Source: Amphiscolops sp. MND2022 (Eukaryota). Taken from it: DNA of 64,000 nucleotides. The position numbers and the translations under genes were made by a program. Position 1 is the first letter of the stretch. Each line of letters begins with the position of its first letter. Location of the stretch: assembly GCA_964187785.1 (NCBI GenBank), contig OZ076420.1, positions 11,470,001 to 11,534,000 on the forward strand, written 5' to 3'. Shown here piece after piece: positions 1 to 64,000 of the stretch. The notes beneath the pieces were generated by a model, which worked only from the letters and a program-made list of their open reading frames with translations, searched no databases and was not told the origin of the DNA.

Positions 1-19
1 AGTCGGAGAGTTCAAAATC

Positions 20-1402
20 ATGTCGCCAGAACAAGCCAAAGAACTCAAACCACTCAATACGGCAGCACTTAAAGTGCTCACTGAAGACGACTCAGGCGAC
101 GCAATAATATACATCAACGAACTCCTGAAGACTTCCTACAAACCGTCCCATAATCAAAACTTATGGTTCCCCACACCAGATAATCCAGGAGACCCTAATA
201 CTCACACACCGATCCAAAGCCGAATATTGAGGGAAATTAAAGAACTGGAGGAGATCCAGAAGTTAAACCCAATCAACAATACCGAAGAAAGGGAAGCATT
301 CCTCAAGAACTTCAAATAGGATGACTCGCAACTCAACGAAGATGACCAGAAAGACATCGAAGAAATACTAATAGAGTTCAACAACATTTTTGCAAGACAT
401 CGACTGGACATTGGAATCAACCACGATTTCAAAATTAACCTCACGCCAAAAACAGACGAACCAGTCTACTCAAAGAACCTGCCCTGACCTATTAACCTAA
501 AAGAAGACCTGGCAGATGAGCTGGCTTTAATGCGCTACTTCGGGATCATAACAACCCTCCCGTTCAGCCAGTATGCCAGCCCGATCTTCGCTCAGCGCAA
601 ACCGAAGGGCAGACTGCGTCTCCTAGTAGACCTCAGAAAGATCAATAACTTGATCTCCGATGATTACAATAATAATAATCATCCGGTCAGCACATTAACC
701 GACGCAGCGCAACAACTCGCTGGCAAGAAGTTGTTTTGTAAGCTTGATTGCTCACAAGCTTATCACGTACTGCAGATGGCAGATCAGAAGTCAGTTCAAC
801 TTCTAGCCTTCAACTTCGCCAGCGGGACGTTCGCGTACCTCAGGCGGGCCCAAGGACTGAGTTGCTCATTGTCATCTTTCTCAAGCTTCATGAGGGAGTA
901 TCTGGACAAGGCCATAAAGGCGGTCAAATGCACTCAATTCGTGGATGACATTGGAATTGCCACAAACAGTCCCGAAGAGTTGAAGAACAATTTGAGAGAG
1001 GTGTTCCAATGCATCCGCGCAGCAGGGCGCCGGCTCACAATGGCCAAATGTCAGCTCAGCGCCAAGGAAGTCGAATCCCTTGGGCGGACGATCTCCCCAT
1101 CAGGCGTGGCACCCCAGAGTCACAAGATCCAGAAGTACCTACAAACGCTCAAGCTCCCCCAAACGAAGAAAGGACTTCAAAGATACATCGGGTTTGTAAA
1201 CTATTACAGAAACTACATCCCCCGATTATCAGAGAAGATCGCTCCTTTTCATGAACTCATCAAATCGGACAAACCAGCAAAAATGGACCAAGAACTCATA
1301 ACCAACTTTGAAGCCATCAACAAGTCGTTAGTCGTTAGACAACGCATGTGGGCTTTGGCTCAAACAGCCACTGCCAAACCGGCAGTATGTACTGATGACT
1401 GA
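20..1402 (+). pseudogene. pol: Reverse transcriptase domain, Gypsy 1
   Basis: ORFs 20..319 and 530..1402 with Gypsy RT motifs YASPIFAQRK, LRLLVDLRKIN, KLDCSQAYH, QGL, FVDDI (938-949) and LQRYIGFVNYYRNYIP; in-frame stops at 317-319 and ~485. Confidence 0.95.
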
Positions 1403-1966
1403 TGCCAACTTCAAGAACGCTGGATATGATCAGAGGAGGACCCGGAACAGAAAGTCACTTTCTCCAAGAAAACCTATGCTGCAGTAGCATTTGGCTCCAA
1501 AACTTTCTCGCCGTCACACTTGAAAATCTCATTTTATGCCAAGGAGTTTTAGGCCATCTATTTTGCCCTCATGTAGTATAGTCATATGTTGTGGGGCTCC
1601 TCCAAGCCAACAAATGTCTTAACAGACAACAAATCAGTCACAAGGTTTTTTCAAACTAAAATGATTCCACCCTCCCTATGGAACGCCTGTGATTTCGTAC
1701 TCCAATTTCACTTCAAAATTGCCCATGTGCCAGGAAGGATGAACACGGCGGCAGACTTCCTCTCCCGAATGGACATCAGTCCCACAGAAAAAGTCCTTCT
1801 CCAAATCAGAGAAGATATCCAGACAACACCAATCCAAGTGAATATCCAATCCTCCGACATACATGAGGAAGACCAGTTCTACGTCTTACCGGAAGATGAC
1901 TCCGAGACAGAAGAGGACATTTGGGAGCAAAAACAACGAGTGGGTAAGAAAATCTACAACCCCTAA
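1382..1966 (+). pseudogene. pol: RNase H domain, Gypsy 1
   Basis: After a frameshift: LMTDANFKNAGY, YAKEF*AIY, LTDNKSV, HVPGRMNTAADFLSR. Confidence 0.9.
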
Positions 1967-2160
1967 GAACAACAAACTGATCCCCCAGCCGATACAAATG
2001 AAACGAACTCTCAAACGGAGAATTTACCATTAGTCTGCAAGAACATCCAAGACACAGAGCAGGAACAAAGGCGCCAACTACATAACGAAATAAATTTTCC
2101 ACGCAGTAGGGACCGCACGAGGATCAGGACCCCGTCCTCAGAAACCTCAAACTCAAACTA

Positions 2161-3590
2161 TTGAAGGAGCCGTATGACACCCAACTCCTAAATGATGACC
2201 CCAGATCAGCAAAGTATTTAGCCCAAGAGTACCGAATCATCATCAAAGACGGAGTTCTGTACAGACAATACTTTGGAGATACTGGAAAAGTGAAATACTT
2301 ACAAGTGCTGCTTCCCCAACAACTAGTCGACGAATTTATCCAACACCATCATGGCAAATATGGAAAACATCCAGGCATCGCCAAAACCATCCAACAATGC
2401 CGCGAGAAGTACTACTTCCCAGGACTTCCCGCCAGAATAGCTAACCACATCTCGTAGTGTATGGAATGCGCCCAGACAAAGAGGACACCCAACAGTACCA
2501 TCACACCACCGCTGATCGATATGTCAAAAGTAGCAATGGGACCCGAAGACGCACTCCAAATGGATATAGTACCGTTTGACGACCCATCAGGAGGCTACAA
2601 CGCAGTCCTTACGGCAATGGACGTGTTCTCCCGATGTCTTTTTGCGTACAGCGTTGTCAGAATCGATACCAGAACAGTCCCCGGGTCCTAACAGACATCA
2701 TCACTAGGCATTGCTACCTACCCACAACCATTATTAACAGACATAGGATCTCAATTTATATCAGAAGCAATGCAACAAACCACCAGAGCTTTGGGAATCC
2801 AGCGGAAACACGCTACCACAATACATGCTCAGACGATAGGTATCCTGGAAAGGACTCACACCTCCCTCAAAGAAAGTCTCAAAATCATGACAGGGGAAAG
2901 ACGCACAATGTGGCACCAATTCCTACCGATGGCGGTATTGAACTACAATACCTCATATCACACATCCTTGGGTTGCGAACCCAGCAGAGTTTTTCACGGA
3001 AGAGTGCCTTACAACGTACTCGACCTGAAATACGGACTCAACCTACTACTCCAATCAATCACGAAATAGCTGAGGGAGTGTTGCAACAAACACAACAGAT
3101 CCTCAACCAAAGTCAGCAGGCACTGATGCAAGCCTATGTTCGTCAAAAACGCTATTATGAAAGAAAAGCATCAGCGAACCCACTAGTAGTAAATGACTAC
3201 TGCTATGCATTACATCCCAAGGCGCATAGCCAAGCGACAAAGCTGCCGTTTCGAGAATACCTTTGGACGGGGCCATATATCGCGGTCACAACCCTACCTA
3301 ACAATAATTATTTAATACGAAAAACAAACCTTACACAGATCCTGCGCAGAATCTGATTACGACCATTCTCAAGCAGCCACAAACTGCCTGACATCTCAGT
3401 TTCGCCCAAAGATTTTCAGCAGGATACCGAGGTATCCATACAACACGACGACCTCCTGGCAATGGCTTGGCAAGAACTTTACCAAGAACACCCTACCCAC
3501 CCCGAAAATAGCCAATCACCCGAACCTGAATTGATACCGCCAACCCCAGAAACAGGGACCCGAAAGCATTAGTAACCACCCCCAGGAAAC
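2161..3590 (+). pseudogene. pol: Integrase (H2C2 Zn-binding + DDE core), Gypsy 1
   Basis: HHHGKYGKHPGIAKT...CMECAQ; QMDIVP (D1); GILERTH (E); NTSYHTSLGCEPSRVFHGR; YLWTGPY. Confidence 0.92.
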
Positions 3591-4177
3591 CCGGCAGATG
3601 ACCCGACCCTACATATTGCTGACGAACCCGAAGATCAGGCACCCGTTCCTAAATCCCCCCAAAAATCCCATTAAAATCTGGACGAAACCCAGCCTCAAAC
3701 TGGAAACCAGATTTTGCATACTTCAACGCCCTAGAGATAAATTCAGCAAATTTCGCAAATCTAGCGGACCTCGGCCCAGACGGTGGCCTGAGAAAAGAAA
3801 ATTGAAAAGGCCCCAGACACTAACGTGGACGGCCATCCTACAACTTTATTTCAAATCTCCTCAACCTACAATGGCTTTCTCACACTCTCTCACTCTAAAA
3901 CTTGGATGAAAACGTTACAGAGGCTAAATACTAATTTGCAAAAGACCCAATGGATAATTGGGCCGCCTCGAATTTTTTTATCCCGCTCCATAATACCCAG
4001 AGCATGCCATTCTTTTCTTTTTTATCTCTCTATTTTTTCTCGAAATTGAAATGCGGAACCCGAAGATACAAAATTGGATAAAATCAACTAAAACAACAAA
4101 TAAATGACGACTATATACACAAAACTTCAACAAAGTCCATCAACAAAGTTCCAAAAGCCAGTAAGTTTCAATTGGAT

Positions 4178-4716
4178 TTACCATGACGCTGCGCCCTGGT
4201 ACTCCCTTTCTTTGCTTACTGATCCTGCTGTACTCTGACCGACGTCTGAAATCGCACTAGAAGAAACACCAGCAGTCGACATCCGGGCCCTCCACTCCTC
4301 AACTTGCCCCGAATAATACGCTGTGTAACATTGGAATAGACTACTGCAAATACTTGCACGAGGATGACGACTTACATCAGTACACGGATCAAATTCACTA
4401 CGAGCCAGGAACTGATGCCCAACGGGCAGATTGACTTTCAGCTCTTTAAAACATCCCACTGTTAGCAAATCACGTGCCGTAAACTTAGGATGGAGCACAA
4501 ACGACTGTACTGCACCCAGACCAGGACGGATGACGCTTGTTGGCAGATTTGTCCCACTCATAGAAATGTCAACAGCAGGCATAGCAACAGGAGCAGAACT
4601 CACAATGACCCGTACAAGCCGAACTGTCTGCTTTACATGAGTCCGACACTGATAGCTTGCATCGCTTTCCAGATACGTAAACACATCTCCAGTCTGAGAC
4701 GAATCCGTTGACTGTT
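4178..4716 (-). pseudogene. 3' end of hAT-transposase-derived gene (continuation of ORF 24412..25305 across the Polinton)
   Basis: Removing the Polinton and one TSD joins gtc atc gat cta cgt caa cag tca = VIDLRQQS in frame; open to the stop at 4178. Resembles the hAT C-terminal dimerisation region, but AMPAVDISMS replaces the S-x-x-x-x-E-R-x-F-S motif. Confidence 0.8.
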
Positions 4717-4722
4717 GACGTA
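4717..4722 (+). repeat. Polinton target-site duplication, left copy (GACGTA)
   Basis: Identical hexamer at 24417-24422; 6-bp TSDs are typical of Polintons. Confidence 0.95.
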
Positions 4723-5121
4723 AGTAGTAAGAGTAGGAGCTGATCAGGTGGGGGGGTTGGAAGACCCTCCATGTTTTAACATAGGCTATAGCGAGCCGAG
4801 AGCCGAGGAGGGTCTTCCACCCCCTGACCAAGACTGGGCTAATTGTTGTTCGATTCTGATTGTCTGAGGACTCGTCTTGGGTTTTTCGTGTTCGATTCTG
4901 ATTGGCTGACGACTCGTCTTGGGTTTTTTCGATTGACCTGTCTCTGTGAATGGAACCGAGATTTGCTATAGTTTCGTCAATGTATAAAGATAGTGAATAG
5001 ATTCGGCAATGTTTTAAGATAGTGAATAGCGTTTTTTTTCGGTGCTGTAGGGTTTTTCGGCACTGTGCGACATTTTCGGCACTGTGAGATTTTGGGTAAA
5101 AAATTAATTTTTGGTGGCTGC
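4723..5121 (+). repeat. Left terminal inverted repeat
   Basis: Reverse complement of 24021-24416 with scattered mismatches. Confidence 0.95.
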
Positions 5122-5128
5122 AACACTT

Positions 5129-6114
5129 TCAGTGGCGTAGTATTCTAATGTGTCTCAATCCAAACTTCTGATACCAGGATGGGTTTTCCGTAAGGGAACC
5201 CGTAAAGGCAGAATTTGTGTTCATTGCTATGGCAATTCGTCGGATGGGTGCATTGTTGAAAATGTTGTCTTGTATAAATTGATTCTGTCGGGCGGGAATG
5301 ATAAAAGTTTTGGCAAGTATTTCCAAGTAGTTGTATTCTACTGGACTGCGTGCTAGCATATCCATTCGCTTTTTGTGATAATTGTCTTTGAGTGTAATAC
5401 AACGGTTATAAAGCGAACAGTCAACAATTCCAAGGCTAACGTTACGGTTCTCACTAATCATGTAAAAAGTGGGTCGAGCTTTGATGAGTCGGATGCTTAC
5501 TTTCATGTTTGGATACAATAGACATCTTCCATACAACATGAATCCGTCGGGTCTGGTGTGCATTTTAATTCTCCTTGAAAAGAATGGATCCTCCAAGGGT
5601 GCATCCATACCATCTTCCGGATTTGCTTCAAAGTCATACCCTCCGCAATGTGACACTCCCCTATACTCCGAGATGGCCCCTTTAAAAATGTTTGAAGTTT
5701 AAGATTTATGAGCATAAAGTCCATTTGAATTGTAACTTTGCTGATTGTTATATAAACTTCCACATTGGAGAAAATAGAGTGCATAATGTTGTTCACATGG
5801 GTAATTAAGGGAACCTCGTCATTGTCGTCGGTATCACCCTTTTTATCTTCCCCCTCATTGTGTTCCTCTTTGACTTCTTTTTTGTACAATTTCACCAATT
5901 TCAGTACCAAAGACAAATACGTTTGACGCAAATCAGTGTAATTGTTGCGATTAGTTTAAAATTCAAACTCGATACTGTTTTCGTCCAATGACATTGTAGG
6001 ATAAATTTGTTGTTCATGCGAGGAAAGTACGTCATCGACAACTGGGACTTTACCGCCCACACCACCAGAAACGGCCACAAAAGGTTGGTACCGGAAATTG
6101 TTTTGTACATTCAT
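5129..6114 (-). pseudogene. MCP: Major capsid protein (double jelly-roll, PY), frameshifted and 3'-truncated
   Basis: SLDENSIEFEF, DLRQTYL, HVNNIMHSIFSNVEVY, TFIIPARQNQFIQDNIFNNAPIRRIAIAMNTNSAFTGS..NP; ends abruptly at RILRH* beside the TIR. Confidence 0.88.
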
Positions 6115-6116
6115 GT

Positions 6117-6422
6117 TTAGTGTGAAATGTTTGTAAAAATATCTCTGCACGAGCGACTATTTATGTTGGTTGATTTTGTAGGAATGAATCTGCGCATTCT
6201 CTTCTTACTACCACCACCTAGTTGCTTCCTCAACGTCTTTTTGCCAACACTAGTTTCAGCTGATTTTAAATTTTTCTTTCCCCTAATTACTTCTGCCATT
6301 TCAGGTACAGCATATTCCAACAAGTCAGCTCCAACTCTTCGTGCAAGTGCTCCAAATCCTCTTCCACGTTGTCTGGTTACTCCTCTATAATATGGTAATT
6401 CAAGTTCTCTTGAGGCGACCAT
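6117..6422 (-). CDS. Small basic Polinton protein with QRGxGxG motif (PW/core-protein-like)
   Basis: Intact 101-aa Lys/Arg-rich ORF with YYRGVTRQRGRGFGALARR, located between mCP and MCP as is common in animal Polintons. Confidence 0.65.
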   Translation of the reverse strand: MVASRELELPYYRGVTRQRGRGFGALARRVGADLLEYAVPEMAEVIRGKKNLKSAETSVGKKTLRKQLGGGSKKRMRRFIPTKSTNINSRSCRDIFTNISH

Positions 6423-6440
6423 TTTGCACAGTGTTTAGTG

Positions 6441-7246
6441 TTAGTAATGGATGTCAGAAACTTTTCTAAACATTAGCACATGCCGTGTGATTCCAACAGA
6501 GACAAATGGAATCTTTTCACCCGAGGTATATCTTAAGTCAATATGAATACTATGAAAGGAATTTTTCAATAGACGACGATATTGAAGGTTACTACTAAAA
6601 TTTTGGTAATTCATGTATTGTCCAGTAGTAATTATGCCTCCTGATTTTAGCTTGGAAATGAAAGGGAAGCAGCGTAATAGGGGTGCTTTCGTGTCTCCAA
6701 CAATGTTGTACTACACAATATCAGTGTAAATCATTAGCGAATGAATACGAACAAAATCGTACGCAAACTTTGTCTCCTGAGGTCCCTTGCCTCGCATCAA
6801 AATTCCCTTGTCATCTCCAACATCTCCACCAAAAATCTTTCCCAAATCTGTACTGAAAATGACTAGGCTAGAGTCTTCACTAATGAGGAAGAGTTCGATT
6901 TTTTGTGTGCGACGAGATACTTTAACAGTAATCCAATTTTCATTGTGATTGTTTCTCTCTTGTATAAGCAAATTCATTGCTTCCACAATGTCGGGTACGG
7001 AAGAACACAACCCAAGTTCCAAGTAATAGCACTTGTCGTCTTGGAGTAATTTGGGTAATAAAATAGAAATTTCCCATCTGTAAAATTCTGGTACATTGAT
7101 GGGTAGGAAATTTCCAAAATTGCAACCTCCCATTGACCATCCAAATTGACTTGATCAGGCAAAAAGTTTGTAAATGAACTTAGGGTATTGTCAGGAAACA
7201 GTCCAGATGAGGCATTAGAGACCAACTCTATTGTAAAGGAATCCAT
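6441..7246 (-). pseudogene. mCP: Minor capsid/penton protein (PX)
   Basis: MDSFTIELVSNAS..FPDNTLSSFTNFLP..NLDGQWEVAI.EI.YP, then SLMIYTDIV*YNIVGDTKAPLLRCF; one frameshift and one stop. Confidence 0.88.
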
Positions 7247-7248
7247 AG

Positions 7249-8187
7249 CTAAATGACTCTAATCAGTTCCTTTTCGTAAAACTTGCCTTTTGTATCTTCG
7301 CCTTGTTCACCTAGTATATGATATGTGGGCGGTTTGCGTGTAGCAAGTGCAACAATTTTAAAAATTTCGTTTGTAAATTGTGGCTTGTATCCTTTTCTGA
7401 ACGGTAAATCCTGCTAGGAAATTCGAACGCGGTATCCAACTTTGAACTTTGGTTTGTTAAAGTCTTTGATTGGTTTACTGTATAGCAGAGCCATAAAATC
7501 AGAGTTTTTAACATTGCTCGGCTTTATATCTATTGATCTATTTCTTGTCGTATTCAGCGTTGTAACAACTTGAGGCGGCTTGTGAATATACTTGTATCCG
7601 TAGTCTTCAATGTAGCGATACAATACATTTTTCAATGAACGAATAGCTCTCTCGGCGAATGCTGCCTTTGTTTCACTCATTAATGAGTAAATTTGTATTC
7701 CTTCTCTGTTGCAAAATTTTCTAAATTCACCAGCAAATTCGTTCCCCTTGTCAACCCAAATCTTTTGTGGTCTTTTCCGCCTTGTAATCATTTGCGCAAA
7801 GGCTCTAAGTGCCTCCTTATAGTCCTTTGTTTTCAATCCTCTCACGTCAATTGTTTTGTCAAACACATCCTGGTGAACTAGCAAGTACTTTATGCCTCTG
7901 TTATCTTTTGCCAGTTTATCAACATATGCCAAGTCCATACACCAAATTTCATTCTTGTATCTGGAAAATGCTCTCATACGTCTAAACTTGCGTGTTGCAA
8001 GTGTAAATTTTGTATAAGAGTCTTTTGAATGTAAAAACTGCCTAACCTTGGAAACGGGTAGCTTGCTAGCTTTTGCCAAATTTCGTACAGAGCCATATGC
8101 TGCAGGTCCTCGTGTATATAGTCTTTGAAGCTTTTGCCGTTCAGATTTTGAAAGGGATCCAGTTTCCTCTCTCTTTTGCTTTGGCAT
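7249..8187 (-). pseudogene. pINT: Retroviral-like (c-integrase) DDE integrase
   Basis: WCMDL (D), IWVDKGNEF (D), AERAIRSLK (E), PKFKVGYRVRIS; frameshift near 7414, C-terminus ...FYEKELIRVI*. Confidence 0.93.
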
Positions 8188-8554
8188 TCTGATTGAGCAC
8201 TATACTAGGGGAAATGTCGGCTGCGTCCAGTAAAGTAAAGAAAATGTCGGGTACGTCAGCGTTCTTTCTACGCAAATGTCGAGCAAAATCGTGCAACAAT
8301 ACTCCGGTATCTGTACCGTTTAGCACGATAGTGTTAGAGAGAGACAACTTAATGCGTGGGGAAGCTAATAGTTTATCAACCAATTAATCTGCCTTGGCAA
8401 ACAACTTTTTGTTAATATCCTTTTTCAGCGAATCAACTTGGGACGTAGGAGTTTGTTGAGGTTGATATTTGGGTAGGTCCACTTTTAACGTCGTGGACTT
8501 TGTTGTGTTTAGCTTGTTGAGAAGTGAAGTCGGTACGAGGACAAACTGTTCCAT
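8141..8554 (-). pseudogene. Polinton hypothetical protein (~137 aa, one in-frame stop)
   Basis: ORFs 8384..8578 and 8141..8383 are in the same frame, separated by one stop; ends KERGNWIPFKI. Confidence 0.55.
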
Positions 8555-8555
8555 A

Positions 8556-8800
8556 TCAAGACAAGTGAATAATGACAAATGGGGTAATGGTGTCAGCCAG
8601 TTGTAAACCTCTCTCGGACGTCAAGAGATTTCGTCTCTGCTTCCACGTAGTCCGCTTTAGAGATAGTAAGTGTAATTCTCGTTTATATTTAATAACGTGA
8701 TGTCCTTTTACGCTTTGCAAGTTTCCTTTGAGTATGTATACTATGCACTCGCTTAGACACCGAATAAATTCTTTTTTTTGGACACGATTGGAGAAATTGT
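8556..8800 (-). pseudogene. Small basic Polinton protein (ECxxxxLKGN motif; putative core protein)
   Basis: KEFIRCLSECIVYILKGNL...KRELHLLSLKRTTWKQRRNLL resembles a conserved Polinton small ORF; now fused in frame to the ATPase tail. Confidence 0.5.
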
Positions 8801-9524
8801 GACTTTTGCACTTGCGGGAAAATGGTTGGAACGCGTGGAGAGGAGAATAGAGAGATTTTTTGTGCTCATCGTCCAAAGTTATCAAGTGTTTCAAACTCTC
8901 TGGCACGTAAAAGTTTGATGGAGTCTTTCCACTGTTTTTTTTAATAACGTAATCTTTCGTCTGTTCGCGGCGATAAATCAATGAGGAAACAGACGTTTCA
9001 CCAAAAAGAACAGACGTTGCACCTCTTTACCAATCCACTAGTGACGAACCTAGTCCTAGTTGGTTAAATACTAAGTGTATTCATTTGCATAACATCCCGA
9101 GGCGACTTGAACAATGCAATATGTGTAGTTTGTAGCTCAATATCGCGTCCGAGAGTGCTCTTGTGGAACAAGTTGTGTTTAATGTGTATAGTGCTAAGTC
9201 CACAGTGGCAATTTTGACAAATTCTTTGGAACTGCACACTTCCTCACAAGAGTCGTCAAAAATGAGGAGATACTTTGTTTCATTGTGTTTCAATGAATCA
9301 ATCAACTCAAAATTCACTCCCTTGACAAACTCGATACAATCAATTTCTTTTTGCATCTTGTCGTATAGTGATTGATAATACTGGTAAAAAAAGTAAATCT
9401 TGTCAAATTTGGGTTGAAAAGTTCCATTAGTTAGTCACTCGTAAATCATCTATGTTTTACCAGATTCACTCGGTCCAACCATGGACATAAAGACACGGTT
9501 TTTGGTGGAAATTAATTTGTTCAT
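8790..9524 (-). pseudogene. A32/FtsK-HerA-like genome packaging ATPase
   Basis: MNKLISTKNRVFMSMVGPSESGKT* (Walker A), YLLIFDDSCEE (Walker B), LFKSPRD, LIDLSPRTDERLRY; stops and frameshifts. 3' boundary approximate. Confidence 0.88.
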
Positions 9525-9834
9525 AGTCTCGGCGTTGTATGTATTCTCCAAAAGCTGCCCAAAATAATCAACAAAATGATAAAAAAAATTGGGACAAGAA
9601 CAGAGTTAATGATCTAGAGCAGGTTTGTCCCACGCACGTCCAGGATTTGCGTTCACTATTATTTCCGTCAAAACCAATTTTTTCCAAGTTGAGGTTAGAC
9701 CCAGTCATCTAGCTTACTAGTGAGTGAGAGTGTATCTTTAAGAATGTATCTCCTTTTAGTTCAAAAATGTAAGTTGAATAAAAAGTTTAAATTTATATAA
9801 ACGAGTAATACAAACACGTACAAAATTTTTACAA

Positions 9835-10272
9835 ATTGAAATGTTGCACAGTCCAATCTCCAAACGCCTTTGTTTTCCGCTCGGCACATTGTAGATTCGT
9901 TTTGTGTCTTTATGGATAGCTAGAGTACATCCAGTCAGTGTTTAAATGTTGACAAACATAGTCATCCAAGTTTTCCACCTCCTTGCCCAGTAATGTGCTT
10001 AAAAATTTACACTTTTCCCATCCTTTTGCAAAGTACTCTGCTCTATAATGTCGCAATTCAGACAACATGGTGTTGATACGGCTATAGTCCAGTGCACCAC
10101 TTTTCCAATGAATTTTTTGCAAATTTTTGGTACACCAGAGTGTTTGATGTGTTGGTTGATAATTTTTGGGTGGTTCGAAGGAATATCCAGATACTTGTCC
10201 GTCAATAAAAACACCCAATTCTTTGACTATATTCTGTTCTGCGAGTTCAATATCCATCACTATGAGCGACAT
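9835..10272 (-). pseudogene. DEDD/DnaQ-like exonuclease-family protein
   Basis: MSLIVMDIE (ExoI-like DxE), KELGVF, IHWKSG, FAKGWEKCKFL, ENLDDY; resembles Maverick-associated DnaQ-like ORFs. Confidence 0.55.
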
Positions 10273-10399
10273 GACTAAAAGTCTACTAAATTGAAAATGG
10301 AGGGAAGAAACAATTTCAAGTAGAAGCAATAGAAAAGTCCAGTCACGTGACCCAATGAACACGAGTTGGGGCCTCGACCAATCAAAGAACAGTATCCTG

Positions 10400-10803
10400 G
10401 TCCTTTACCGTTGTGTAAATAATTAGCGCCAGCAGCGTCGTTTAGTATTGCATGTAGTCTAAACACTTTGGAAAAACAAAAAATTTTGTCCAAGTGAGAG
10501 CCTCCATAGCCAATTAATCCTCCAAAAGGAAATTCTTGGTCCATTTCGTGGAGTGAAATATTTTCGTCCAAGCAATGACATACACTAAGAAACAAGTTTT
10601 TACGTACAGTATTATTTGTAAAACGGAGCTTCAACCCTGAGTAAAAGCGAAATACGTTGACTAGAAAAATTACGTCCATTTAGGGTAAAGTAATACTCAA
10701 TTATGAATTGTGGATTCATCCAATACGATGCATCGCTTGTAGAATGTATCCAAATAGCAATCGCAAATAGCAATCCAAAGTATAACATACAATCGCTTAG
10801 CAA
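10400..10803 (-). pseudogene. Possible secreted or membrane protein remnant
   Basis: Signal-peptide-like MLYFGLLFAIAIWIHSTS followed by overlapping ORF 10275..10679 in another frame. Confidence 0.25.
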
Positions 10804-11173
10804 GTAACGTCTTGTACTCTGCTAGCTTTAATCAATTTCAGTATCCTTGAGGTATGTATTATTGCGATACAATGTCTACTTTGTCTGTATCTGTTTGAAA
10901 TCCTACGCAAATTGTACGTCTACCATTGTAAATTGTCCATTTAAGGCAAGAAATTTCATCCTCGCGGTGTTCGAATTCTGGTAATTGTTGCAATTCGGCT
11001 ATTGTTAGATTAATTTTTGTGCGAGATGATTTTGGTGTTGTAAGGACAACATGATAAAGTACCAATTATGTTTTCAATCTAAGAAACAAATTTCTATTTT
11101 CGCCAATGTTCCAACTCATTCTTACTAGGTTGATTGCAAAAATGAAAGTTGTATAAAAAAGTTTGCAATTTAT

Positions 11174-11830
11174 TCAAACAATTTTACAAAGTTGTTTATT
11201 AAGTACTTGATCACAAACAGAATTCATTACATCTAGTAAATTTATAACTTCAACGATTTCATAGTTCACATAGACAAGTTGTTGAAAATTTTCTTCCTCC
11301 GTCCTGCGTGTAAAGAGTCGTATCTGCGCGTAGGATGTTTCGGGCTTGTCCTCCTTGTAGCGCAGCAATGTAACACACACTTTCCGCTGGGCTCCCTCTG
11401 CAATCTCGATCACTTTGTGAACGTGCTTTAGTTGTTCGTCAATGTCTCTAGATAGTCCCACCACATTGATGTAAGGCAAATTTTCCTCCTTTGTAAAATT
11501 GTCTGCAGCAACAATCAACTGATTTCTCAACCGCAAGCACTATTTAAAGTCGTACTGTCCCAGCGAAACCCACTGATATCGCTTGAATTCGTTGGCAATG
11601 TCTTTTTTAAAGACTTTGAAGTGCACCTCCAAGTCCTTCTTTTCATTTTTGGTCCACTAAAAGCGTCCATATCCAAAGTGCACAAAGTCGGTACAAAGCG
11701 ATTTGTCTAAAGTTGCATTCATTGCAGATTCCATTCCACGGCTGGTTCTTGTCAAGATTGAGTTCTGGGTGAAGTAGGGTTGATCGTAATAATCGTCAGA
11801 GTCGATGTTGGGTTCTGGTACAGGCAACTT
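11174..11830 (-). pseudogene. Putative tandem PC4-like ssDNA-binding protein
   Basis: Upstream piece KDLEVHFKVFKKDIANEFKRYQWVSLG, then ORF 11174..11536 (KVCVTLLRY...YAQIRLF...QLVYVNYEIVEV); repeated beta-rich unit ending in a helix. Confidence 0.4.
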
Positions 11831-11896
11831 TTGTTTAGCGATTCAAATTGAAATTATGGTTGGAAATGAAAATATACTTGCTTTTATACTACTATG

Positions 11897-12068
11897 GTCA
11901 CGTGACTATTTCATATTTGGAAATGTATACGCCTCGTTTTCCATAAAAGGAAGACATTCCTTTTAAGGTAATGTTTATTCTGTCATTCAAAATGATTACG
12001 TTATTTTTCCATTTTTGGTAATGACTGCACTTCCTTCTATGGAAGTCACGTGACTATTCCTTTTGAGG
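11897..12068. promoter_or_regulatory. Divergent promoter with CArG-box cluster flanked by GTCACGTGAC E-box palindromes
   Basis: CC(A/T)6GG at 11941, 11959 and 12009; one-mismatch copies at 11911, 12033 and 12059; GTCACGTGAC at 11897 and 12045; lies between divergent ORFs. Confidence 0.7.
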
Positions 12069-12120
12069 TAACAATTCCATCATTTCAGATTCATTTTGTA
12101 AAACAAAAACACAACGTTCA

Positions 12121-12614
12121 GATGGCTGCTGTGATGATGCAAGTTTTTCCAAGTTTTTACTCCGTATACTCTAAAAAGAGTGTACACATTTGTGCAAACA
12201 CTTTTGAAAAGTATCTTGTCAGCAAAGACTATTGCGTTGCTCAACACGATGATTCCATGCGTTCCCAATTGTAAATATCACATTTTACTTATTGCTGAGA
12301 GGGATAATATTGACTTGATGCAAAAATTGGACACTTTTTGTTTTACATATCAGTTGGTCGACTGCCTTTATACATTATTCAAGTATCGCTTCGATGGGAA
12401 GATTGTTACTAAAAACGGACAAGTATTTGACAATATTGAACGAGCTGTATTCAATCAACGCCACGAGACGGTTGAAAGAATGCCGAGTATAGCAAAAAAG
12501 AGGCTGTTGCGAAAAAAAATCATTTTATGTATGATACAAGAGACATTCGCTGAGTTCGTTGCAAAAGACAGTTTCAACACAGACGAGCGGATCAGTTTTT
12601 GCAGACAGGATTGA
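12121..12614 (+). pseudogene. Polinton hypothetical protein (frameshifted)
   Basis: MAAVMMQVFPSFYSVY... (12121) shifts into ORF 12180..12614 (PNCKYHILL...); the only + strand gene in the left arm. Confidence 0.5.
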
Positions 12615-12730
12615 ACAGGTTAAAAAGACTAAATATGAAGTGGAATTGATAAAAATTGTAGATTGTTTATTAGATGATTACGGTACCTATGATAGTAATT
12701 TAGTATCTTTTAAAATTAAATCTTTGTAAA

Positions 12731-12937
12731 CTAACCATTGTTTTCTTCAACGAAATGAGACTTGTAGAGATCGTTAGGAAGTCTCATAATGGCAACAAAT
12801 AGACCAAAGAGAGCTGCGATTTCAACGACTGCTAGTAAGAGCAACAAGAAAGCTCCATTAGTGCAAACTGTACCCCATACTATGTCACGAAGGTCGGAAC
12901 ACTTGCTCATACTTGACTGAAATGCACACTTTTGCAA
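12731..12937 (-). pseudogene. Transmembrane ORF remnant (possible C-terminal part of an EGF-like precursor)
   Basis: CAFQSSMSKC (C-x8-C) followed by hydrophobic AFLLLLLAVVEIAALFGLFVAIM and a short tail. Confidence 0.35.
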
Positions 12938-12949
12938 GTAAATTTATAT

Positions 12950-13250
12950 ATTGTGTCAGATTTTAAAGTAAAATTTGTACAACGTGTCAGATTTTCTCGC
13001 AAAATTTTTACAACGTGTCAGATTTTAAACGAAATGAAAAAATTAAAAAGACAGATATAGAAGGCGTTTTTTTTATTAAAAAGACAGGTTTTCACCCATT
13101 TTACTCCGTAAAAACGACAAATTTTGCACTCGCGATACATTATTAAAAAGACAGGTTTTGAAGCAAAAGTTTTTACGTCTTGTCTGATTTTAAAGTAACT
13201 TTTTAACAACGTGTCAGATTTTGAAGTAACATTTTTACGTCAAATCAGAT
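12950..13250. repeat. Short dispersed repeat block
   Basis: gtgtcagatttt x4 (~12953, 12984, 13014, 13211) plus variants; ttattaaaa(a)agacaggtttt x2 (~13074, 13141). Confidence 0.75.
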
Positions 13251-13445
13251 TTAAACTGAGAAATTTTTGCACAAGACTAACAATCCTAATTCCCCTCCCT
13301 CGTTCAGACAATAGTCCTTGTACTCTTCAACGCAGGGATCCAGATCTCGTCCCACTTTTTCTGTAGTCCTTACTTGATATATAAACACGCTAGCAGTCAT
13401 GCCAATAATCAATGCTACCACAATTTTTGCTATGGTCTCACACAT
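13251..13445 (-). pseudogene. EGF/ErbB-ligand-like growth factor, truncated
   Basis: Hydrophobic N-terminus (IVVALIIGMTASVFIY), then DPCVEEYKDYCLNEG = C1-x7-C2 with Y-C-L-N-x-G as in EGF-family ligands; later cysteines missing. Confidence 0.55.
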
Positions 13446-13485
13446 AACGACTGATTTGAAAAAGAATGTGAATAAGAATAATAAT

Positions 13486-14093
13486 TCAATTTAATGCACG
13501 CAATAAATACAAATAATATTCAAACACACTACGATACACAGAGTTTGGTATAGTTTCCAAACAAGTCCCGAATGGACGGCTCAGGGACCTATGCAGCGGT
13601 GGCGGCTGCGTGGGTCTCTGCGACTCGGGTGTTGTGGGGTACTCGTTCTCTTTTTCTTGTTCATCGTCAATCTCTATAGGGTAGTCTGCGCTTCCAGCAA
13701 CATTAAAGTTTTCAAACAGTGACGGAGGGAAGGGAGTATCAATGCCCGGACGATACACTGCATCCATGTCTATGTTCGGATTCTCCCAATGGAACTGAAC
13801 ATTGTCCAGGTCGCTGGGAACAAAGTCACTGCTTACATCTTCATCACCCACGATGGCCCGAACCTCGTCTTGCATCTCCAACGTGCCTTGTTGGTTGGGA
13901 GTTATGGGGACGCGAGCTAAATGATTGTCCAGGAACTGTTGTCTTTGATTTATCAAAGAGTTGAAGGCTGCAAATGGAAGTTCCAAGGAGGAAATTGTCA
14001 AGTCTTGGACGATATCTTTAACAATAATTGTGACAGAGTCTGGTGAAAAGTCCAATGTCCTCTGGGTTCCGTTGTTGGAGACTGAGAAGAACA
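13486..14093 (-). CDS. Acidic, Pro-rich Polinton accessory protein
   Basis: Long open frame (part of 13486..14265) starting MFFSVSNNG; D/E-rich centre and PTTPESQRPTQPPPL tail. Confidence 0.55.
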
Positions 14094-14218
14094 TTGTTGT
14101 TGTCGTTGTAGAGCGAGTTGATTGTAGTGAGCTTTGAAATGGAATGACTTTTGGTTGTTTTAAAAATGATTTTGTAATGATATTGAGCAGCCAATAGGAA
14201 ACTGACACGATCATTTCC

Positions 14219-14581
14219 CTATATGGACTTGTTCTTTTTCGCTGGTGTTTCTTCTGAGCGTTCATTGGTCCGCTTTTTTCTCAAGAATTGTCGTATAAAT
14301 TCCATTCCTATATGGTTTTCGATTCGTTCCTTTTGTTCTCGCTCGTAATCCCTTGTCGTGGCTCTGAATGTATAGATACCAGCATCTTTTAAGGTAAACT
14401 GCTGCGTTTGATCCTTAAAAGGAATATCCTGCACAAGACAATCAGCGTCACACTTTGGACAATTGTAATGATGATGTTCTCTAGAATCCTCCTTGCAGTA
14501 ATGTTCGAATATGCATTTTTGTAACTCACATTCAGAACAGTAAACGTCCCCGACGGTATTTAAAATTGCATTGAGCTCCAT
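14219..14581 (-). CDS. Small Cys/His-rich protein with LxCxE-like motif and basic C-terminus
   Basis: VYCSECE, CIFEHYC, HHHYNCPKC and C-terminal PAKKNK; intact 120-aa ORF. Confidence 0.55.
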   Translation of the reverse strand: MELNAILNTVGDVYCSECELQKCIFEHYCKEDSREHHHYNCPKCDADCLVQDIPFKDQTQQFTLKDAGIYTFRATTRDYEREQKERIENHIGMEFIRQFLRKKRTNERSEETPAKKNKSI

Positions 14582-15208
14582 TAGACGTCGTAATTGCTTT
14601 CAATGATTCCGCTCTTGGACGATATAGAGAGACGGTCCTTATACAGTTGGTACAGTTCGTTGTGACTGAGGTTGACAATCTCTGTCAATACAAATTGATT
14701 TCCTCTATATAGAAACTTTTTCAATGAAAAACAACAATTCTAGTCTTTTTCAAAGCGGAAAGACAAACGCAAATGACTATCAGTGTGTTCTTTTATATCT
14801 AGATAATAGTGTGAGAAGACTGCGTCTTTCCACAGGGTATAGCCAATCTCTTGTAGTGGCTTTGGTAGAGGATACAGCTTTGCTTTTCGTGGAAACGTCT
14901 GTTTTCTTTTCGTTGAACTGTTTTAAAAAGAGACGCAGTGATTGAAATTTTTTTGTGATGGAAATTTCCTCGTCAGGAAAAAAGCGTTGTTGAGCTTTCA
15001 AGTCGCAAAATTTAAAGAATTTAATTGCAAATAAATTTATATTAGAACCCTTGCTGACTCGTACGAGTCGAGTTTCCGTCTTTGTAACGTCCAATATGTT
15101 GTGATAAAAGTACGATTCAACGTCAGCTTCGTCCAAGGTTTGGTCAGGAATGTCTTCGTAATGTGAATACAGCAAAGATACAGATGAAAGTTGTTGTTTA
15201 ACAGGCAA
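14581..15208 (-). pseudogene. Second putative PC4-like tandem-domain protein
   Basis: ORF 14780..15208 (FAIKFFKF..QQRFFPDEEISI) plus frameshifted tail KKFLYRGNQFVLTEIVNLSHNELYQLY; similar pattern to 11174-11830. Confidence 0.35.
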
Positions 15209-15354
15209 GAACTTATCTAAAAAAATATTTAAAATGAATAGTGTAACTTAGTGTAGTGGATAAAAGCAAGGCCTACGTCGCCGCAATATTATGACAATGC
15301 AATGACAGCACGTGCCTTTGCTTTTAACCACTACGCTAACGGTGTTGTTTATTT

Positions 15355-15915
15355 CCATTTATGGAAAGTAATTAAAGGAATGCAAGATGAAAGGGTAACC
15401 AGCTGTCAGCTACCCACGCTAATAATCTTTTATGGTCGGATAATTACTCCACTTGAGAGATTTTCCCAGACGTATCGGCGTCTTTTTGAGGAAATTTGTT
15501 CCACTTGAGTTATTTTCACAGACACGTTGGCGTCCCTTGAGGGAAACTTGTTCCACTTGAGCAATTAACTTTCAGGGAGATTAGAAGTGATTGACAGGTA
15601 CTTGAGAGGGGACGCAGACGCTAGTGCGTAATTGATTTTTCCATTTATGGTAGGTTAACTATTGCTTTTATGGTTCAGTGACTCATACCTTCCGTATATG
15701 GTTGAACAATTACAAAAACAAAATTTCCAACCATTTTGATTTCATTATTCATTTCACATTTCTGCAATCGAGTTGCTTGTTCTCAAGTTAATACATTTCC
15801 ATTTATGGTAGGTTAACTATTCTTTTTATGGTTCAGTGACTCACACCTTCCGTATATGGTTGAACAATTAAAAAAAAACAGAATTTCCAACCATTTTGAT
15901 TTCATTATTCTTTCC
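15355..15915. promoter_or_regulatory. pPolB upstream region: duplicated ~115-bp module with CArG and AP-1 sites
   Basis: CCATTTATGG at 15355, 15641 and 15799; TGACTCA at 15679 and 15837; CCGTATATGG at 15692 and 15850; direct repeat ~15640-15755 / ~15798-15915. Confidence 0.7.
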
Positions 15916-16025
15916 ACCTTTCTGCAATCTGGTTGTTTGTTCTCAAATTAAAACTTGTTACAATTTTCTGTTACAATTCTATTTGCTTGCTTTCAGATAG
16001 AGTCTTGTTACACTTGCTGCTTATA

Positions 16026-19000
16026 ATGCCTGCTCTCTGTCGAAATCAAAAAGTTACCTGTGACAATTGTGGGACTCTAGTATCCAAACAAAACCTGGCC
16101 AAACACAAAAAGAAATTTTCAGTTGGGACATTGTATTGCTCCCGAAGCCGCAATTTCTCAACAAAGTCCCAAAAAGACTTGAATTTCCACATTGAAAGGA
16201 AGCATGAAACTTCCAACTCTAAAACGACACACACTTGTAAAGAGTGTAAAGGGGAATTCGCTGGCTTTTATGCACTACGTCAACACAAAAGTAAAATGCA
16301 CTGTCTTAAGTTGAAAAAAGCCGATTCGTCACCCGTTGTGGATGATATCGATGATGACAGTCTCAAATAAGAGCTACGTGCATGTGAACACTTTCTCGGG
16401 GACTCTGAATTGAACGTGGACGACATAAAGTGTGTAATTAAGCTGTGGAGACACTAAACACGGAAATTGTTAATGATAAACTTGATCATTTCTTTAACAA
16501 CTTGAAATGTGCCGCAAAAGTTAACCTCGCATTTGGATTCATTTTAAAAAATTGGAAGATGGACGTTACAGATATTTCTACGCGTACGAAAACAATACTC
16601 TGTTGGATCGATCACAACTGGTGTGCACCAAAGACGACCGTACCAAATTGAAAAACAATGTCAATCAAACTGACGTAATTGAATCTTGTACCAGAGAAAG
16701 GATGAATACAAAATGAAAATTTTACAAGCTCGCCAATCTAACTGTGTTTGCTTCTTTGCTCAAAGACATTCCCATGGGTTGTTGAGATGCTGTACTCCCT
16801 GATCCACTACTGAAAAACCATACTGTCAACTGTTTGACATTCGAGCAGAACACTAGACAACCCTATAACGACAACTTGTGTTTATTCAGAGCATTAGCAC
16901 TTCATCTCCACGGAAATGAAAAATTGGAGGAAGAGACTTGCAAATTGTTCAATTGTTATTTGGAAAAGAAAGGAAGAATAGAACCAGCAACCTTCCAAGG
17001 TGTCTGCATGGACGATATTCCTCTTGTTGAAGACCTGATTCAAGTCAATATCTTTCTTTACGATATCGACATTGTCGATGAATCACTTGTTGGTGAACTC
17101 GCACGGCGGAGTGTACAGAAGTATTGCAACACTGCCAGGTTACTGCGTTACAATAACCACATTTGCTACGTCTCCAATATCAATGCATTATTTAAAGCTT
17201 ATCGTGGCTCAACTTGTAACCAGTTTTCCAACAAAACTGGAAACTTGGAGCGTCATTTGGTTATTTGGAAGGAACGCGTCAAACACGTTTATCCGAGAAA
17301 TTTTTATCGGTTGAGGGAAACACTGTTTGATAAACTCGACTTCTTTTCCATACCTTACACAAAAGAACAGCAATTGTTCAAAAATTTGGCCATTTTTAAC
17401 TTTGAATCAATTTGTGTGAAAGAGGATCAATTCAAGGATACCGAGACAACACATTGGATTGGAAAGCACGTGCCGATATCTGTATCTATAGCGTCCAACT
17501 TGATTGAGACACCAATATTTCTCTGCAATTCCAACCCGCAAGATTTGATTGAATCATTTGTTGTTGCTCTGGAGAGTTTAGCCACACAGAGCAAGGCTCA
17601 AATGTAGCTGCAGTTTTTAGATATCGAGACTACCATCAGAAACCGTCTCAATGCAATTTTTGTTGTACTGAATGAAAGACGTGGTCCAAGAGAAACTGTG
17701 TTGGACGTTGAAGATGAATGTCTTGAGGAAGAAGAAAAAGACGCTTCTACTCAGTTCTTGCAAATGCAAAAGAATCAACTCCTTGACTTGCAGGGACACT
17801 TGGAGAGATATTGCAACGTGTTACCAATCTTTGGCTTCAACAGTTCCAAATACGACATTAACCTTATCAAGCGTTATTTATTACCCTTATTGGTTAATGA
17901 GAGAAAATTGGAGCCAACAGTAATTAAAAAAGCGAATCAATTTGTCTCTTTCAAATTTGGGGATGTTCAATTGCTGGACATTCTGAATTTCTTGGGCGGA
18001 GCAACCAGCCTTGATTCTTTCCTGAAAGCTTACAAGACGTCAGAGACGAAAGGATACTTCCCATACGAATGGTTTGACTGTCTTGAAAAGCTAAATGACA
18101 CGGAATTACCCCCTTACGAATCATTTTTCAACAAGTTGCGAAATTGCAACCCTCTGGAGAGTGAGTATACTCAATATGAAAAATTGCTCAAGAGTTGTTC
18201 AACATCAGTGTCTGCCTTGAGCAAGTTGCGGTTGAGTCAACCTCCTCTCACAGGGAAGCAAAATTATGAGTATCTCGTCAATATATGGGAGAGTGAGAAA
18301 ATGACTACGTTCAAAGATTTCTTGCGCGGGTACAATAACAAGGACGTCGTTCCCACACTGGCGGCAATGCATAAAATGATCGCATTTTACCACCTCAAGG
18401 GAATTGATATGTTGAAGCTTGGTTGTACTTTACCCAATTTAGCCAACATATGCGTCCACAAGTCAACAAATGCGAAATTTTATCCTTTCACAGAGAACGA
18501 TAAAGACTTGCTTGAAAAGATACGAGAGGATATGGCTGGAGGTCCATCCATTGTATTTACAAGAAAAGCTGTTGTAAACGAGACGCTTATCCGGGATTCA
18601 GCAAACGTTTGCAAGTCATTAGTGGGCATTGATTCTAGTCAGCTTTACCGCTTCTCAATGTGTCACGAAATGCCTACTGAACTTTACACGCGATGGGATC
18701 TTGAACCAGAGTCTTGCCGATTCAGACCCCGCCAGAACAAGACGAGGAGCTTTGAGAATATGGTAATGTCTTACTATTAACGAATAAGACCAGAGTGTAA
18801 AATTGTCAGCTTTTACACCACAGGAACACATAAACAAATTGTCTGCTTCAGCGTTGACGGGTTCTGCGAGCATTGCAACAATGTATTTGAAGTCATCGGG
18901 CGCTAGTATAATTACTGTCCGTGTCAAGAAGCACGTCCTTCGCTTACAGAGGAAGAGATTCAGAAGGGAACAAAAAAGAGAGAGATGGATGAGTTGCGAA

Positions 19001-20270
19001 GACATCATTTAATGGAGAAGGGGTTTACAGTTATAGAGCTGTATGAGTGCGAATGGTGGCAACTTTACAAGATCGACGGTATAGTCAAGCAACTTTTACG
19101 TGAATCTTTTCCCTACAAAATACCTCTCAGTGAAGAGAGACTGTTGGACAGGATCAAGAATGGATATGTTCAGTGTGATATTGAAGTTCGTCCAGAGCTC
19201 CGCGAACACTTTGCCAACTTTCCCCCCATCTTTAAAAATGTCAACGTGAGCAGAAACGACATTGGATCTTTGATGAAAAGTTACGCTGAACAAGAGGGAC
19301 TTTTATCACAACCGAGACGAATGTTAATTTCAAGCTTTTCGTTGGAGAATGGGACACTAATAACACCTCTGTTACTATTTTACTTGAGCTTCGGGCTTGT
19401 GTGTAAGAAGATTTATCGTTTTGTCCAGTATACCCCAAAGAAATGTTTCAACAATTTTGTCCAGTCCGCAGTCGATGCAAGAAAGGAAGGAGATGAGAAC
19501 CCCAACTCGCGTGTTGTAGCAGAGACAATGAAGCTGCTTCCAAACAGTTCCTACGGCTATCAAGTTATGGACAGGAGCCGTCACACTGTCACAAAGTATT
19601 CATTTATGTGGCCAGAAAGTTCACGCAGCTATCAACAAAAAATTGTTTAAACGTTTGAACATTATCAACGAGAAGTTGTACGAGGTAGAGTTTATAAAGT
19701 CCGAGATTGAACACAGAGAGCCGATCATTGTTGGTTTTTTCATTCTGCAATATGCTAAACTGAGAATCTTGGAGCTCTATTACAACTTTTTCGCCACGTA
19801 TTGTGACATTAAAAAGTTTGAGGAGCTTGAAATGGATACAGACTCACTTTATCTTGCATTAGCTGAAGAAAAATTATATGACTGTATTCGTTCTGACATG
19901 AAAGCAGAGTACAAAGCACAAGAAACATGACAAGCGGGAACCTGGACTCTTCAAGGAAGAATTTCGCAGCACAGAAATGTTGTGACTGTGCAGCAAGACG
20001 TACTGCTGTTATGACTCTTGTTCACTTAAATTCAAGTTTAGCAGTAAAGGACCAAACAAGAGAACACTTGAAAGCAGTGGTGACGGTCCTATGTCCATAT
20101 AACGAAAAGTTTTGGAAGAGACAGTCAACGTGGCTTCAACTAATCGTGGTTTTCGTACAATTGATCACAATGTGGGTACTTACGAATCGACGAAAAAGGG
20201 ACTCTCTTATTTTTATCCCAAGCGTATTGTTCAGGAAGATGGAATTCACACTCGTCCACTAACTATATGA
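16026..20270 (+). pseudogene. pPolB: Protein-primed DNA polymerase B, copy 1 (with N-terminal C2H2 zinc fingers)
   Basis: Exo motifs (IFNFESI, FNSSKYD, YNNKDV); polymerase motifs GIDSSQLY, KLLPNSSYG, MDTDSLY; Vsr-like insert (VDGFC...ELYECEW); C-terminal KRIVQEDGIHT.P; many stops and frameshifts. Confidence 0.95.
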
Positions 20271-23200
20271 TACTTCTATACTTTTTAAAATACATTTGTA
20301 TTTCATTTATACATTATAAATTAATTTTTTTTCTACCTAAACATGATGCTGTACTCCCTGATCCACTACTGAAAAACCATACTGTCAACTGTTTGACATT
20401 CGAGCAGAACACTAGACAACCCTATAACGACAACTTGTGTTTATTCAGAGCATTAGCACTTCATCTCCACGGAAATGAAAAATTGGAGGAACAGACTTGC
20501 AAATTGTTCAATTGTTATTTGGAAAAGAAAGGAAGAATAGAACCAGCAACCTTCCAAGGTGTCTGCATGGACGATATTCCTCTTGTTGAAGACCTGATTC
20601 AAGTCAATATCTTTCTTTACGATATCGACATTGTCGATGAATCACTTGTTGGTGAACTCGCACGGCGGAGTGTACAGAAGTATTGCAACACTGCCAGGTT
20701 ACTGCGTTACAATAACCACATTTGCTACGTCGTCAATATCAATGCATTATTTAAAGCTTATCGTGGCTCAACTTGTAACCAGTTTTTCAACAAAACTGGA
20801 AACTTGGAGCGTCATTTGGTTATTTGGAAGGAACGCGTCAAACACGTTTATCCGAGAAATTTTTATCGGTTGAGGGAAACACTGTTTGATAAACTCGACT
20901 TTTTTTCCATACCTTACACAAAAGAACAGCAATTGTTCAAAAATTTGGCCATTTTTACCTTTGAATCAATTTGTGTGAAAGAGGATCAATTCAAGGATAC
21001 CAAGACAACACATTGGATTGGAAAGCACGTGCCGATATCTGTCTCTATAGCGTCCAACTTGGTTGAGACACCAATATTTCCCTGCAATTCCAACCCGCAA
21101 GATTTGATTGAATCCTTTGTTGTTGCTCTGGAGAGTTTAGCCACACAGAGCAAGGCTCAAATGTAGCTGCAGTTTTTAGATATCGAGACTACCATCAGAA
21201 ACCGTCTCAATGCAATTTTTGTTGTACTGAATGAAAGACGTGGTCCAAGAGAAACTGTGTTGGACGTTGAAGATGAATGTCTTGAGGAAGAAGAAAAAGA
21301 CGCTTCTACTCAGTTCTTGCAAATGCAAAAGAATCAACTCCTTGACTTGCAGGGACACTTGGAGAGATATTGCAACGTGTTACCAATCTTTGGCTTCAAC
21401 AGTTCCAATTACGACATTAACCTTATCAAGCGTTATTTATTACCCTTATTGGTTAATGAGAGAGAATTGGAGCCAACAGAAATTAAAAAAGCGAATCAAT
21501 TTGTCTCTTTCAAATTTGGGGATGTTCAATTGCTGGACATTCTGAATTTCTTGGGCGGAGCAACCAGCCTTGATTCTTTCCTGAAAGCTTACAAGACGTC
21601 AGAGACGAAAGGATACTTCCCATACGAATGGTTTGACTGTCCTGAAAAGCTAAATGACACGGAATTACCCCCTTACGAATCATTTTTCAACAAGTTGCGA
21701 AATTGCAACCCTCTGGAGAGTGAGTATACTCAAAATGAAAAATTGCTCAAGAGTTGTTCAACATCAGAGTCTGCCTTGAGCAAGTTGCAGTTGAGTCAAC
21801 CTCCTCTCACAGGGAAGCAAAATTATGAGTATCTCGTCAATATATGGGAGAGTGAGAAAATGACTACGTTCAAAGATTTCTTGCGCGGGTACAATAACAA
21901 GGACGTCGTTCCCACACTGGCGGCAATGCATAAAATTATCGCATTTTACCACCTCAAGGGAATTGATATGTTGAAGCTTGGTTGTACTTTACCCAGTTTA
22001 GCCAACATATGCGTCCACAAGTCAACAAATTCGAACTTTTATCCTTTCACAGAGAACGATAAAGACTTGCTTGAAAAGATACGAGAGGATATGGTTGGAG
22101 GTCCATCCATTGTATTTACAAGAAAAGCTGTTGTAAACGAGACGCTTATCCGGGATTCAGCAAACGTTTGCAAGTCATTAGTGGGCATTGATTCTAGTCA
22201 GCTTTACCGCTTCTCAATGTGTCAAGAAATGCCTACTGGACTTTACACGCGATGGGATCTTGATCCAGAGTCCTGCCGATTCAGACCCTGCCAGAACAAG
22301 ACGAGGAGCTTTGAGAATATGGTAATGTCTTACTATTAATGAATAAGACCAGAGTGTAAAATTGTCAGCTTTTACACCACAGGAACACATAAACAAATTG
22401 TCTGCTTCAGCGTTGACGGGTTCTGCGAGCATTGCATCAATGTATTTGAAGTCATCGGGCGCTAGTATCATTACTGTCCCTGTCAAGGAGCACGTCCTTC
22501 GCTTACAGAGGAAGAGATTCAGAAGGGAACAAAAAAGAGAGAGATGAATGAGTTGCGAAGACATCATTCAATGGAGAAGGGGTTTACAGTTATAGAGCTG
22601 TATGAGTGCGAATGGTGGCAACTTTACAAGATCGACGGTATAGTCAAGCAACTTTTACGTGATTTTTTTCCCTACAAAATACCTCTCAGTGAAGAGAGAC
22701 TGTTGGACAGGATCAAGAATGGAAGCCTCTTTGGATATGTTCAGTGTGATATTGAAGTTCGTCCAGAGCTCCGCGAACACTTTGCCAACTTTCCTCCCAT
22801 CTTTAAAAATGTCAACGTGAGCAGAAACGACATCGGATCTTTGATGAAAAGTTACGCTGAACATGAGGGACTTTTATCACAACCGAGTCGAATGTTAATT
22901 TCAAGCTTTTCGTTGGAGAATGGGACACTAATAACACCTCTGTTACTATTTTACTTGAGCTTCGGGCTTGTGTGTAAGAAGATTTATCGTTTTGTCCTGT
23001 ATACCCCAAAGAAATGTTTCAACAATTTTGTCCAGTCCGCAGTCGATGCAAGAAGGGAAGGAGATGAGAACCCCAACTCGCGTGTTGTAGCAGAGACAAT
23101 GAAGCTGCTTCCAAACAGTTCCTACGGCTATCAAGTTATGGACAGGAGCCGTCACACTGTCACAAAGTATTTATTTATGTGGCCAAAAAGTTCACGCAGC

Positions 23201-23908
23201 TATCAACAACAAAATGTTTAAACGTTTGAACATTATCAACGAGAAGTTGTACGAGGTAGAGTTTATAAAGTCCGATATTGAACACAGAGAGCCAATCATT
23301 GTTGGTTTTTTCATTCTGCAATATGCTAAACTGAGAATCTTGGAGCTCTATTACAACTTTTTCGCCAAGTATTGTGACATTAATAAGTTTGAGGAGCTTG
23401 AAATGGATACAGACTCACTTTATCTTGCATTAGCTGAAGAAAAATTATATGACTGTATTCGTTCTGACATGAAAGCACAAGAAACATGACAAGCGGGAAC
23501 CTGGACTCTCCAAGGAAGAATTTCGCTGCACAGAAATGTTGTGTCTGTGCAGCAAGACGTACTGCTGTTATGACTCTTGTTCACTTAAATTCAAGTTTAG
23601 CAGTAAAGGACCAAACAAGAGAAAACTTGAAAGCAGTGGTGACGGTCCTATGTCCAAATATAGAAAAGTTTTGGAAGACACAGTCAACGTGGCATCAACT
23701 AATCGTGGTTTTCGTACAATTGATCACAATGTGGGTACTTACGAATCGACGAAAAAGGGACTCTCTTATTTTTATCCCAAGCGTATTGTTCAGGAAGATG
23801 GAATTCACACTGGTCCACTAACTATATGATACTTTTATACTTTTAAAAATACATTTGTATTTCATTTATACATTATAATTTAAAATTTTTTTCTACCTAA
23901 ACATGATG
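16786..23908 (+). repeat. Tandem duplication, 3,559-bp period (16786-20344 / 20345-23908)
   Basis: Near-identical copies joined at a GATG microhomology (gttga-GATG-ctgt / acat-GATG-ctgt / acat-GATG-tttt). Confidence 0.95.
20345..23829 (+). pseudogene. pPolB: pPolB copy 2 (5'-truncated duplicate)
   Basis: Same motifs and same lesions as copy 1; retains the 12 bp (NGSLFGYV) deleted in copy 1. Confidence 0.95.
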
Positions 23909-23953
23909 TTTTTCCTCAACACAGAGTATTCAAGTAACTAGCTCAACCTTTAT

Positions 23954-24008
23954 GGCGGATAAAATATACCGCAGGCGGATAAAATTTTCCGCAGGCGGAT
24001 AAAATATT
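23954..24008 (+). repeat. 20-bp subterminal tandem repeat (ggcggataaaat core x3)
   Basis: Core at 23954, 23974 and 23994; no counterpart beside the left TIR. Confidence 0.85.
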
Positions 24009-24020
24009 GCGGGCGCCGTG

Positions 24021-24416
24021 GCAGCCACCAAAATTTAATTTTTCATCCAAAATCTCACAGTGCCGAAAATGTCGCACAGTGCCGAAAAACCCTACAGCAC
24101 CGAAAAACACCCCATTCACTATCTTAAAACATTGCCGAAGCTATTCACTATCTTTATACTTTGACGAAACTATAGCAAATCTCGGCTCCATACATAGAGA
24201 CAAGTCAATCGAAAAAACCCAAGACGAGTCGTCAGCCAATCAGAATCGAACACGAAAAACCCAAGACGAGTCGTCAAACAATCAGAATCGAACAAATATT
24301 AGTCCAGTCTTGGTAAGGGGGTGGAAAACCTTTCTCGGCTCTCGGCTCGCTATAGCCTATGTTAAAACATGGAGGGTCTTCCATCCCCCACCTGATCAGA
24401 TCCTACTCTTACTACT
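24021..24416 (-). repeat. Right terminal inverted repeat
   Basis: Reverse complement of 4723-5121; ends ...ctcttACTACT. Confidence 0.95.
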
Positions 24417-24422
24417 GACGTA
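24417..24422 (+). repeat. Polinton target-site duplication, right copy (GACGTA)
   Basis: Identical to 4717-4722. Confidence 0.95.
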
Positions 24423-27400
24423 GATCGATGACCAAAGACTTAAACTCGTTTACAGCTGCTTCCCGATCCAAACTGTCTAAATAACCAGCTTCCTGGAAAC
24501 AAGCGACCAAGTCCTGAAACAGCTCCACGACGTAATCAGCATTACCTCCCAGCAGCAAGTCCACACTCAGGCAACTGAGAGAACGGACGACCCAGGAGCT
24601 GGCATACGCCGAAGAACTAAGCTGCTTGAGAAACTCCAACAAGAAAGCCTGACACTCCCACAAGAAGGATCGTCGAGGCGCGTCGTCAAAACCACGCAGA
24701 GCCTTTTGAACGCTGGGTTCGCCCTGGAGACACTCAGCGGCAGTAACGTTAGGCCAACTTGTTAGGGGCTTGTCGATATAATCAAACCAATAGTCGATGG
24801 AGGGCAGCTGACTCACTTTCTTAACTTTACATAGAATACTCCAGTAGAAAAAACAGAAGTCAACAAAGTTTCTGCAGGCGTAATAATCTTTCACTGAAGG
24901 ATCAAACAATTTCTCACAAATGGTCCGAAAACACAACAACACAACATGCAGCAAAGCAAGACGAGGTAGCTCCAGACGATCCGAACAAAGCAAAGAATCG
25001 CGATCGACCACTTTGATAGATTTCTTCATCAAGAGCACATCATTCGCAAGACAATTCTTCACGTCCGACCAGTTTTCTAACAATTCCTCCAGGACATCCC
25101 ACAATGCATCAAATGGGACCGCACCATCTTCAAGACAGAGACGAAATCGTGGTAGATTCAGGAGCCATGCCTGATGACGAACCCGCTTCAAGCGCTGCGC
25201 CAAATATCCTATAACGGCAAATGGATCCACTGACCCAACACACGAGATGCCAGACTCGTTCACAAGCCCACGCAATTGAACCCCATCAAAAGATACTGCG
25301 ACCAATTAACAGGCCGCCCGACAGAACAGCACCAATCAACGTAAGCGTTGAAAAGGACAGGAGGGCAATTCTCTACAGCAAAAGTCCTCGACGAGTCGAC
25401 ACCAGTGACAAGGCCCGAGACAAACACTGAACCTCAGCCTCACAGGAAACAGCAGCCTGATCCTCGTCCACGATACAAATCTCTCGGGTAGAATTATCGG
25501 GGCAGCATCGGACGATGCACTTCACACCGGAGTGCGAAGACTGCAGCGCCAATCTAAAAGGGCTGTCCCCTAGCCCTGATTTTACTCGTCGCAACACACG
25601 AGGATACAGAGTCTGTACCAGTACCACTAAGGTCTCGGTCTTGCTCCAGGTCACCGACGCATAAGGACTTTCAACCGGCAGTGTGGTCCTGAATTGGTTC
25701 CATAGCCGGCGCAAGAAAACTTGGGATCCGCCACTACTCAAAAGCTCGAGTAAACAACCCACAAGCGTCGTAGATGGCACATTGAACGGGACGCCAACAA
25801 ATGCATCCACCTCGTCCTCGAGAAATTTGTTCATCTTGCCTAGAGTGATTGGAGGCGTCTTCTCAATTTCTTCCCGCAACTCTGCTGATATTCCACTAAG
25901 GGGAATGGCATCAAAACTCTCTGTATATATCACGTCCTCATGGTCAAACTGATACCTCCGATCTTTCAAATAGTTGCCGTTGCATTTGAAGTGACTCCAA
26001 ATGCGTCGGGGCCCTCGCGACAGGAACGAGACATCTTTTTGATAGACGGCACAATTGAACCCGTTCGGATTTTTGTCGTTGCGTCGGCTGACGAACAAGC
26101 GCGGGATAGGATGGCTACTCATAGCCTTGGTCAGGACATGACGTTCAGTCTGCCGCTTGGCTTTTTCCTCGTCGCGAGTCAATAGCTTCTCTTTCCGATC
26201 TTCAACAGGTTCCAGGATGCGGCCGGGATCACTGGCATCAATCCCTTTCGCTTTGGGTAATCGCGACAACTCCTCGAATTCTAAACACGACATTTTTCAA
26301 ACAACAAGCAAACAATACCAGACATACAAAACTACACACTAAGAGCACAACCGAATGACGAAACAACAATCACAGGAAAAACACAAAACAGTCCAACAAA
26401 CCGTTGATAGAATAGAAATACAGAAGGAATACTTACGCTTAGCCAAAGTCTTTGTCTCTTTCATGGTCTCAGTCCGTTCACTCCGAGCAGCACATTGAGC
26501 AAGCATTACACATTAGCATTACACATTTTGCGGCGGACATCATCATGGGGGATCCAGGAGGGACAGACTCCAACCCAGCTAAAAAGGAAAGGCAAACCGT
26601 AAGTATACAGCCAACGAAAACCAAGAAAGGACAACTAAGCGATAACAGAAAACACTAAACAACTTCCAGAAACCCAAAACCACCAATGTAAACTCAATTA
26701 AATCGTGGAAACAAGTAACTATACCTTTTTCCTACTCATTGTGGATGTGTGATGGCTCCAGACCAACTGCAGGGCAACCATGCTGAGTCCTCGAGAATCG
26801 CATCTGAAGATCTGGTAAAACTGAGACAGTTTCACTCTCGAGAGCAAGCGTATCCAGAGACTGCTCACAGACGAATACATCACTTTCACCTGATGAAGGC
26901 AACACAGCTTGTGACCCAGGATCAGCGACTATAACACAACCACTACTAAATATGTGAAGAGGGGACATTGAATAACCACAATAAACATACATCCATAAAT
27001 CTTTGATGCCATACAATAAGAATGAAGATAGAATACCTACTTTCAAGTGTTCTGGATGCAGAAATGGTGGGAGGCTCATCGTCGTCCCCAGAACTGTCGC
27101 ATAGTGTTAGGGGAGTACGAACAGTCCCAGACATAAACTCAGACAGCTTCACCCGTCTGGCAGGTCCCGCGCTCCCAACAGAAGGCACGCGACTGGCACG
27201 ACGCTTTTTCTTACTCTGTGATCGGGTACTGGAAGAAGGACAATAGTCAACATCAAGCTCATCATCAGTCACTAAAGAAAAGTAGAGAACGAGGAACGCG
27301 TTCGAATCACCTAGAAAAAGCTGGCCACCTATCAATTTCTAGAAAAAGATTACCTTTCTTGTTGGCAAGATAGTCAAGACCATGCCGGTCATCGCTAGTT

Positions 27401-27690
27401 GCAGAATCTAAAGTCCCAGTCTCAGCCTGACGCTCCACATCCTCACTATCCACGTCATTGTCAACATTTTTTGCGTCAAAAGCACAAACTTTCGGAACAT
27501 CAGCACCGGATCCAGCCTCTTCAGTCTCATCCTTCTCACCACTTCCAGTAGCTTCCTTCTCCCCACGAACGACAGACTCGACAAAAGACTCAGTTTCAAA
27601 TTCACTCTCTAATATCCCAGCTCCACGACTCTGATGCTGAATGACCTTGTCCTCTTCAGTAGCACTTCTGTCTCAAATCTTTCTGAAAAA
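24423..27690 (-). pseudogene. Multi-exon hAT-transposase-derived gene (5' and middle part)
   Basis: Introns 27311-27353, 26929-27040, 26579-26724 and 26281-26436 (all GT-AG, all phase 1); internal exons 270, 204 and 142 nt (129 after removing a 13-bp tandem duplication at 26502-26527). Protein: acidic region, FNCAVYQKDVSFLSRGPRRIWSHFKCNGNY (BED/U1-type Zn-finger-like, degenerate), then a hAT-like helical/RNase H pattern (DSPFRLALQ, LWDVLEELLENW, SLSCLS, AAVNEF). Confidence 0.75.
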
Positions 27691-27716
27691 TACCAATCAC
27701 AATAACACGATGAAGG

Positions 27717-27898
27717 TGTGGCGTAAAACCATGGAAATATTAGTATTACAAGTTATCAACTATATAAGGAGAGTTGTTCAGTCTGCTAGCTGAACAATTC
27801 AAAAAGCTCAACACAAACGGTGTGAACAGATTTTCAGGACGCTGGATTAATCAGTTATATTGCAGATCAACTGATATTCAGCTTGCTACTGAAACAAA
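27717..27898 (+). promoter_or_regulatory. Putative LTR/bidirectional promoter region
   Basis: TATATAAG at ~27761; hairpins TTGTTCAG..CTGAACAA and ATCAGTT..AACTGAT; lies between the - strand gene and a + strand ATG at 27899. No second LTR copy in the window to confirm. Confidence 0.35.
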
Positions 27899-28440
27899 AT
27901 GTATAATCCAAACTTGAACGATCAAACGAATGAAAATGTCTTTATTCTCGACCGCAACCAGCTAGCACAGCCAAGTCAAAGGCCCGGTACACCGACGCCT
28001 AATTATAATATAATTACTCCACCGCGGACTACTATTACTTATGATATAGTCAAGACAGCAGATCTACACGTGGTCCTTGTTCACGAACAACCGCCTATTG
28101 ACACTACAAACGTGGAAAACGAACAAGGCACAATAAGACAATTCACCCAAGACAATCCGGTCATTCCTGACGGACGATGTTTTTCTGAGCCCTATTAGCT
28201 CTTACAGCAGCTCAGAGGGATATTGTTCGGGCAGTGATTGGGATACAGACTCCATTTGGCGGTCATACGACTCAATGCGGGACAATCTACCGACCCTATT
28301 CGAAACACCAATCCCTTCTATCTCCCAATTCCTTCTCCCTGACGAGACATCGCAAAGAAGCCGAGGACTGTCACAGCCCCAGATAAGCTGTGAACACTGC
28401 AACGAACCAAGCGCAGTCTATGGAGAAGGAAAATGGGAAT
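27899..28440 (+). pseudogene. Gag-N-terminus-like low-complexity ORF fragment
   Basis: ORF 27899..28198 continues after a frameshift into 28275..28496 (SSYSSSEGYCSGSDWDTDSIWRSYDSMRDNLP); ends where AT-rich DNA begins. Confidence 0.3.
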
Positions 28441-30894
28441 ATAACAAGGGAAAGAAAACAGTAAGCAAACTACAAAAAATTAACATACTAGACTAAAATA
28501 TATATGGAGCTAATTTATACTAAATAGTACTTAAAACGGCGCTAAATAATATAATAATTAAAAGGAATTATATTTCAATATTTATATATACTTACATACA
28601 GTGTACTAACCGATATAAAACTATTTGTGCAGTTAATAGTTTTAATACAGTGCTATATAATTAATAGTAATCGAACCACACCGCTTAGCAAGCAGCCTGA
28701 GAAATTAATGGCGGAACTGCGGCCTGGCGACCGGCCTCAAATTTGTGCAGCGAGGCGGCGGCCTGGTAAGCGGCCTGAGAATTGAAAGCGCGGCGCGCTT
28801 TAATCCATTAAGTAAAAGCGTTGCTATTGAACACATGTAAACGTATTAATGTTTGGAAAGACAATTAGCAAGGCGCTATACATGTAATTGTTCAAATAAA
28901 CAAACATCTGTGCTGAATTTGAAATACCATGTACTGTGGCCCAGGACGCGGCCTGAAATGGAAACATGAAATCCATTGTACAAATGGAAAATGATGTTGC
29001 TACGAGTGATTTTCCTTGTCCCAAGGAAATTAAAGTGTAATACACGTGACTGTAAATGATAATTGTTTATTGCATGTAATTTATAACAAGTTTACTCATG
29101 TAAACTACGTTTAATTGCTGAATATATTAAACCATGGCCCAGACCTCGGCCTGGGATTAAATTTCTTGACCTGTACAATTTAATAACTCTGAACGGCCTG
29201 TATTACCTTTTTCAAGCCAATTACCGTTTTATCGAACTAATCAGTACTCTGGATAGTTATTTTAAGATAATTTGCTCCATGTTAAATTCCAATCGTTGCT
29301 ACCTTAACCTTTTTTGCTATGAGAAATCAATTATTTTCCTAATCGTCCTAAACCGCTGTCCAGGACTAGGATTTTCATCTCTCTCAATCAATGCTGCTAA
29401 CGGTGTTGTGAGTGCAATTACGGACCAATTTGTTGTCCTACCAGCATAATTAACTTAATCGTCGTTTTGTGCAGTAGTTAAATTAACTGGATTAATTTGG
29501 AAAATTTCCCATTTTCCATCGTTGTTTTGTTTCATCATTTCGCCCTTTGGGCGCGTGCAATGAATCACTTTTGACATTTTGTTCAGCTTCGGCGTCCTGA
29601 AGAGGCGGGAATTGGAGGCGAAGGGAAGCGGAGTTGCAGCTCAGACAACAAGTGGACACCTGCTTTCCTTAGAAAGCATGAACAAACTGAAAGTCTGAGT
29701 TCGACAAAGCAGAACTGAACTTCCTGTTTCCTCGCCTTGGAAGGACGCCATCTAGAAGTGAATCACGTTGACACTGAAAATCAAGCATCGACATCTAGAT
29801 CGACTGCGCTGAACGAGTTGACCAAAGATGAGAGTCAACAAACGTGTATCTTGCTATACCCCGTGAGATAAGTTTTGAGACAAATTTAAAATGACTGTTA
29901 TCTTTGTCCAATCAAATTGCTTCACGTTTTATATTAGCGATTTAAATATATACATTTAGACAAACCTATATCTTGATAAGATTTTGTTAACATTGTTTAT
30001 GAGCCAGAGAGGAAACACCAAGCTCGCTTCCGTGTTTCTTCAAACTTTATTCAGAAAAAAACTGAAAGTACTCTATAATACTGGAATCCCCCATCCACAT
30101 GTTTAAACAATTAGAAGCTTCGTTATCTCGGGCTACAGTGTACAGGTCAATTTAACCCCTCAAGGCAGGAGAACCTCGAAGATGCAAAAAGATCAATACG
30201 TCCATTACGCCATTTGCAAACTAAGGTTTAGCAATTTCAGCTGAAGAGATCCGACAAAAACTCTTACAAAGGCGAGATGTCGAAGCAAGTGCATTTTACA
30301 CTTCAGAGGTTTCTGGATAAATGTGGGTTGAGTTAAACGAACAAGACACAAACGTTGTCACAGTACGCGTCCGGACTGGCTTGTGGTTTTTAAAAGTTGG
30401 GATTGGAAGATGTCATGGATGCGTCTCTAAACTGCCGGGAGGGAACTTCAACTGTTAGTTTTAAACTCAGATTAAAATAAAATGTGACTTGATAGGAAAT
30501 ATACGTCCATTTCGCGCAAATCTAAAATAAAAATGACTACTAAAATGAACGGATTGAAACAATTTCGCACATTGCCGCTAAGACTTTTAAGCCATGATAA
30601 AATGAAAACATTCTCCACCTGAAAACTAGAATAAAATACGTCTTGCAGTGGAGATCATAGTCTAATCTAAACGAAAAGTGCAAACAGAAATCAGCTTTAG
30701 AAAAGAACATAGACAGATCTAAAAAGACAAATATATAGAAACGCACACGGAAGCAATGACGCCTTTCTGAGAAAAGGCAGCTTAATTGCACTTTCAAAGG
30801 CAATTAATGCCGACTAGGACTACGTTGCGTCGTTAAGTAAACAAATATGGCAGCAAATATTATTATTTGTGACGACACAACTCCATCGAGATAT

Positions 30895-31038
30895 AGCTAG
30901 ATTTCATTCCAAATCCTGGTCAACACTACGTCACTGCTATGGCAGCTAGCTAAGTTTCATTCCAAATCCTGGTCAACACTACGTCACTGCTACGGCAGCT
31001 AGCTAAGTTTCATTCCAAATCCTGGTCAACACTACGTC
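30895..31038. repeat. 53-bp tandem repeat x~2.7
   Basis: tttcattccaaatcctggtcaacactacgtc at 30902, 30955 and 31008. Confidence 0.9.
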
Positions 31039-32014
31039 GCAAATTTATAAAAGTAAGAGTATGAACGTTATTAAATTTAAGAATGTGAAACATTTTGACA
31101 GGAATTACTAGGTATGCCCGGACTCATCGGAGTTGAACCACGTTAATTAACAAGGAAATTATAGCAGGATCATATTCTCACGTCACGTTTGCGATAACGG
31201 ATAAGTTTTACTGAAATAAGCCGAATTTTACGTCCACTTTTCGTCATGTAAGAATAAAATCTTTTGGGAAAAAAGTAAAATGCCTGAGACGTCGAAATCA
31301 AGAAACTTGTTTAAGTACGCATGCATGAAAGGTCACAGTTTATATACAACGTGGAACAAAGTAGTTGTGTTTTGTGATACGAGAATCTTTTTGTATTTGT
31401 GACACTATATTTTTAAACAATGCTGTTCACCTATAATGCAATAGTCCAAAACTGTCGTCATCTTGTTGTGACCTAAAACGGACTCAACGGACCTAAAAAC
31501 GGCATCAAGTGCGTTGTAGTAATGCATTATATTGTAATATTGTCAGATAAATAATTTTTGTGCCTGTTACCAGTTCAAAGGTGAATTTCACCAGCAATCA
31601 AATTATGTTGCGCAATATTACTAAATGTTTGTTGAAACGTTGTATTTCAATACTGTTCATTCGTTTCGTGAAGATATCAACATTATTTTGACGCTAATTA
31701 TGGTTTTTATTCTAGCAAAGAGATTTAATTTATTAAAACAATTAACCTTTGATCACATCATTGAGCTTCTACTTTTCTAGCATCATTCAGATATTCATAT
31801 TTTAAAAGATTAGTCATATTTATCCTAGTTGAAAATCAAAATCAGGTAATATTTAATCACGTCATCGTCATTGCGAAACAAAAGGACGCCAGGATGAAAT
31901 GATATGGTTATGTTTGATGACTAATACGAAACTAAGACCTTGGTGTCTTGCAATTTGACGAAATGTTGACGTAAATTGGAAATCTAAATGAATTTTCCCT
32001 AAAATACAGGAAAT

Positions 32015-32214
32015 NNNNNNNNNNNNNNNNNNNNNNNNNNNNNNNNNNNNNNNNNNNNNNNNNNNNNNNNNNNNNNNNNNNNNNNNNNNNNNNNNNNNNN
32101 NNNNNNNNNNNNNNNNNNNNNNNNNNNNNNNNNNNNNNNNNNNNNNNNNNNNNNNNNNNNNNNNNNNNNNNNNNNNNNNNNNNNNNNNNNNNNNNNNNNN
32201 NNNNNNNNNNNNNN
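32015..32214. other. Assembly gap (200 N)
   Basis: Run of N. Confidence 1.
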
Positions 32215-34941
32215 TAACATCCAACAAGTCTTAAGCAGCTCACATCCTGAACTGGAGCTTGCTAAGCTTTAGATTACACATGCAAAATTAGGACTTTTTG
32301 GTACGCCTGTACCACTTCGGTTTGTAACACAATTTCCCGAGTCGCTTCGGCGGTTATTGTCGCGTACCATTTTTAGGGTTGCATTATGTTGCTTTTTCGA
32401 ACCCAATTTTACAATTTCAGCGAGCGTACGGGTCACCTAAGTGTTTTGAAATTTCAACGTTCTTGAATTAAAAGTCGGAAACTGTAGGATGTTGCTAGAG
32501 AATTCAAAGTCAAGTTTCTTAGCCGAGGGGGAAGAAGCGAACGTGTAGTGCCTGTTTCAGCACAGTATGGTCTCACAGCCTATTTTGTCACGGCCATCTA
32601 TAAAATGTGATGACTACCGCTGTTCCACAGTGGGAAAAACCTAATTTTGTGAAATAAGAGCATCGGTAGCCTTTCTTGTGCGTTTACAGTACAATTCGAA
32701 TAGTCCAAAAGAAGCCGTTATAAACTTTAGACACAAAAGAGGCAGTTGGCACTTTCCACTGCAAACTCCGGACTTGCTTTTGCAGCGAAAACACCTTTTA
32801 ACATATCACTGTTTAGCCGGTGCCAATTTAAATCAACAAACGAAAATCCAAAGAAGCTATAGTTAAGTAATTCTACAACATTTTGGATACAAACATCCCT
32901 TTCATCTTTACAATATAGAATGTGAGCTCGCATCGGCTTGAAACCATTTTCACTACTTTGGCGCCGTAATTTGGCATTCGTCTGCTTTATTTGAAACAGT
33001 GTTGCGCGATCATTAGAAACACGTACTTGTGCAAATCAAACTCTTGAATTTTTGAAAAACAAAAAACTTTGTTTTGGTTGCGAGGTCGGGAGTCAACTCT
33101 TAAAGCCCGTTCGCGGTTCAAGATTTACTATTGTAATTGAATTTCCTAATCAAGACATACGTTTTTCACTCAACGAGTGATCTAGAACATGCTGCGCACT
33201 TTTCGGCACGGAGCAACGCCTAGCACACACATTGACGTAGACTCGGAGTCTCATTTTGCGTGAAACGATAGGAGAGGATGCGAAAATTTTGTTGAGAGCC
33301 AGACTAGTGGAGTTTAAATCAAATTGTAGTTTAAATCAAATTGTTACCAACAAAATCACCTATGTTGAGTGAAAGAGAGCCATAGCGAAGTGCAGAGGAC
33401 CAGTTAAAGAGCCATGTACATAGAAAAAAGTCAGAAACGTCATGTGAACAGAAGAAACAATCACTGCAAAATGTGACGTCGGAACTCGTTTCTGATCCAG
33501 ACAGGCAGGAGAGGCCTTCGCATACTAATTTCCCCATCGAAAGTTACTTCAATACTTCCTATTTTTGAGGTCAAATGTCTGATAACCTGTCCAAACCTGA
33601 GGGAGTTCCCAATTTCCATGCTTCGAAAAAAGAACGAAACAGAAAGATGAGTGGTTCCATAAACTCCGGAGTCTCGAGCCAGCCCAAACTCATTTTGTGC
33701 TAGTTCCGATTGACTAAAAATCAACTTTTTTACTTCAATAAATGCACGTTTTGTACGAGATCACACAAAACCGATTCCACATTCGATGCAAGCAATCATC
33801 GTTCTGTAACTTGTTTAGCGTATAAAAACTGCACTCAAGTGTGTACTGCACTGCACTGTGCGAAGTTAAGTACCTTCATTTCGAATTTTGCTTCGAGAAA
33901 AGAAATTTTATAAAAGGGTCCCTAATTCACCAAAACTTTAACATTTTGAAGTCCTTTTGCCCTTTTTGAGCTTTAGATATGGCGCCGACTGGGGCTGGTC
34001 CCGGATTGTTTTTCCTCGGATACAACGGGGACTTGTTGTATGTGGAAGACATCTGGCTCCAGACGTTTCCGTATGTCAGTTTCCTTTCTACTAATGTCTG
34101 GCATGTTTCTATTCGTGACTTGTTTCACGATAAAAATTATGGTGGCCTGAGGATTTTCTGAATTTTTTCTCCAGATACTCACTTTCCAAGGAATTTGCAG
34201 ACATTCTTCCCTTGTTGTTTCAGCTCAGTAACCAAACGCAAACATTGCAAACGCGAATAACGTCTCTTTCGGTTAGAGAGCAATCAGTTTGAACTAATAA
34301 CTGAATGACATGTAGTATCATCAGCCAGACCAAAAATTAAATGACAAACAACAAGACGATGATTCATCAATATAGTTAATTATATGGGCAAAACGTTAAC
34401 ACTTCACGATCTTTCTTCGTCAGCACATTCAAACTGAAAGCCGTAACAGAATACACAAAACGCAGAGGAGCTAAAACTGAACCTTCAAGTGTCGAATAAC
34501 TAACATCCCCAACTGTGTCCTCATTTCAATTCCAAGCAGCTAGCTAACTTTTGATTTGTGTTTTCGTTCTCCGCGCACCTAGTGGACCTAATTTTACAGC
34601 GTTTAGAACCCGACCAAAGTTGACGTATTAGTAACTCGATTAAGTTAATAACAAATTTTTGAAAGTTGAATTAGTTTCTCGAGTAGATTTTGAAGCGCAG
34701 ATGTTTTTTCGGCATTAGTGGTATCTAACTTGCAAAAATAACGTTGTGTGGAAACTCGAGCCGTGCATTCTCTTCAACCAATTTCTTTTACGCTGCGGTC
34801 ATTTTAGGTTTATGTTGCAAAAGGCACAAAAAGATTGAAATTGTCATGTGAATATCACGAATGGAAAAAAATCACTTTGATACACATTAGATTCCGAAGT
34901 CATCTTCTTGATGGAGAAGCGCCCCGGGCATCACTCTTGAC

Positions 34942-35515
34942 CAGGGGCGGTCAAAATTGATTGCGCATCCATTAAATAGCAATTAAATGAAATAGTAAAT
35001 ATCAATTATCAATTAAATGATACAATCCAAAACTGAATTGCAATTAATTGCAAATCGAAAACAAAAGTTTTCAGCAACGACTTTGGACACGAGTTCATTA
35101 TCCCAGTACTTTTTGTTAATTTTCAGAAATAGCTGCATTTCCAGATTTTGCCTCAACAAATTTTGCCGCAGTTCAGAATAGGCATTTTCCGCAGTACTAA
35201 AAAATGTTTCAGGCAAATTCGAAGTGGGAAGTAGAAAATGTGAGTTCATATATCGGGGTTGAGATCGCGAAACCCCTGTGGCTATTTTTCTTTCCTTTAT
35301 AATACTTGCTGCAAAGTCGCTCTCATTTTCAGGATTCTGTGTTTCTTCTCGGTCGGATGTCTCTAAGACACAATCAATTTGAAAGTCTGCGAGGGTGTCA
35401 GTTGTACAGTTCTGAATTTTGGTTATGGCATTCTCAAATTCTGGTGGGTGGATGATTTTGGAATCAGGTTTCAGGTACTTTGACATAATTGGGTAGTCAG
35501 TGCACATTCAAAAAT
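34942..35515 (-). mobile_element. hAT DNA transposon 3' fragment
   Basis: ORF 35013..35507 with FLLPTSNLPETFFS...RQNL...NLEMQLFLKINKKYWD (hAT C-terminal dimerisation motif); TIR-like CAGGGGCGGTCAAAAT at 34942. Confidence 0.7.
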
Positions 35516-35692
35516 CTGGAGTGCAAAAGTCAACATGGCCTTTTCTAAGAAATTTTGACTTAATTTCTCAGAAATGCGCTTAATATTTGTAAGAACTTAA
35601 ATATGCAATCAATTTATTGTGTAGGGAGGGTTCAAATTATGATCAGTGTTGCGTTTTTTTAACCAAATGTGCCAAATCTCCACGATCTCCAT

Positions 35693-36071
35693 TGAAGTGT
35701 TATTGTTTTATGTTTGTTATTGGGTTTATCAAGATACTTCGAAAAGATTTTAGATTACCGGGTAGAGAGTCAGGGCTGCAGTTGACAATCTAGACAAAAC
35801 TGTTTTTGGGGAATTTATTTGTCTAAATCGAGTTCTATAAATCAAAGTTGGTTTATAGTGATTGACATATTTTATGGTTACAAATAAGTATACAATTACA
35901 AAAAAATTTGGGTACTATGAAGTTAACATCAATTATATAAAGGAAGTTACATAAAGTATATCAATTAAATAAAGGATGTTAAAATGAGTTGACATATAAT
36001 TGACAGATATCTAAATGGAGTTGGCTTTTAGGTCACGAAGTTTGATATTATGAATCATCATAGGTATCTCA
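35693..36071 (-). repeat. 3' LTR (379 bp)
   Basis: About 89% identical to 57187-57567 by hand count; begins TGAGATACC and ends ...TCA on the - strand. Confidence 0.92.
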
Positions 36072-36559
36072 TCCGAGCGAGTTTTGAAAAATTGTGAGAT
36101 GTGGTGGTTTAAAAGTTTTTAGGGTGAGTTTCAAAATCTTTCCGGGAGAGGGTAATTTTTGCTTAAACAGTTTTTTTCGAAAGTATGGTTAAATTATCTT
36201 TCCTTGGTTTTGGTCAGAGTTCGAGCAATGGGTTTGAACTTTCATGTATTTCGGTCATTGTTCAATAAGCATCACTTCACTAAAAATCTTGAGTGATTGA
36301 CAGATCGAAATTAGAGTTGTTTTTAAATAAGGTGAGATCAACGTGTGAAGTTCTGAATTAAGATCAAGGTTAAAAGAGTGAAACGAATTTCTTCAGACAG
36401 AAAAGAGTCATCGAGTGAGACATTTTAGCGGGTTCGTTGGTACTTGAAATCTTTGAACGATTGAACTTTTTAACGAGTTCGTATTCATTTCATCTGAACG
36501 ATTGAGGAGTGTTAACAAATTGTGGGAAAATTTTAATGTTCTCAGAGTTGGGTTTGAAT

Positions 36560-39169
36560 TAGAAAGTGGAACTTTTTTGGGTTTTGTTGAATTCTAATTT
36601 TTGGGTGTGAGGGTTTAAATTTGACCTTATATATCTCCGAGCGGTTTTTGAAAAATTGAGAAGGGAGGTGTCAATTATGGGAGAGTGACAAATAATATGT
36701 AAAGAAGAGATGCAATAAAAGATTAAGGATGAAACGGGTGAAGAATTAATCAACAGCCTCAAGAGACGAAGCAGTGGATGAAGGGGAGGAGAGATGAAAA
36801 AGGGGATAAGGGTCGGGGTGATGATCAACAATACGAAGTGGGGGTTCATCATGAAAATTGCAGGGAGTTTCAGAGTCGTCAGAATTATTATTAGGGTCAT
36901 TAGTATCATCAATATCATCTTTATGACCAATATTTATGGACGTTTAAGGAACATCATTCAAGAGTGGAGGAGTAGCGTGCGATGAAGAAGGAGAAGCAAC
37001 ATTTTGAGTGGGTGCCGAGATTTAGTATCATCTAAAGGTTGATGAAGAGCAATTTTATAAGGTTTAAGTACCGAAATTTGAGATGAATGTTTTTTTTCAT
37101 TTTTGAAAGGATTATGATACTTTGATGTTAGCATGTTTGATGTTGAACTTGAAGTATTGACCGACAAGTTTTGAAAAGAAAGGCGAGTAAAAGAGGGTCC
37201 AAATAGGCTTAATGACGTTTTAGAGGTTCATTGTACTGAAGGAGAGTTTTGTAATATACTTCTGTATTATGTTTCAGGCGTTTGGTTCCTGAAAATGTCC
37301 GGGTGGCGACAGGATCTTTCTGGGGCGGACGATCCTGGTCGGCTTCCGAAAGGGTGAGGTGGCTGAAGTGGAATTGTGCGAATGACGGCAGTGAACGAAG
37401 AGGAAGCGGACTCTTCATTGATGGGAGTATCCAGCAACTGGCGGAGAATGGGAAACGAATTCATGATGGATAGTGAAGAGCAGAATTCCAGTGACGAGCA
37501 AATGTATGAAAAGCGAAAGGAAGGAGGAATGCAAGAGCCTTTATATTTTATGATGTCAATTTGTTACACTTTATTCGAGATAATTTTGAAGTAAGTGTGA
37601 AAATATGTTTTCTGATATGACTAGCATATCAAAGATAAGGAAAATGATGTGAAAAGTGAGCGATATAGAGGAAACAAGAGGTAATATGAATTTAGTTAAA
37701 ATATATAGACTGCGAATGTTTAGGTAGTGAGAATTTTTTAAGCTTGTAATCAATTAAGCAGAGAATGCTAGGCAATTATCAGACTAGAGTACCATGAAAA
37801 AAAGTGAACCAAATAAGAGTGATGTGAACCTGAGAGGAGAGTTTTATTTGGTTGAGAAGGCATCAAAAGAGGGTGCTTGTATTTTTGGAGTATTTCGTGT
37901 ATCTGTGAAATATCTGAAAGAATTTTTTCATCGTTTAATGAGTACCAAAAATGAGATCCATTGGATTAGTATGTGGATCTGAGTCTACATGTGGTTTGGG
38001 GAGCGTTAATATTTCATTTATAAAAAGGTCTGTTGGAAAATTGAAAGTGTTAATGGTAACAACAGAAGGATCGTTGTTGAGTGGGGTGATGAGAGTAAAT
38101 GAAGAATCGGTAGACGGTTGATTGGTTTTGGAAGAGAGGACCATATTCATCTTGTTTTTTGAAAAAGAATGTAGAAACTTTGGCAATGATATACAATAAT
38201 TCGAATTAGTAAATCTTTTTTGAGCGAGCGTATGATATTATGAACGTTCATTATCAGTTAATGGGCGGAGAGAATTTTTTGGAAATACGGTGAGAGTTCT
38301 TGTACATGTGTTGGCATATTGGCGGGTGTGAGATAACCATCGTTAAGTATGAGGTATTCCTGTGGTATTACCAACGGATGATTAGGATTTTTGTATGGCA
38401 TAAAAAGAAAAACTTCTTTGAGAGGGTCATAATTTCGTATAGTGCCAACAGTAGCATGATGGTCAAGATGGTAGTGTTCCAAAAATGTGAAAAGAGAAGT
38501 GAATTTATGATTTTGAAAGACGAAAGTTTGAGGAGTTTTAAGTTGGAGAAAAGTTTGGTATGTTCGATGGTGAAGACGTTTTACAGAAGCGGGAGTAGTA
38601 TCACTTGGATTTGAACCAAGATCAGAAGCAGTTGGTTTAAGAAAATTGTATTGGAGACAAAAGAATTTCAACTTTTTTTCTTGCCAATAATGGAGTTGCG
38701 ATACATTTTGAGAGGCAAAGGATACATAGTGATCGAGAGGAGTTTGTAGTCTGTAGGAGTCATAATTGAAGCAGGAATGTTCGGTTTAAATTCGGGATGA
38801 GTATGAAAACATTCAACAGAGATATTAGTTAGTTTGGAAGTTAGTTTTTAGTGGTTGTAGAATTGGTGGTATCATGCCTGAATTTACAAAAACGGGATCT
38901 TAAAGAAAGTCTGGAGGAGTAGCAGAGCGAGGATTTTTTGATGCATTTGCATATGGAGTTGGGTTAATCTGTGAAGAGGATGATTCTTTGCATGGGTCAT
39001 TTATGACTGTTTGATTCAAATCAGAATGTGGAGGATTGAGAATAGTTGGAAGAGCGGATTCACGAATTTCAGAAGAGATTAAGTTAAGAGGGAAACGAGA
39101 GGGATCGAGATGTTCAAGTTCGTGGTCAATATCGATAGTGTGAGTTGTCATTGCAATTTTAGTTGACAT
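36560..39169 (-). pseudogene. Accessory ORF block between env and 3' LTR
   Basis: ATG at 39169 (MSTKIAMTTH) continues through frameshifts (HPEFKPNIPAS..., TVGTIRNYDPLKEVFLF, PHTNPMDLIFGTH) to ~37800; hydrophobic ORF ~37750-37420; low-complexity/acidic ORF ~37460-36560. Confidence 0.45.
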
Positions 39170-39269
39170 TATAAAACATTTACTTGCAATATTTAGTAGA
39201 AGTATTTTAGAAAAAAGAGAGAAATGATAGAAAGTTGGAATAGAAATAGTATACGTTGAAGTTGGAACT

Positions 39270-42250
39270 TTTTATGTCGACTGGGTGGTATATATGCAAG
39301 TTGTGGAGTGAAATTTGAGTGAACTGTCAGGATGAGAATTAATTGAAGTGAAAGAGGAAACATTTAATTCCGGGGATGAGGTTTTAAGTGAATAAGTATT
39401 GAATGTTTGTGAGGAAGTGGGTTGAGAAAAGGAGCATTTGAAAGGTGAGTGAACTTCTTAGAGAGGGAAGCTTAAAAAATTCAGGTGGGCCTAAGGATGT
39501 CATTTTAAAACTTGGCGGAGGTGTGGAGAAGTACGAGTTGGAAGAAGTGGTAAATAAATCGTTTTTGGAGGAAGTGTTAAATGAGTCGTTTTTAATGGGA
39601 GTAGATGATATTGGGTGAGGAGTATCAGAATATGGAGGAGTGGTTAATGGAAGTTCAGAGGGGTTATTAAATAAAGTGGGTTTTCTTATAATGGCGGATG
39701 TAGAAGTAGTATTTATTTGAATTGGTGTATCTAATTGAGTGTTATCTTCTTTGGATTTCTGAAATTTTGGAATATGTGAATTTTTAATTGATGAAAAATG
39801 AGTGGTAGAGCTTCATGAAGGGGATGCTTTTAATGTTTGTAGGGTTGGTGTTTGCATTATCATCATCAGAATAGTTATCAGATTCGACAGCATTTATCAT
39901 TGATTTAGAAACAGTTCCAAAAAATCCGCGATTAAGTGCGGACCAAAATGTAATTCGGCCTTTTAATAATTTTTCGGCGCTAAAGGTTCTATATGTATTA
40001 AATGTTGTTTTAAAAATGAAGTTGAGGAATAATGCAGTGGAAAAATAAATTCCACATTGGGTTAATATATATATTCCGGGTAACCGCAAATTTCAACAAA
40101 CTTAGATTTGAACCAGCCAGTATCTTTGAACGGAGCAATGTTAAGTATATAGTCGATAAGACCAATACGGAGGAAGTTATAAGGATTATCTAGTCTTGGC
40201 TTAGGAGATAGATTATCAGTTTGTGACATGAAATCATAGCTAATTTCTTTACAAAGGAGTTGAAGAGTATTGTCAGAGTAGTTGGCAAATAGGACACGGA
40301 CCCAAAATTGTTTGAGATCTTGTTTAGAATATATAACAGCATCTTGTGTTGTAAAAGTGTTAGGGCTAATAGATATTTCAATTTGGCGAAGTTCGAATAA
40401 CAAGGGAGGGTCACGTTTAATGGGCTTAGGAGTGAGGATATAATATTGATCGGTGTCCGGGTCAAGAGCAATTATGTTTTGAGGGTTATTTTCACAAGGT
40501 ATAGGTAAAGCATTATCAAAAGTTTGACGAGTAATTGGTTCAACATATTTAACAGTGCTTAAATAATTGATAGGTATTTCGTCATAGCATTTCTCAGCTA
40601 TATATAATGGAGAGATATGGTGAGGACAATCGTATAACCAGGCGGTGGAGCCTTCTACGTATAGGAAGTTACTACGACTTTGGGTTAATAAAAAGGCAGC
40701 GAGTTGGAGGGTTTTGAAAGACATTGTGAGAATTGTTAAAAGTTGAGTGCGTTCTAATTCACATACAGTTTGGAGAGTGTTTAAATCTGAAACGGTCATA
40801 GTTTTAAAAACATGGTTAATGGCATGGTCAGTTTTGGTATTTACGTGTGCATCATAGTTTATGGTAGTAAAGTGGTTAGTTGAATTTAACGGGGGAAAAG
40901 GAAATTTGTCTTTATCTCTAACGAGACAACCAGTACTCTGTTGATTTTGAGAAGAATATCGAACAAATTGATCATCCTCAGGGAGATGAAGAGGGTTGCG
41001 TTTACCACTATTTAAGTTGAAACCTTCTTTATACGAAAAAAAAGAGGTCAGGATATTGAGTGGTGTGTAAAAGAGTGGGTTTGTTGCAAAATGTGCTTTG
41101 TTCAGGATATATTTCGATGCAGAGAGGCGAGTTTTATATGAAGTTGTCCCTGAAGGAGGAGTGTGAATGTTATAGGATTCTTTAAAAAACGTTCGGTTTC
41201 TAACGAAAATCGGTTACCTATTTTAGACATACGTTCAACAAAAGAGTGGATTGAAAAGATTAAACAGAGATCACCGGGGAACCAGACGATAGTGTAGGTT
41301 GATATTATTGTTGGATGACAGAATCCATCGTCATGTAAACAGGGGAGTGTATGGCCATTATATATAATGGTGTTCTCGTTTTCATCATAAGTGAGTTCTA
41401 CTTCACGGACTGTCAAGGACCACCTGTCCTTTTCGATGATGTATTCATGTTTGTTTCTGCATACATTCGTTGCATCATATTTCAAGTTTAGGACGTGGTC
41501 AGATATTTGAACGTAGGCAAAAGTACAATAGTGGTATGTGTTGAGTCTGGTTATTCGAAAACGAGGTTGATATTTTTCAAGGAGTTGTTGTTTTTTCATA
41601 TCATCAAAAAAGGTGAAAGAGTTGTTATAATTATAAAAATTAAGTTGAGCATTAGCAGTGCCATTGAGGTGACGGATAGCAAGTTTGCATTCAGTGGGGT
41701 CCAATGGTAAAGAACGTTCCATTGTATTAATATGGTGGTCAGCATGGTCATGCCTTCTATATTTATATTCAGATTGAGCGCAGACAAAACGTTCACGTTT
41801 AGTGTATGCTTCATATGTCCAAGCTTTTAGGCGTTTGGCTTTAGCGCGGACATATACGTTGGCAATACAACGAGTATACTATAAGGAAGAAGGAGCTTGT
41901 TCACAAATTTGAACACGAGTTAAACTAAAGTGAAGGAGATTATTTTGTTTAGAACAACCATAGTGGGATACTAAAAGCTCAGAAATATGGGGATCATTGG
42001 GTTCAACTATGTTTTTAGTGGTGGAGTTGCATAAATAAAGATAGGGTAAAATGATGGGGAAAGTATTAAAACTGAGTGGTATATTTAAAACAAGAGATGG
42101 TGTTAAAAAATGTGATGGAGCCATTGAGAAGTGGAAAAGGAGGGTTATCACTAACTAAAAGATGTATGTTTGTAGTTATAATTGGATGTGGGGTAGTTTC
42201 AAAATGACCGTGAGCGTGAGAGGAAAAAGGATGAAGGGTTAAGTTTTTCA
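39270..42250 (-). pseudogene. env: Envelope glycoprotein, class III (herpes gB / chuvirus G-like)
   Basis: HYGCSKQ, VQICEQ, LDPTEC, PCLHDDGFC...TIVW, ELERTQLLTILTMS, GSTAWLYDCP, CYDEIPI, VEPITRQ, PIPCENNPQN; TM segment GIYFSTALFLNFIF; long S/T/P-rich tail. Confidence 0.75.
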
Positions 42251-42299
42251 AAGTCTACAGTAATTTCAAACTTCTTAAGTTAAGTTGAAGAGAGTTAGT

Positions 42300-43600
42300 A
42301 TCTAATCTTTGGAGTTCAGTATCAGTACGTGTTGCAGAAATAGAAGGGTGATTGGTAATTTTATAAAAGGCTAAAAAAAACGAAAACGTGGATCTTGTCG
42401 AGGACTTGGAATGAGGGTGTTACCTACTATCAAAGGATAGTCAACTCTATTGGGGGTTGGTGGAGTTGAGTATTGGTCAATATCAAGATCGATGTTTACG
42501 AGATGAGAGTCTGAGCTTAACGTACTGACACGGGAAGGTAAACGAGAGAATAAATGTCCAGAGGCATAGTTGGGAGAAGTGAAGAATGTTGAGAAAATTC
42601 ATTGTCAAAACCGGAGGTAGCAGTTCTGCTATGTGGGGAGAGTATATCAGAAGAAAGGGATTGTGCGTGGTGTCTTTCTATATTAGTAGCAGTCCTTGCA
42701 AGAGATAAAGAAGGTGATTGAGTTGTCGTTAATGTTGATTCTGAGGGTTGAGCTTGAATTGAGATCGTAAATTACATCGAGATGGTTCTAGAGAACGAAT
42801 ATGGTATCTCTTCCGAGAGGGTTCAAAAAGAGAAACAGAAAAGTATCAGAGGGAGGGTCAAGCAAATTGTATAAAGAAGAGGAGTGAGTAGAAGGGGGGA
42901 GACGAGAATATATGAGAGAAGGTACAAGAATCGATATCAGAAGAGCGGTTGGTTAAAGCGTAAAGAGGTTCCAAGATGGGAAGTTCAAATGAACGAAGAG
43001 GGTGAGATGTATCAAATTGAGAGTAACAGTGGACAGTTTTACGAGCAGTACGGATAGTAGGAGCGTGAATTCTTTGAAGAACAGATGGGTCAATATCACT
43101 AGGGTCCGGAATATGAGGTGTAGGATGAGTTAGGGTAAAGGTGTTATTGTGAGTGGAAGGTTAAATGTAGAAAGGGGTAGAGGAGTGATTTGACTGAATG
43201 ATGTGGAAGTGGTTTGAGAAAGATTTGGAGTTACAGGAATGGGATCAAGAGGAGGTCGATTTAATATAAGTGAGGTGTTGGAAGATAGGGATTGAGAGAA
43301 TAGGGTTTCAAAGAAAGTTTTGTTAGACGATTCAGGAAGGGCCGACGGAGAAATAGAGAAGATGGGTTGGGAATCCAGGTTGAGAGTTAAGGAAGTTAAA
43401 ATGAAAAAGAGATAATTGTGAAAAATGAAGATTGAAGGTTGGACTACGTTATTGGACAATTTAGACAACTAGGTCAAATCAAGTCATAGCAACTGAATTT
43501 GATGGAACCAAATGGTACAATAGATGGTGAGGGAGGAACCAACAAAAGTAATAGCGAAGCGGGATTACAAAATGGCAAAAGCGGAAATGGTATATGTCAA
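42300..43600 (-). pseudogene. Ser/Pro/Thr-rich ORF between pol and env
   Basis: Hydrophobic start (FAITFVGSSLTIYCTIWF) and ORF 43130..43468; heavily disrupted, low complexity. Confidence 0.3.
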
Positions 43601-43629
43601 TCAGAGGAAAAGTTAATACGTGGTTGAGA

Positions 43630-46190
43630 TTAATGATAATTGGTATGGGGAAGATGGCGAAGATTGTAGGGTGTACTATTACAACGATGGGTTAATGGGG
43701 TACTGTTACGACGAGGGAATTGAGGAAAAAATGTGTGAGATGAGTCAGCAACACGAGGAAAAATTTGAAGCGGAGTTGTGGGTTGAGATTGTATGAATTG
43801 TGACGAGGAAAAAGAAAGAGGATTTTGTCGCATGTCATCATAGAAAAAATTGCCATGATGAGAGTCATCAATATCTTGAGGGACATTATAGTTTGAAGTG
43901 GGGTGAGACATATCTTCATAGTTATGAGGAGAGGTGTTATTGGTAATAGATCGTGGAGATGAAGGTGGTGTAATATCTGTATCAGAAAGGTGATTTTGGT
44001 ATGACATGGTGTCGGGTTTATTTAGTAATGATTGGGAGAGAATTTGATATTTAGTAATGTGAGGAAAAATAATGGGTTCTTTTGGGTCATAGGGCAAAAT
44101 ATGATTACGGTGAGTATGGAAAATTTAACCGGATTGGGAGAGGAGTTCATAAGTAACGTCAGAAAGATGACGGATTACTTTATATGGACCAATTCGAAAG
44201 GATTGAAGTTTGTTGGAAAAGTGAACAGGTTTAAAATTCTTGTGAATAACAAAAGTATTAAGGGGAAGTTGTTTTTGAAGAGTTGTTTCAAATGTAGAAG
44301 TAGAAGAGGTTAGTCTATGATTGAGATGTTTACGAACTGTTGAGTAAATTTCAACCATTGTGGATTCCACAGCAAGGAGCCAAACAGAGATTGGTTTTGA
44401 TATTAGTGTTGGAAAGAACGGGTTAAGATCAGTAGATTGATAACGTGGAACAATATGAAGAAGTGCAATTGTGTTGGGAATTTCTGATTAAATTTAAATC
44501 AAATGAAAGAGGTATGCGAGGATGAGCTTGATAAATAATCTGATAAGGAGACATTTTTAAATTTGAAATGGGAGTGGTGTTATGTGCGTATGCATATGTC
44601 TGAGTTTGAGTTGATCACTAATTAGGAGGGTCTTGTGAAAAGAAACGAAGATGAGTTCCAAGATTGCGGTTTTGATTTTCGACTAGACCATTGGTCCATT
44701 GTGAATAAGGAGTACGAGAGATTGTTTAATATGAAAGAGTGAACATACGTGAGCCACGTCTTGGTTGATATATTGGTTCCCGCGATCAGTGACTAAATTA
44801 TGAAAAGGGCCAAATTTTGTAATTCAGTGGTAGAGAAAGGTATGAATCGTGTTTGGAATTAACATTTGGAGTGGGATTTGTTATAATGAAATGACTGAAA
44901 GCATCAATAACTACAAAAATGTAGTGGGAGAGATCGGACCTGTTGTGTCCATTGAGATACGATAATTGAAGTGAGTAGCATTTTCGTAAACTGGCTGAGG
45001 AGGAGCAAAATTACGTTAAAGAGGAAAATGTTTATTCCTTTGACAATCAATACAGTCATGAATGAATATTGAGAACCAAAGTGGTAATTGAGGGATATAG
45101 TAAAATTGGTTAAATGTCTTTTTTGAGAGTTTTTTTCACCAGAATGCCCATGAGAATAGGTTTTCTTGAAGGCGAAGTGGAAGAGTTTAAACGGCAAACC
45201 AATGTGGGTTTTGTTAATGATAGATTGGGAAACTGGAGTGTTTAATTCTTCAAAAGTACGAGGGTTATCGAGAAAATAGTGAATAAGATGTGAAGTAGGG
45301 TCAATGTATAAGTGAAAAATTTTCTTGAGTGTTGAGAATGCTCGAGTTAAATGAACTAAATTGCATTTTATTATTTGAGTTTGGTTGAAATAAAACAGCA
45401 CCAAGGCCATTAAGAGAAACATCAACGGTGATATTGAATGGTTTTGTAGTAATAGGAATAGCTAATTCAGCATACTTTTTCAGTGAAAATTTATTATTTT
45501 TGAACAATTCGTTAAATTCAGGCGTTCATTTAAACGCGACATCATCGTGGAGAAGTGTGTAAAAAAGTTTGAGAGAGATGTGGAAGTTTTGAAGGAACTT
45601 TGAACAAAAACTCAAAGAGCCAATGAAGCGCATCAATTCACGTTTGAAAGAAGGAGTTTTAAGTTTGTGAATACCACCCAGTTTAGAGTGAATTGGTTTA
45701 ATTGTTTAATTGCTGATTTCATGTCTAAGAAACTTGACGGTATGGAGTACGTAAAAATATTTTTCGGGAGCAATTTTAAGATTGTTTGTTTGGAAAATTT
45801 GATGTAGCTGTTCAATAAGTTCAATCATGTGGGGTTTTGTATGAGAGAGTAGTAATATATCATCGATATACACCAAGGCAAAACCTTGGTCAATGAGTTT
45901 TTGGAAAAAGGTGTACATTTTTTGTGAAGAAATTGGGGAGTCCTTACAGACCATAAAAACCTTTGATAAAAGCATAGAGTTTATCACCAGATGAAACAAT
46001 GGTTAAGCGAATTGTTTCTTTGACAAAGCGAGCATGAGCGTGAGCATACATTAGGTCAATTGCAGAGTTAAATTTTTTATTAGCACGAGCTAATTGGGGA
46101 GCGAGGGGTTCAATGGGCCAAGATTCAAAGGCTTGGTCAGTGTTTGAATCTAAATGACGGGCGTCTAAGACAATTTTTTTTGTATCTCCT
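43630..46190 (-). pseudogene. pol: pol copy 1: RT C-terminus, partial RNase H, integrase with C-terminal tail
   Basis: YIDDIL (~45860); IN motifs SMDTTGP, TDRGNQY, NGLVENQNRNL; tail ending PYNLR; ~1-kb deletion at ~45310. Confidence 0.88.
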
Positions 46191-49100
46191 CTGGGGATAA
46201 TGATGAGTGGATATAAAAATACTGGGTTCGTTTGCGTAATAGGGCAAAATATGATTACCGTGAGTATGGAAAGATTCACCGGATTGGGAGACGAGTTCAT
46301 TTGTAACGTCAGAAAGATGACGGAATATTTTGAATGGACTAATTCGAAAGGGTTTAAGTTTTGTGATAAAGTGAACAGGTTTAAAGTTCTTGTGAATAAC
46401 AAAGATATTAAAGGCAAGTTGTTTTTGATGAGTTGTTTCAAATATAGATGTAGAAGAGGTTAATTTATGATTCAGTTGTTTATGTACTGTTGAGTAAATT
46501 TCAAGCATTGTGTATTCCACAGCAAGGAGCCAAACAGGGATTGGTTTTGAAAGTAGTGTCGAAAAGAACGGGTTAAGATCACTGGATTGATAATGTGAAT
46601 GTGCGGGTATTGTGGAACAATATGAAGAAATGCAATTGTGTTGGGAGTTTCTGACTAAATTTAAATCAAATGAAAGAGGTTTGCCAGGATGAGTTTGAAA
46701 AACAATCAGATAAGGAGACAGTTTTAAATTTGAAATGGGAGTGGTGTTATGTGCGTATGCATATGTTAGAGTTTGAGTTGATCAATTATTAGGGGGTCTT
46801 GTAAAAATAAACGAAGACGAGTTCCGAGATTGCGGTTTTGATTTTCGACTAGACCATTGGTCCATGGTGAATAAGGAGTACGAGAGAGTGTTTAATATGA
46901 ACGAGTGAACATAGGTGAGCCATGTTTTGGTTGATATATTGGGTGCCGCGATCAGTGACTTAACATTGAGGAGAGCCAATTTTTGTAATCCAGTGGTAGA
47001 GAAAGGTATGAATCATGTTTGGAATTGTTATTTGGAGTGGGATTTGTAATATTGGAATGACTGAAAGCATCAAAAATACAAAAATGTAGGGGTTACCGTT
47101 GGAAGTGGGAGAGATCGGACCTTTTGTGTCCATTGAGATACGATAATTGAAGTGTGTAGCATTTTCTTAAAATGGCAGAGGAGGAGCAAAAGTACTTTAA
47201 AGAGGAAAATGTTTATTCGTTTGACAATCAATACAGTCATGAATGAATATTGAGAGTCAATGTGGTAATTGAGGGATATGGTAAAATTGGTTAAATGTCT
47301 TTTTTGAGAGTTTTTCACCAGAATGCCCATGAGAATAGGTTTTTTTGAAGGCGACGTGGAAGAGTGTAAAAGGCAAACAAATGCGGGTTTTGTTAATGAC
47401 AGGTTGGGAACCTGGAGTGTTTAATTCTTCGAAAGTACGAGGTTTATCAAGAAAATAGTGAATAAAATGTGAAGTAGGGTCAATGTATAAGTGAGAAAGT
47501 TGTTGATAATAAGTGTGGAGGAAAGAATTGCTTTTAATAGAGGGATACGGAGTGTCTGATTTGGTTTTATTTTTTTATCCGTTCATTTACGATGGAAAGA
47601 ACATGATCTAAATTTCGTTGTTCCATGATAACTTGTGTTGTGAGAGACGTGTTAGAAGGCAGGAAAAATTTTTTTAAATTCCTGAGCATATTCAAAAAAG
47701 GAAGTGTCAAAATAAGGGATAACAATCTGTATGGAGTTTGATTTAATAGGGGTTGGAGTTAGGCCTAAAGAGTGAGGTTTAGCAGTAGAAATATTTTATA
47801 CAAATTCTTGTTGTGAATGCGTATCAAGAGGATTGGAAATTATTGGTTTGTTAAATTCAGAGGATTGTGAGGTTGGTTTATTTGGGATACGTTTAGAAAT
47901 AGAATCGTCATCACTATCAAGATCAGTTTCATATAGGGGGGAGTTTTGTTTTGAAAGAATTTTTGTTTGTTTTTTTACGGGGCGTTTATATTTTTGATTT
48001 AACGCAAAAATCAATTCGAATGAAAATGAGTCAAGAGGAGTGTCTTCAATAGTGTTACCATTGTCATTAATACGGAGAGTATATTTTTGTGAACCGTAGT
48101 CAGCAAGAATTGGATGAGAATCAATTTTTTGATTCGGTAAAATTTCTTCGCGTTGTACTAAAGAATGGATTTCAGTGAGAGTATTGTTTGGGGTTAGTTG
48201 GGCAAATTCAATAGGTGGCGGTAACGTTTTAGGTTGTAATTGACAAGAGGTGGAGTTAATAGAAGAAAAATCACGACTAAGCATATCAGCAACAGCTAAG
48301 TTTGCACCAGCAGTATGTATGATACGGAGGTTAGAAAAATTTGTAAGAAGCATTTGGGTTTTGTATTGTTGTGGAGTGACATTACCTTTACATTTAAAGA
48401 GAAATAAGAGTGGGTTAAGGTCAGTGAAAAGAGTAATTGGAGATTTAGAGTCGATTGTGATAATATCATAAGCGGTGAGACAGCGCAAAGTGACAGCGCA
48501 AAGTTCTTTGTCGTAAGTGGAAAGTTTTTGTTCTTGAGTGTTGAGAATACGCGAGTTATATGAAATAACTTGAATTTTATTATTTGAGTTTGGTTGAAAT
48601 AAAACAGCACCAAGGAGAATAAGAGAAGCATCAACGGTGATAATGAATGGTTTTGAAGTAAAAGGGATAGCTGATTCAGCATACTTTTTGAGTGAATATA
48701 AAATATTTTCGAATAATTCGTTAAGTTCAGGCGTCCATTCAAAAGAGACATCATCATGGAGAAGTGTGTAAAAAAAGTTTGAGATCGATGTGCAAACTTT
48801 GAATGAACTTTGAATAGAAACTCATGGAGCCAATAAAGCGCATCAATTCGCGTTTGGAAGAAGGAGTTTTAAGTTTGTGGATACCACCCAATTTAGAGTG
48901 ATTTGGTTTAATTGTTTAATTGCCGATTTCATGTCTAAGAAACTTGACGGTAAGGAGTACGTGAAAATATTTTTCAGGAGCACTTTTAAGATTGTTTGTT
49001 CGGAAAATTTGATGTAGCTGTTCAATAAGTTCAATCATGTGGGGTTTTGTATTAGAGAGTAGTAATATATCATCGATATACACCAAGGCAAAACCTTGGT

Positions 49101-49400
49101 CAATGAGTTTTTGGAAAAAGGTGTACATTTGTTTTGTGAAGAAAATGGGGAGTCCTTTCAGACCATATAAACCTTTGATAAAAGCATCGAGTTTATCACC
49201 AGATGAAACAATGGTTAAGCGAATTGTTTCTTTGACAAAGCGAGCATGTGCGTAAGCATACATTAGGTCAATTGCAGATTTAAATTTTTTATTAGCACGA
49301 GCTAACTGGGGATTGAGGGGTTCAATGGGCCAAGATTCATAGGCTTGGTCAGTGTTTGAATCTAAATGACGGGCGTCTAAGACAATTTTTTTGTATCTCC
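46190..49400 (-). repeat. pol: pol copy 2 (3.21-kb unit: RT C-terminus, RNase H, IN)
   Basis: 3,211-bp period with 49401-52611; the same RT/IN fusion junction occurs at ~46190 and ~49400. Confidence 0.92.
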
Positions 49401-52400
49401 TCTGGGGATAATGATGAGTGGATATAAAAATATTGGGTTCGTTTGCGTAATAGGGCAAAATATGATTACCGTGAGTATGGAAAGATTCACCGGATTGGGA
49501 GACGAGTTCATTTGTAACGTCAGAAAGATGACGGAATATTTTGAATGGACTAATTCGGAAGGGTTTAAGTTTTGTGGAAAAGTGAACAGGTTTAAAGTTC
49601 TTGTGAATAACAAAGATATTAAAGGCAAGTTGTTTTTGATGAGTTGTTTCAAATATAGATGTAGAAGAGGTTAATTTATGATTGAGTTGTTTATGTACTG
49701 TTGAGTAAATTTCAAGCATTGTGTATTCCACAGCAAGGAGCCAAACAGGGATTGGTTTTGAAAGTAGTGTCGAAAAGAACGGGTTAAGATCACTGGATTG
49801 ATAATGTGAATGTGCGGGTAATGTGGACCAATATGAAGAAATGCAATTGTGTTGGGAGTTTCTGACTAAATTTAAATCAAATGAAAGAGGTTTGCCAGGA
49901 TGAGTTTGAAAAACAATCAGATAAGGAGACAGTTTTAAATTTGAAATGGGAGTGGTGTTATGTGCGTATGCATATGTTAGTGTTTGAGTTGATCAATTAT
50001 TAGGGGGTCTTGTAAAAATAAACGAAGACGAGTTCCGAGATTGCGGTTTTGATTTTCGACTAGACCATTGGTCCATGGTGAATAAGGAGTACGAGAGAGT
50101 GTTTAATATGAAAGAGTGAACATAAGTGAGCCATGTTTTGGTTGATATATTGGGTGCCGCGATCAGTGACTTAACATTGAGGCGAGCCAAATTTTGTAAT
50201 CCAGTGGTAGAGAAAGGTATGAATCATGTTTGGAATTATTATTTGGAGTGGGATTTGTAATTTTGAATTGACTGAAAGCATCAAAAATACACAGATGTAG
50301 GGGTTACCGTTGGAAGTGGGAGAGATCGGACCTTTTGTGTCCATTGAGATACGATAATTGAAGTGTGTAGCATTTTCTTAAAATAGCAGAGGAGGAGCAA
50401 AAGTACTTTAAAGAGGAAAATGTTTATTCGTTTGACAATCAATACAGTCATGAATGAATATTGAGAGTCAATGTGGTAATTGAGGGATATGGTAAAATTG
50501 GTTAAATGTCTTTTTTTGAGAGTTTTTCACCAGAATGCCCTCGAGAATAGGTTTTTTTGAAGGCGACGTGGAAGAGTGTAAAAGGCAAACAAATGCGGGT
50601 TTTGTTAATGACAGGTTGGGAACCTGGAGTGTTTAATTCTTCGAAAGTACGAGGTTTATCAAGAAAATAGTGAATAAAATGTGAAGTAGGGTCAATGTAT
50701 AAGTGAGAAAGTTGTTGATAATAAGTGTGGAGGAAAGAATTGCTTTTAATAGAGGGATACGGAGTGTCTGGTTTGGTTTTATTTTTTTATCCGTTCATTC
50801 ACGATGGAAAGAACATGATCTAAATTTCGTTGTTCTATGATAACTTGTGTTGTGAGAGACGTGTTAGAAGGCAGGAAAACTTTTTAAATTCCTGAGCATA
50901 TTTTAAAAAGGAAGGGTCAAAATAAGGGATAACATTCTGTATGGAGTTTGATTTAATAAGGGTTGGAGTTAGGCCTAAAGAGTGAGGTTTAGCAGTAGAA
51001 ATATTTTATACAAGTTCTTGTTGTGAATGCGTATCAAGAGGATTGGAAATTATTGGTTTGTTAAATTCAGAGGATTGTGAGGTTGGTTTATTTAGGATAC
51101 GTTTAGAAATAGAATCGTCATCACTATCAAGATCAGTTTCATATAGGAGGAAGTTTTGTTTTGAAAGAATTTTTGTTTGTTTTTTTACATGGCGTTTATA
51201 TTTTTGATTTAACGCAAAAACCAATTCAAATGAAAATGAGTCAAGAGGAGTGTCTTCAATAGTGTTACCATTGTCATTAATACGGAGAGTATATTTTTGT
51301 GAACCGTAGTCAGCAAGAATTGGATGAGAATCAATATTTTGATTCGGTAAAATTTCTTCGCGTTGTACTAAAGAATGGATTTCAGTGAGAGTATTGTTTG
51401 GGGTTAGTTGGGCAAATTCAATAGGTGGCAGTAACGTTTTAGGTTGTAATTGACAAGAGGTGGAGTTAATAGAAGAAAAATCACGACTAAGCATATCAGC
51501 AACAGCTAAGTTTGCACCAGCAGTATGTATGATACGGAGGTTAGAAAAGTTTGTAAGAAGCATTTGGGTTTTGTATTGTCGTGGAGTGAGATTACCTTTA
51601 CGTGTAAAGAGAAATAAGAGTGGGTTAAGGTCAGTGAAAAGAGTAATTGGAAATTTAGAGTCGATTGTGATATTATCATAAGCGGTGAGACAGCGCAAAG
51701 TGACAGCGCAAAGTTCTTTGTCGTAAGTGGAAAGTTTTTGTTCTTGAGTGTTGAGAATACGCGAGTTATATGAAATAACTTGCATTTTATTATTTGAGTT
51801 TGGTTGAAATAAAACAGCACCAAGGAGAATAAGAGAAGCATCAACGGTGATAATGAATGGTTTTGAAGTGAAAGGGATTGCTGATTCAGCATACTTTTTG
51901 AGTGAATATATAATATTTTCGAATAATTCGTTAAGTTCAGGCGTCCATTCAAAAGAGAAATCATCATGGAGAAGTGTGTAAAAAAGTTTGAGATCGATGT
52001 GCAAACTTTGAATGAACTTTGAAGAGAAACTCATAGAGCCAATAAAGCGCATCAATTCGCGTTTGGAAGAAGGAGTTTTAAGTTTGTGAATACCACCCAA
52101 TTTAGAGTGGTTTGGTTTAATTGTTTAATTGCCGATTTCATGTCTAAGAAACTTGACGGTAAGGAGTACGTGAAAATATTTTTCAGGAGCAATTTTAAGA
52201 TTGTTTGTTCGGAAAATTTGATGTAGCTGTTCAATAAGTTCAATCATGTGGGGTTTTGTTTGAGAGAGTAGTAATATATCATCGATATACACCAAGGCAA
52301 AACCTTGGTCAATGAGTTTTTGGAAAAAGGTGTACATTTGTTTTGTGAAGAAAATGGGGAGTCCTTTCAGACCATATAAACCTTTGATAAAAGCATCGAG

Positions 52401-53343
52401 TTTATCACCAGATGAAACAATGGTTAAGCGAATTGTTTCTTTGACAAAGCGAGCATGTGCGTAAGCATACATTAGGTCAATTGCAGATTTAAATTTTTTA
52501 TTAGCACGAGCTAACTGGGGATTGAGGGGTTCAATGGGCCAAGATTCATAAACTTGGTCAGTGTTTGAATCTAAATGAAGGGCGTCTGAAAAATTTTTTT
52601 TGTAACTCCTTTGCGAATAATGATGAGTGGATTCAAAAACGTTGTTCCGTAATAAGGTGTCTCAGAAGGGTTTGAGCCGATCTGTCGAATTATTTTGTGT
52701 TTTCCTAAATCTTGTAAAAGATTCTTTAAAGTTTCACGGTAGTGTATGGGAACTTTGAGTTTAGTAGTGTAGTAGGACGTTGAGTTTGAAGTTTGCACTT
52801 TGGTTTTAATCTGATACGAAAAGGGGTTGAGATTTGACCGACATCAATACGATGAGTGGCATAGCAATTTTGGTATTTAACAAACATTTGGCAAATTTTG
52901 AGATTTTCATCATTGGTAATGTCAGAGTAGTGAAATTTGAATTTGTTTAGAAATGAAAGTGTCTGATTTGAATATGGCGGGGTAGGAAAAGAATGTTGAA
53001 TTATTCGGGATGGTTGTAAATTTTGGAGTTCAAATGATGATGAAGAGAGGTTAGATGGTGAGGATGAGGAACGTACAGGTAGTTTAGGTTCTACAAGAGT
53101 TGGATAATAAGAATTAAAAACAGAATTAACGATAGGGTTTATATCATGGACATGGTAAGCAGAGGGTAGGTCAATGTTAGCGGGAATTTCAATGTAGCCG
53201 ATACAAACGAAAGGAAGCGTCGCAGAATGATTTGTAATATTTTGAATTATTACTGAACAGTGTGAAGGTGGAAGAGTGGTTTTGGTTGGAGTTTCAATGG
53301 TTTTGATTTTGGTGTACAGTTTCATTGGAAGAGGTAGGTTCAA
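49401..53343 (-). pseudogene. pol: pol copy 3: pre-RT linker, RT, RNase H, IN
   Basis: ORFs 52726..53343, 52125..52472 (YIDDIL) and 51006..52100 (ITVDAS, YDKELCAV, ADMLSR); IN remnants 49411-50700. Confidence 0.92.
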
Positions 53344-53349
53344 TATGAT

Positions 53350-56100
53350 GAACAGCAGGTTGAAAACGGGATTTAGAGTTAGAATAAGAACGAGATCTAT
53401 GATATCTTTGGTAAGAAAGTTGGCGGTATTACGTTTTCTTTGATCTAAAAGAGTTAGAGTTGTTTCGCCAGTAGCTACTATGAGAACGAGGAAGAGAATG
53501 AAAATTGTGTCGAGAAGAGAAGCCAGAAGAAGGGTGGTAGGATTTATTACAAGAATGTGAGTTTTTGTAAAAGTTGTTCATACCTAAAATGGCGATTAGA
53601 ATCATTGATAGAAGAGTAGGAGTTATGTTTGTGGGAGGGGTAATCATATCTATGAGAGTGATAGTTATTTCTATGGTGAGAGGATGAACGAGAGCGAGAA
53701 TATGTAGGTTTAGAGTGAGAGTAATTATGACGAGAGTTACTATAGCTTGGACTCGGTTTCTACGAGAGTTTCGGGCAAATGAGTTTGGACGAGAGTTTTT
53801 AAAATGTGCGTTTAAAAGAGTTGATAAAATGACGCAGTGGGACATTTAGATTGTGATGGGCGATCTTTTAATGAATTCAAACAGCGAAAACATGTAGATA
53901 CAGAATGATTATTTTTATGACAGAATTTCGATAGAAAGTTCTTGAGTTTTGATCTTTTCATGTGCAATATCTCCAGAGTCAACCATATTGACAAGGGTGT
54001 GAAATGGTATTGAAGGTTCAAGCGAGCTAGAGATATGTTTAACTTGACGTTTGTTGGCGAAGCCTTTCAACATTTTAGGAAGACTACGAGTGGAAATTTC
54101 ATTGCATTCAAGATTGATGGTGGAAGGATAATCATTATACCATCCTTGGTTAACAAGAGTTTCGACTTTTAAAGCAAATAGACGAACATTTTCATTATCC
54201 TTTTTGACAAGTCAAAGAGCATCAATTTGAGCATGGTAGGCATGCTTTTGAGAATAGAATTGTTTTTTGAACATTTGTAAAACAAAAGACCAGTCAGATT
54301 TGTAAACTTGAGGTAATAGGTCATACCAATTAGAGGCAGTGCCAGTGAATGAGCAATACAAGAGGGACATACGCCGAGAATGCCATGTTAAATATGATTG
54401 TGGGTCAAGTGGTTGAGGACCTAATTGAGAAAGACTCGAGCACTTAAATGAACGAGAAGTTTTTCAGGTTAGTATGTATATTCGCAGCCATCAAAAAGTT
54501 TAATTGGATCAGAAAGTGCAGCAAAAAGAACGGAATGAGTGGTTTGTTGGACTGGAAGATGTGTTTGAGGTAGTGGAGGATGGAAAATTTGGGATTCAGG
54601 GTACGATATGGGAGGTAAATTTGAATTATTATGGTGAGGTCGCGAAAAATTGGAGAACGCAAGTTACATAGTAGGATACGGATTGGATGAATATGTGGGT
54701 AGAGATTGAATTTGAAAAGAATAGAAATGATAAGAGTTAGAAGAAATTGCGTGGTTATTGTATGTGTTATGGTTTTTAGGTTGTGTAAATGGTAAAGAAG
54801 GTGGTTGGTTTAGATGTTGTGTGTGGGGGTTAGGATATATAGGTTGAGTGGTAAAAATAGTATGTTGAGTTGTACGGAGCGATTGAGTTTTTGAAATGTT
54901 TGCATTTAGAGATGGCGGATTAAACGTTTTTGTGAGTTGTTGAAAAATATGTGAGCTCCTAGGGCCAGGGTTGGTTGGAGGAGAAATGAGATTTTGAGAG
55001 TAGGGCCTAAAGTGTTAGGTGAAGAGGTAGGAGTTAACAAAGGGGAGTTTGTGTTATGTGGATTAATCTGGGAGGTTAATGGGTTAGAGCAAGGGTTAAT
55101 GGCAAAAAGCTGATATGTGGAAGGGTTAATATTAATTTGTTGTGTATTATTTTTTAGAGGGGGATTATATGTGGATTTGATAATGGATTATGACCAATAC
55201 TGTGTGTAGGAACTGAAACTGACGGAGAGTCTAGATTAAAAATATTTGAAGTCATGTTTGTAATAGTGGTATATGGTCGTTTGAGTGAAGCAAGAGGAGA
55301 AATTTTTGGATAGACATTTGATCAAAAGTAATCATAATTATATGATTTTTAGGGGTTTCCGTAAAAGTTAAAAATTGAGCGTGTTAATTTTCGTCATTTG
55401 AGATAAATGGAAGAAGTTCGTCGTTTGTGAAATGACTAGGGAAATTAATAAATGGTCTTGATCCTTCCTCATTAATTGATAGTTAAATCGGAAAAACTCC
55501 TGAGAAAGAGAGAATATATACGAGTTTGAGGAATGGTTTGATCATTTAAAGTGATTTTGTGAAAGAATTGGAATTGGAATTGTTTGAGCTGAAGTAAATC
55601 TGTTACAAGCCAATGATGAGGGTTATTTTCAATTGAACGGAGCTGTTCTAAAGTAGAAACTTCAAAATAAGAATCCTTGCCTTGTAAAGCTTGAATGGCA
55701 GAGGGTAGGAAAGTAGGTTCGTCTGTGAGGTTATTTAATTCCTCGAGTTTAGTGAGAAAAGCAAGAAAAACTCGAGAAATTGGAATAAAAATATAAGATG
55801 GGTAATTGTGATTATTATATACAGATTGTGGAGTCTTAAAGATAATTGAAAATGGGATAGTTTTGCTTCTTGGGTGAGTGAATGGGTTTCAATATATTAA
55901 AGATACGAGTCATGATGTTCTCGGATTAGGGGAGCAGTATAATAATCTTCAGGGTATGTTTCAAATGATAGTGGTGTGGTCATATTATATCGGAGATTTT
56001 CGATTAATGTAGTGATAGATTCTTTAATTCGTCTTGTGGTGATGGTTGCAATGGTGGTAGCAATGGGGTCCAATGCAAAAGGAATGGGGAGGTTCATTTG
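53350..56100 (-). pseudogene. gag: Long gag-like ORF
   Basis: Core ~53960-54450 (WHSRRMSLLYCSFTGTASNWY...FKKQF...KKDNENVRLFALKVETLVNQGW) is retrotransposon-gag-like; R/S-rich C-terminus; boundaries approximate. Confidence 0.65.
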
Positions 56101-56734
56101 GTAGACGTTTGAAGAGACATTTTGGAAAGGTATGAAGAGTATTTTAATTATAATTTTTGAAAGAAAAAAGATATAATATAACAAGTTGGAAAAAGTAATT
56201 TGCAAATTGTTCTTCGAGTTCAGCAGGATTTTCGATATGAATGTTGGATGGTCTTTGAGGTCTTGGTAATATTTGAGGAGCAACAGCAGCAATAGAAGGT
56301 GTTTTAAGAGGTTGATTAATGGTTTGGTTTTTTTGTAAGAAAGGTTTTTTTGTAGTTCATGTATTTGTTTTTGAGTATAATTTTAAGGGTTGAGGTAAAA
56401 TTCTAGGGGTTTGGTTAATTTGGAGTTAAGCGTGAAGTTTTGATATTTAGCGAGGAGCGATGAAACATGAAGGTTGCGGTTATATAAAAAAAGTTTTGAA
56501 AGAAAAGAATGTAAATTATTACAAAAAGTTAGAGTTAGATTTAAAATGGAACGGTTGTTTATGGATATTAAGTATAATTTTAAATAGTTTTTACAATAGT
56601 ATTGCTCGATTGTGAGGATCAATTTTTCAGCAAGCAAGGTGAAGAATACAAGTATTGCAAAAAAGTATGTTGTAAACAAAATTATGGTGACGAAATTTTC
56701 TGAAAATAACATTGTAAAAAATGGTAAATGAATT

Positions 56735-56965
56735 AGAGATGAAGGTTCACCGACGAGTTGTCGAATCAAAGACTAGTGCAGAAATTAAGGTGTACCGACA
56801 TTTGTCGAACCGTTCTGTTCGGTTAGTACAGAAGACTTGTTGTAACGACGCAGGGTCGAACCAATTGAGGTTAGTACAGACGAATTATTGTACCGACTCG
56901 TAGTCGATCTAATGAAAGTTAGTACAAAAAATTGCAAAGTCTACCGACAATTTTGTCGAGCCAAC
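56735..56965 (-). repeat. Five degenerate ~49-nt repeats, each with a CGAC-N4-6-GTCG hairpin (leader/psi-like)
   Basis: Hairpins at 56751, 56796, 56845, 56894 and 56945 with conserved stems and different loops. Confidence 0.75.
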
Positions 56966-57168
56966 ATGTCTGACTTGTAGTGAAGTTGGGCGTAGGCATG
57001 TTGAGATTTCCGCGTTTCGTAAATTTTTTCGTAGAAATTATTTCTGAAGAAAATTTATTATGAAAAAAATTGTTTTCTATTCTGCTTCGACGGGGTTTTT
57101 AGAAAAGAAAATGAATAGAAAAGTGAGAGAAAGGGAACGGCCGGAGTGAAACAGAAAAGAAAGATTTT

Positions 57169-57184
57169 CGAGCTGGTCGCACCA
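57169..57184 (-). promoter_or_regulatory. Primer-binding site TGGTGCGACCAGCTCG
   Basis: Begins TGG two nt after the 5' LTR; complementary to a tRNA ending ...GGUCGCACCA (Gly-like acceptor, inferred). Confidence 0.8.
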
Positions 57185-57186
57185 GT

Positions 57187-57567
57187 TGATGTATTATTGT
57201 TTTATGTTTGTTATTGGGTTTATCAAGATACTTCAAAAAGATTTTAGATTACTGGGTAAAGCATCAGAGCTGCGTTTGTCAATCTAGACAAAACTACTTT
57301 TTTTGGGGAATCTATTTCTCTAAATCGAGTTATATAAATCAAAGTTGGTTTATAGTGATTGACATAAAATGTGGTTACAAATGAGAATAATATTACACAG
57401 AGTTTGGGTACTATGAAATTTACATCAATTATATAGAGTAAGTTACATAAAGTACATCTATTAAATAAAGGATGTTGAAATGGGTTGACATATAATTGAC
57501 AGATAACTAAATGAAGTTGGCTTTTAGGTCACGGGGTTAGAGATTATGAATCATCATAGGTATCTCA
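57187..57567 (-). repeat. 5' LTR (381 bp), copy 1
   Basis: Adjacent to the PBS and to TSD CCAT. Confidence 0.93.
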
Positions 57568-57595
57568 CCATCGACTTCAGTTCGATACTGATTTA

Positions 57596-57661
57596 GTTAC
57601 TTTCACTCAGCTGGTAGCGCATCCCCCTATCAGGCAGTAGAATGTGGGTTCGAAGCTCGCC
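57596..57661 (+). pseudogene. tRNA-derived sequence (A and B boxes; SINE head or tRNA pseudogene); repeated at ~60489 and ~63375
   Basis: tcactcagctggtagcgca (D-arm/A-box-like) and gtgggttcgaagctcgc (T-arm/B-box); acceptor stem does not pair. Confidence 0.6.
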
Positions 57662-60079
57662 TTCATCGCACTTATTTAAGAAGGCAGAAAATACCCCGGT
57701 GCTTAGCGGGCGTCTTGTGTCAATGTTAAGGACTAATTTAGACGTTTTAGACAGAGATAGATGGTGTTGAAGTACTTTAAGGAGACGCTAGCAGAGCTGT
57801 AGATATTAGGTCAAGAAAGAACAGTTTTGGTGATGAAGAATTTATTGACCATCTGGTGGAGTTATGAATCAAAACTGCTTTACAAATCTATTGTTTAAAG
57901 ATGTCGACAAAGTGTACAGTCGAATATGAATCAATATGCTACACACAAACATAGAGGTCTAGACTAATAGTAAAAAAGTGTATATGGAATGTTGTAGTTA
58001 TATCAGTTTTCCAAAGTTATCGCCTGCACAGAATGCGACAATATATAACCGTTTTAAACATTTTACAACGAACATATTCATGAAAGTTTCTGACATTTCC
58101 GAAAAAAAAGCTTACTAAAATCAAAGATCACAAATAATAACCCGATGTGTTCATCAGAATTCTTGAGGACAATTTATAACCTTGGTTGATAATTATATCC
58201 GAAACGGCTTTGCCCCGAAACAAAAGCCGGGACATTAACGAAAAAGCATGATTACCCTATTGGTCGTCTGACTATACTTAAGGAATAAAAAGAGAATTTG
58301 TTTTGGAGCGTTGTCAAAGTTCTCTGATGAGACAGGGGTTGCTTTGGTTTTTGCTCCATTGCATCTTAGATGTTTCTTAAGGGTCTGAGAGTTATCAAGG
58401 ATGCACTAAACGCCAGATGAAACTTCAAGTATTCGTTTCGAGTTCGAGGAGTAATCATACAGTAATGACAAAAACTACAGTGGAATCGCAGTGTCTTTTA
58501 AACACTTCTACTAGAGACAAAGTCAAGAAACTTTTGTTGCTTTGTGAGTGTTTCCCGAATTAGAAATTGTTGAAATTTAGTGCGACGAGAAAATTAACTC
58601 CACTTTCTCTAAGTGCTCATGATTGTTTTTGTTCCGCGCTCCATCTCAGCCTTCCACAAAGTTCAAATAATGATAAAAGTATGTTTTAACAGATGTAACT
58701 GTGGAGCTATTTCTGAATCATGCCCCAATTTTCATGAATCCAACTCTTTAGAGAGACTTTTTGAATGTTTTTGTTGGTACGAGTATCTTCAACAACCAAA
58801 AAGCTAGCTACTTAAAATACTCTAGTTCACAGACATGCGTAATTTTTTGCAAAAGTGGAGATGAAATCAACTAATGAACGTATAGGCATTTCGATTAATG
58901 TAGTGATAGATTCTTTTATTCGTCTTGTGGTGATGGTTGCAATGGTGGGAGCAATGGGGTCCAATGCAAAAGGAATGGGGAGGTTCATTTGGTAGACGTT
59001 TGAAGAGACATTTTGGAAAGGTATGAAGAGTATTTTAATTATAATTTTTGAAAGAAAAAAGATATAATATAACAAGTTGGAAAAAGTAATTTGCAAATTG
59101 TTCTTCGAGTTCAGCAGGATTTTCGATATGAATGTTTGATGGTCTTTGAGGTCTTGGTAATATTTGAGGAGCAACAGCAGCAATGGAAGGTGTATTAAGA
59201 GGTTGATTAATGGTTTGGTTTTTTTGTAAGAAAGGTTTTTTTGTAGTTCATGTATTTGTTTTTGAGTATATTTTTAAGGGTTGAGATAAAATTCTAGGGG
59301 TTTGGTTAATTTGGAGTTAAGCGTGAAGTTTTGATATTTAGCGAGGAGCGATGAAACATGAGGGTTGCGGTTATATAAAAAAAGTTTTGAAAGAAAAGAA
59401 TGTAAATTATTACAAAAAGTTAGAGTTAGATTTAAAATGGAACGGTTGTTTATGGATATTAAGTATAATTTTAAATTATTTTTACAATAGTATTGCTTGA
59501 TTGTGAGGATCAATTTTTCAGCAAGCAAGGTGAAGAATACAAGTATTGCAAAAAAGTATGTTGTAAACAAAATTATGGTGACGAAATTTTCTGAAAATAA
59601 CATTGTAAAAAAAATGGTAAATGAATTAGAGATGAAGGTTCACCGACGAGTTGTCGAATCAAAGACTAGTGCAGAAATTAAGGTGTACCGACATTTGTCG
59701 AACCGTTCTGTTCGGTTAGTACAGAAGACTTGTTGTACCGACGCAGGGTCGAACCAATTGAGGTTAGTACAGACGAATTATTGTACCGACTCGTAGTCGA
59801 TCTAATGAAAGTTAGTACAAAAAATTGCAAAGTCTACCGACAATTTTGTCAAGCCAACATGTCTGACTTGTAGTGAAGTTGGGCGTAGGCATGTTGAGAT
59901 TTCCGCGTTTCGTAAATTTTTTCGTAGAAATTATTTCTGAAGAAAATTTATTATGAAAAAAATTGTTTTCTATTCTGCTTCGACGGGGTTTTTAGAAAAG
60001 AAAATGAATAGAAAAGTGAGAGAAAGGGAACGGCCGGAGTGAAACAGAAAAGAAAGATTTTCGAGCTGGTCGCACCAGT

Positions 60080-60460
60080 TGATGTATTATTGTTTTATGT
60101 TTGTTATTGGGTTTATCAAGATACTTCAAAAAGATTTTAGATTACTGGGTAAAGCATCAGAGCTGCGTTTGTCAATCTAGACAAAACTACTATTTTTGGG
60201 GAATCTATTTCTCTAAATCGAGTTATATAAATCAAAGTTGGTTTATAGTGATTGACATAAAATGTGGTTACAAATGAGAATACTATTACACAGAGTTTGG
60301 GTACTATGAAATTTACATCAATTATATAGAGTAAGTTACATAAAGTACATCTATTAAATAAAGGATGTTGAAATGGGTTGACATATAATTGACAGATAAC
60401 TAAATGGAGTTGGCTTTTAGGTCACGGGGTTAGAGATTATGAATCATCATAGGTATCTCA
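60080..60460 (-). repeat. 5' LTR copy 2 (with PBS)
   Basis: Near-identical to 57187-57567. Confidence 0.93.
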
Positions 60461-62968
60461 CCATCGACTTCAGTTCGATACTGAATTAGTTACTTTCACT
60501 CAGCTGGTAGCGCATCCCCCTATCAGGCAGTAGAATGTGGGTTCGAAGCTCGCCTTCATCGCACTTATTTAAGAAGGCAGAAAATACCCCGGTGCTTAGC
60601 GGGCGTCTTGTGTCAATGTTAAGGACTAATTTAGACGTTTTAGACAGAGATAGATGGTGTTGAAGTACTTTAAGGAGACGCTAGCAGAGCTGTAGATATT
60701 AGGTCAAGAAAGAACAGTTTTGGTGATGAAGAATTTATTGACCATCTGGTGGAGTTATGAATCAAAACTGCTTTACAAATCTATTGTTTAAAGATGTCGA
60801 CAAAGTGTACAGTCGAATATAAATCAATATGCTACACACAAACATAGAGGTCTAGACTAATAGTGAAAAAGTGTATATGGAATGTTGTAGTTATATCAGT
60901 TTTCCAAAGTTATCGCCTGCACAGAATGCGACAATATATAACCGTTTTAAACATTTTACAACGAACATATTCATGAAAGTTTCTGACATTTCCGAAAAAA
61001 AAGCTTACTAAAATGAAAGATCACAAATAATAACCCGATGTGTTCATCAGAATTCTTGAGGACAATTTATAACCTTGGTTGATAATTATATCCGAAACGG
61101 CTTTGCCCCGAAACAGAAGCCGGGACACTAACGAAAAAGCATGATTACCCTATTGGTCGTCTGACTATACTTAAGGAATAAAAAGAGAATTTGTTTTGGA
61201 GCGTTGTCAAAGTTCTCTGATGAGACAGGGGTTGCTTTGGTTTTTGCTCCATTGCATCTTAGATGTTTCTTAAGGGTCTGAGAGTTATCAAGGATGCACT
61301 AAACGCCAGATGAAACTTCAAGTATTCGTTTCGAGTTCGAGGAGTAATCATACAGTAATGACAAAAACTACAGTGGAATCGCAGTGTCTTTTAAACACTT
61401 CTACTAGAGACAAAGTCAAGAAACTTTTGTTGCTTTGTGAGTGTTTCCCGAATTAGAAATTGTTGAAATTTAGTGCGACGAGAAAATTAACTCCACTTTC
61501 TCTAAGTGCTCATGATTGTTTTTGTTCCGCGCTCCATCTCAGCCTTCCACAAAGTTCAAATAATGATAAAAGTATGTTTTAACAGATGTAACTGTGAAGC
61601 TATTTCTGAATCATGCCCCAATTTTCATGAATCCAACTCTTTAGAGAGACTTTTTGAATGTTTTTGTTGGTACGAGTATCTTCAACAACCAAAAAGCTAG
61701 CTAATTAAAATACTCTAGTTCACAGACATGCGTAATTTTTTGCAAAAGTGGAGATGAAATCAACTAATGAACGTATAGGCATTTCGATTAATGTAGTGAT
61801 AGATTCTTTAATTCGTCTTGTGGTGATGGTTGCAATGGTGGGAGCAATGGGGTCCAATGCAAAAGGAATGGGGAGGTTCATTTGGTAGACGTTTGAAGAG
61901 ACATTTTGGAAAGGTATGAAGAGTATTTTAATTATAATTTTTGAAAGAAAAAAGATATAATATAACAAGTTGGAAAAAGTAATTTGCAAATTGTTCTTCG
62001 AGTTCAACAGGATTTTCGATATGAATGTTTGATGGTCTTTGAGGTCTTGGTAATATTTGAGGAGCAACAGCAGCAATGGAAGGTGTATTAAGAGGTTGAT
62101 TAATGGTTTGGTTTTTTTGTAAGAAAGGTTTTTTGTAGTTCATGTATTTGTTTTTGAGTATATTTTTAAGGGTTGAGGTAAAATTCTAGGGGTTTGGTTA
62201 ATTTGGAGTTAAGCGTGAAGTTTTGATATTTAGCGAGGAGCGATGAAACATGAGGATTGCGGTTATATAAAAAAGTTTTGAAAGAAAAGAATGTAAATTA
62301 TTACAAAAAGTTAGAGTTAGATTTAAAATGGAACGGTTGTTTATGGATATTAAGTATAATTTTAAATAGTTTTTACAATAGTATTGCTTGATTGTGAGGA
62401 TCAATTTTTCAGCAAGCAAGGTGAAGAATACAAGTATTGCAAAAAAGTATGTTGTAAACAAAATTATGGTGACGAAATTTTCTGAAAATAACATTGTAAA
62501 AAATGGTAAATGAATTAGAGATGAAGGTTCACCGACGAGTTGTCGAATCAAAGACTAGTGCAGAAATTAAGGTGTACCGACATTTGTCGAACCGTTCTGT
62601 TCGGTTAGTACAGAAGACTTGTTGTACCGACGCAGGGTCGAACCAATTGAGGTTAGTACAGACGAATTATTGTACCGACTCGTAGTCGATCTAATGAAAG
62701 TTAGTACAAAAAATTGCAAAGTCTACCGACAATTTTGTCGAGCCAACATGTCTGACTTGTAGTGAAGTTGGGCGTAGGCATGTTGAGATTTCGGCGTTTC
62801 GTAAATTTTTTCGTAGAAATTATTTATGAAGAAAATTTTTTATGAAAAAAATTGTTTTCTATTCTGCTTCGACGGGGTTTTTAGAAAAGAAAACGAATAG
62901 AAAAGTGAGAGAAAGGGAACGGCCGGAGTGAAACAGAAAAGAAAGATTTTCGAGCTGGTCGCACCAGT

Positions 62969-63346
62969 TGATGTATTATTGTTTTATGTTTGTTATTTGG
63001 TTAGTCAAGATACTTCAAAAAGATTTTAGATTACTGGGTAAAGCATCAGAGCTGCGTTTGTCAATCTAGACAAAACTGTTTTTGGGGAATCTATTTCTCT
63101 AAATCGAGTTATATAAATCAAAGTTGGTTTATAGTGATTGACATAATATGTGGTTACAAATGAGAATACTATTACACAGAGTTTGGGTACTATGAAATTT
63201 ACATCAATTATATAGAGTAAGTTACATAAAGTACATCTATTAAATAAAGGATGTTGAAATGGGTTGACATATAATTGACAGATAACTAAATGGAGTTGGC
63301 TTTTAGGTCACGGGGTTAGAGATTATGAATCATCATAGGTATCTCA
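62969..63346 (-). repeat. 5' LTR copy 3 (with PBS)
   Basis: Near-identical to 57187-57567. Confidence 0.93.
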
Positions 63347-64000
63347 CCATCGACTTCAGTTCGATACTGAATTAGTTACTTTCACTCAGCTGGTAGCGCA
63401 TCCCCCTATCAGGCAGTAGAATGTGGGTTCGAAGCTCGCCTTCATCGCACTTATTTAAGAAGGCAGAAAATACCCCGGTGCTTAGCGGGCGTCTTGTGTC
63501 AATGTTAAGGACTAATTTAGACGTTTTAGACAGAGATAGATGGTGTTGAAGTACTTTAAGGAGACGCTAGCAGAGCTGTAGATATTAGGTCAAGAAAGAA
63601 CAGTTTTGGTGATGAAGAATTTATTGACCATCTGGTGGAGTTATGAATCAAAACTGCTTTACAAATCTATTGTTTAAAGATGTCGACAAAGTGTACAGTC
63701 GAATATAAATCAATATGCTACACACAAACATAGAGGTCTAGACTAATAGTGAAAAAGTGTATATGGAATGTTGTAGTTATATCAGTTTTCCAAAGTTATC
63801 GCCTGCACAGAATGCGACAATATATAACCGTTTTAAACATTTTACAACGAACATATTCATGAAGGTTTCTGACATTTCCGAAAAAATCTTACTAAAATCA
63901 AAGATCACAAATAATAACCCGATGTGTTCATCAGAATTCTTGAGGACAATTTATAACCTTGGTTGATAATTATATCCGAAACGGCTTTGCCCCGAAACAG

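Follow-up and report, generated by a model that had tools for sequence, protein, structure and literature searches.

What is a minus-strand gene with transposase features doing beside the pol gene of a Gypsy retrotransposon, and to which of the two kinds of element does it belong? We addressed this question in a 64,000-nucleotide stretch of the Amphiscolops sp. MND2022 genome (contig OZ076420.1, positions 11,470,001 to 11,534,000), hereafter the window. Most accessory genes of LTR retrotransposons lack an explanation, and no origin has been assigned to the antisense ORFs of plant elements. Our preferred answer, to which we give a probability of about 0.45, is that this gene belongs to a Gypsy clade as an integral accessory gene in antisense orientation and encodes a hAT-derived protein of ~1,100 residues that likely acts as a DNA-binding self-regulator and not as a cutter. 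The window contains the following features:

1..3805, + strand: 3' part of Gypsy pol (RT, RNase H, integrase), interrupted by stops and frame changes
4178..4722, - strand: 3' end of the last exon of the antisense gene; stop at 4180-4178; 74% to residues 649-819 of the intact relative P0001
4723..24416, strand not given: Polinton, a passenger in the antisense gene and outside the Gypsy family
24417..26280, - strand: 5' part of the last exon; 83% and 81% to P0001; acceptor 26281 kept in 7/7 copies
26281..26436, - strand: putative intron 4; 156 nt, phase 1, GT/AG in 7/7 copies
26437..26578, - strand: exon 4; lengthened here by a 13-nt duplication (26502-26527), relatives having 129 nt
26579..26724, - strand: putative intron 3; 146 nt
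26725..26928, - strand: exon 3; 204 nt, with an in-frame stop here and open in 6/6 relatives
26929..27040, - strand: putative intron 2; 112 nt
27041..27271, - strand: exon 2; 231 nt, with a basic NLS-like cluster
27272..27353, - strand: putative intron 1; 82 nt
27354..27669, - strand: exon 1; acidic, start codon missing in the window copy
27670..27898, strand not given: putative divergent promoter, delimited by alignments
27899..28496, + strand: ORF-X, sense to gag-pol; crosses the polypurine tract into the 3' LTR; frame-shifted here
28354..28368, + strand: polypurine tract, adjoining the LTR in all sisters
28369..29840, + strand: 3' LTR, beginning TGTCACAG

The carrier is a dead Gypsy copy, split by the Polinton, of an element whose full length is ~15.5-16.5 kb. 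Its pol, which ends with a stop codon at 3803-3805, retains a Pfam RVT_1 match (E 3e-22) and is 82-84% alike to the pol of an intact sister across RT to integrase. In that sister, protease (416-508), RVT_1 (819-984), RNase H (1054-1186) and integrase (1392-1560) follow each other in this order with gag families upstream of pol, which places the carrier in Ty3/Gypsy. The LTRs of the sisters (TG..CA) are 99.5-99.9% identical, a TGG-start primer binding site and a polypurine tract are present, and target site duplications (TSDs) are 5 bp long in the three sister elements checked. The 5' LTR of the window copy lies upstream of the window (G000:C12:11465322-11467283); the 3' LTR is ~490 nt shorter, and the two are 94.6% identical over a 2267-nt local match and 91.6% in a global alignment. 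Since ~880 nt of another 3' end precede this 5' LTR, the copy's own TSD is unreadable. The earlier, sequence-only reading of the window had overlooked ORF-X, the polypurine tract and the 3' LTR (28369-29840).

That reading had described a minus-strand gene interrupted by a Polinton, and this description holds: the antisense frame resumes past the insertion, with P0001 aligning to 26284-25385, 25421-25308, 25305-24415 and 4723-4211. The Polinton ends in AGTAGT, carries TIRs of ~400 nt that are 93-96% complementary, is flanked on both sides by the 6-bp TSD GACGTA, and matches Pfam integrase (rve) and, weakly, pPolB (DNA_pol_B_2). From the pol stop (3805) to the antisense stop (4178) there are 372 nt, not the ~250 bp first estimated, and this interval is LTR-free as had been stated.

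From the aligned copies we infer that the antisense gene is spliced. Its four donors (27353, 27040, 26724 and 26436) are GT in 7/7 aligned copies and all in phase 1, and the acceptors at 26929, 26579 and 26281, like that of intron 1, are AG in 7/7. Of the phase 1 GT-AG introns first proposed (43, 112, 146 and 156 nt), the last three and the phase are retained, and intron 1 becomes 82 nt long; correspondingly, the exons of 204 and 129 nt (after removal of the 13-nt duplication) stand and the one given as 270 nt is an exon 2 of 231 nt. The 82-nt intron (acceptor 27272) keeps the frame in the window copy and in 5/5 copies with otherwise open exons; a 43-nt intron (acceptor 27311) breaks it in two of these five (M923 and O816). 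The AG at 27311 is also kept in 7/7 copies, so that it may be a minor or regulatory splice site. The length of intron 4 ranges among copies from 142 to 164 nt and is not restricted to multiples of 3. A special RNA structure within intron 1 was considered and rejected (z 0.85 and -0.46).

In an intact sister 27 of the 101 residues of exon 1 are D or E; exon 2 is open in 5/6 relatives, the remaining one being a degraded copy; and the 5' part of the last exon encodes a C2H2 finger, a helical domain, an RNase H-like core and an insertion domain. The window copy is itself a pseudogene: it has no start codon at the relatives' start column (27669), its last exon changes frame twice (near 25420 and 25307), and to these are added the stop in exon 3, the frame-shifting duplication in exon 4 and the Polinton.

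A survey of relatives confirmed that the antisense gene is a fixed, integral part of a large Gypsy family. It stands tail-to-tail with pol at 76 of 77 loci (7/7, 20/20, 10/10 and 39/40 by batch), in a sample that spans five RT lineages and accessory proteins 22-83% alike. The exception, L140, has no opposed pol within 10 kb and is a 259-residue fragment adjoining another element. Most of these loci lie between LTRs that are 96-100% identical, with 5-bp TSDs; LTR pairs were found at 17/20 loci of one batch (1 partial, 1 absent, 1 fetched on the wrong side) and at 9/10 of a further one. The gene is thus carried inside Gypsy as first suggested, its other copies residing in LTR-bounded elements and not between TIRs. 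Each of the five groups forms one side of a branch in both the RT tree and the finger tree; a separate, first tree run had an unsettled bootstrap and no useful outgroup and did not set the carriers apart from Gypsy elements lacking the gene. The comparison of dN and dS across copies that had been called for shows strong purifying selection, with dN far below dS in all exons (exon 4: pN 0.09-0.14 vs pS 0.55-0.82; last exon: pN 0.15-0.19, pS saturated; A880/B893 pair: dN/dS 0.06).

The proposed hAT scaffold was recovered by structure search of a predicted model. With the AlphaFold model of an intact relative, a single model built on 17 sequences, the Hermes hAT transposase is the best match in VIA (Z 13.0 over 390 aligned residues, next fold 6.1), at an rmsd of 5.0 Å and 9% identity. 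Against 48,161 chains Hermes scores Z 11.7 and the next fold 6.2, and the top ten Foldseek rows are all Hermes (best E 2.3e-4). The RNase H-like core with helical insertion expected of a hAT protein is seen in the predicted model only. The zinc finger is retained, as had been claimed, its C-x2-C-x16-H-x5-H ligands (C106, C109, H126, H132) being present in 27/27 rows, and W402, the W319-like tryptophan, in 26/26. ESM features lie nearest to hAT-derived FAM200/ZBED5/ZNF862-like clusters (0.85-0.89), a lead only. The N-terminal domain model (pLDDT 84) has no clear fold match (no Foldseek hit at E < 0.001; best VIA Z 5.2). Profile and sequence searches gave no match of the finger to Pfam zf-BED, none of the antisense protein to Dimer_Tnp_hAT or other hAT Pfam profiles, a probability below 1% in hhalign against the genome's own hATs and no hAT link in the PDB; control hAT ORFs of the genome match hAT Pfam at E 1e-11 to 4e-17. 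In predicted domain order and fold, zinc finger and tryptophan, the protein resembles hAT transposases (Hermes, PDB 4D1Q/6DWZ/8EDG) and FAM200, ZBED5, GTF2IRD2 and ZNF862-like proteins. It differs from them in being carried by a retrotransposon and not by a DNA transposon or host, and from hATs in its extra acidic N-terminus and ~100 extra residues past the hAT end. Throughout a whole Gypsy radiation purifying selection preserves a gene whose predicted donor is recognisable and belongs to the other transposon class.

We propose that the gene goes back to a single, ancient capture of a hAT transposase gene in the antisense direction, which would let its introns travel unspliced through the genomic RNA. 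Its transcription would start at a promoter that also drives ORF-X in the opposite direction. This putative promoter contains a TATA-like box (27760-27769), an inverted repeat around 27777-27794 whose hairpin is marginal (z about -2), and a core, GCTGGCAGACT, common to clades I and III. ORF-X encodes an acidic, Ser/Pro-rich protein with no Pfam or Atlas match, is open for 176-301 aa in 15/18 elements examined (the other three are shorter pieces) and has a dN/dS of 0.07-0.19 where measurable; it is a second accessory gene. Activation or recruitment would likely fall to a region encoded by the acidic N-terminal exons of the antisense gene, and DNA binding to the finger and transposase scaffold. 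The protein would most likely activate or de-silence its own family, and its variants would differ either in specificity or in which host factor they encounter. Activation and repression look alike in the present data. Precedents exist: transposases and the transposase-derived TnpA activate their cognate elements (10.64898/2026.08.24.746577), and VANC proteins de-silence their own families with diverging specificity (PMC5735166). Like the antisense protein, TnpA (Spm) and VANC (VANDAL) are element-encoded, and their specificity diverges among families, as that of the antisense variants may do; they belong to DNA transposons, and TnpA derives from its own element's transposase, whereas here the donor of the putative regulator comes from the other transposon class. 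Under our preferred reading, a transposase converted to a regulator can benefit a different selfish element, and not just the host or the transposon it came from.

Comparison of related elements shows that they swap the antisense gene as a whole cassette, a finding that, like ORF-X, is new relative to the sequence-only reading. Variants less than 85% alike are carried by 26 of 63 element pairs, not mutually independent, whose RT and integrase are at least 97% alike. Finger exons in the same pairs are at least 95% alike in 37 and below 85% in 26, with none between; as a control, integrase falls below 85% in 0/82 pairs with RT at least 97% alike. A single RT backbone carries up to five cassette types, and one type was seen on three backbones. 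The exchanged block has sharp borders, one at the putative start of transcription and the other close to the pol stop, which it does not include. LTRs stay 95-100% identical where the cassette was swapped, a poor fit to strict lineage-specific LTR recognition unless the recognised site is in the cassette or shared; a search of one intact copy's cassette revealed no VANC-like tandem target arrays.

What maintains several ancient variants on one backbone? Phage immunity regions offer an analogy for swapped cassette types. Tentatively, the Gypsy clade may have turned a DNA transposase into a specificity cassette that comes in types and can be exchanged; each variant would recognise or exclude its own type, with cassettes swapped as in phage immunity and ORF-X as divergent-promoter partner. 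A locus of immunity or incompatibility proper, whose protein represses or excludes own-type elements in copy-number control, is rather unlikely. A backbone would then profit from a rare cassette type, and the discrete similarity classes, the several types per backbone and the sharp borders all speak for it, but template switching of co-packaged RNAs at conserved flanks together with gag-pol sweeps could yield the same pattern without frequency-dependent selection. Since near-identical backbones bearing different cassette types form a natural panel, function is directly testable by comparison.

The same variation could reflect an arms race if the protein suppressed host silencing by contacting the piRNA or chromatin machinery, DNA binding being secondary. 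It diverges much faster than RT (22-83% alike vs close RTs), and accessory TE proteins are predicted to be rich in host contacts (PMC13547354); the invariant finger ligands and a dN/dS that is low, not elevated, make this reading unlikely. Less probable again is a cofactor that binds cDNA ends or target chromatin and guides the pre-integration complex. In its favour, binding and pairing of DNA ends is an ability of transposase scaffolds, the protein has NLS-like clusters, and a similar role is suggested for plant antisense ORFs (PMC7264820), but the cassette is exchanged independently of integrase and LTR ends.

It is very improbable that the protein still works as an enzyme in some or all lineages, as a nuclease or transposase whose active site has changed. 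The RNase H-like and insertion domains are kept whole. Key residues of Hermes, including catalytic ones, are D180, D248, R318 and E572 (PMC6027215). With sites mapped by strand topology and not by residue-level superposition, D occurs at the D180 site in 0/26 rows and at the D248 site in 0 or 2 of 27, depending on register, and D/E at the E572 site in 6/27; an alternative register of the third site gives D/E in 18/27. In the aligned rows the CxxH histidine is not at its expected place and R318 of the RW motif is lost; the same patterns detect the RW and E motifs in 8/8 genuine hAT ORFs of the genome. Two of the four rows of lineage IIa (rows D238 and G257) keep an acid at most one residue from all three sites, and clade III has E at the first in 9/9. 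The claim of catalytic death is thus supported by motif loss at topology-mapped sites for the window's lineage, and less so for IIa. Unlike Hermes, the gene shows neither hAT-type TIRs nor an 8-bp TSD around it, its cassette borders running into promoter and pol, and in one intact copy the cassette ends showed no TIR-like terminal repeat. That the gene is a host gene or nested hAT transposon lying beside pol by chance, for which only L140 could speak, is refuted by the linkage at the other 76 loci and by the agreement of the lineage trees.

The closest known counterparts to this accessory gene are the antisense ORFs of plant Ty3/Gypsy elements (Retand, Grande gene23, RIRE2), described in PMC11963269 and PMC7264820 as family-wide, located between pol and the 3' LTR, driven by their own promoter and proposed to encode nuclear DNA-binding regulators. 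The antisense protein has no match to TRP28 (PF04195), a domain described as confined to flowering plants. Unlike the plant ORFs, the gene encodes a protein predicted to adopt the hAT fold in full, is interrupted by four introns that are conserved in the window's clade, has a divergently oriented partner ORF and occurs in types that elements exchange. HTLV-1 HBZ is likewise an antisense nuclear regulator from the 3' end, with an unrelated protein. The ORF3s of bdelloid LTR elements are captured ORFs common to several retroelements, but they encode DEDDy or GDSL enzymes whose catalytic residues are intact (PMC5408684). Unlike in both cases, the putative promoter here lies inside the element and not in the LTR. 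The literature searched contained no published description of a Gypsy-borne hAT-fold antisense gene. Neither a TIR-bounded, catalytically intact donor hAT emerged from the homolog searches nor a related locus from viral and metagenome contigs; the homologs were only unnamed ENA or Logan proteins, all without Pfam domains. For three of the related proteins (P0088, P0089 and P0149) the best match within the genome reaches only 30-39%, and they may therefore come from other organisms or unscored families.

The antisense gene is a real, family-wide gene under selection, and its carrier is a Gypsy element. Intact sisters of the window element measure about 15.5 kb and comprise an LTR, a gag of 524 aa, one stop, a pol of 1920 aa, an antisense frame of 838 codons and a second LTR; their LTRs are 1.9 kb long and 99.5-99.9% alike, with a 5-bp TSD. 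Gag and pol share one frame with a single stop between them, which suggests read-through. At one locus (L020:1648-3219), the gag frame starts within the 5' LTR and continues across the PBS.

Loci were sampled from searches of the genome itself with close and distant proteins, and the sampled antisense proteins were 22% to 83% identical to P0001, an intact database relative of 834 residues. Among these loci, which are biased toward well-kept copies because they were chosen from the best-scoring matches, the gene lay tail-to-tail with pol in 7/7, 20/20, 10/10 and 39/40, the sole unlinked locus being a fragment adjoining another element; LTR pairs were present in 17/20 and 9/10 of the 20-kb stretches. 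This linkage, together with the near-identical LTRs of intact sisters, bears out the sequence-only reading that the gene is Gypsy-borne. Each search scored only 40-150 of hundreds to thousands of candidates, and the family must therefore number at least several hundred copies. In trees of 37 representative rows, built once from RT and once from the zinc-finger exon, a single branch sets off each of five RT-defined groups from all other rows; these outgroup-free trees fit a single ancient capture with vertical inheritance thereafter.

The 64-kb window (G000:C12:11470001-11534000) was analysed as part of a 1.07-Gb eukaryotic assembly. Pieces of the antisense protein with 74-83% identity to P0001 flank a Polinton on both sides, on the - strand. 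Gypsy pol terminates at 3805, and 372 nt separate it from the end of the antisense frame at 4178, where about 250 bp had been estimated.

4723-24416, Polinton with AGTAGT ends, TIRs of about 400 nt and a 6-bp TSD
28369-29840, 3' LTR of the Gypsy element, with a polypurine tract directly upstream

The 5' LTR and PBS of the element lie upstream, outside the window, and its two LTRs are about 92-95% alike. This copy of the antisense gene is dead: its start codon is missing, exon 3 contains a stop, a duplication shifts the frame of exon 4, the last exon changes frame twice, and the Polinton interrupts it.

The predicted fold places the gene's origin among hAT transposases. An AlphaFold model of P0001 (17 sequences) reached a pTM of 0.67, with residues ~195-800 confident. 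Its Foldseek top ten were all Hermes (best E 2.3e-4); VIA aligned it to Hermes with Z 13.0 over 390 residues (rmsd 5.0 Å), followed by ISCth4 (6.1) and RAG1 (5.2), and among 48,161 chains Hermes scored 11.7 and the runner-up 6.2. Pfam and PDB sequence searches gave no hAT signal, nor did hhalign against eight genuine hAT ORFs of the same genome. The hAT scaffold proposed earlier is thus recovered by structure searches, and the proposed zinc finger is kept, with ligands invariant in 27/27 rows. Hermes requires D180, D248, R318, W319 and E572 (PMC6027215). A W319-like tryptophan was found in 26/26 rows, and the CxxH histidine and R318 were absent from the mapped rows. With active-site positions placed by strand order rather than residue-level superposition, none of 26 rows has D at the first site (five have E); at the second, D occurs in 0 or 2 of 27 according to the register chosen, and at the third D/E occurs in 6/27 (18/27 two residues on). 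This motif loss supports the claim of a catalytically dead protein for the window's lineage. Against it, all 9/9 clade III rows carry E at mapped site one, and in 2/4 lineage-IIa rows each of the three mapped sites has an acidic residue no more than one position away. By predicted fold the gene is hAT-derived, but it falls outside the active hAT transposases.

Seven aligned copies of the window's clade conserve all four donors and acceptors (27272, 26929, 26579, 26281), all in phase 1; in undamaged copies exon lengths remain multiples of three and intron lengths drift. The four GT-AG introns proposed from the sequence therefore stand, apart from the acceptor of intron 1: its 43-nt form breaks the frame in 2/5 undamaged relatives, whereas an 82-nt form leaves it unbroken. 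Judging from this conservation, the antisense gene is probably spliced. Intron 1 (27272-27353) is much better conserved than the others and holds an inverted pair, CTAGAAA..TTTCTAG, and a second AG; no unusual folding energy was found for it. Clades II and III have introns other than those of clade I, and these interrupt the core, around residue 248 and in the stretch from 438 to 494; in clade II, GT/AG occurs at the homology breaks, and the acidic N-terminus of clade III is contained in one exon. Since positions differ by clade (upstream in I, in the core in II and III), introns have been gained or lost in a retrotransposon-carried gene. Across all five exons pN was 0.06-0.37 against a pS of 0.52-0.88, and dN/dS was 0.04-0.46 where dS was unsaturated.

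ORF-X and cassette exchange go beyond the original finding. In the window's clade, some 230 nt separate the start of the sense ORF-X from the start codon of the antisense gene, and ORF-X extends past the PPT into the LTR. Of 18 elements examined, 15 keep it open at 176-301 aa; its dN/dS is 0.07-0.19 where measurable, and it has no family match; most clade III copies have similar open frames at this place. The spacer between the two genes contains a TATA-like box and a motif, GCTGGCAGACT, common to clades I and III and not evident in clade II. In the element pairs C873/Q901 and M923/N838, LTR, gag, pol and ORF-X are 94-100% alike, except one 500-nt pol bin at 84%, and the cassette only ~35-80%, its borders running from just past the TATA-like box to ~70-120 nt before the pol stop; in G257/L245 the divergence covers the cassette plus ORF-X. 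A census covered 61 elements with all three domains (16/77 were dropped for missing domains). Among 63 non-independent pairs with RT and integrase ≥97%, the finger exon was ≥95% in 37, <85% in 26 and never between, and as a control integrase was <85% in 0/82 pairs, likewise non-independent, with RT ≥97%.

We favor, as the best reading, an element-encoded DNA-binding regulator. An acidic N-terminus, basic clusters, a finger and a disarmed transposase scaffold match the conversion of transposases into regulators as described for TnpA and domesticated transposases (10.64898/2026.08.24.746577), as well as the family-specific logic of VANC (PMC5735166). Because the cassette is swapped without LTR change, any binding site would lie within the cassette or be shared; the same swapping would also suit an immunity-type role of the cassette or contact of its protein with the host, either of which may apply. 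Antisense accessory genes are a known kind, to which typed-cassette behaviour is added here: plant Retand, Grande and RIRE2 have antisense ORFs at the same position (PMC11963269, PMC7264820). Captured enzyme ORFs are described from bdelloid LTR elements (PMC5408684), and accessory TE proteins from Arabidopsis (PMC13547354). In searches of a library covering a minority of subscription papers, no listed paper described, by its title and the opening of its abstract, an LTR retrotransposon with a gene of hAT origin. These Gypsy elements may be catalogued in Repbase or Dfam without the antisense gene being recognised.

The Polinton's pPolB region is duplicated in tandem (16786-23908, ~3.56 kb, 97.5% alike), through either recent duplication or an assembly artefact. 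A close relative of the window copy (L013, L011; G000:C4:60547600-60561530) also has an insertion in its antisense gene, ~14 kb, TIR-bounded and Polinton-like, but placed elsewhere in the gene, close to intron 3. Ahead of the window element's 5' LTR lies a stretch of ~880 nt from another 3' end, with exon 1, the putative promoter, ORF-X and PPT (G000:C12:11464442-11465321; L028/L027), a tandem or recombined structure, and tandem arrays with ~13.6-kb spacing occur among own-genome matches on C10, C8 and C5. On the - strand at 35000-55000 lies a second LTR element, unrelated to the first and with RT/RNase H, in which no homolog of the antisense gene occurs; it carries an env-like ORF (40065-41213, Pfam Monjiviricetes_fusion, E 1e-15) and about three copies of its pol region at 3.2-kb spacing. 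Units of ~2.89 kb, 98-99% alike, fill 55998-64000 and have ~380 nt in common with 35692-36071; they are probably tandem LTR-like repeats.

Follow-up and report, generated by a model that had tools for sequence, protein, structure and literature searches.

The window analysed in this work, a stretch of 64,000 nucleotides, contains a broken copy of an EGF-ligand gene (13251–13445, minus strand) within a decayed Polinton/Maverick element. Judged from the sequence, the EGF remnant is real and the window copy is a deleted and likely dead cargo gene of the element. This copy is itself a dead marker of a conserved and apparently undescribed family of growth-factor cargo genes. The intact copies code for 81 to 82 aa and consist of an N-terminal hydrophobic helix, one six-Cys EGF module of the ErbB-ligand type with a G-x-R-C motif, and seven more residues before the stop; we hold this anatomy with high confidence. 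We regard it as reasonably probable that the intact cargo is an anchor-less ErbB-type EGF which goes back to the capture of an EGFR ligand of the host; the prediction is that it activates the host EGFR and makes nearby cells proliferate.

The window EGF ORF has 64 codons, from the ATG at 13445 to the stop at 13251. The initial annotation described it as a hydrophobic leader plus the C1-x7-C2 start of an EGF module, and both are present (KD19 maximum of the leader, 2.24). The gene was delimited by searching the window by tblastn with natural copies, both intact and read-through ones, and by alignment A1. The first 50 codons (13296–13445), encoding the leader, the stalk, C1 and C2, are retained. 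About 30 codons bearing C3 to C6 and the tail are missing at the break (13296/13293), which leaves the module incomplete. Past the break the frame continues for 14 codons into downstream DNA, and from 13293 similarity resumes to the DNA found 3′ of the EGF gene in other copies. P0001, located on another contig, has the same internal deletion. Searched alone, the window ORF matched no Pfam family at E ≤ 1 and gave a weak match to HB-EGF in the PDB (E 0.086).

All 14 candidate homologues of the window ORF proved to be true relatives, with 67 to 97% identity. ErbB ligands have the Cys pattern C-x7-C-x4/5-C-x10/13-C-x-C-x8-C. Among 65 proteins (homologues plus cluster members), the six Cys residues are complete in 35 and accompanied by G-x-R-C in 33; the pattern is missing in 30. 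The initial annotation had named intact homologues without C3 to C6 as evidence against an EGF gene, and the intact homologues were found to have C3 to C6. To widen the family, 1.84 billion representatives were searched with a profile, with 105 matches. In total 195 distinct proteins were collected, 89 of them with one six-Cys module. Seventy proteins are short forms, which end no more than 8 residues past C6; G-x-R-C, with its conserved Arg ahead of the sixth Cys, occurs in 67 of the 70 and an N-terminal hydrophobic helix in 61. Once two ant venom peptides are set aside, 68 short forms remain, of which 60 end exactly at C6+7; among these 60 there are 14 distinct representatives at 50% identity. 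Only 14 to 24 positions of 36 to 37 are identical between modules of the same length. The short-form architecture is considered to be under constraint because the C6+7 stop is kept across 14 separate representatives with such divergent modules. The last residue itself varies among the divergent subfamilies, with the C6+7 stop fixed. Many copies are broken, the window copy and the 30 proteins lacking the six-Cys pattern among them, as might be expected if a host fragment had been acquired once and carried along as passive cargo of no benefit to the element. The core genes of the element have decayed too, however, and representatives less than 50% identical to one another still have in common the Cys residues, G-x-R-C, the terminal Trp and the place of the stop. 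Passive cargo is highly improbable on these grounds, and a growth-factor gene remains our preferred reading of the cargo.

The initial annotation had assigned the remnant to the ErbB-ligand type, and database searches bear this out. With a family profile built from 24 members, the first 28 of 34 PDB matches are chains of the ErbB-ligand type (HB-EGF, EGF, epiregulin, betacellulin, neuregulin, TGF-alpha, Spitz, chimeras and one ant EGF mimic), with HB-EGF at E 2.6e-10. Five uPA chains and one Notch chain are found below them. A narrow profile gave 13 PDB matches, all 13 of the ErbB-ligand type. PF00008 matches 20 of the 24 family members at E ≤ 0.5. Its curated cut-off is exceeded by P0127 and P0136 (two of the five EGF-bearing divergent proteins) but by none of the 14 nearest copies, the best of which scores 20.7 bits against 21.5. 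A negative PF00008 result on full-length copies had been listed beforehand as an argument against the assignment; this argument did not hold, as most members match at E ≤ 0.5; the closest copies fall just below the cut-off.

By the criteria in the available text of PMC1618406, a conserved Arg before the sixth Cys is a mark of ErbB ligands, and canonical precursors are membrane-anchored and have an intron between the C4 and C5 codons, which spitz and gurken lack. No C-terminal TM helix was found next to the EGF module in the intact relatives. The intact copies were called as uninterrupted ORFs on long contigs, implying at the level of ORF calls, not of DNA, that they have no C4–C5 intron. An EGF ligand as defined in the accessible part of PMC4914847 has one EGF module and at most two TM regions; the intact relatives have one module and one N-terminal hydrophobic helix. 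An AlphaFold2 model of the natural copy P0010 shows a helix at residues 2–32 followed by an EGF fold (pLDDT 79.7, pTM 0.47). Foldseek with this model placed Notch repeats in the top rows, none at E ≤ 0.001. The VIA Z values of the ligands (6.0 to 6.6) are tied with that of factor VII (5.9), and the ESM scores for the EGF family are under 0.9. The searches with the predicted model thus back an EGF fold and do not set ErbB ligands apart from other EGF modules.

The long helix of the P0010 model bears on how the product would reach its receptor. Among 16 representatives the uncharged N-terminal runs span 17 to 34 residues, and in several of them the N-terminal flank is basic; N-glycosylation sequons occur in the stalk in 9 of the 16. 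These features would suit a type II membrane protein which binds EGFR as a tether or targeting factor, signalling to or docking on EGFR-positive stem or germline cells, instead of a diffusible mitogen. The size and layout, on the other hand, are those of the short poxvirus growth factors, and the myxoma growth factor is described as secreted in the portion of PMC12390650 available. A tether or targeting role of this kind is unlikely.

As claimed in the initial annotation, the EGF locus sits in a Polinton. Polintons are expected to have AG...CT ends and long terminal inverted repeats. The element (4723–24416; 19,694 bp) ends in AGT...ACT and has long inverted repeats (I1, I2 and I5): the left one (4723–5124) has arms 93 to 96% complementary to 24018–24421, and the right one was located at 24018–24416 by the inverted-repeat search. 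Identical hexamers at 4717–4722 and 24417–24422 form a perfect 6-bp target-site duplication. A retrovirus-like integrase gene (7414–8187, minus strand) matches PF00665 at E 2.8e-10 (40.8 bits against a cut-off of 32.6) and has 2331 relatives at E ≤ 1e-20. A protein-primed DNA polymerase B gene (16786–23829, plus strand; PF03175) is fragmented and present twice in tandem with a spacing of 3.56 kb (repeats D2–D4). PF03175 matches two successive pieces at E 1.7e-4 and 3.7e-4; owing to the fragmentation, neither reaches the cut-off. The two units (16786–20344 and 20345–23908, spacing about 3559 bp) are 97 to 100% identical in sampled 300-nt pieces and have breaks in common, which points to a local duplication after decay or to an assembly artefact.

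Most other genes of the element are fragmentary as well. A possible double-jelly-roll major capsid gene in fragments (5129–5955, minus strand) is a lead only: ESM Atlas scored it at 0.98 against clusters in which 10% of the members bear PF21738, the recognition value being below threshold, with no Pfam match at 5132–5698 and no hit for the capsid lead in the PDB search. The fragment at 9081–9434 (minus strand; no Pfam match) contains by eye a stretch which we take to be Walker-B-like, and it is likely part of a packaging ATPase. Two small ORFs were also observed. One at 15900–16370 (plus strand), just upstream of PolB, gives weak C2H2 zinc-finger matches; the other (6117–6434, minus strand), between the capsid and integrase genes, is rich in Arg and Gly, has no Pfam match and presumably resembles the core-protein (pX-like) genes of Polintons. 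The Polinton lies amid LTR retrotransposons (RVT_1 matches). Elsewhere in the window an LTR retrotransposon-like region (40062–41878, minus strand) includes an envelope-type gene matching PF24664 (Monjiviricetes_fusion) at E 1.2e-15, above the cut-off, with repeated RT/integrase fragments and a strong GC skew upstream of it. A unit of about 2.9 kb is repeated at least three times at 56821–62715, with 48-bp arrays at 56821, 59714 and 62603.

Linkage of the EGF gene to Polintons extends beyond the window. Ten of the 195 proteins, from two subfamilies, also match neighboring window DNA: upstream Polinton genes (P0038, P0078, P0085, P0115, P0158 and P0159), a downstream window gene (P0067) or the repeat block described below. 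The upstream neighbor (13486–14265, minus strand; no family assigned) adjoins the EGF gene in other copies too, and in P0078, P0085, P0115, P0158 and P0159 single called ORFs fuse sequence of this type to the EGF gene. A further upstream Polinton gene (14780–15208, minus strand) is joined to an intact EGF module in P0038, with 73 to 79% identity. In subfamilies beyond the two with seen genomic context, some members could be host genes; one such subfamily, the P0077 cluster, is multi-copy and found on long contigs. No relatives of the EGF gene were found in IMG/VR or in JGI metagenomes. A look-up of sequencing runs for 9000–16000 returned none, which carries no weight for or against expression. 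Neither the EGF profile nor the TM-ORF profile matched any of 81 loci fetched with the integrase (32 to 40% identity; 348,542 bp, mostly on short contigs), the best E values being 0.07 and 0.09, and these short and distant loci carry little weight.

The initial annotation proposed that a membrane-anchored pro-EGF gene had been broken by a repeat block, or that two related genes lie side by side. Neither proposal is supported. A degenerate 31-bp repeat block is located at 12953–13252, with repeats at 12953–13029 and 13152–13252; across the whole window the 10-nt core of the repeat occurs only within this block. In the frameshifted copies P0062, P0064 and P0087 the read-through tails match the block. 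Its normal place is therefore behind the EGF stop, and it is not what disrupted the gene. The idea of a disrupting insertion was rejected, as other copies (P0062 and P0087) carry the block after their own stop; the break in the window copy is the internal deletion. At the sequence level, the repeat block is native to the element family. It fills the gap between two genes of the same strand and, in two subfamilies, apparently comes after the EGF gene; a role in regulation or as an array bound by proteins is conceivable.

On the far side of the block is a separate ORF for a single-pass membrane protein of 59 aa (12731–12910, minus strand). Its homologues form four clusters, all of 59 aa with 69 to 100% identity, and all four begin at Met 12910. 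The window copy has no Pfam family. This region had been described as a second EGF remnant with C-x8-C followed by a TM helix. The helix is indeed there (KD19 2.82), but the Cys pair is not conserved: the first Cys lies upstream of Met 12910 and the second is Tyr in one of the four clusters. The ORF lacks G-x-R and does not have the C5-x8-C6 end of an EGF module. A TM-like stretch together with C-x8-C is found in 3 of the 252 stop-to-stop frames of the element, the TM ORF being one of them. Comparison of the TM-ORF profile with the EGF-family profile gave a probability of 4%, and an EGF remnant was rejected for this ORF. In searches made with the minus-strand product, the plus-strand frame at 12790–12920 was also rejected as the real gene at this place; it is the 59-aa minus-strand product that is conserved, with conservative changes in the TM segment. 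P0318 (a TM ORF) and the intact EGF copy P0052 each lie on a 143,142-bp contig, presumably the same one.

The order of the EGF ORF and the TM ORF on the same strand is that of a host-type precursor, and it could be argued that they are the two halves of one captured anchored ligand, anciently split or spliced across the repeat block. In its first part the TM ORF is similar to the stalk behind the EGF module in the host-type ligand P0103 (stalk-only shuffle p 0.01 to 0.02 in three of four copies, a post-hoc comparison). Over the whole segment, however, the similarity is not significant (p 0.07 to 0.12 for three copies, 0.70 for the remaining one). Against P0316, an unrelated neuregulin from a flatworm reaches an equally high score (39 vs 38); hhalign gave a probability of 9.5% and BLASTP no alignment. 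Each of the four clusters has a separate Met for the TM ORF, and a splice donor would not explain a C6+7 stop that stays fixed while the last residue varies. A split ligand is very doubtful.

The closest described protein seen, by sequence comparison, is EGF-1 of the acoel Isodiametra pulchra, a membrane-anchored ligand (supplement of PMC4914847, accessible portion). Counted by eye from C1 to C6+6, P0010 and I. pulchra EGF-1 have 23 ungapped identities in 43 positions, and human HB-EGF has 16 in 43 with P0010. Both EGF-1 and P0010 have K-F-x-W after C6, which is distinctive among the supplement ligands compared; the acoel neuregulin modules there are also similar. P0103, a protein of 237 aa with leader, EGF module, TM helix and tail, matches P0010 at E 4e-16 and has a cytoplasmic motif in common with I. 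pulchra EGF-1 by eye, so far as the latter is given in the source; it is likely an orthologue of acoel EGF-1. The Cys spacing of EGF-1 and P0103 is that of the Polinton form without gaps, and K-F/Y-x-W after C6 is common to them. These host-type proteins go on to a stalk, a TM helix and a cytoplasmic tail, whereas the Polinton form stops at C6+7 and, unlike EGF-1, has a short N-terminal helix and stalk. An EGF-module tree was built from 35 rows and 47 columns, with P0140 dropped as off-pattern and the ant peptides left out; 4 of its 30 inner branches are well supported, and it does not place the donor. P0103 and P0117 group together in it (99/97) as host-type EGF ligands, and P0103 is a candidate for the donor type. 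Given the EGF-1 match and the layout of P0103, the most economical reading is that the gene was taken from the EGF-1 lineage and truncated past the module. The comparison suggests that the Polinton EGF was captured from an acoel-like host and truncated after the EGF module. The host itself would be an acoel, judging by the ligand match and by the likeness to another Gypsy/Maverick-rich genome: the available text of PMC6451197 describes an acoel in which Maverick makes up 4.5% and Gypsy 28% of the genome.

Poxvirus growth factors had been brought forward as a functional analogy, and the analogy stands. The short factors of Shope fibroma virus, myxoma virus and Yaba-like/tanapox virus (15L) resemble the Polinton form in having about 80 aa, with a hydrophobic leader followed by one EGF module of the ErbB type. 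The best viral fold match in BFVD is the Shope fibroma growth factor (P08441, 80 aa), a weak one at E 3.7e-3; Q9DHU7 follows at E 0.034. The poxvirus factors occur in large cytoplasmic viruses of vertebrates, while the Polinton form is found in a 20-kb integrating element of an invertebrate, and its identity to P08441 and Q9DHU7 is only 25 to 36%. Poxvirus rows among the top BFVD matches show 20 to 36% identity, compared with 53% to the acoel ligand (by eye). Descent from the poxvirus factors was not borne out. Independent capture is likely, because the Polinton EGF is much closer to the acoel ligand than to the poxvirus factors, and the short anchor-less layout suggests convergence with the leporipoxvirus growth factors. 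Ant venom EGF-like peptides (U-MIITX-Mg1a; PMC8851504, in part) also combine a leader with a single EGF module without a TM helix and are matched by the family profile, but they are products of insect venom genes, not mobile-element cargo, and lack the tryptophan tail of the family; their layout is convergent.

If the main reading is correct, the donor would belong to the acoel EGF-1 lineage, cut directly past the EGF module. The leader would direct the product into the secretory pathway, and would there either be removed as a signal peptide or stay on as a type II anchor. The EGF module would bind the host EGFR as an agonist, and a larger number of cycling stem or germline-competent cells would favor replication and integration of the element. 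According to available sections of PMC8785968, poxvirus growth factors stimulate mitosis in neighboring cells, and a priming role has been proposed. Stem-cell mobilisation in the acoel Hofstenia depends on nrg-1 and egfr-1 (PMC13046036, available part). A more far-reaching version is that acoel Polintons took up host EGF-1, lost its anchor and diversified it, independent of poxviruses, into released mitogens by which pluripotent stem cells responsive to EGFR are recruited, dozens of endogenous copies being able to act on the regeneration signalling of the host; we put this at somewhat short of an even chance.

The module might also act in the opposite sense, as an EGFR antagonist or decoy which dampens host signalling and blocks, for example, a wound or antiviral response. 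Receptor preference differs among viral EGF ligands (PMC8785968 and PMC1618406, in the parts available), and loss of the anchor would remove the normal control by shedding. Nevertheless, the viral EGF ligands covered in the accessible text of PMC8785968 are agonists. In EGF–EGFR structures, agonist ligands have hydrophobic residues past C6. The Polinton form has such residues as well, and the Arg before C6 is kept in nearly all of the short forms (67/70). An antagonist is quite unlikely in view of these features; an agonist remains the favored prediction.

Viral EGF ligands are already known (PMC1618406), and EGFR ligands encoded by viruses count as a trait of poxviruses (PMC8785968), as far as the available text of both sources goes. 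Host-type cargo in many copies between core modules, as seen here, is also on record for nematode Maverick proteases and kinases (10.1101/2022.07.12.499685) and for adintovirus accessory genes (PMC8502044). The Polinton cargo described in the accessible parts of these sources consists of enzymes or membrane-active proteins, whereas the cargo here is a receptor ligand. The terms "EGF" and "growth factor" have no occurrence in PMC8502044 and PMC11131425. No EGF ligand in a Polinton was found in the literature searched, mostly without subscription papers, and the supplements of Polinton surveys could hold one.

If the proposed function is true, Polintons manipulate host growth signalling, which would argue that they truly infect tissue instead of only copying themselves within genomes. 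It would also represent a second, convergent origin of an anchor-less viral growth factor, and many overlooked EGFR-ligand genes would be added to such genomes. In an acoel host, the pathway targeted would be that of stem-cell mobilisation in regeneration (PMC13046036, as far as its text was available), which may offer the element a route to germline-competent cells.
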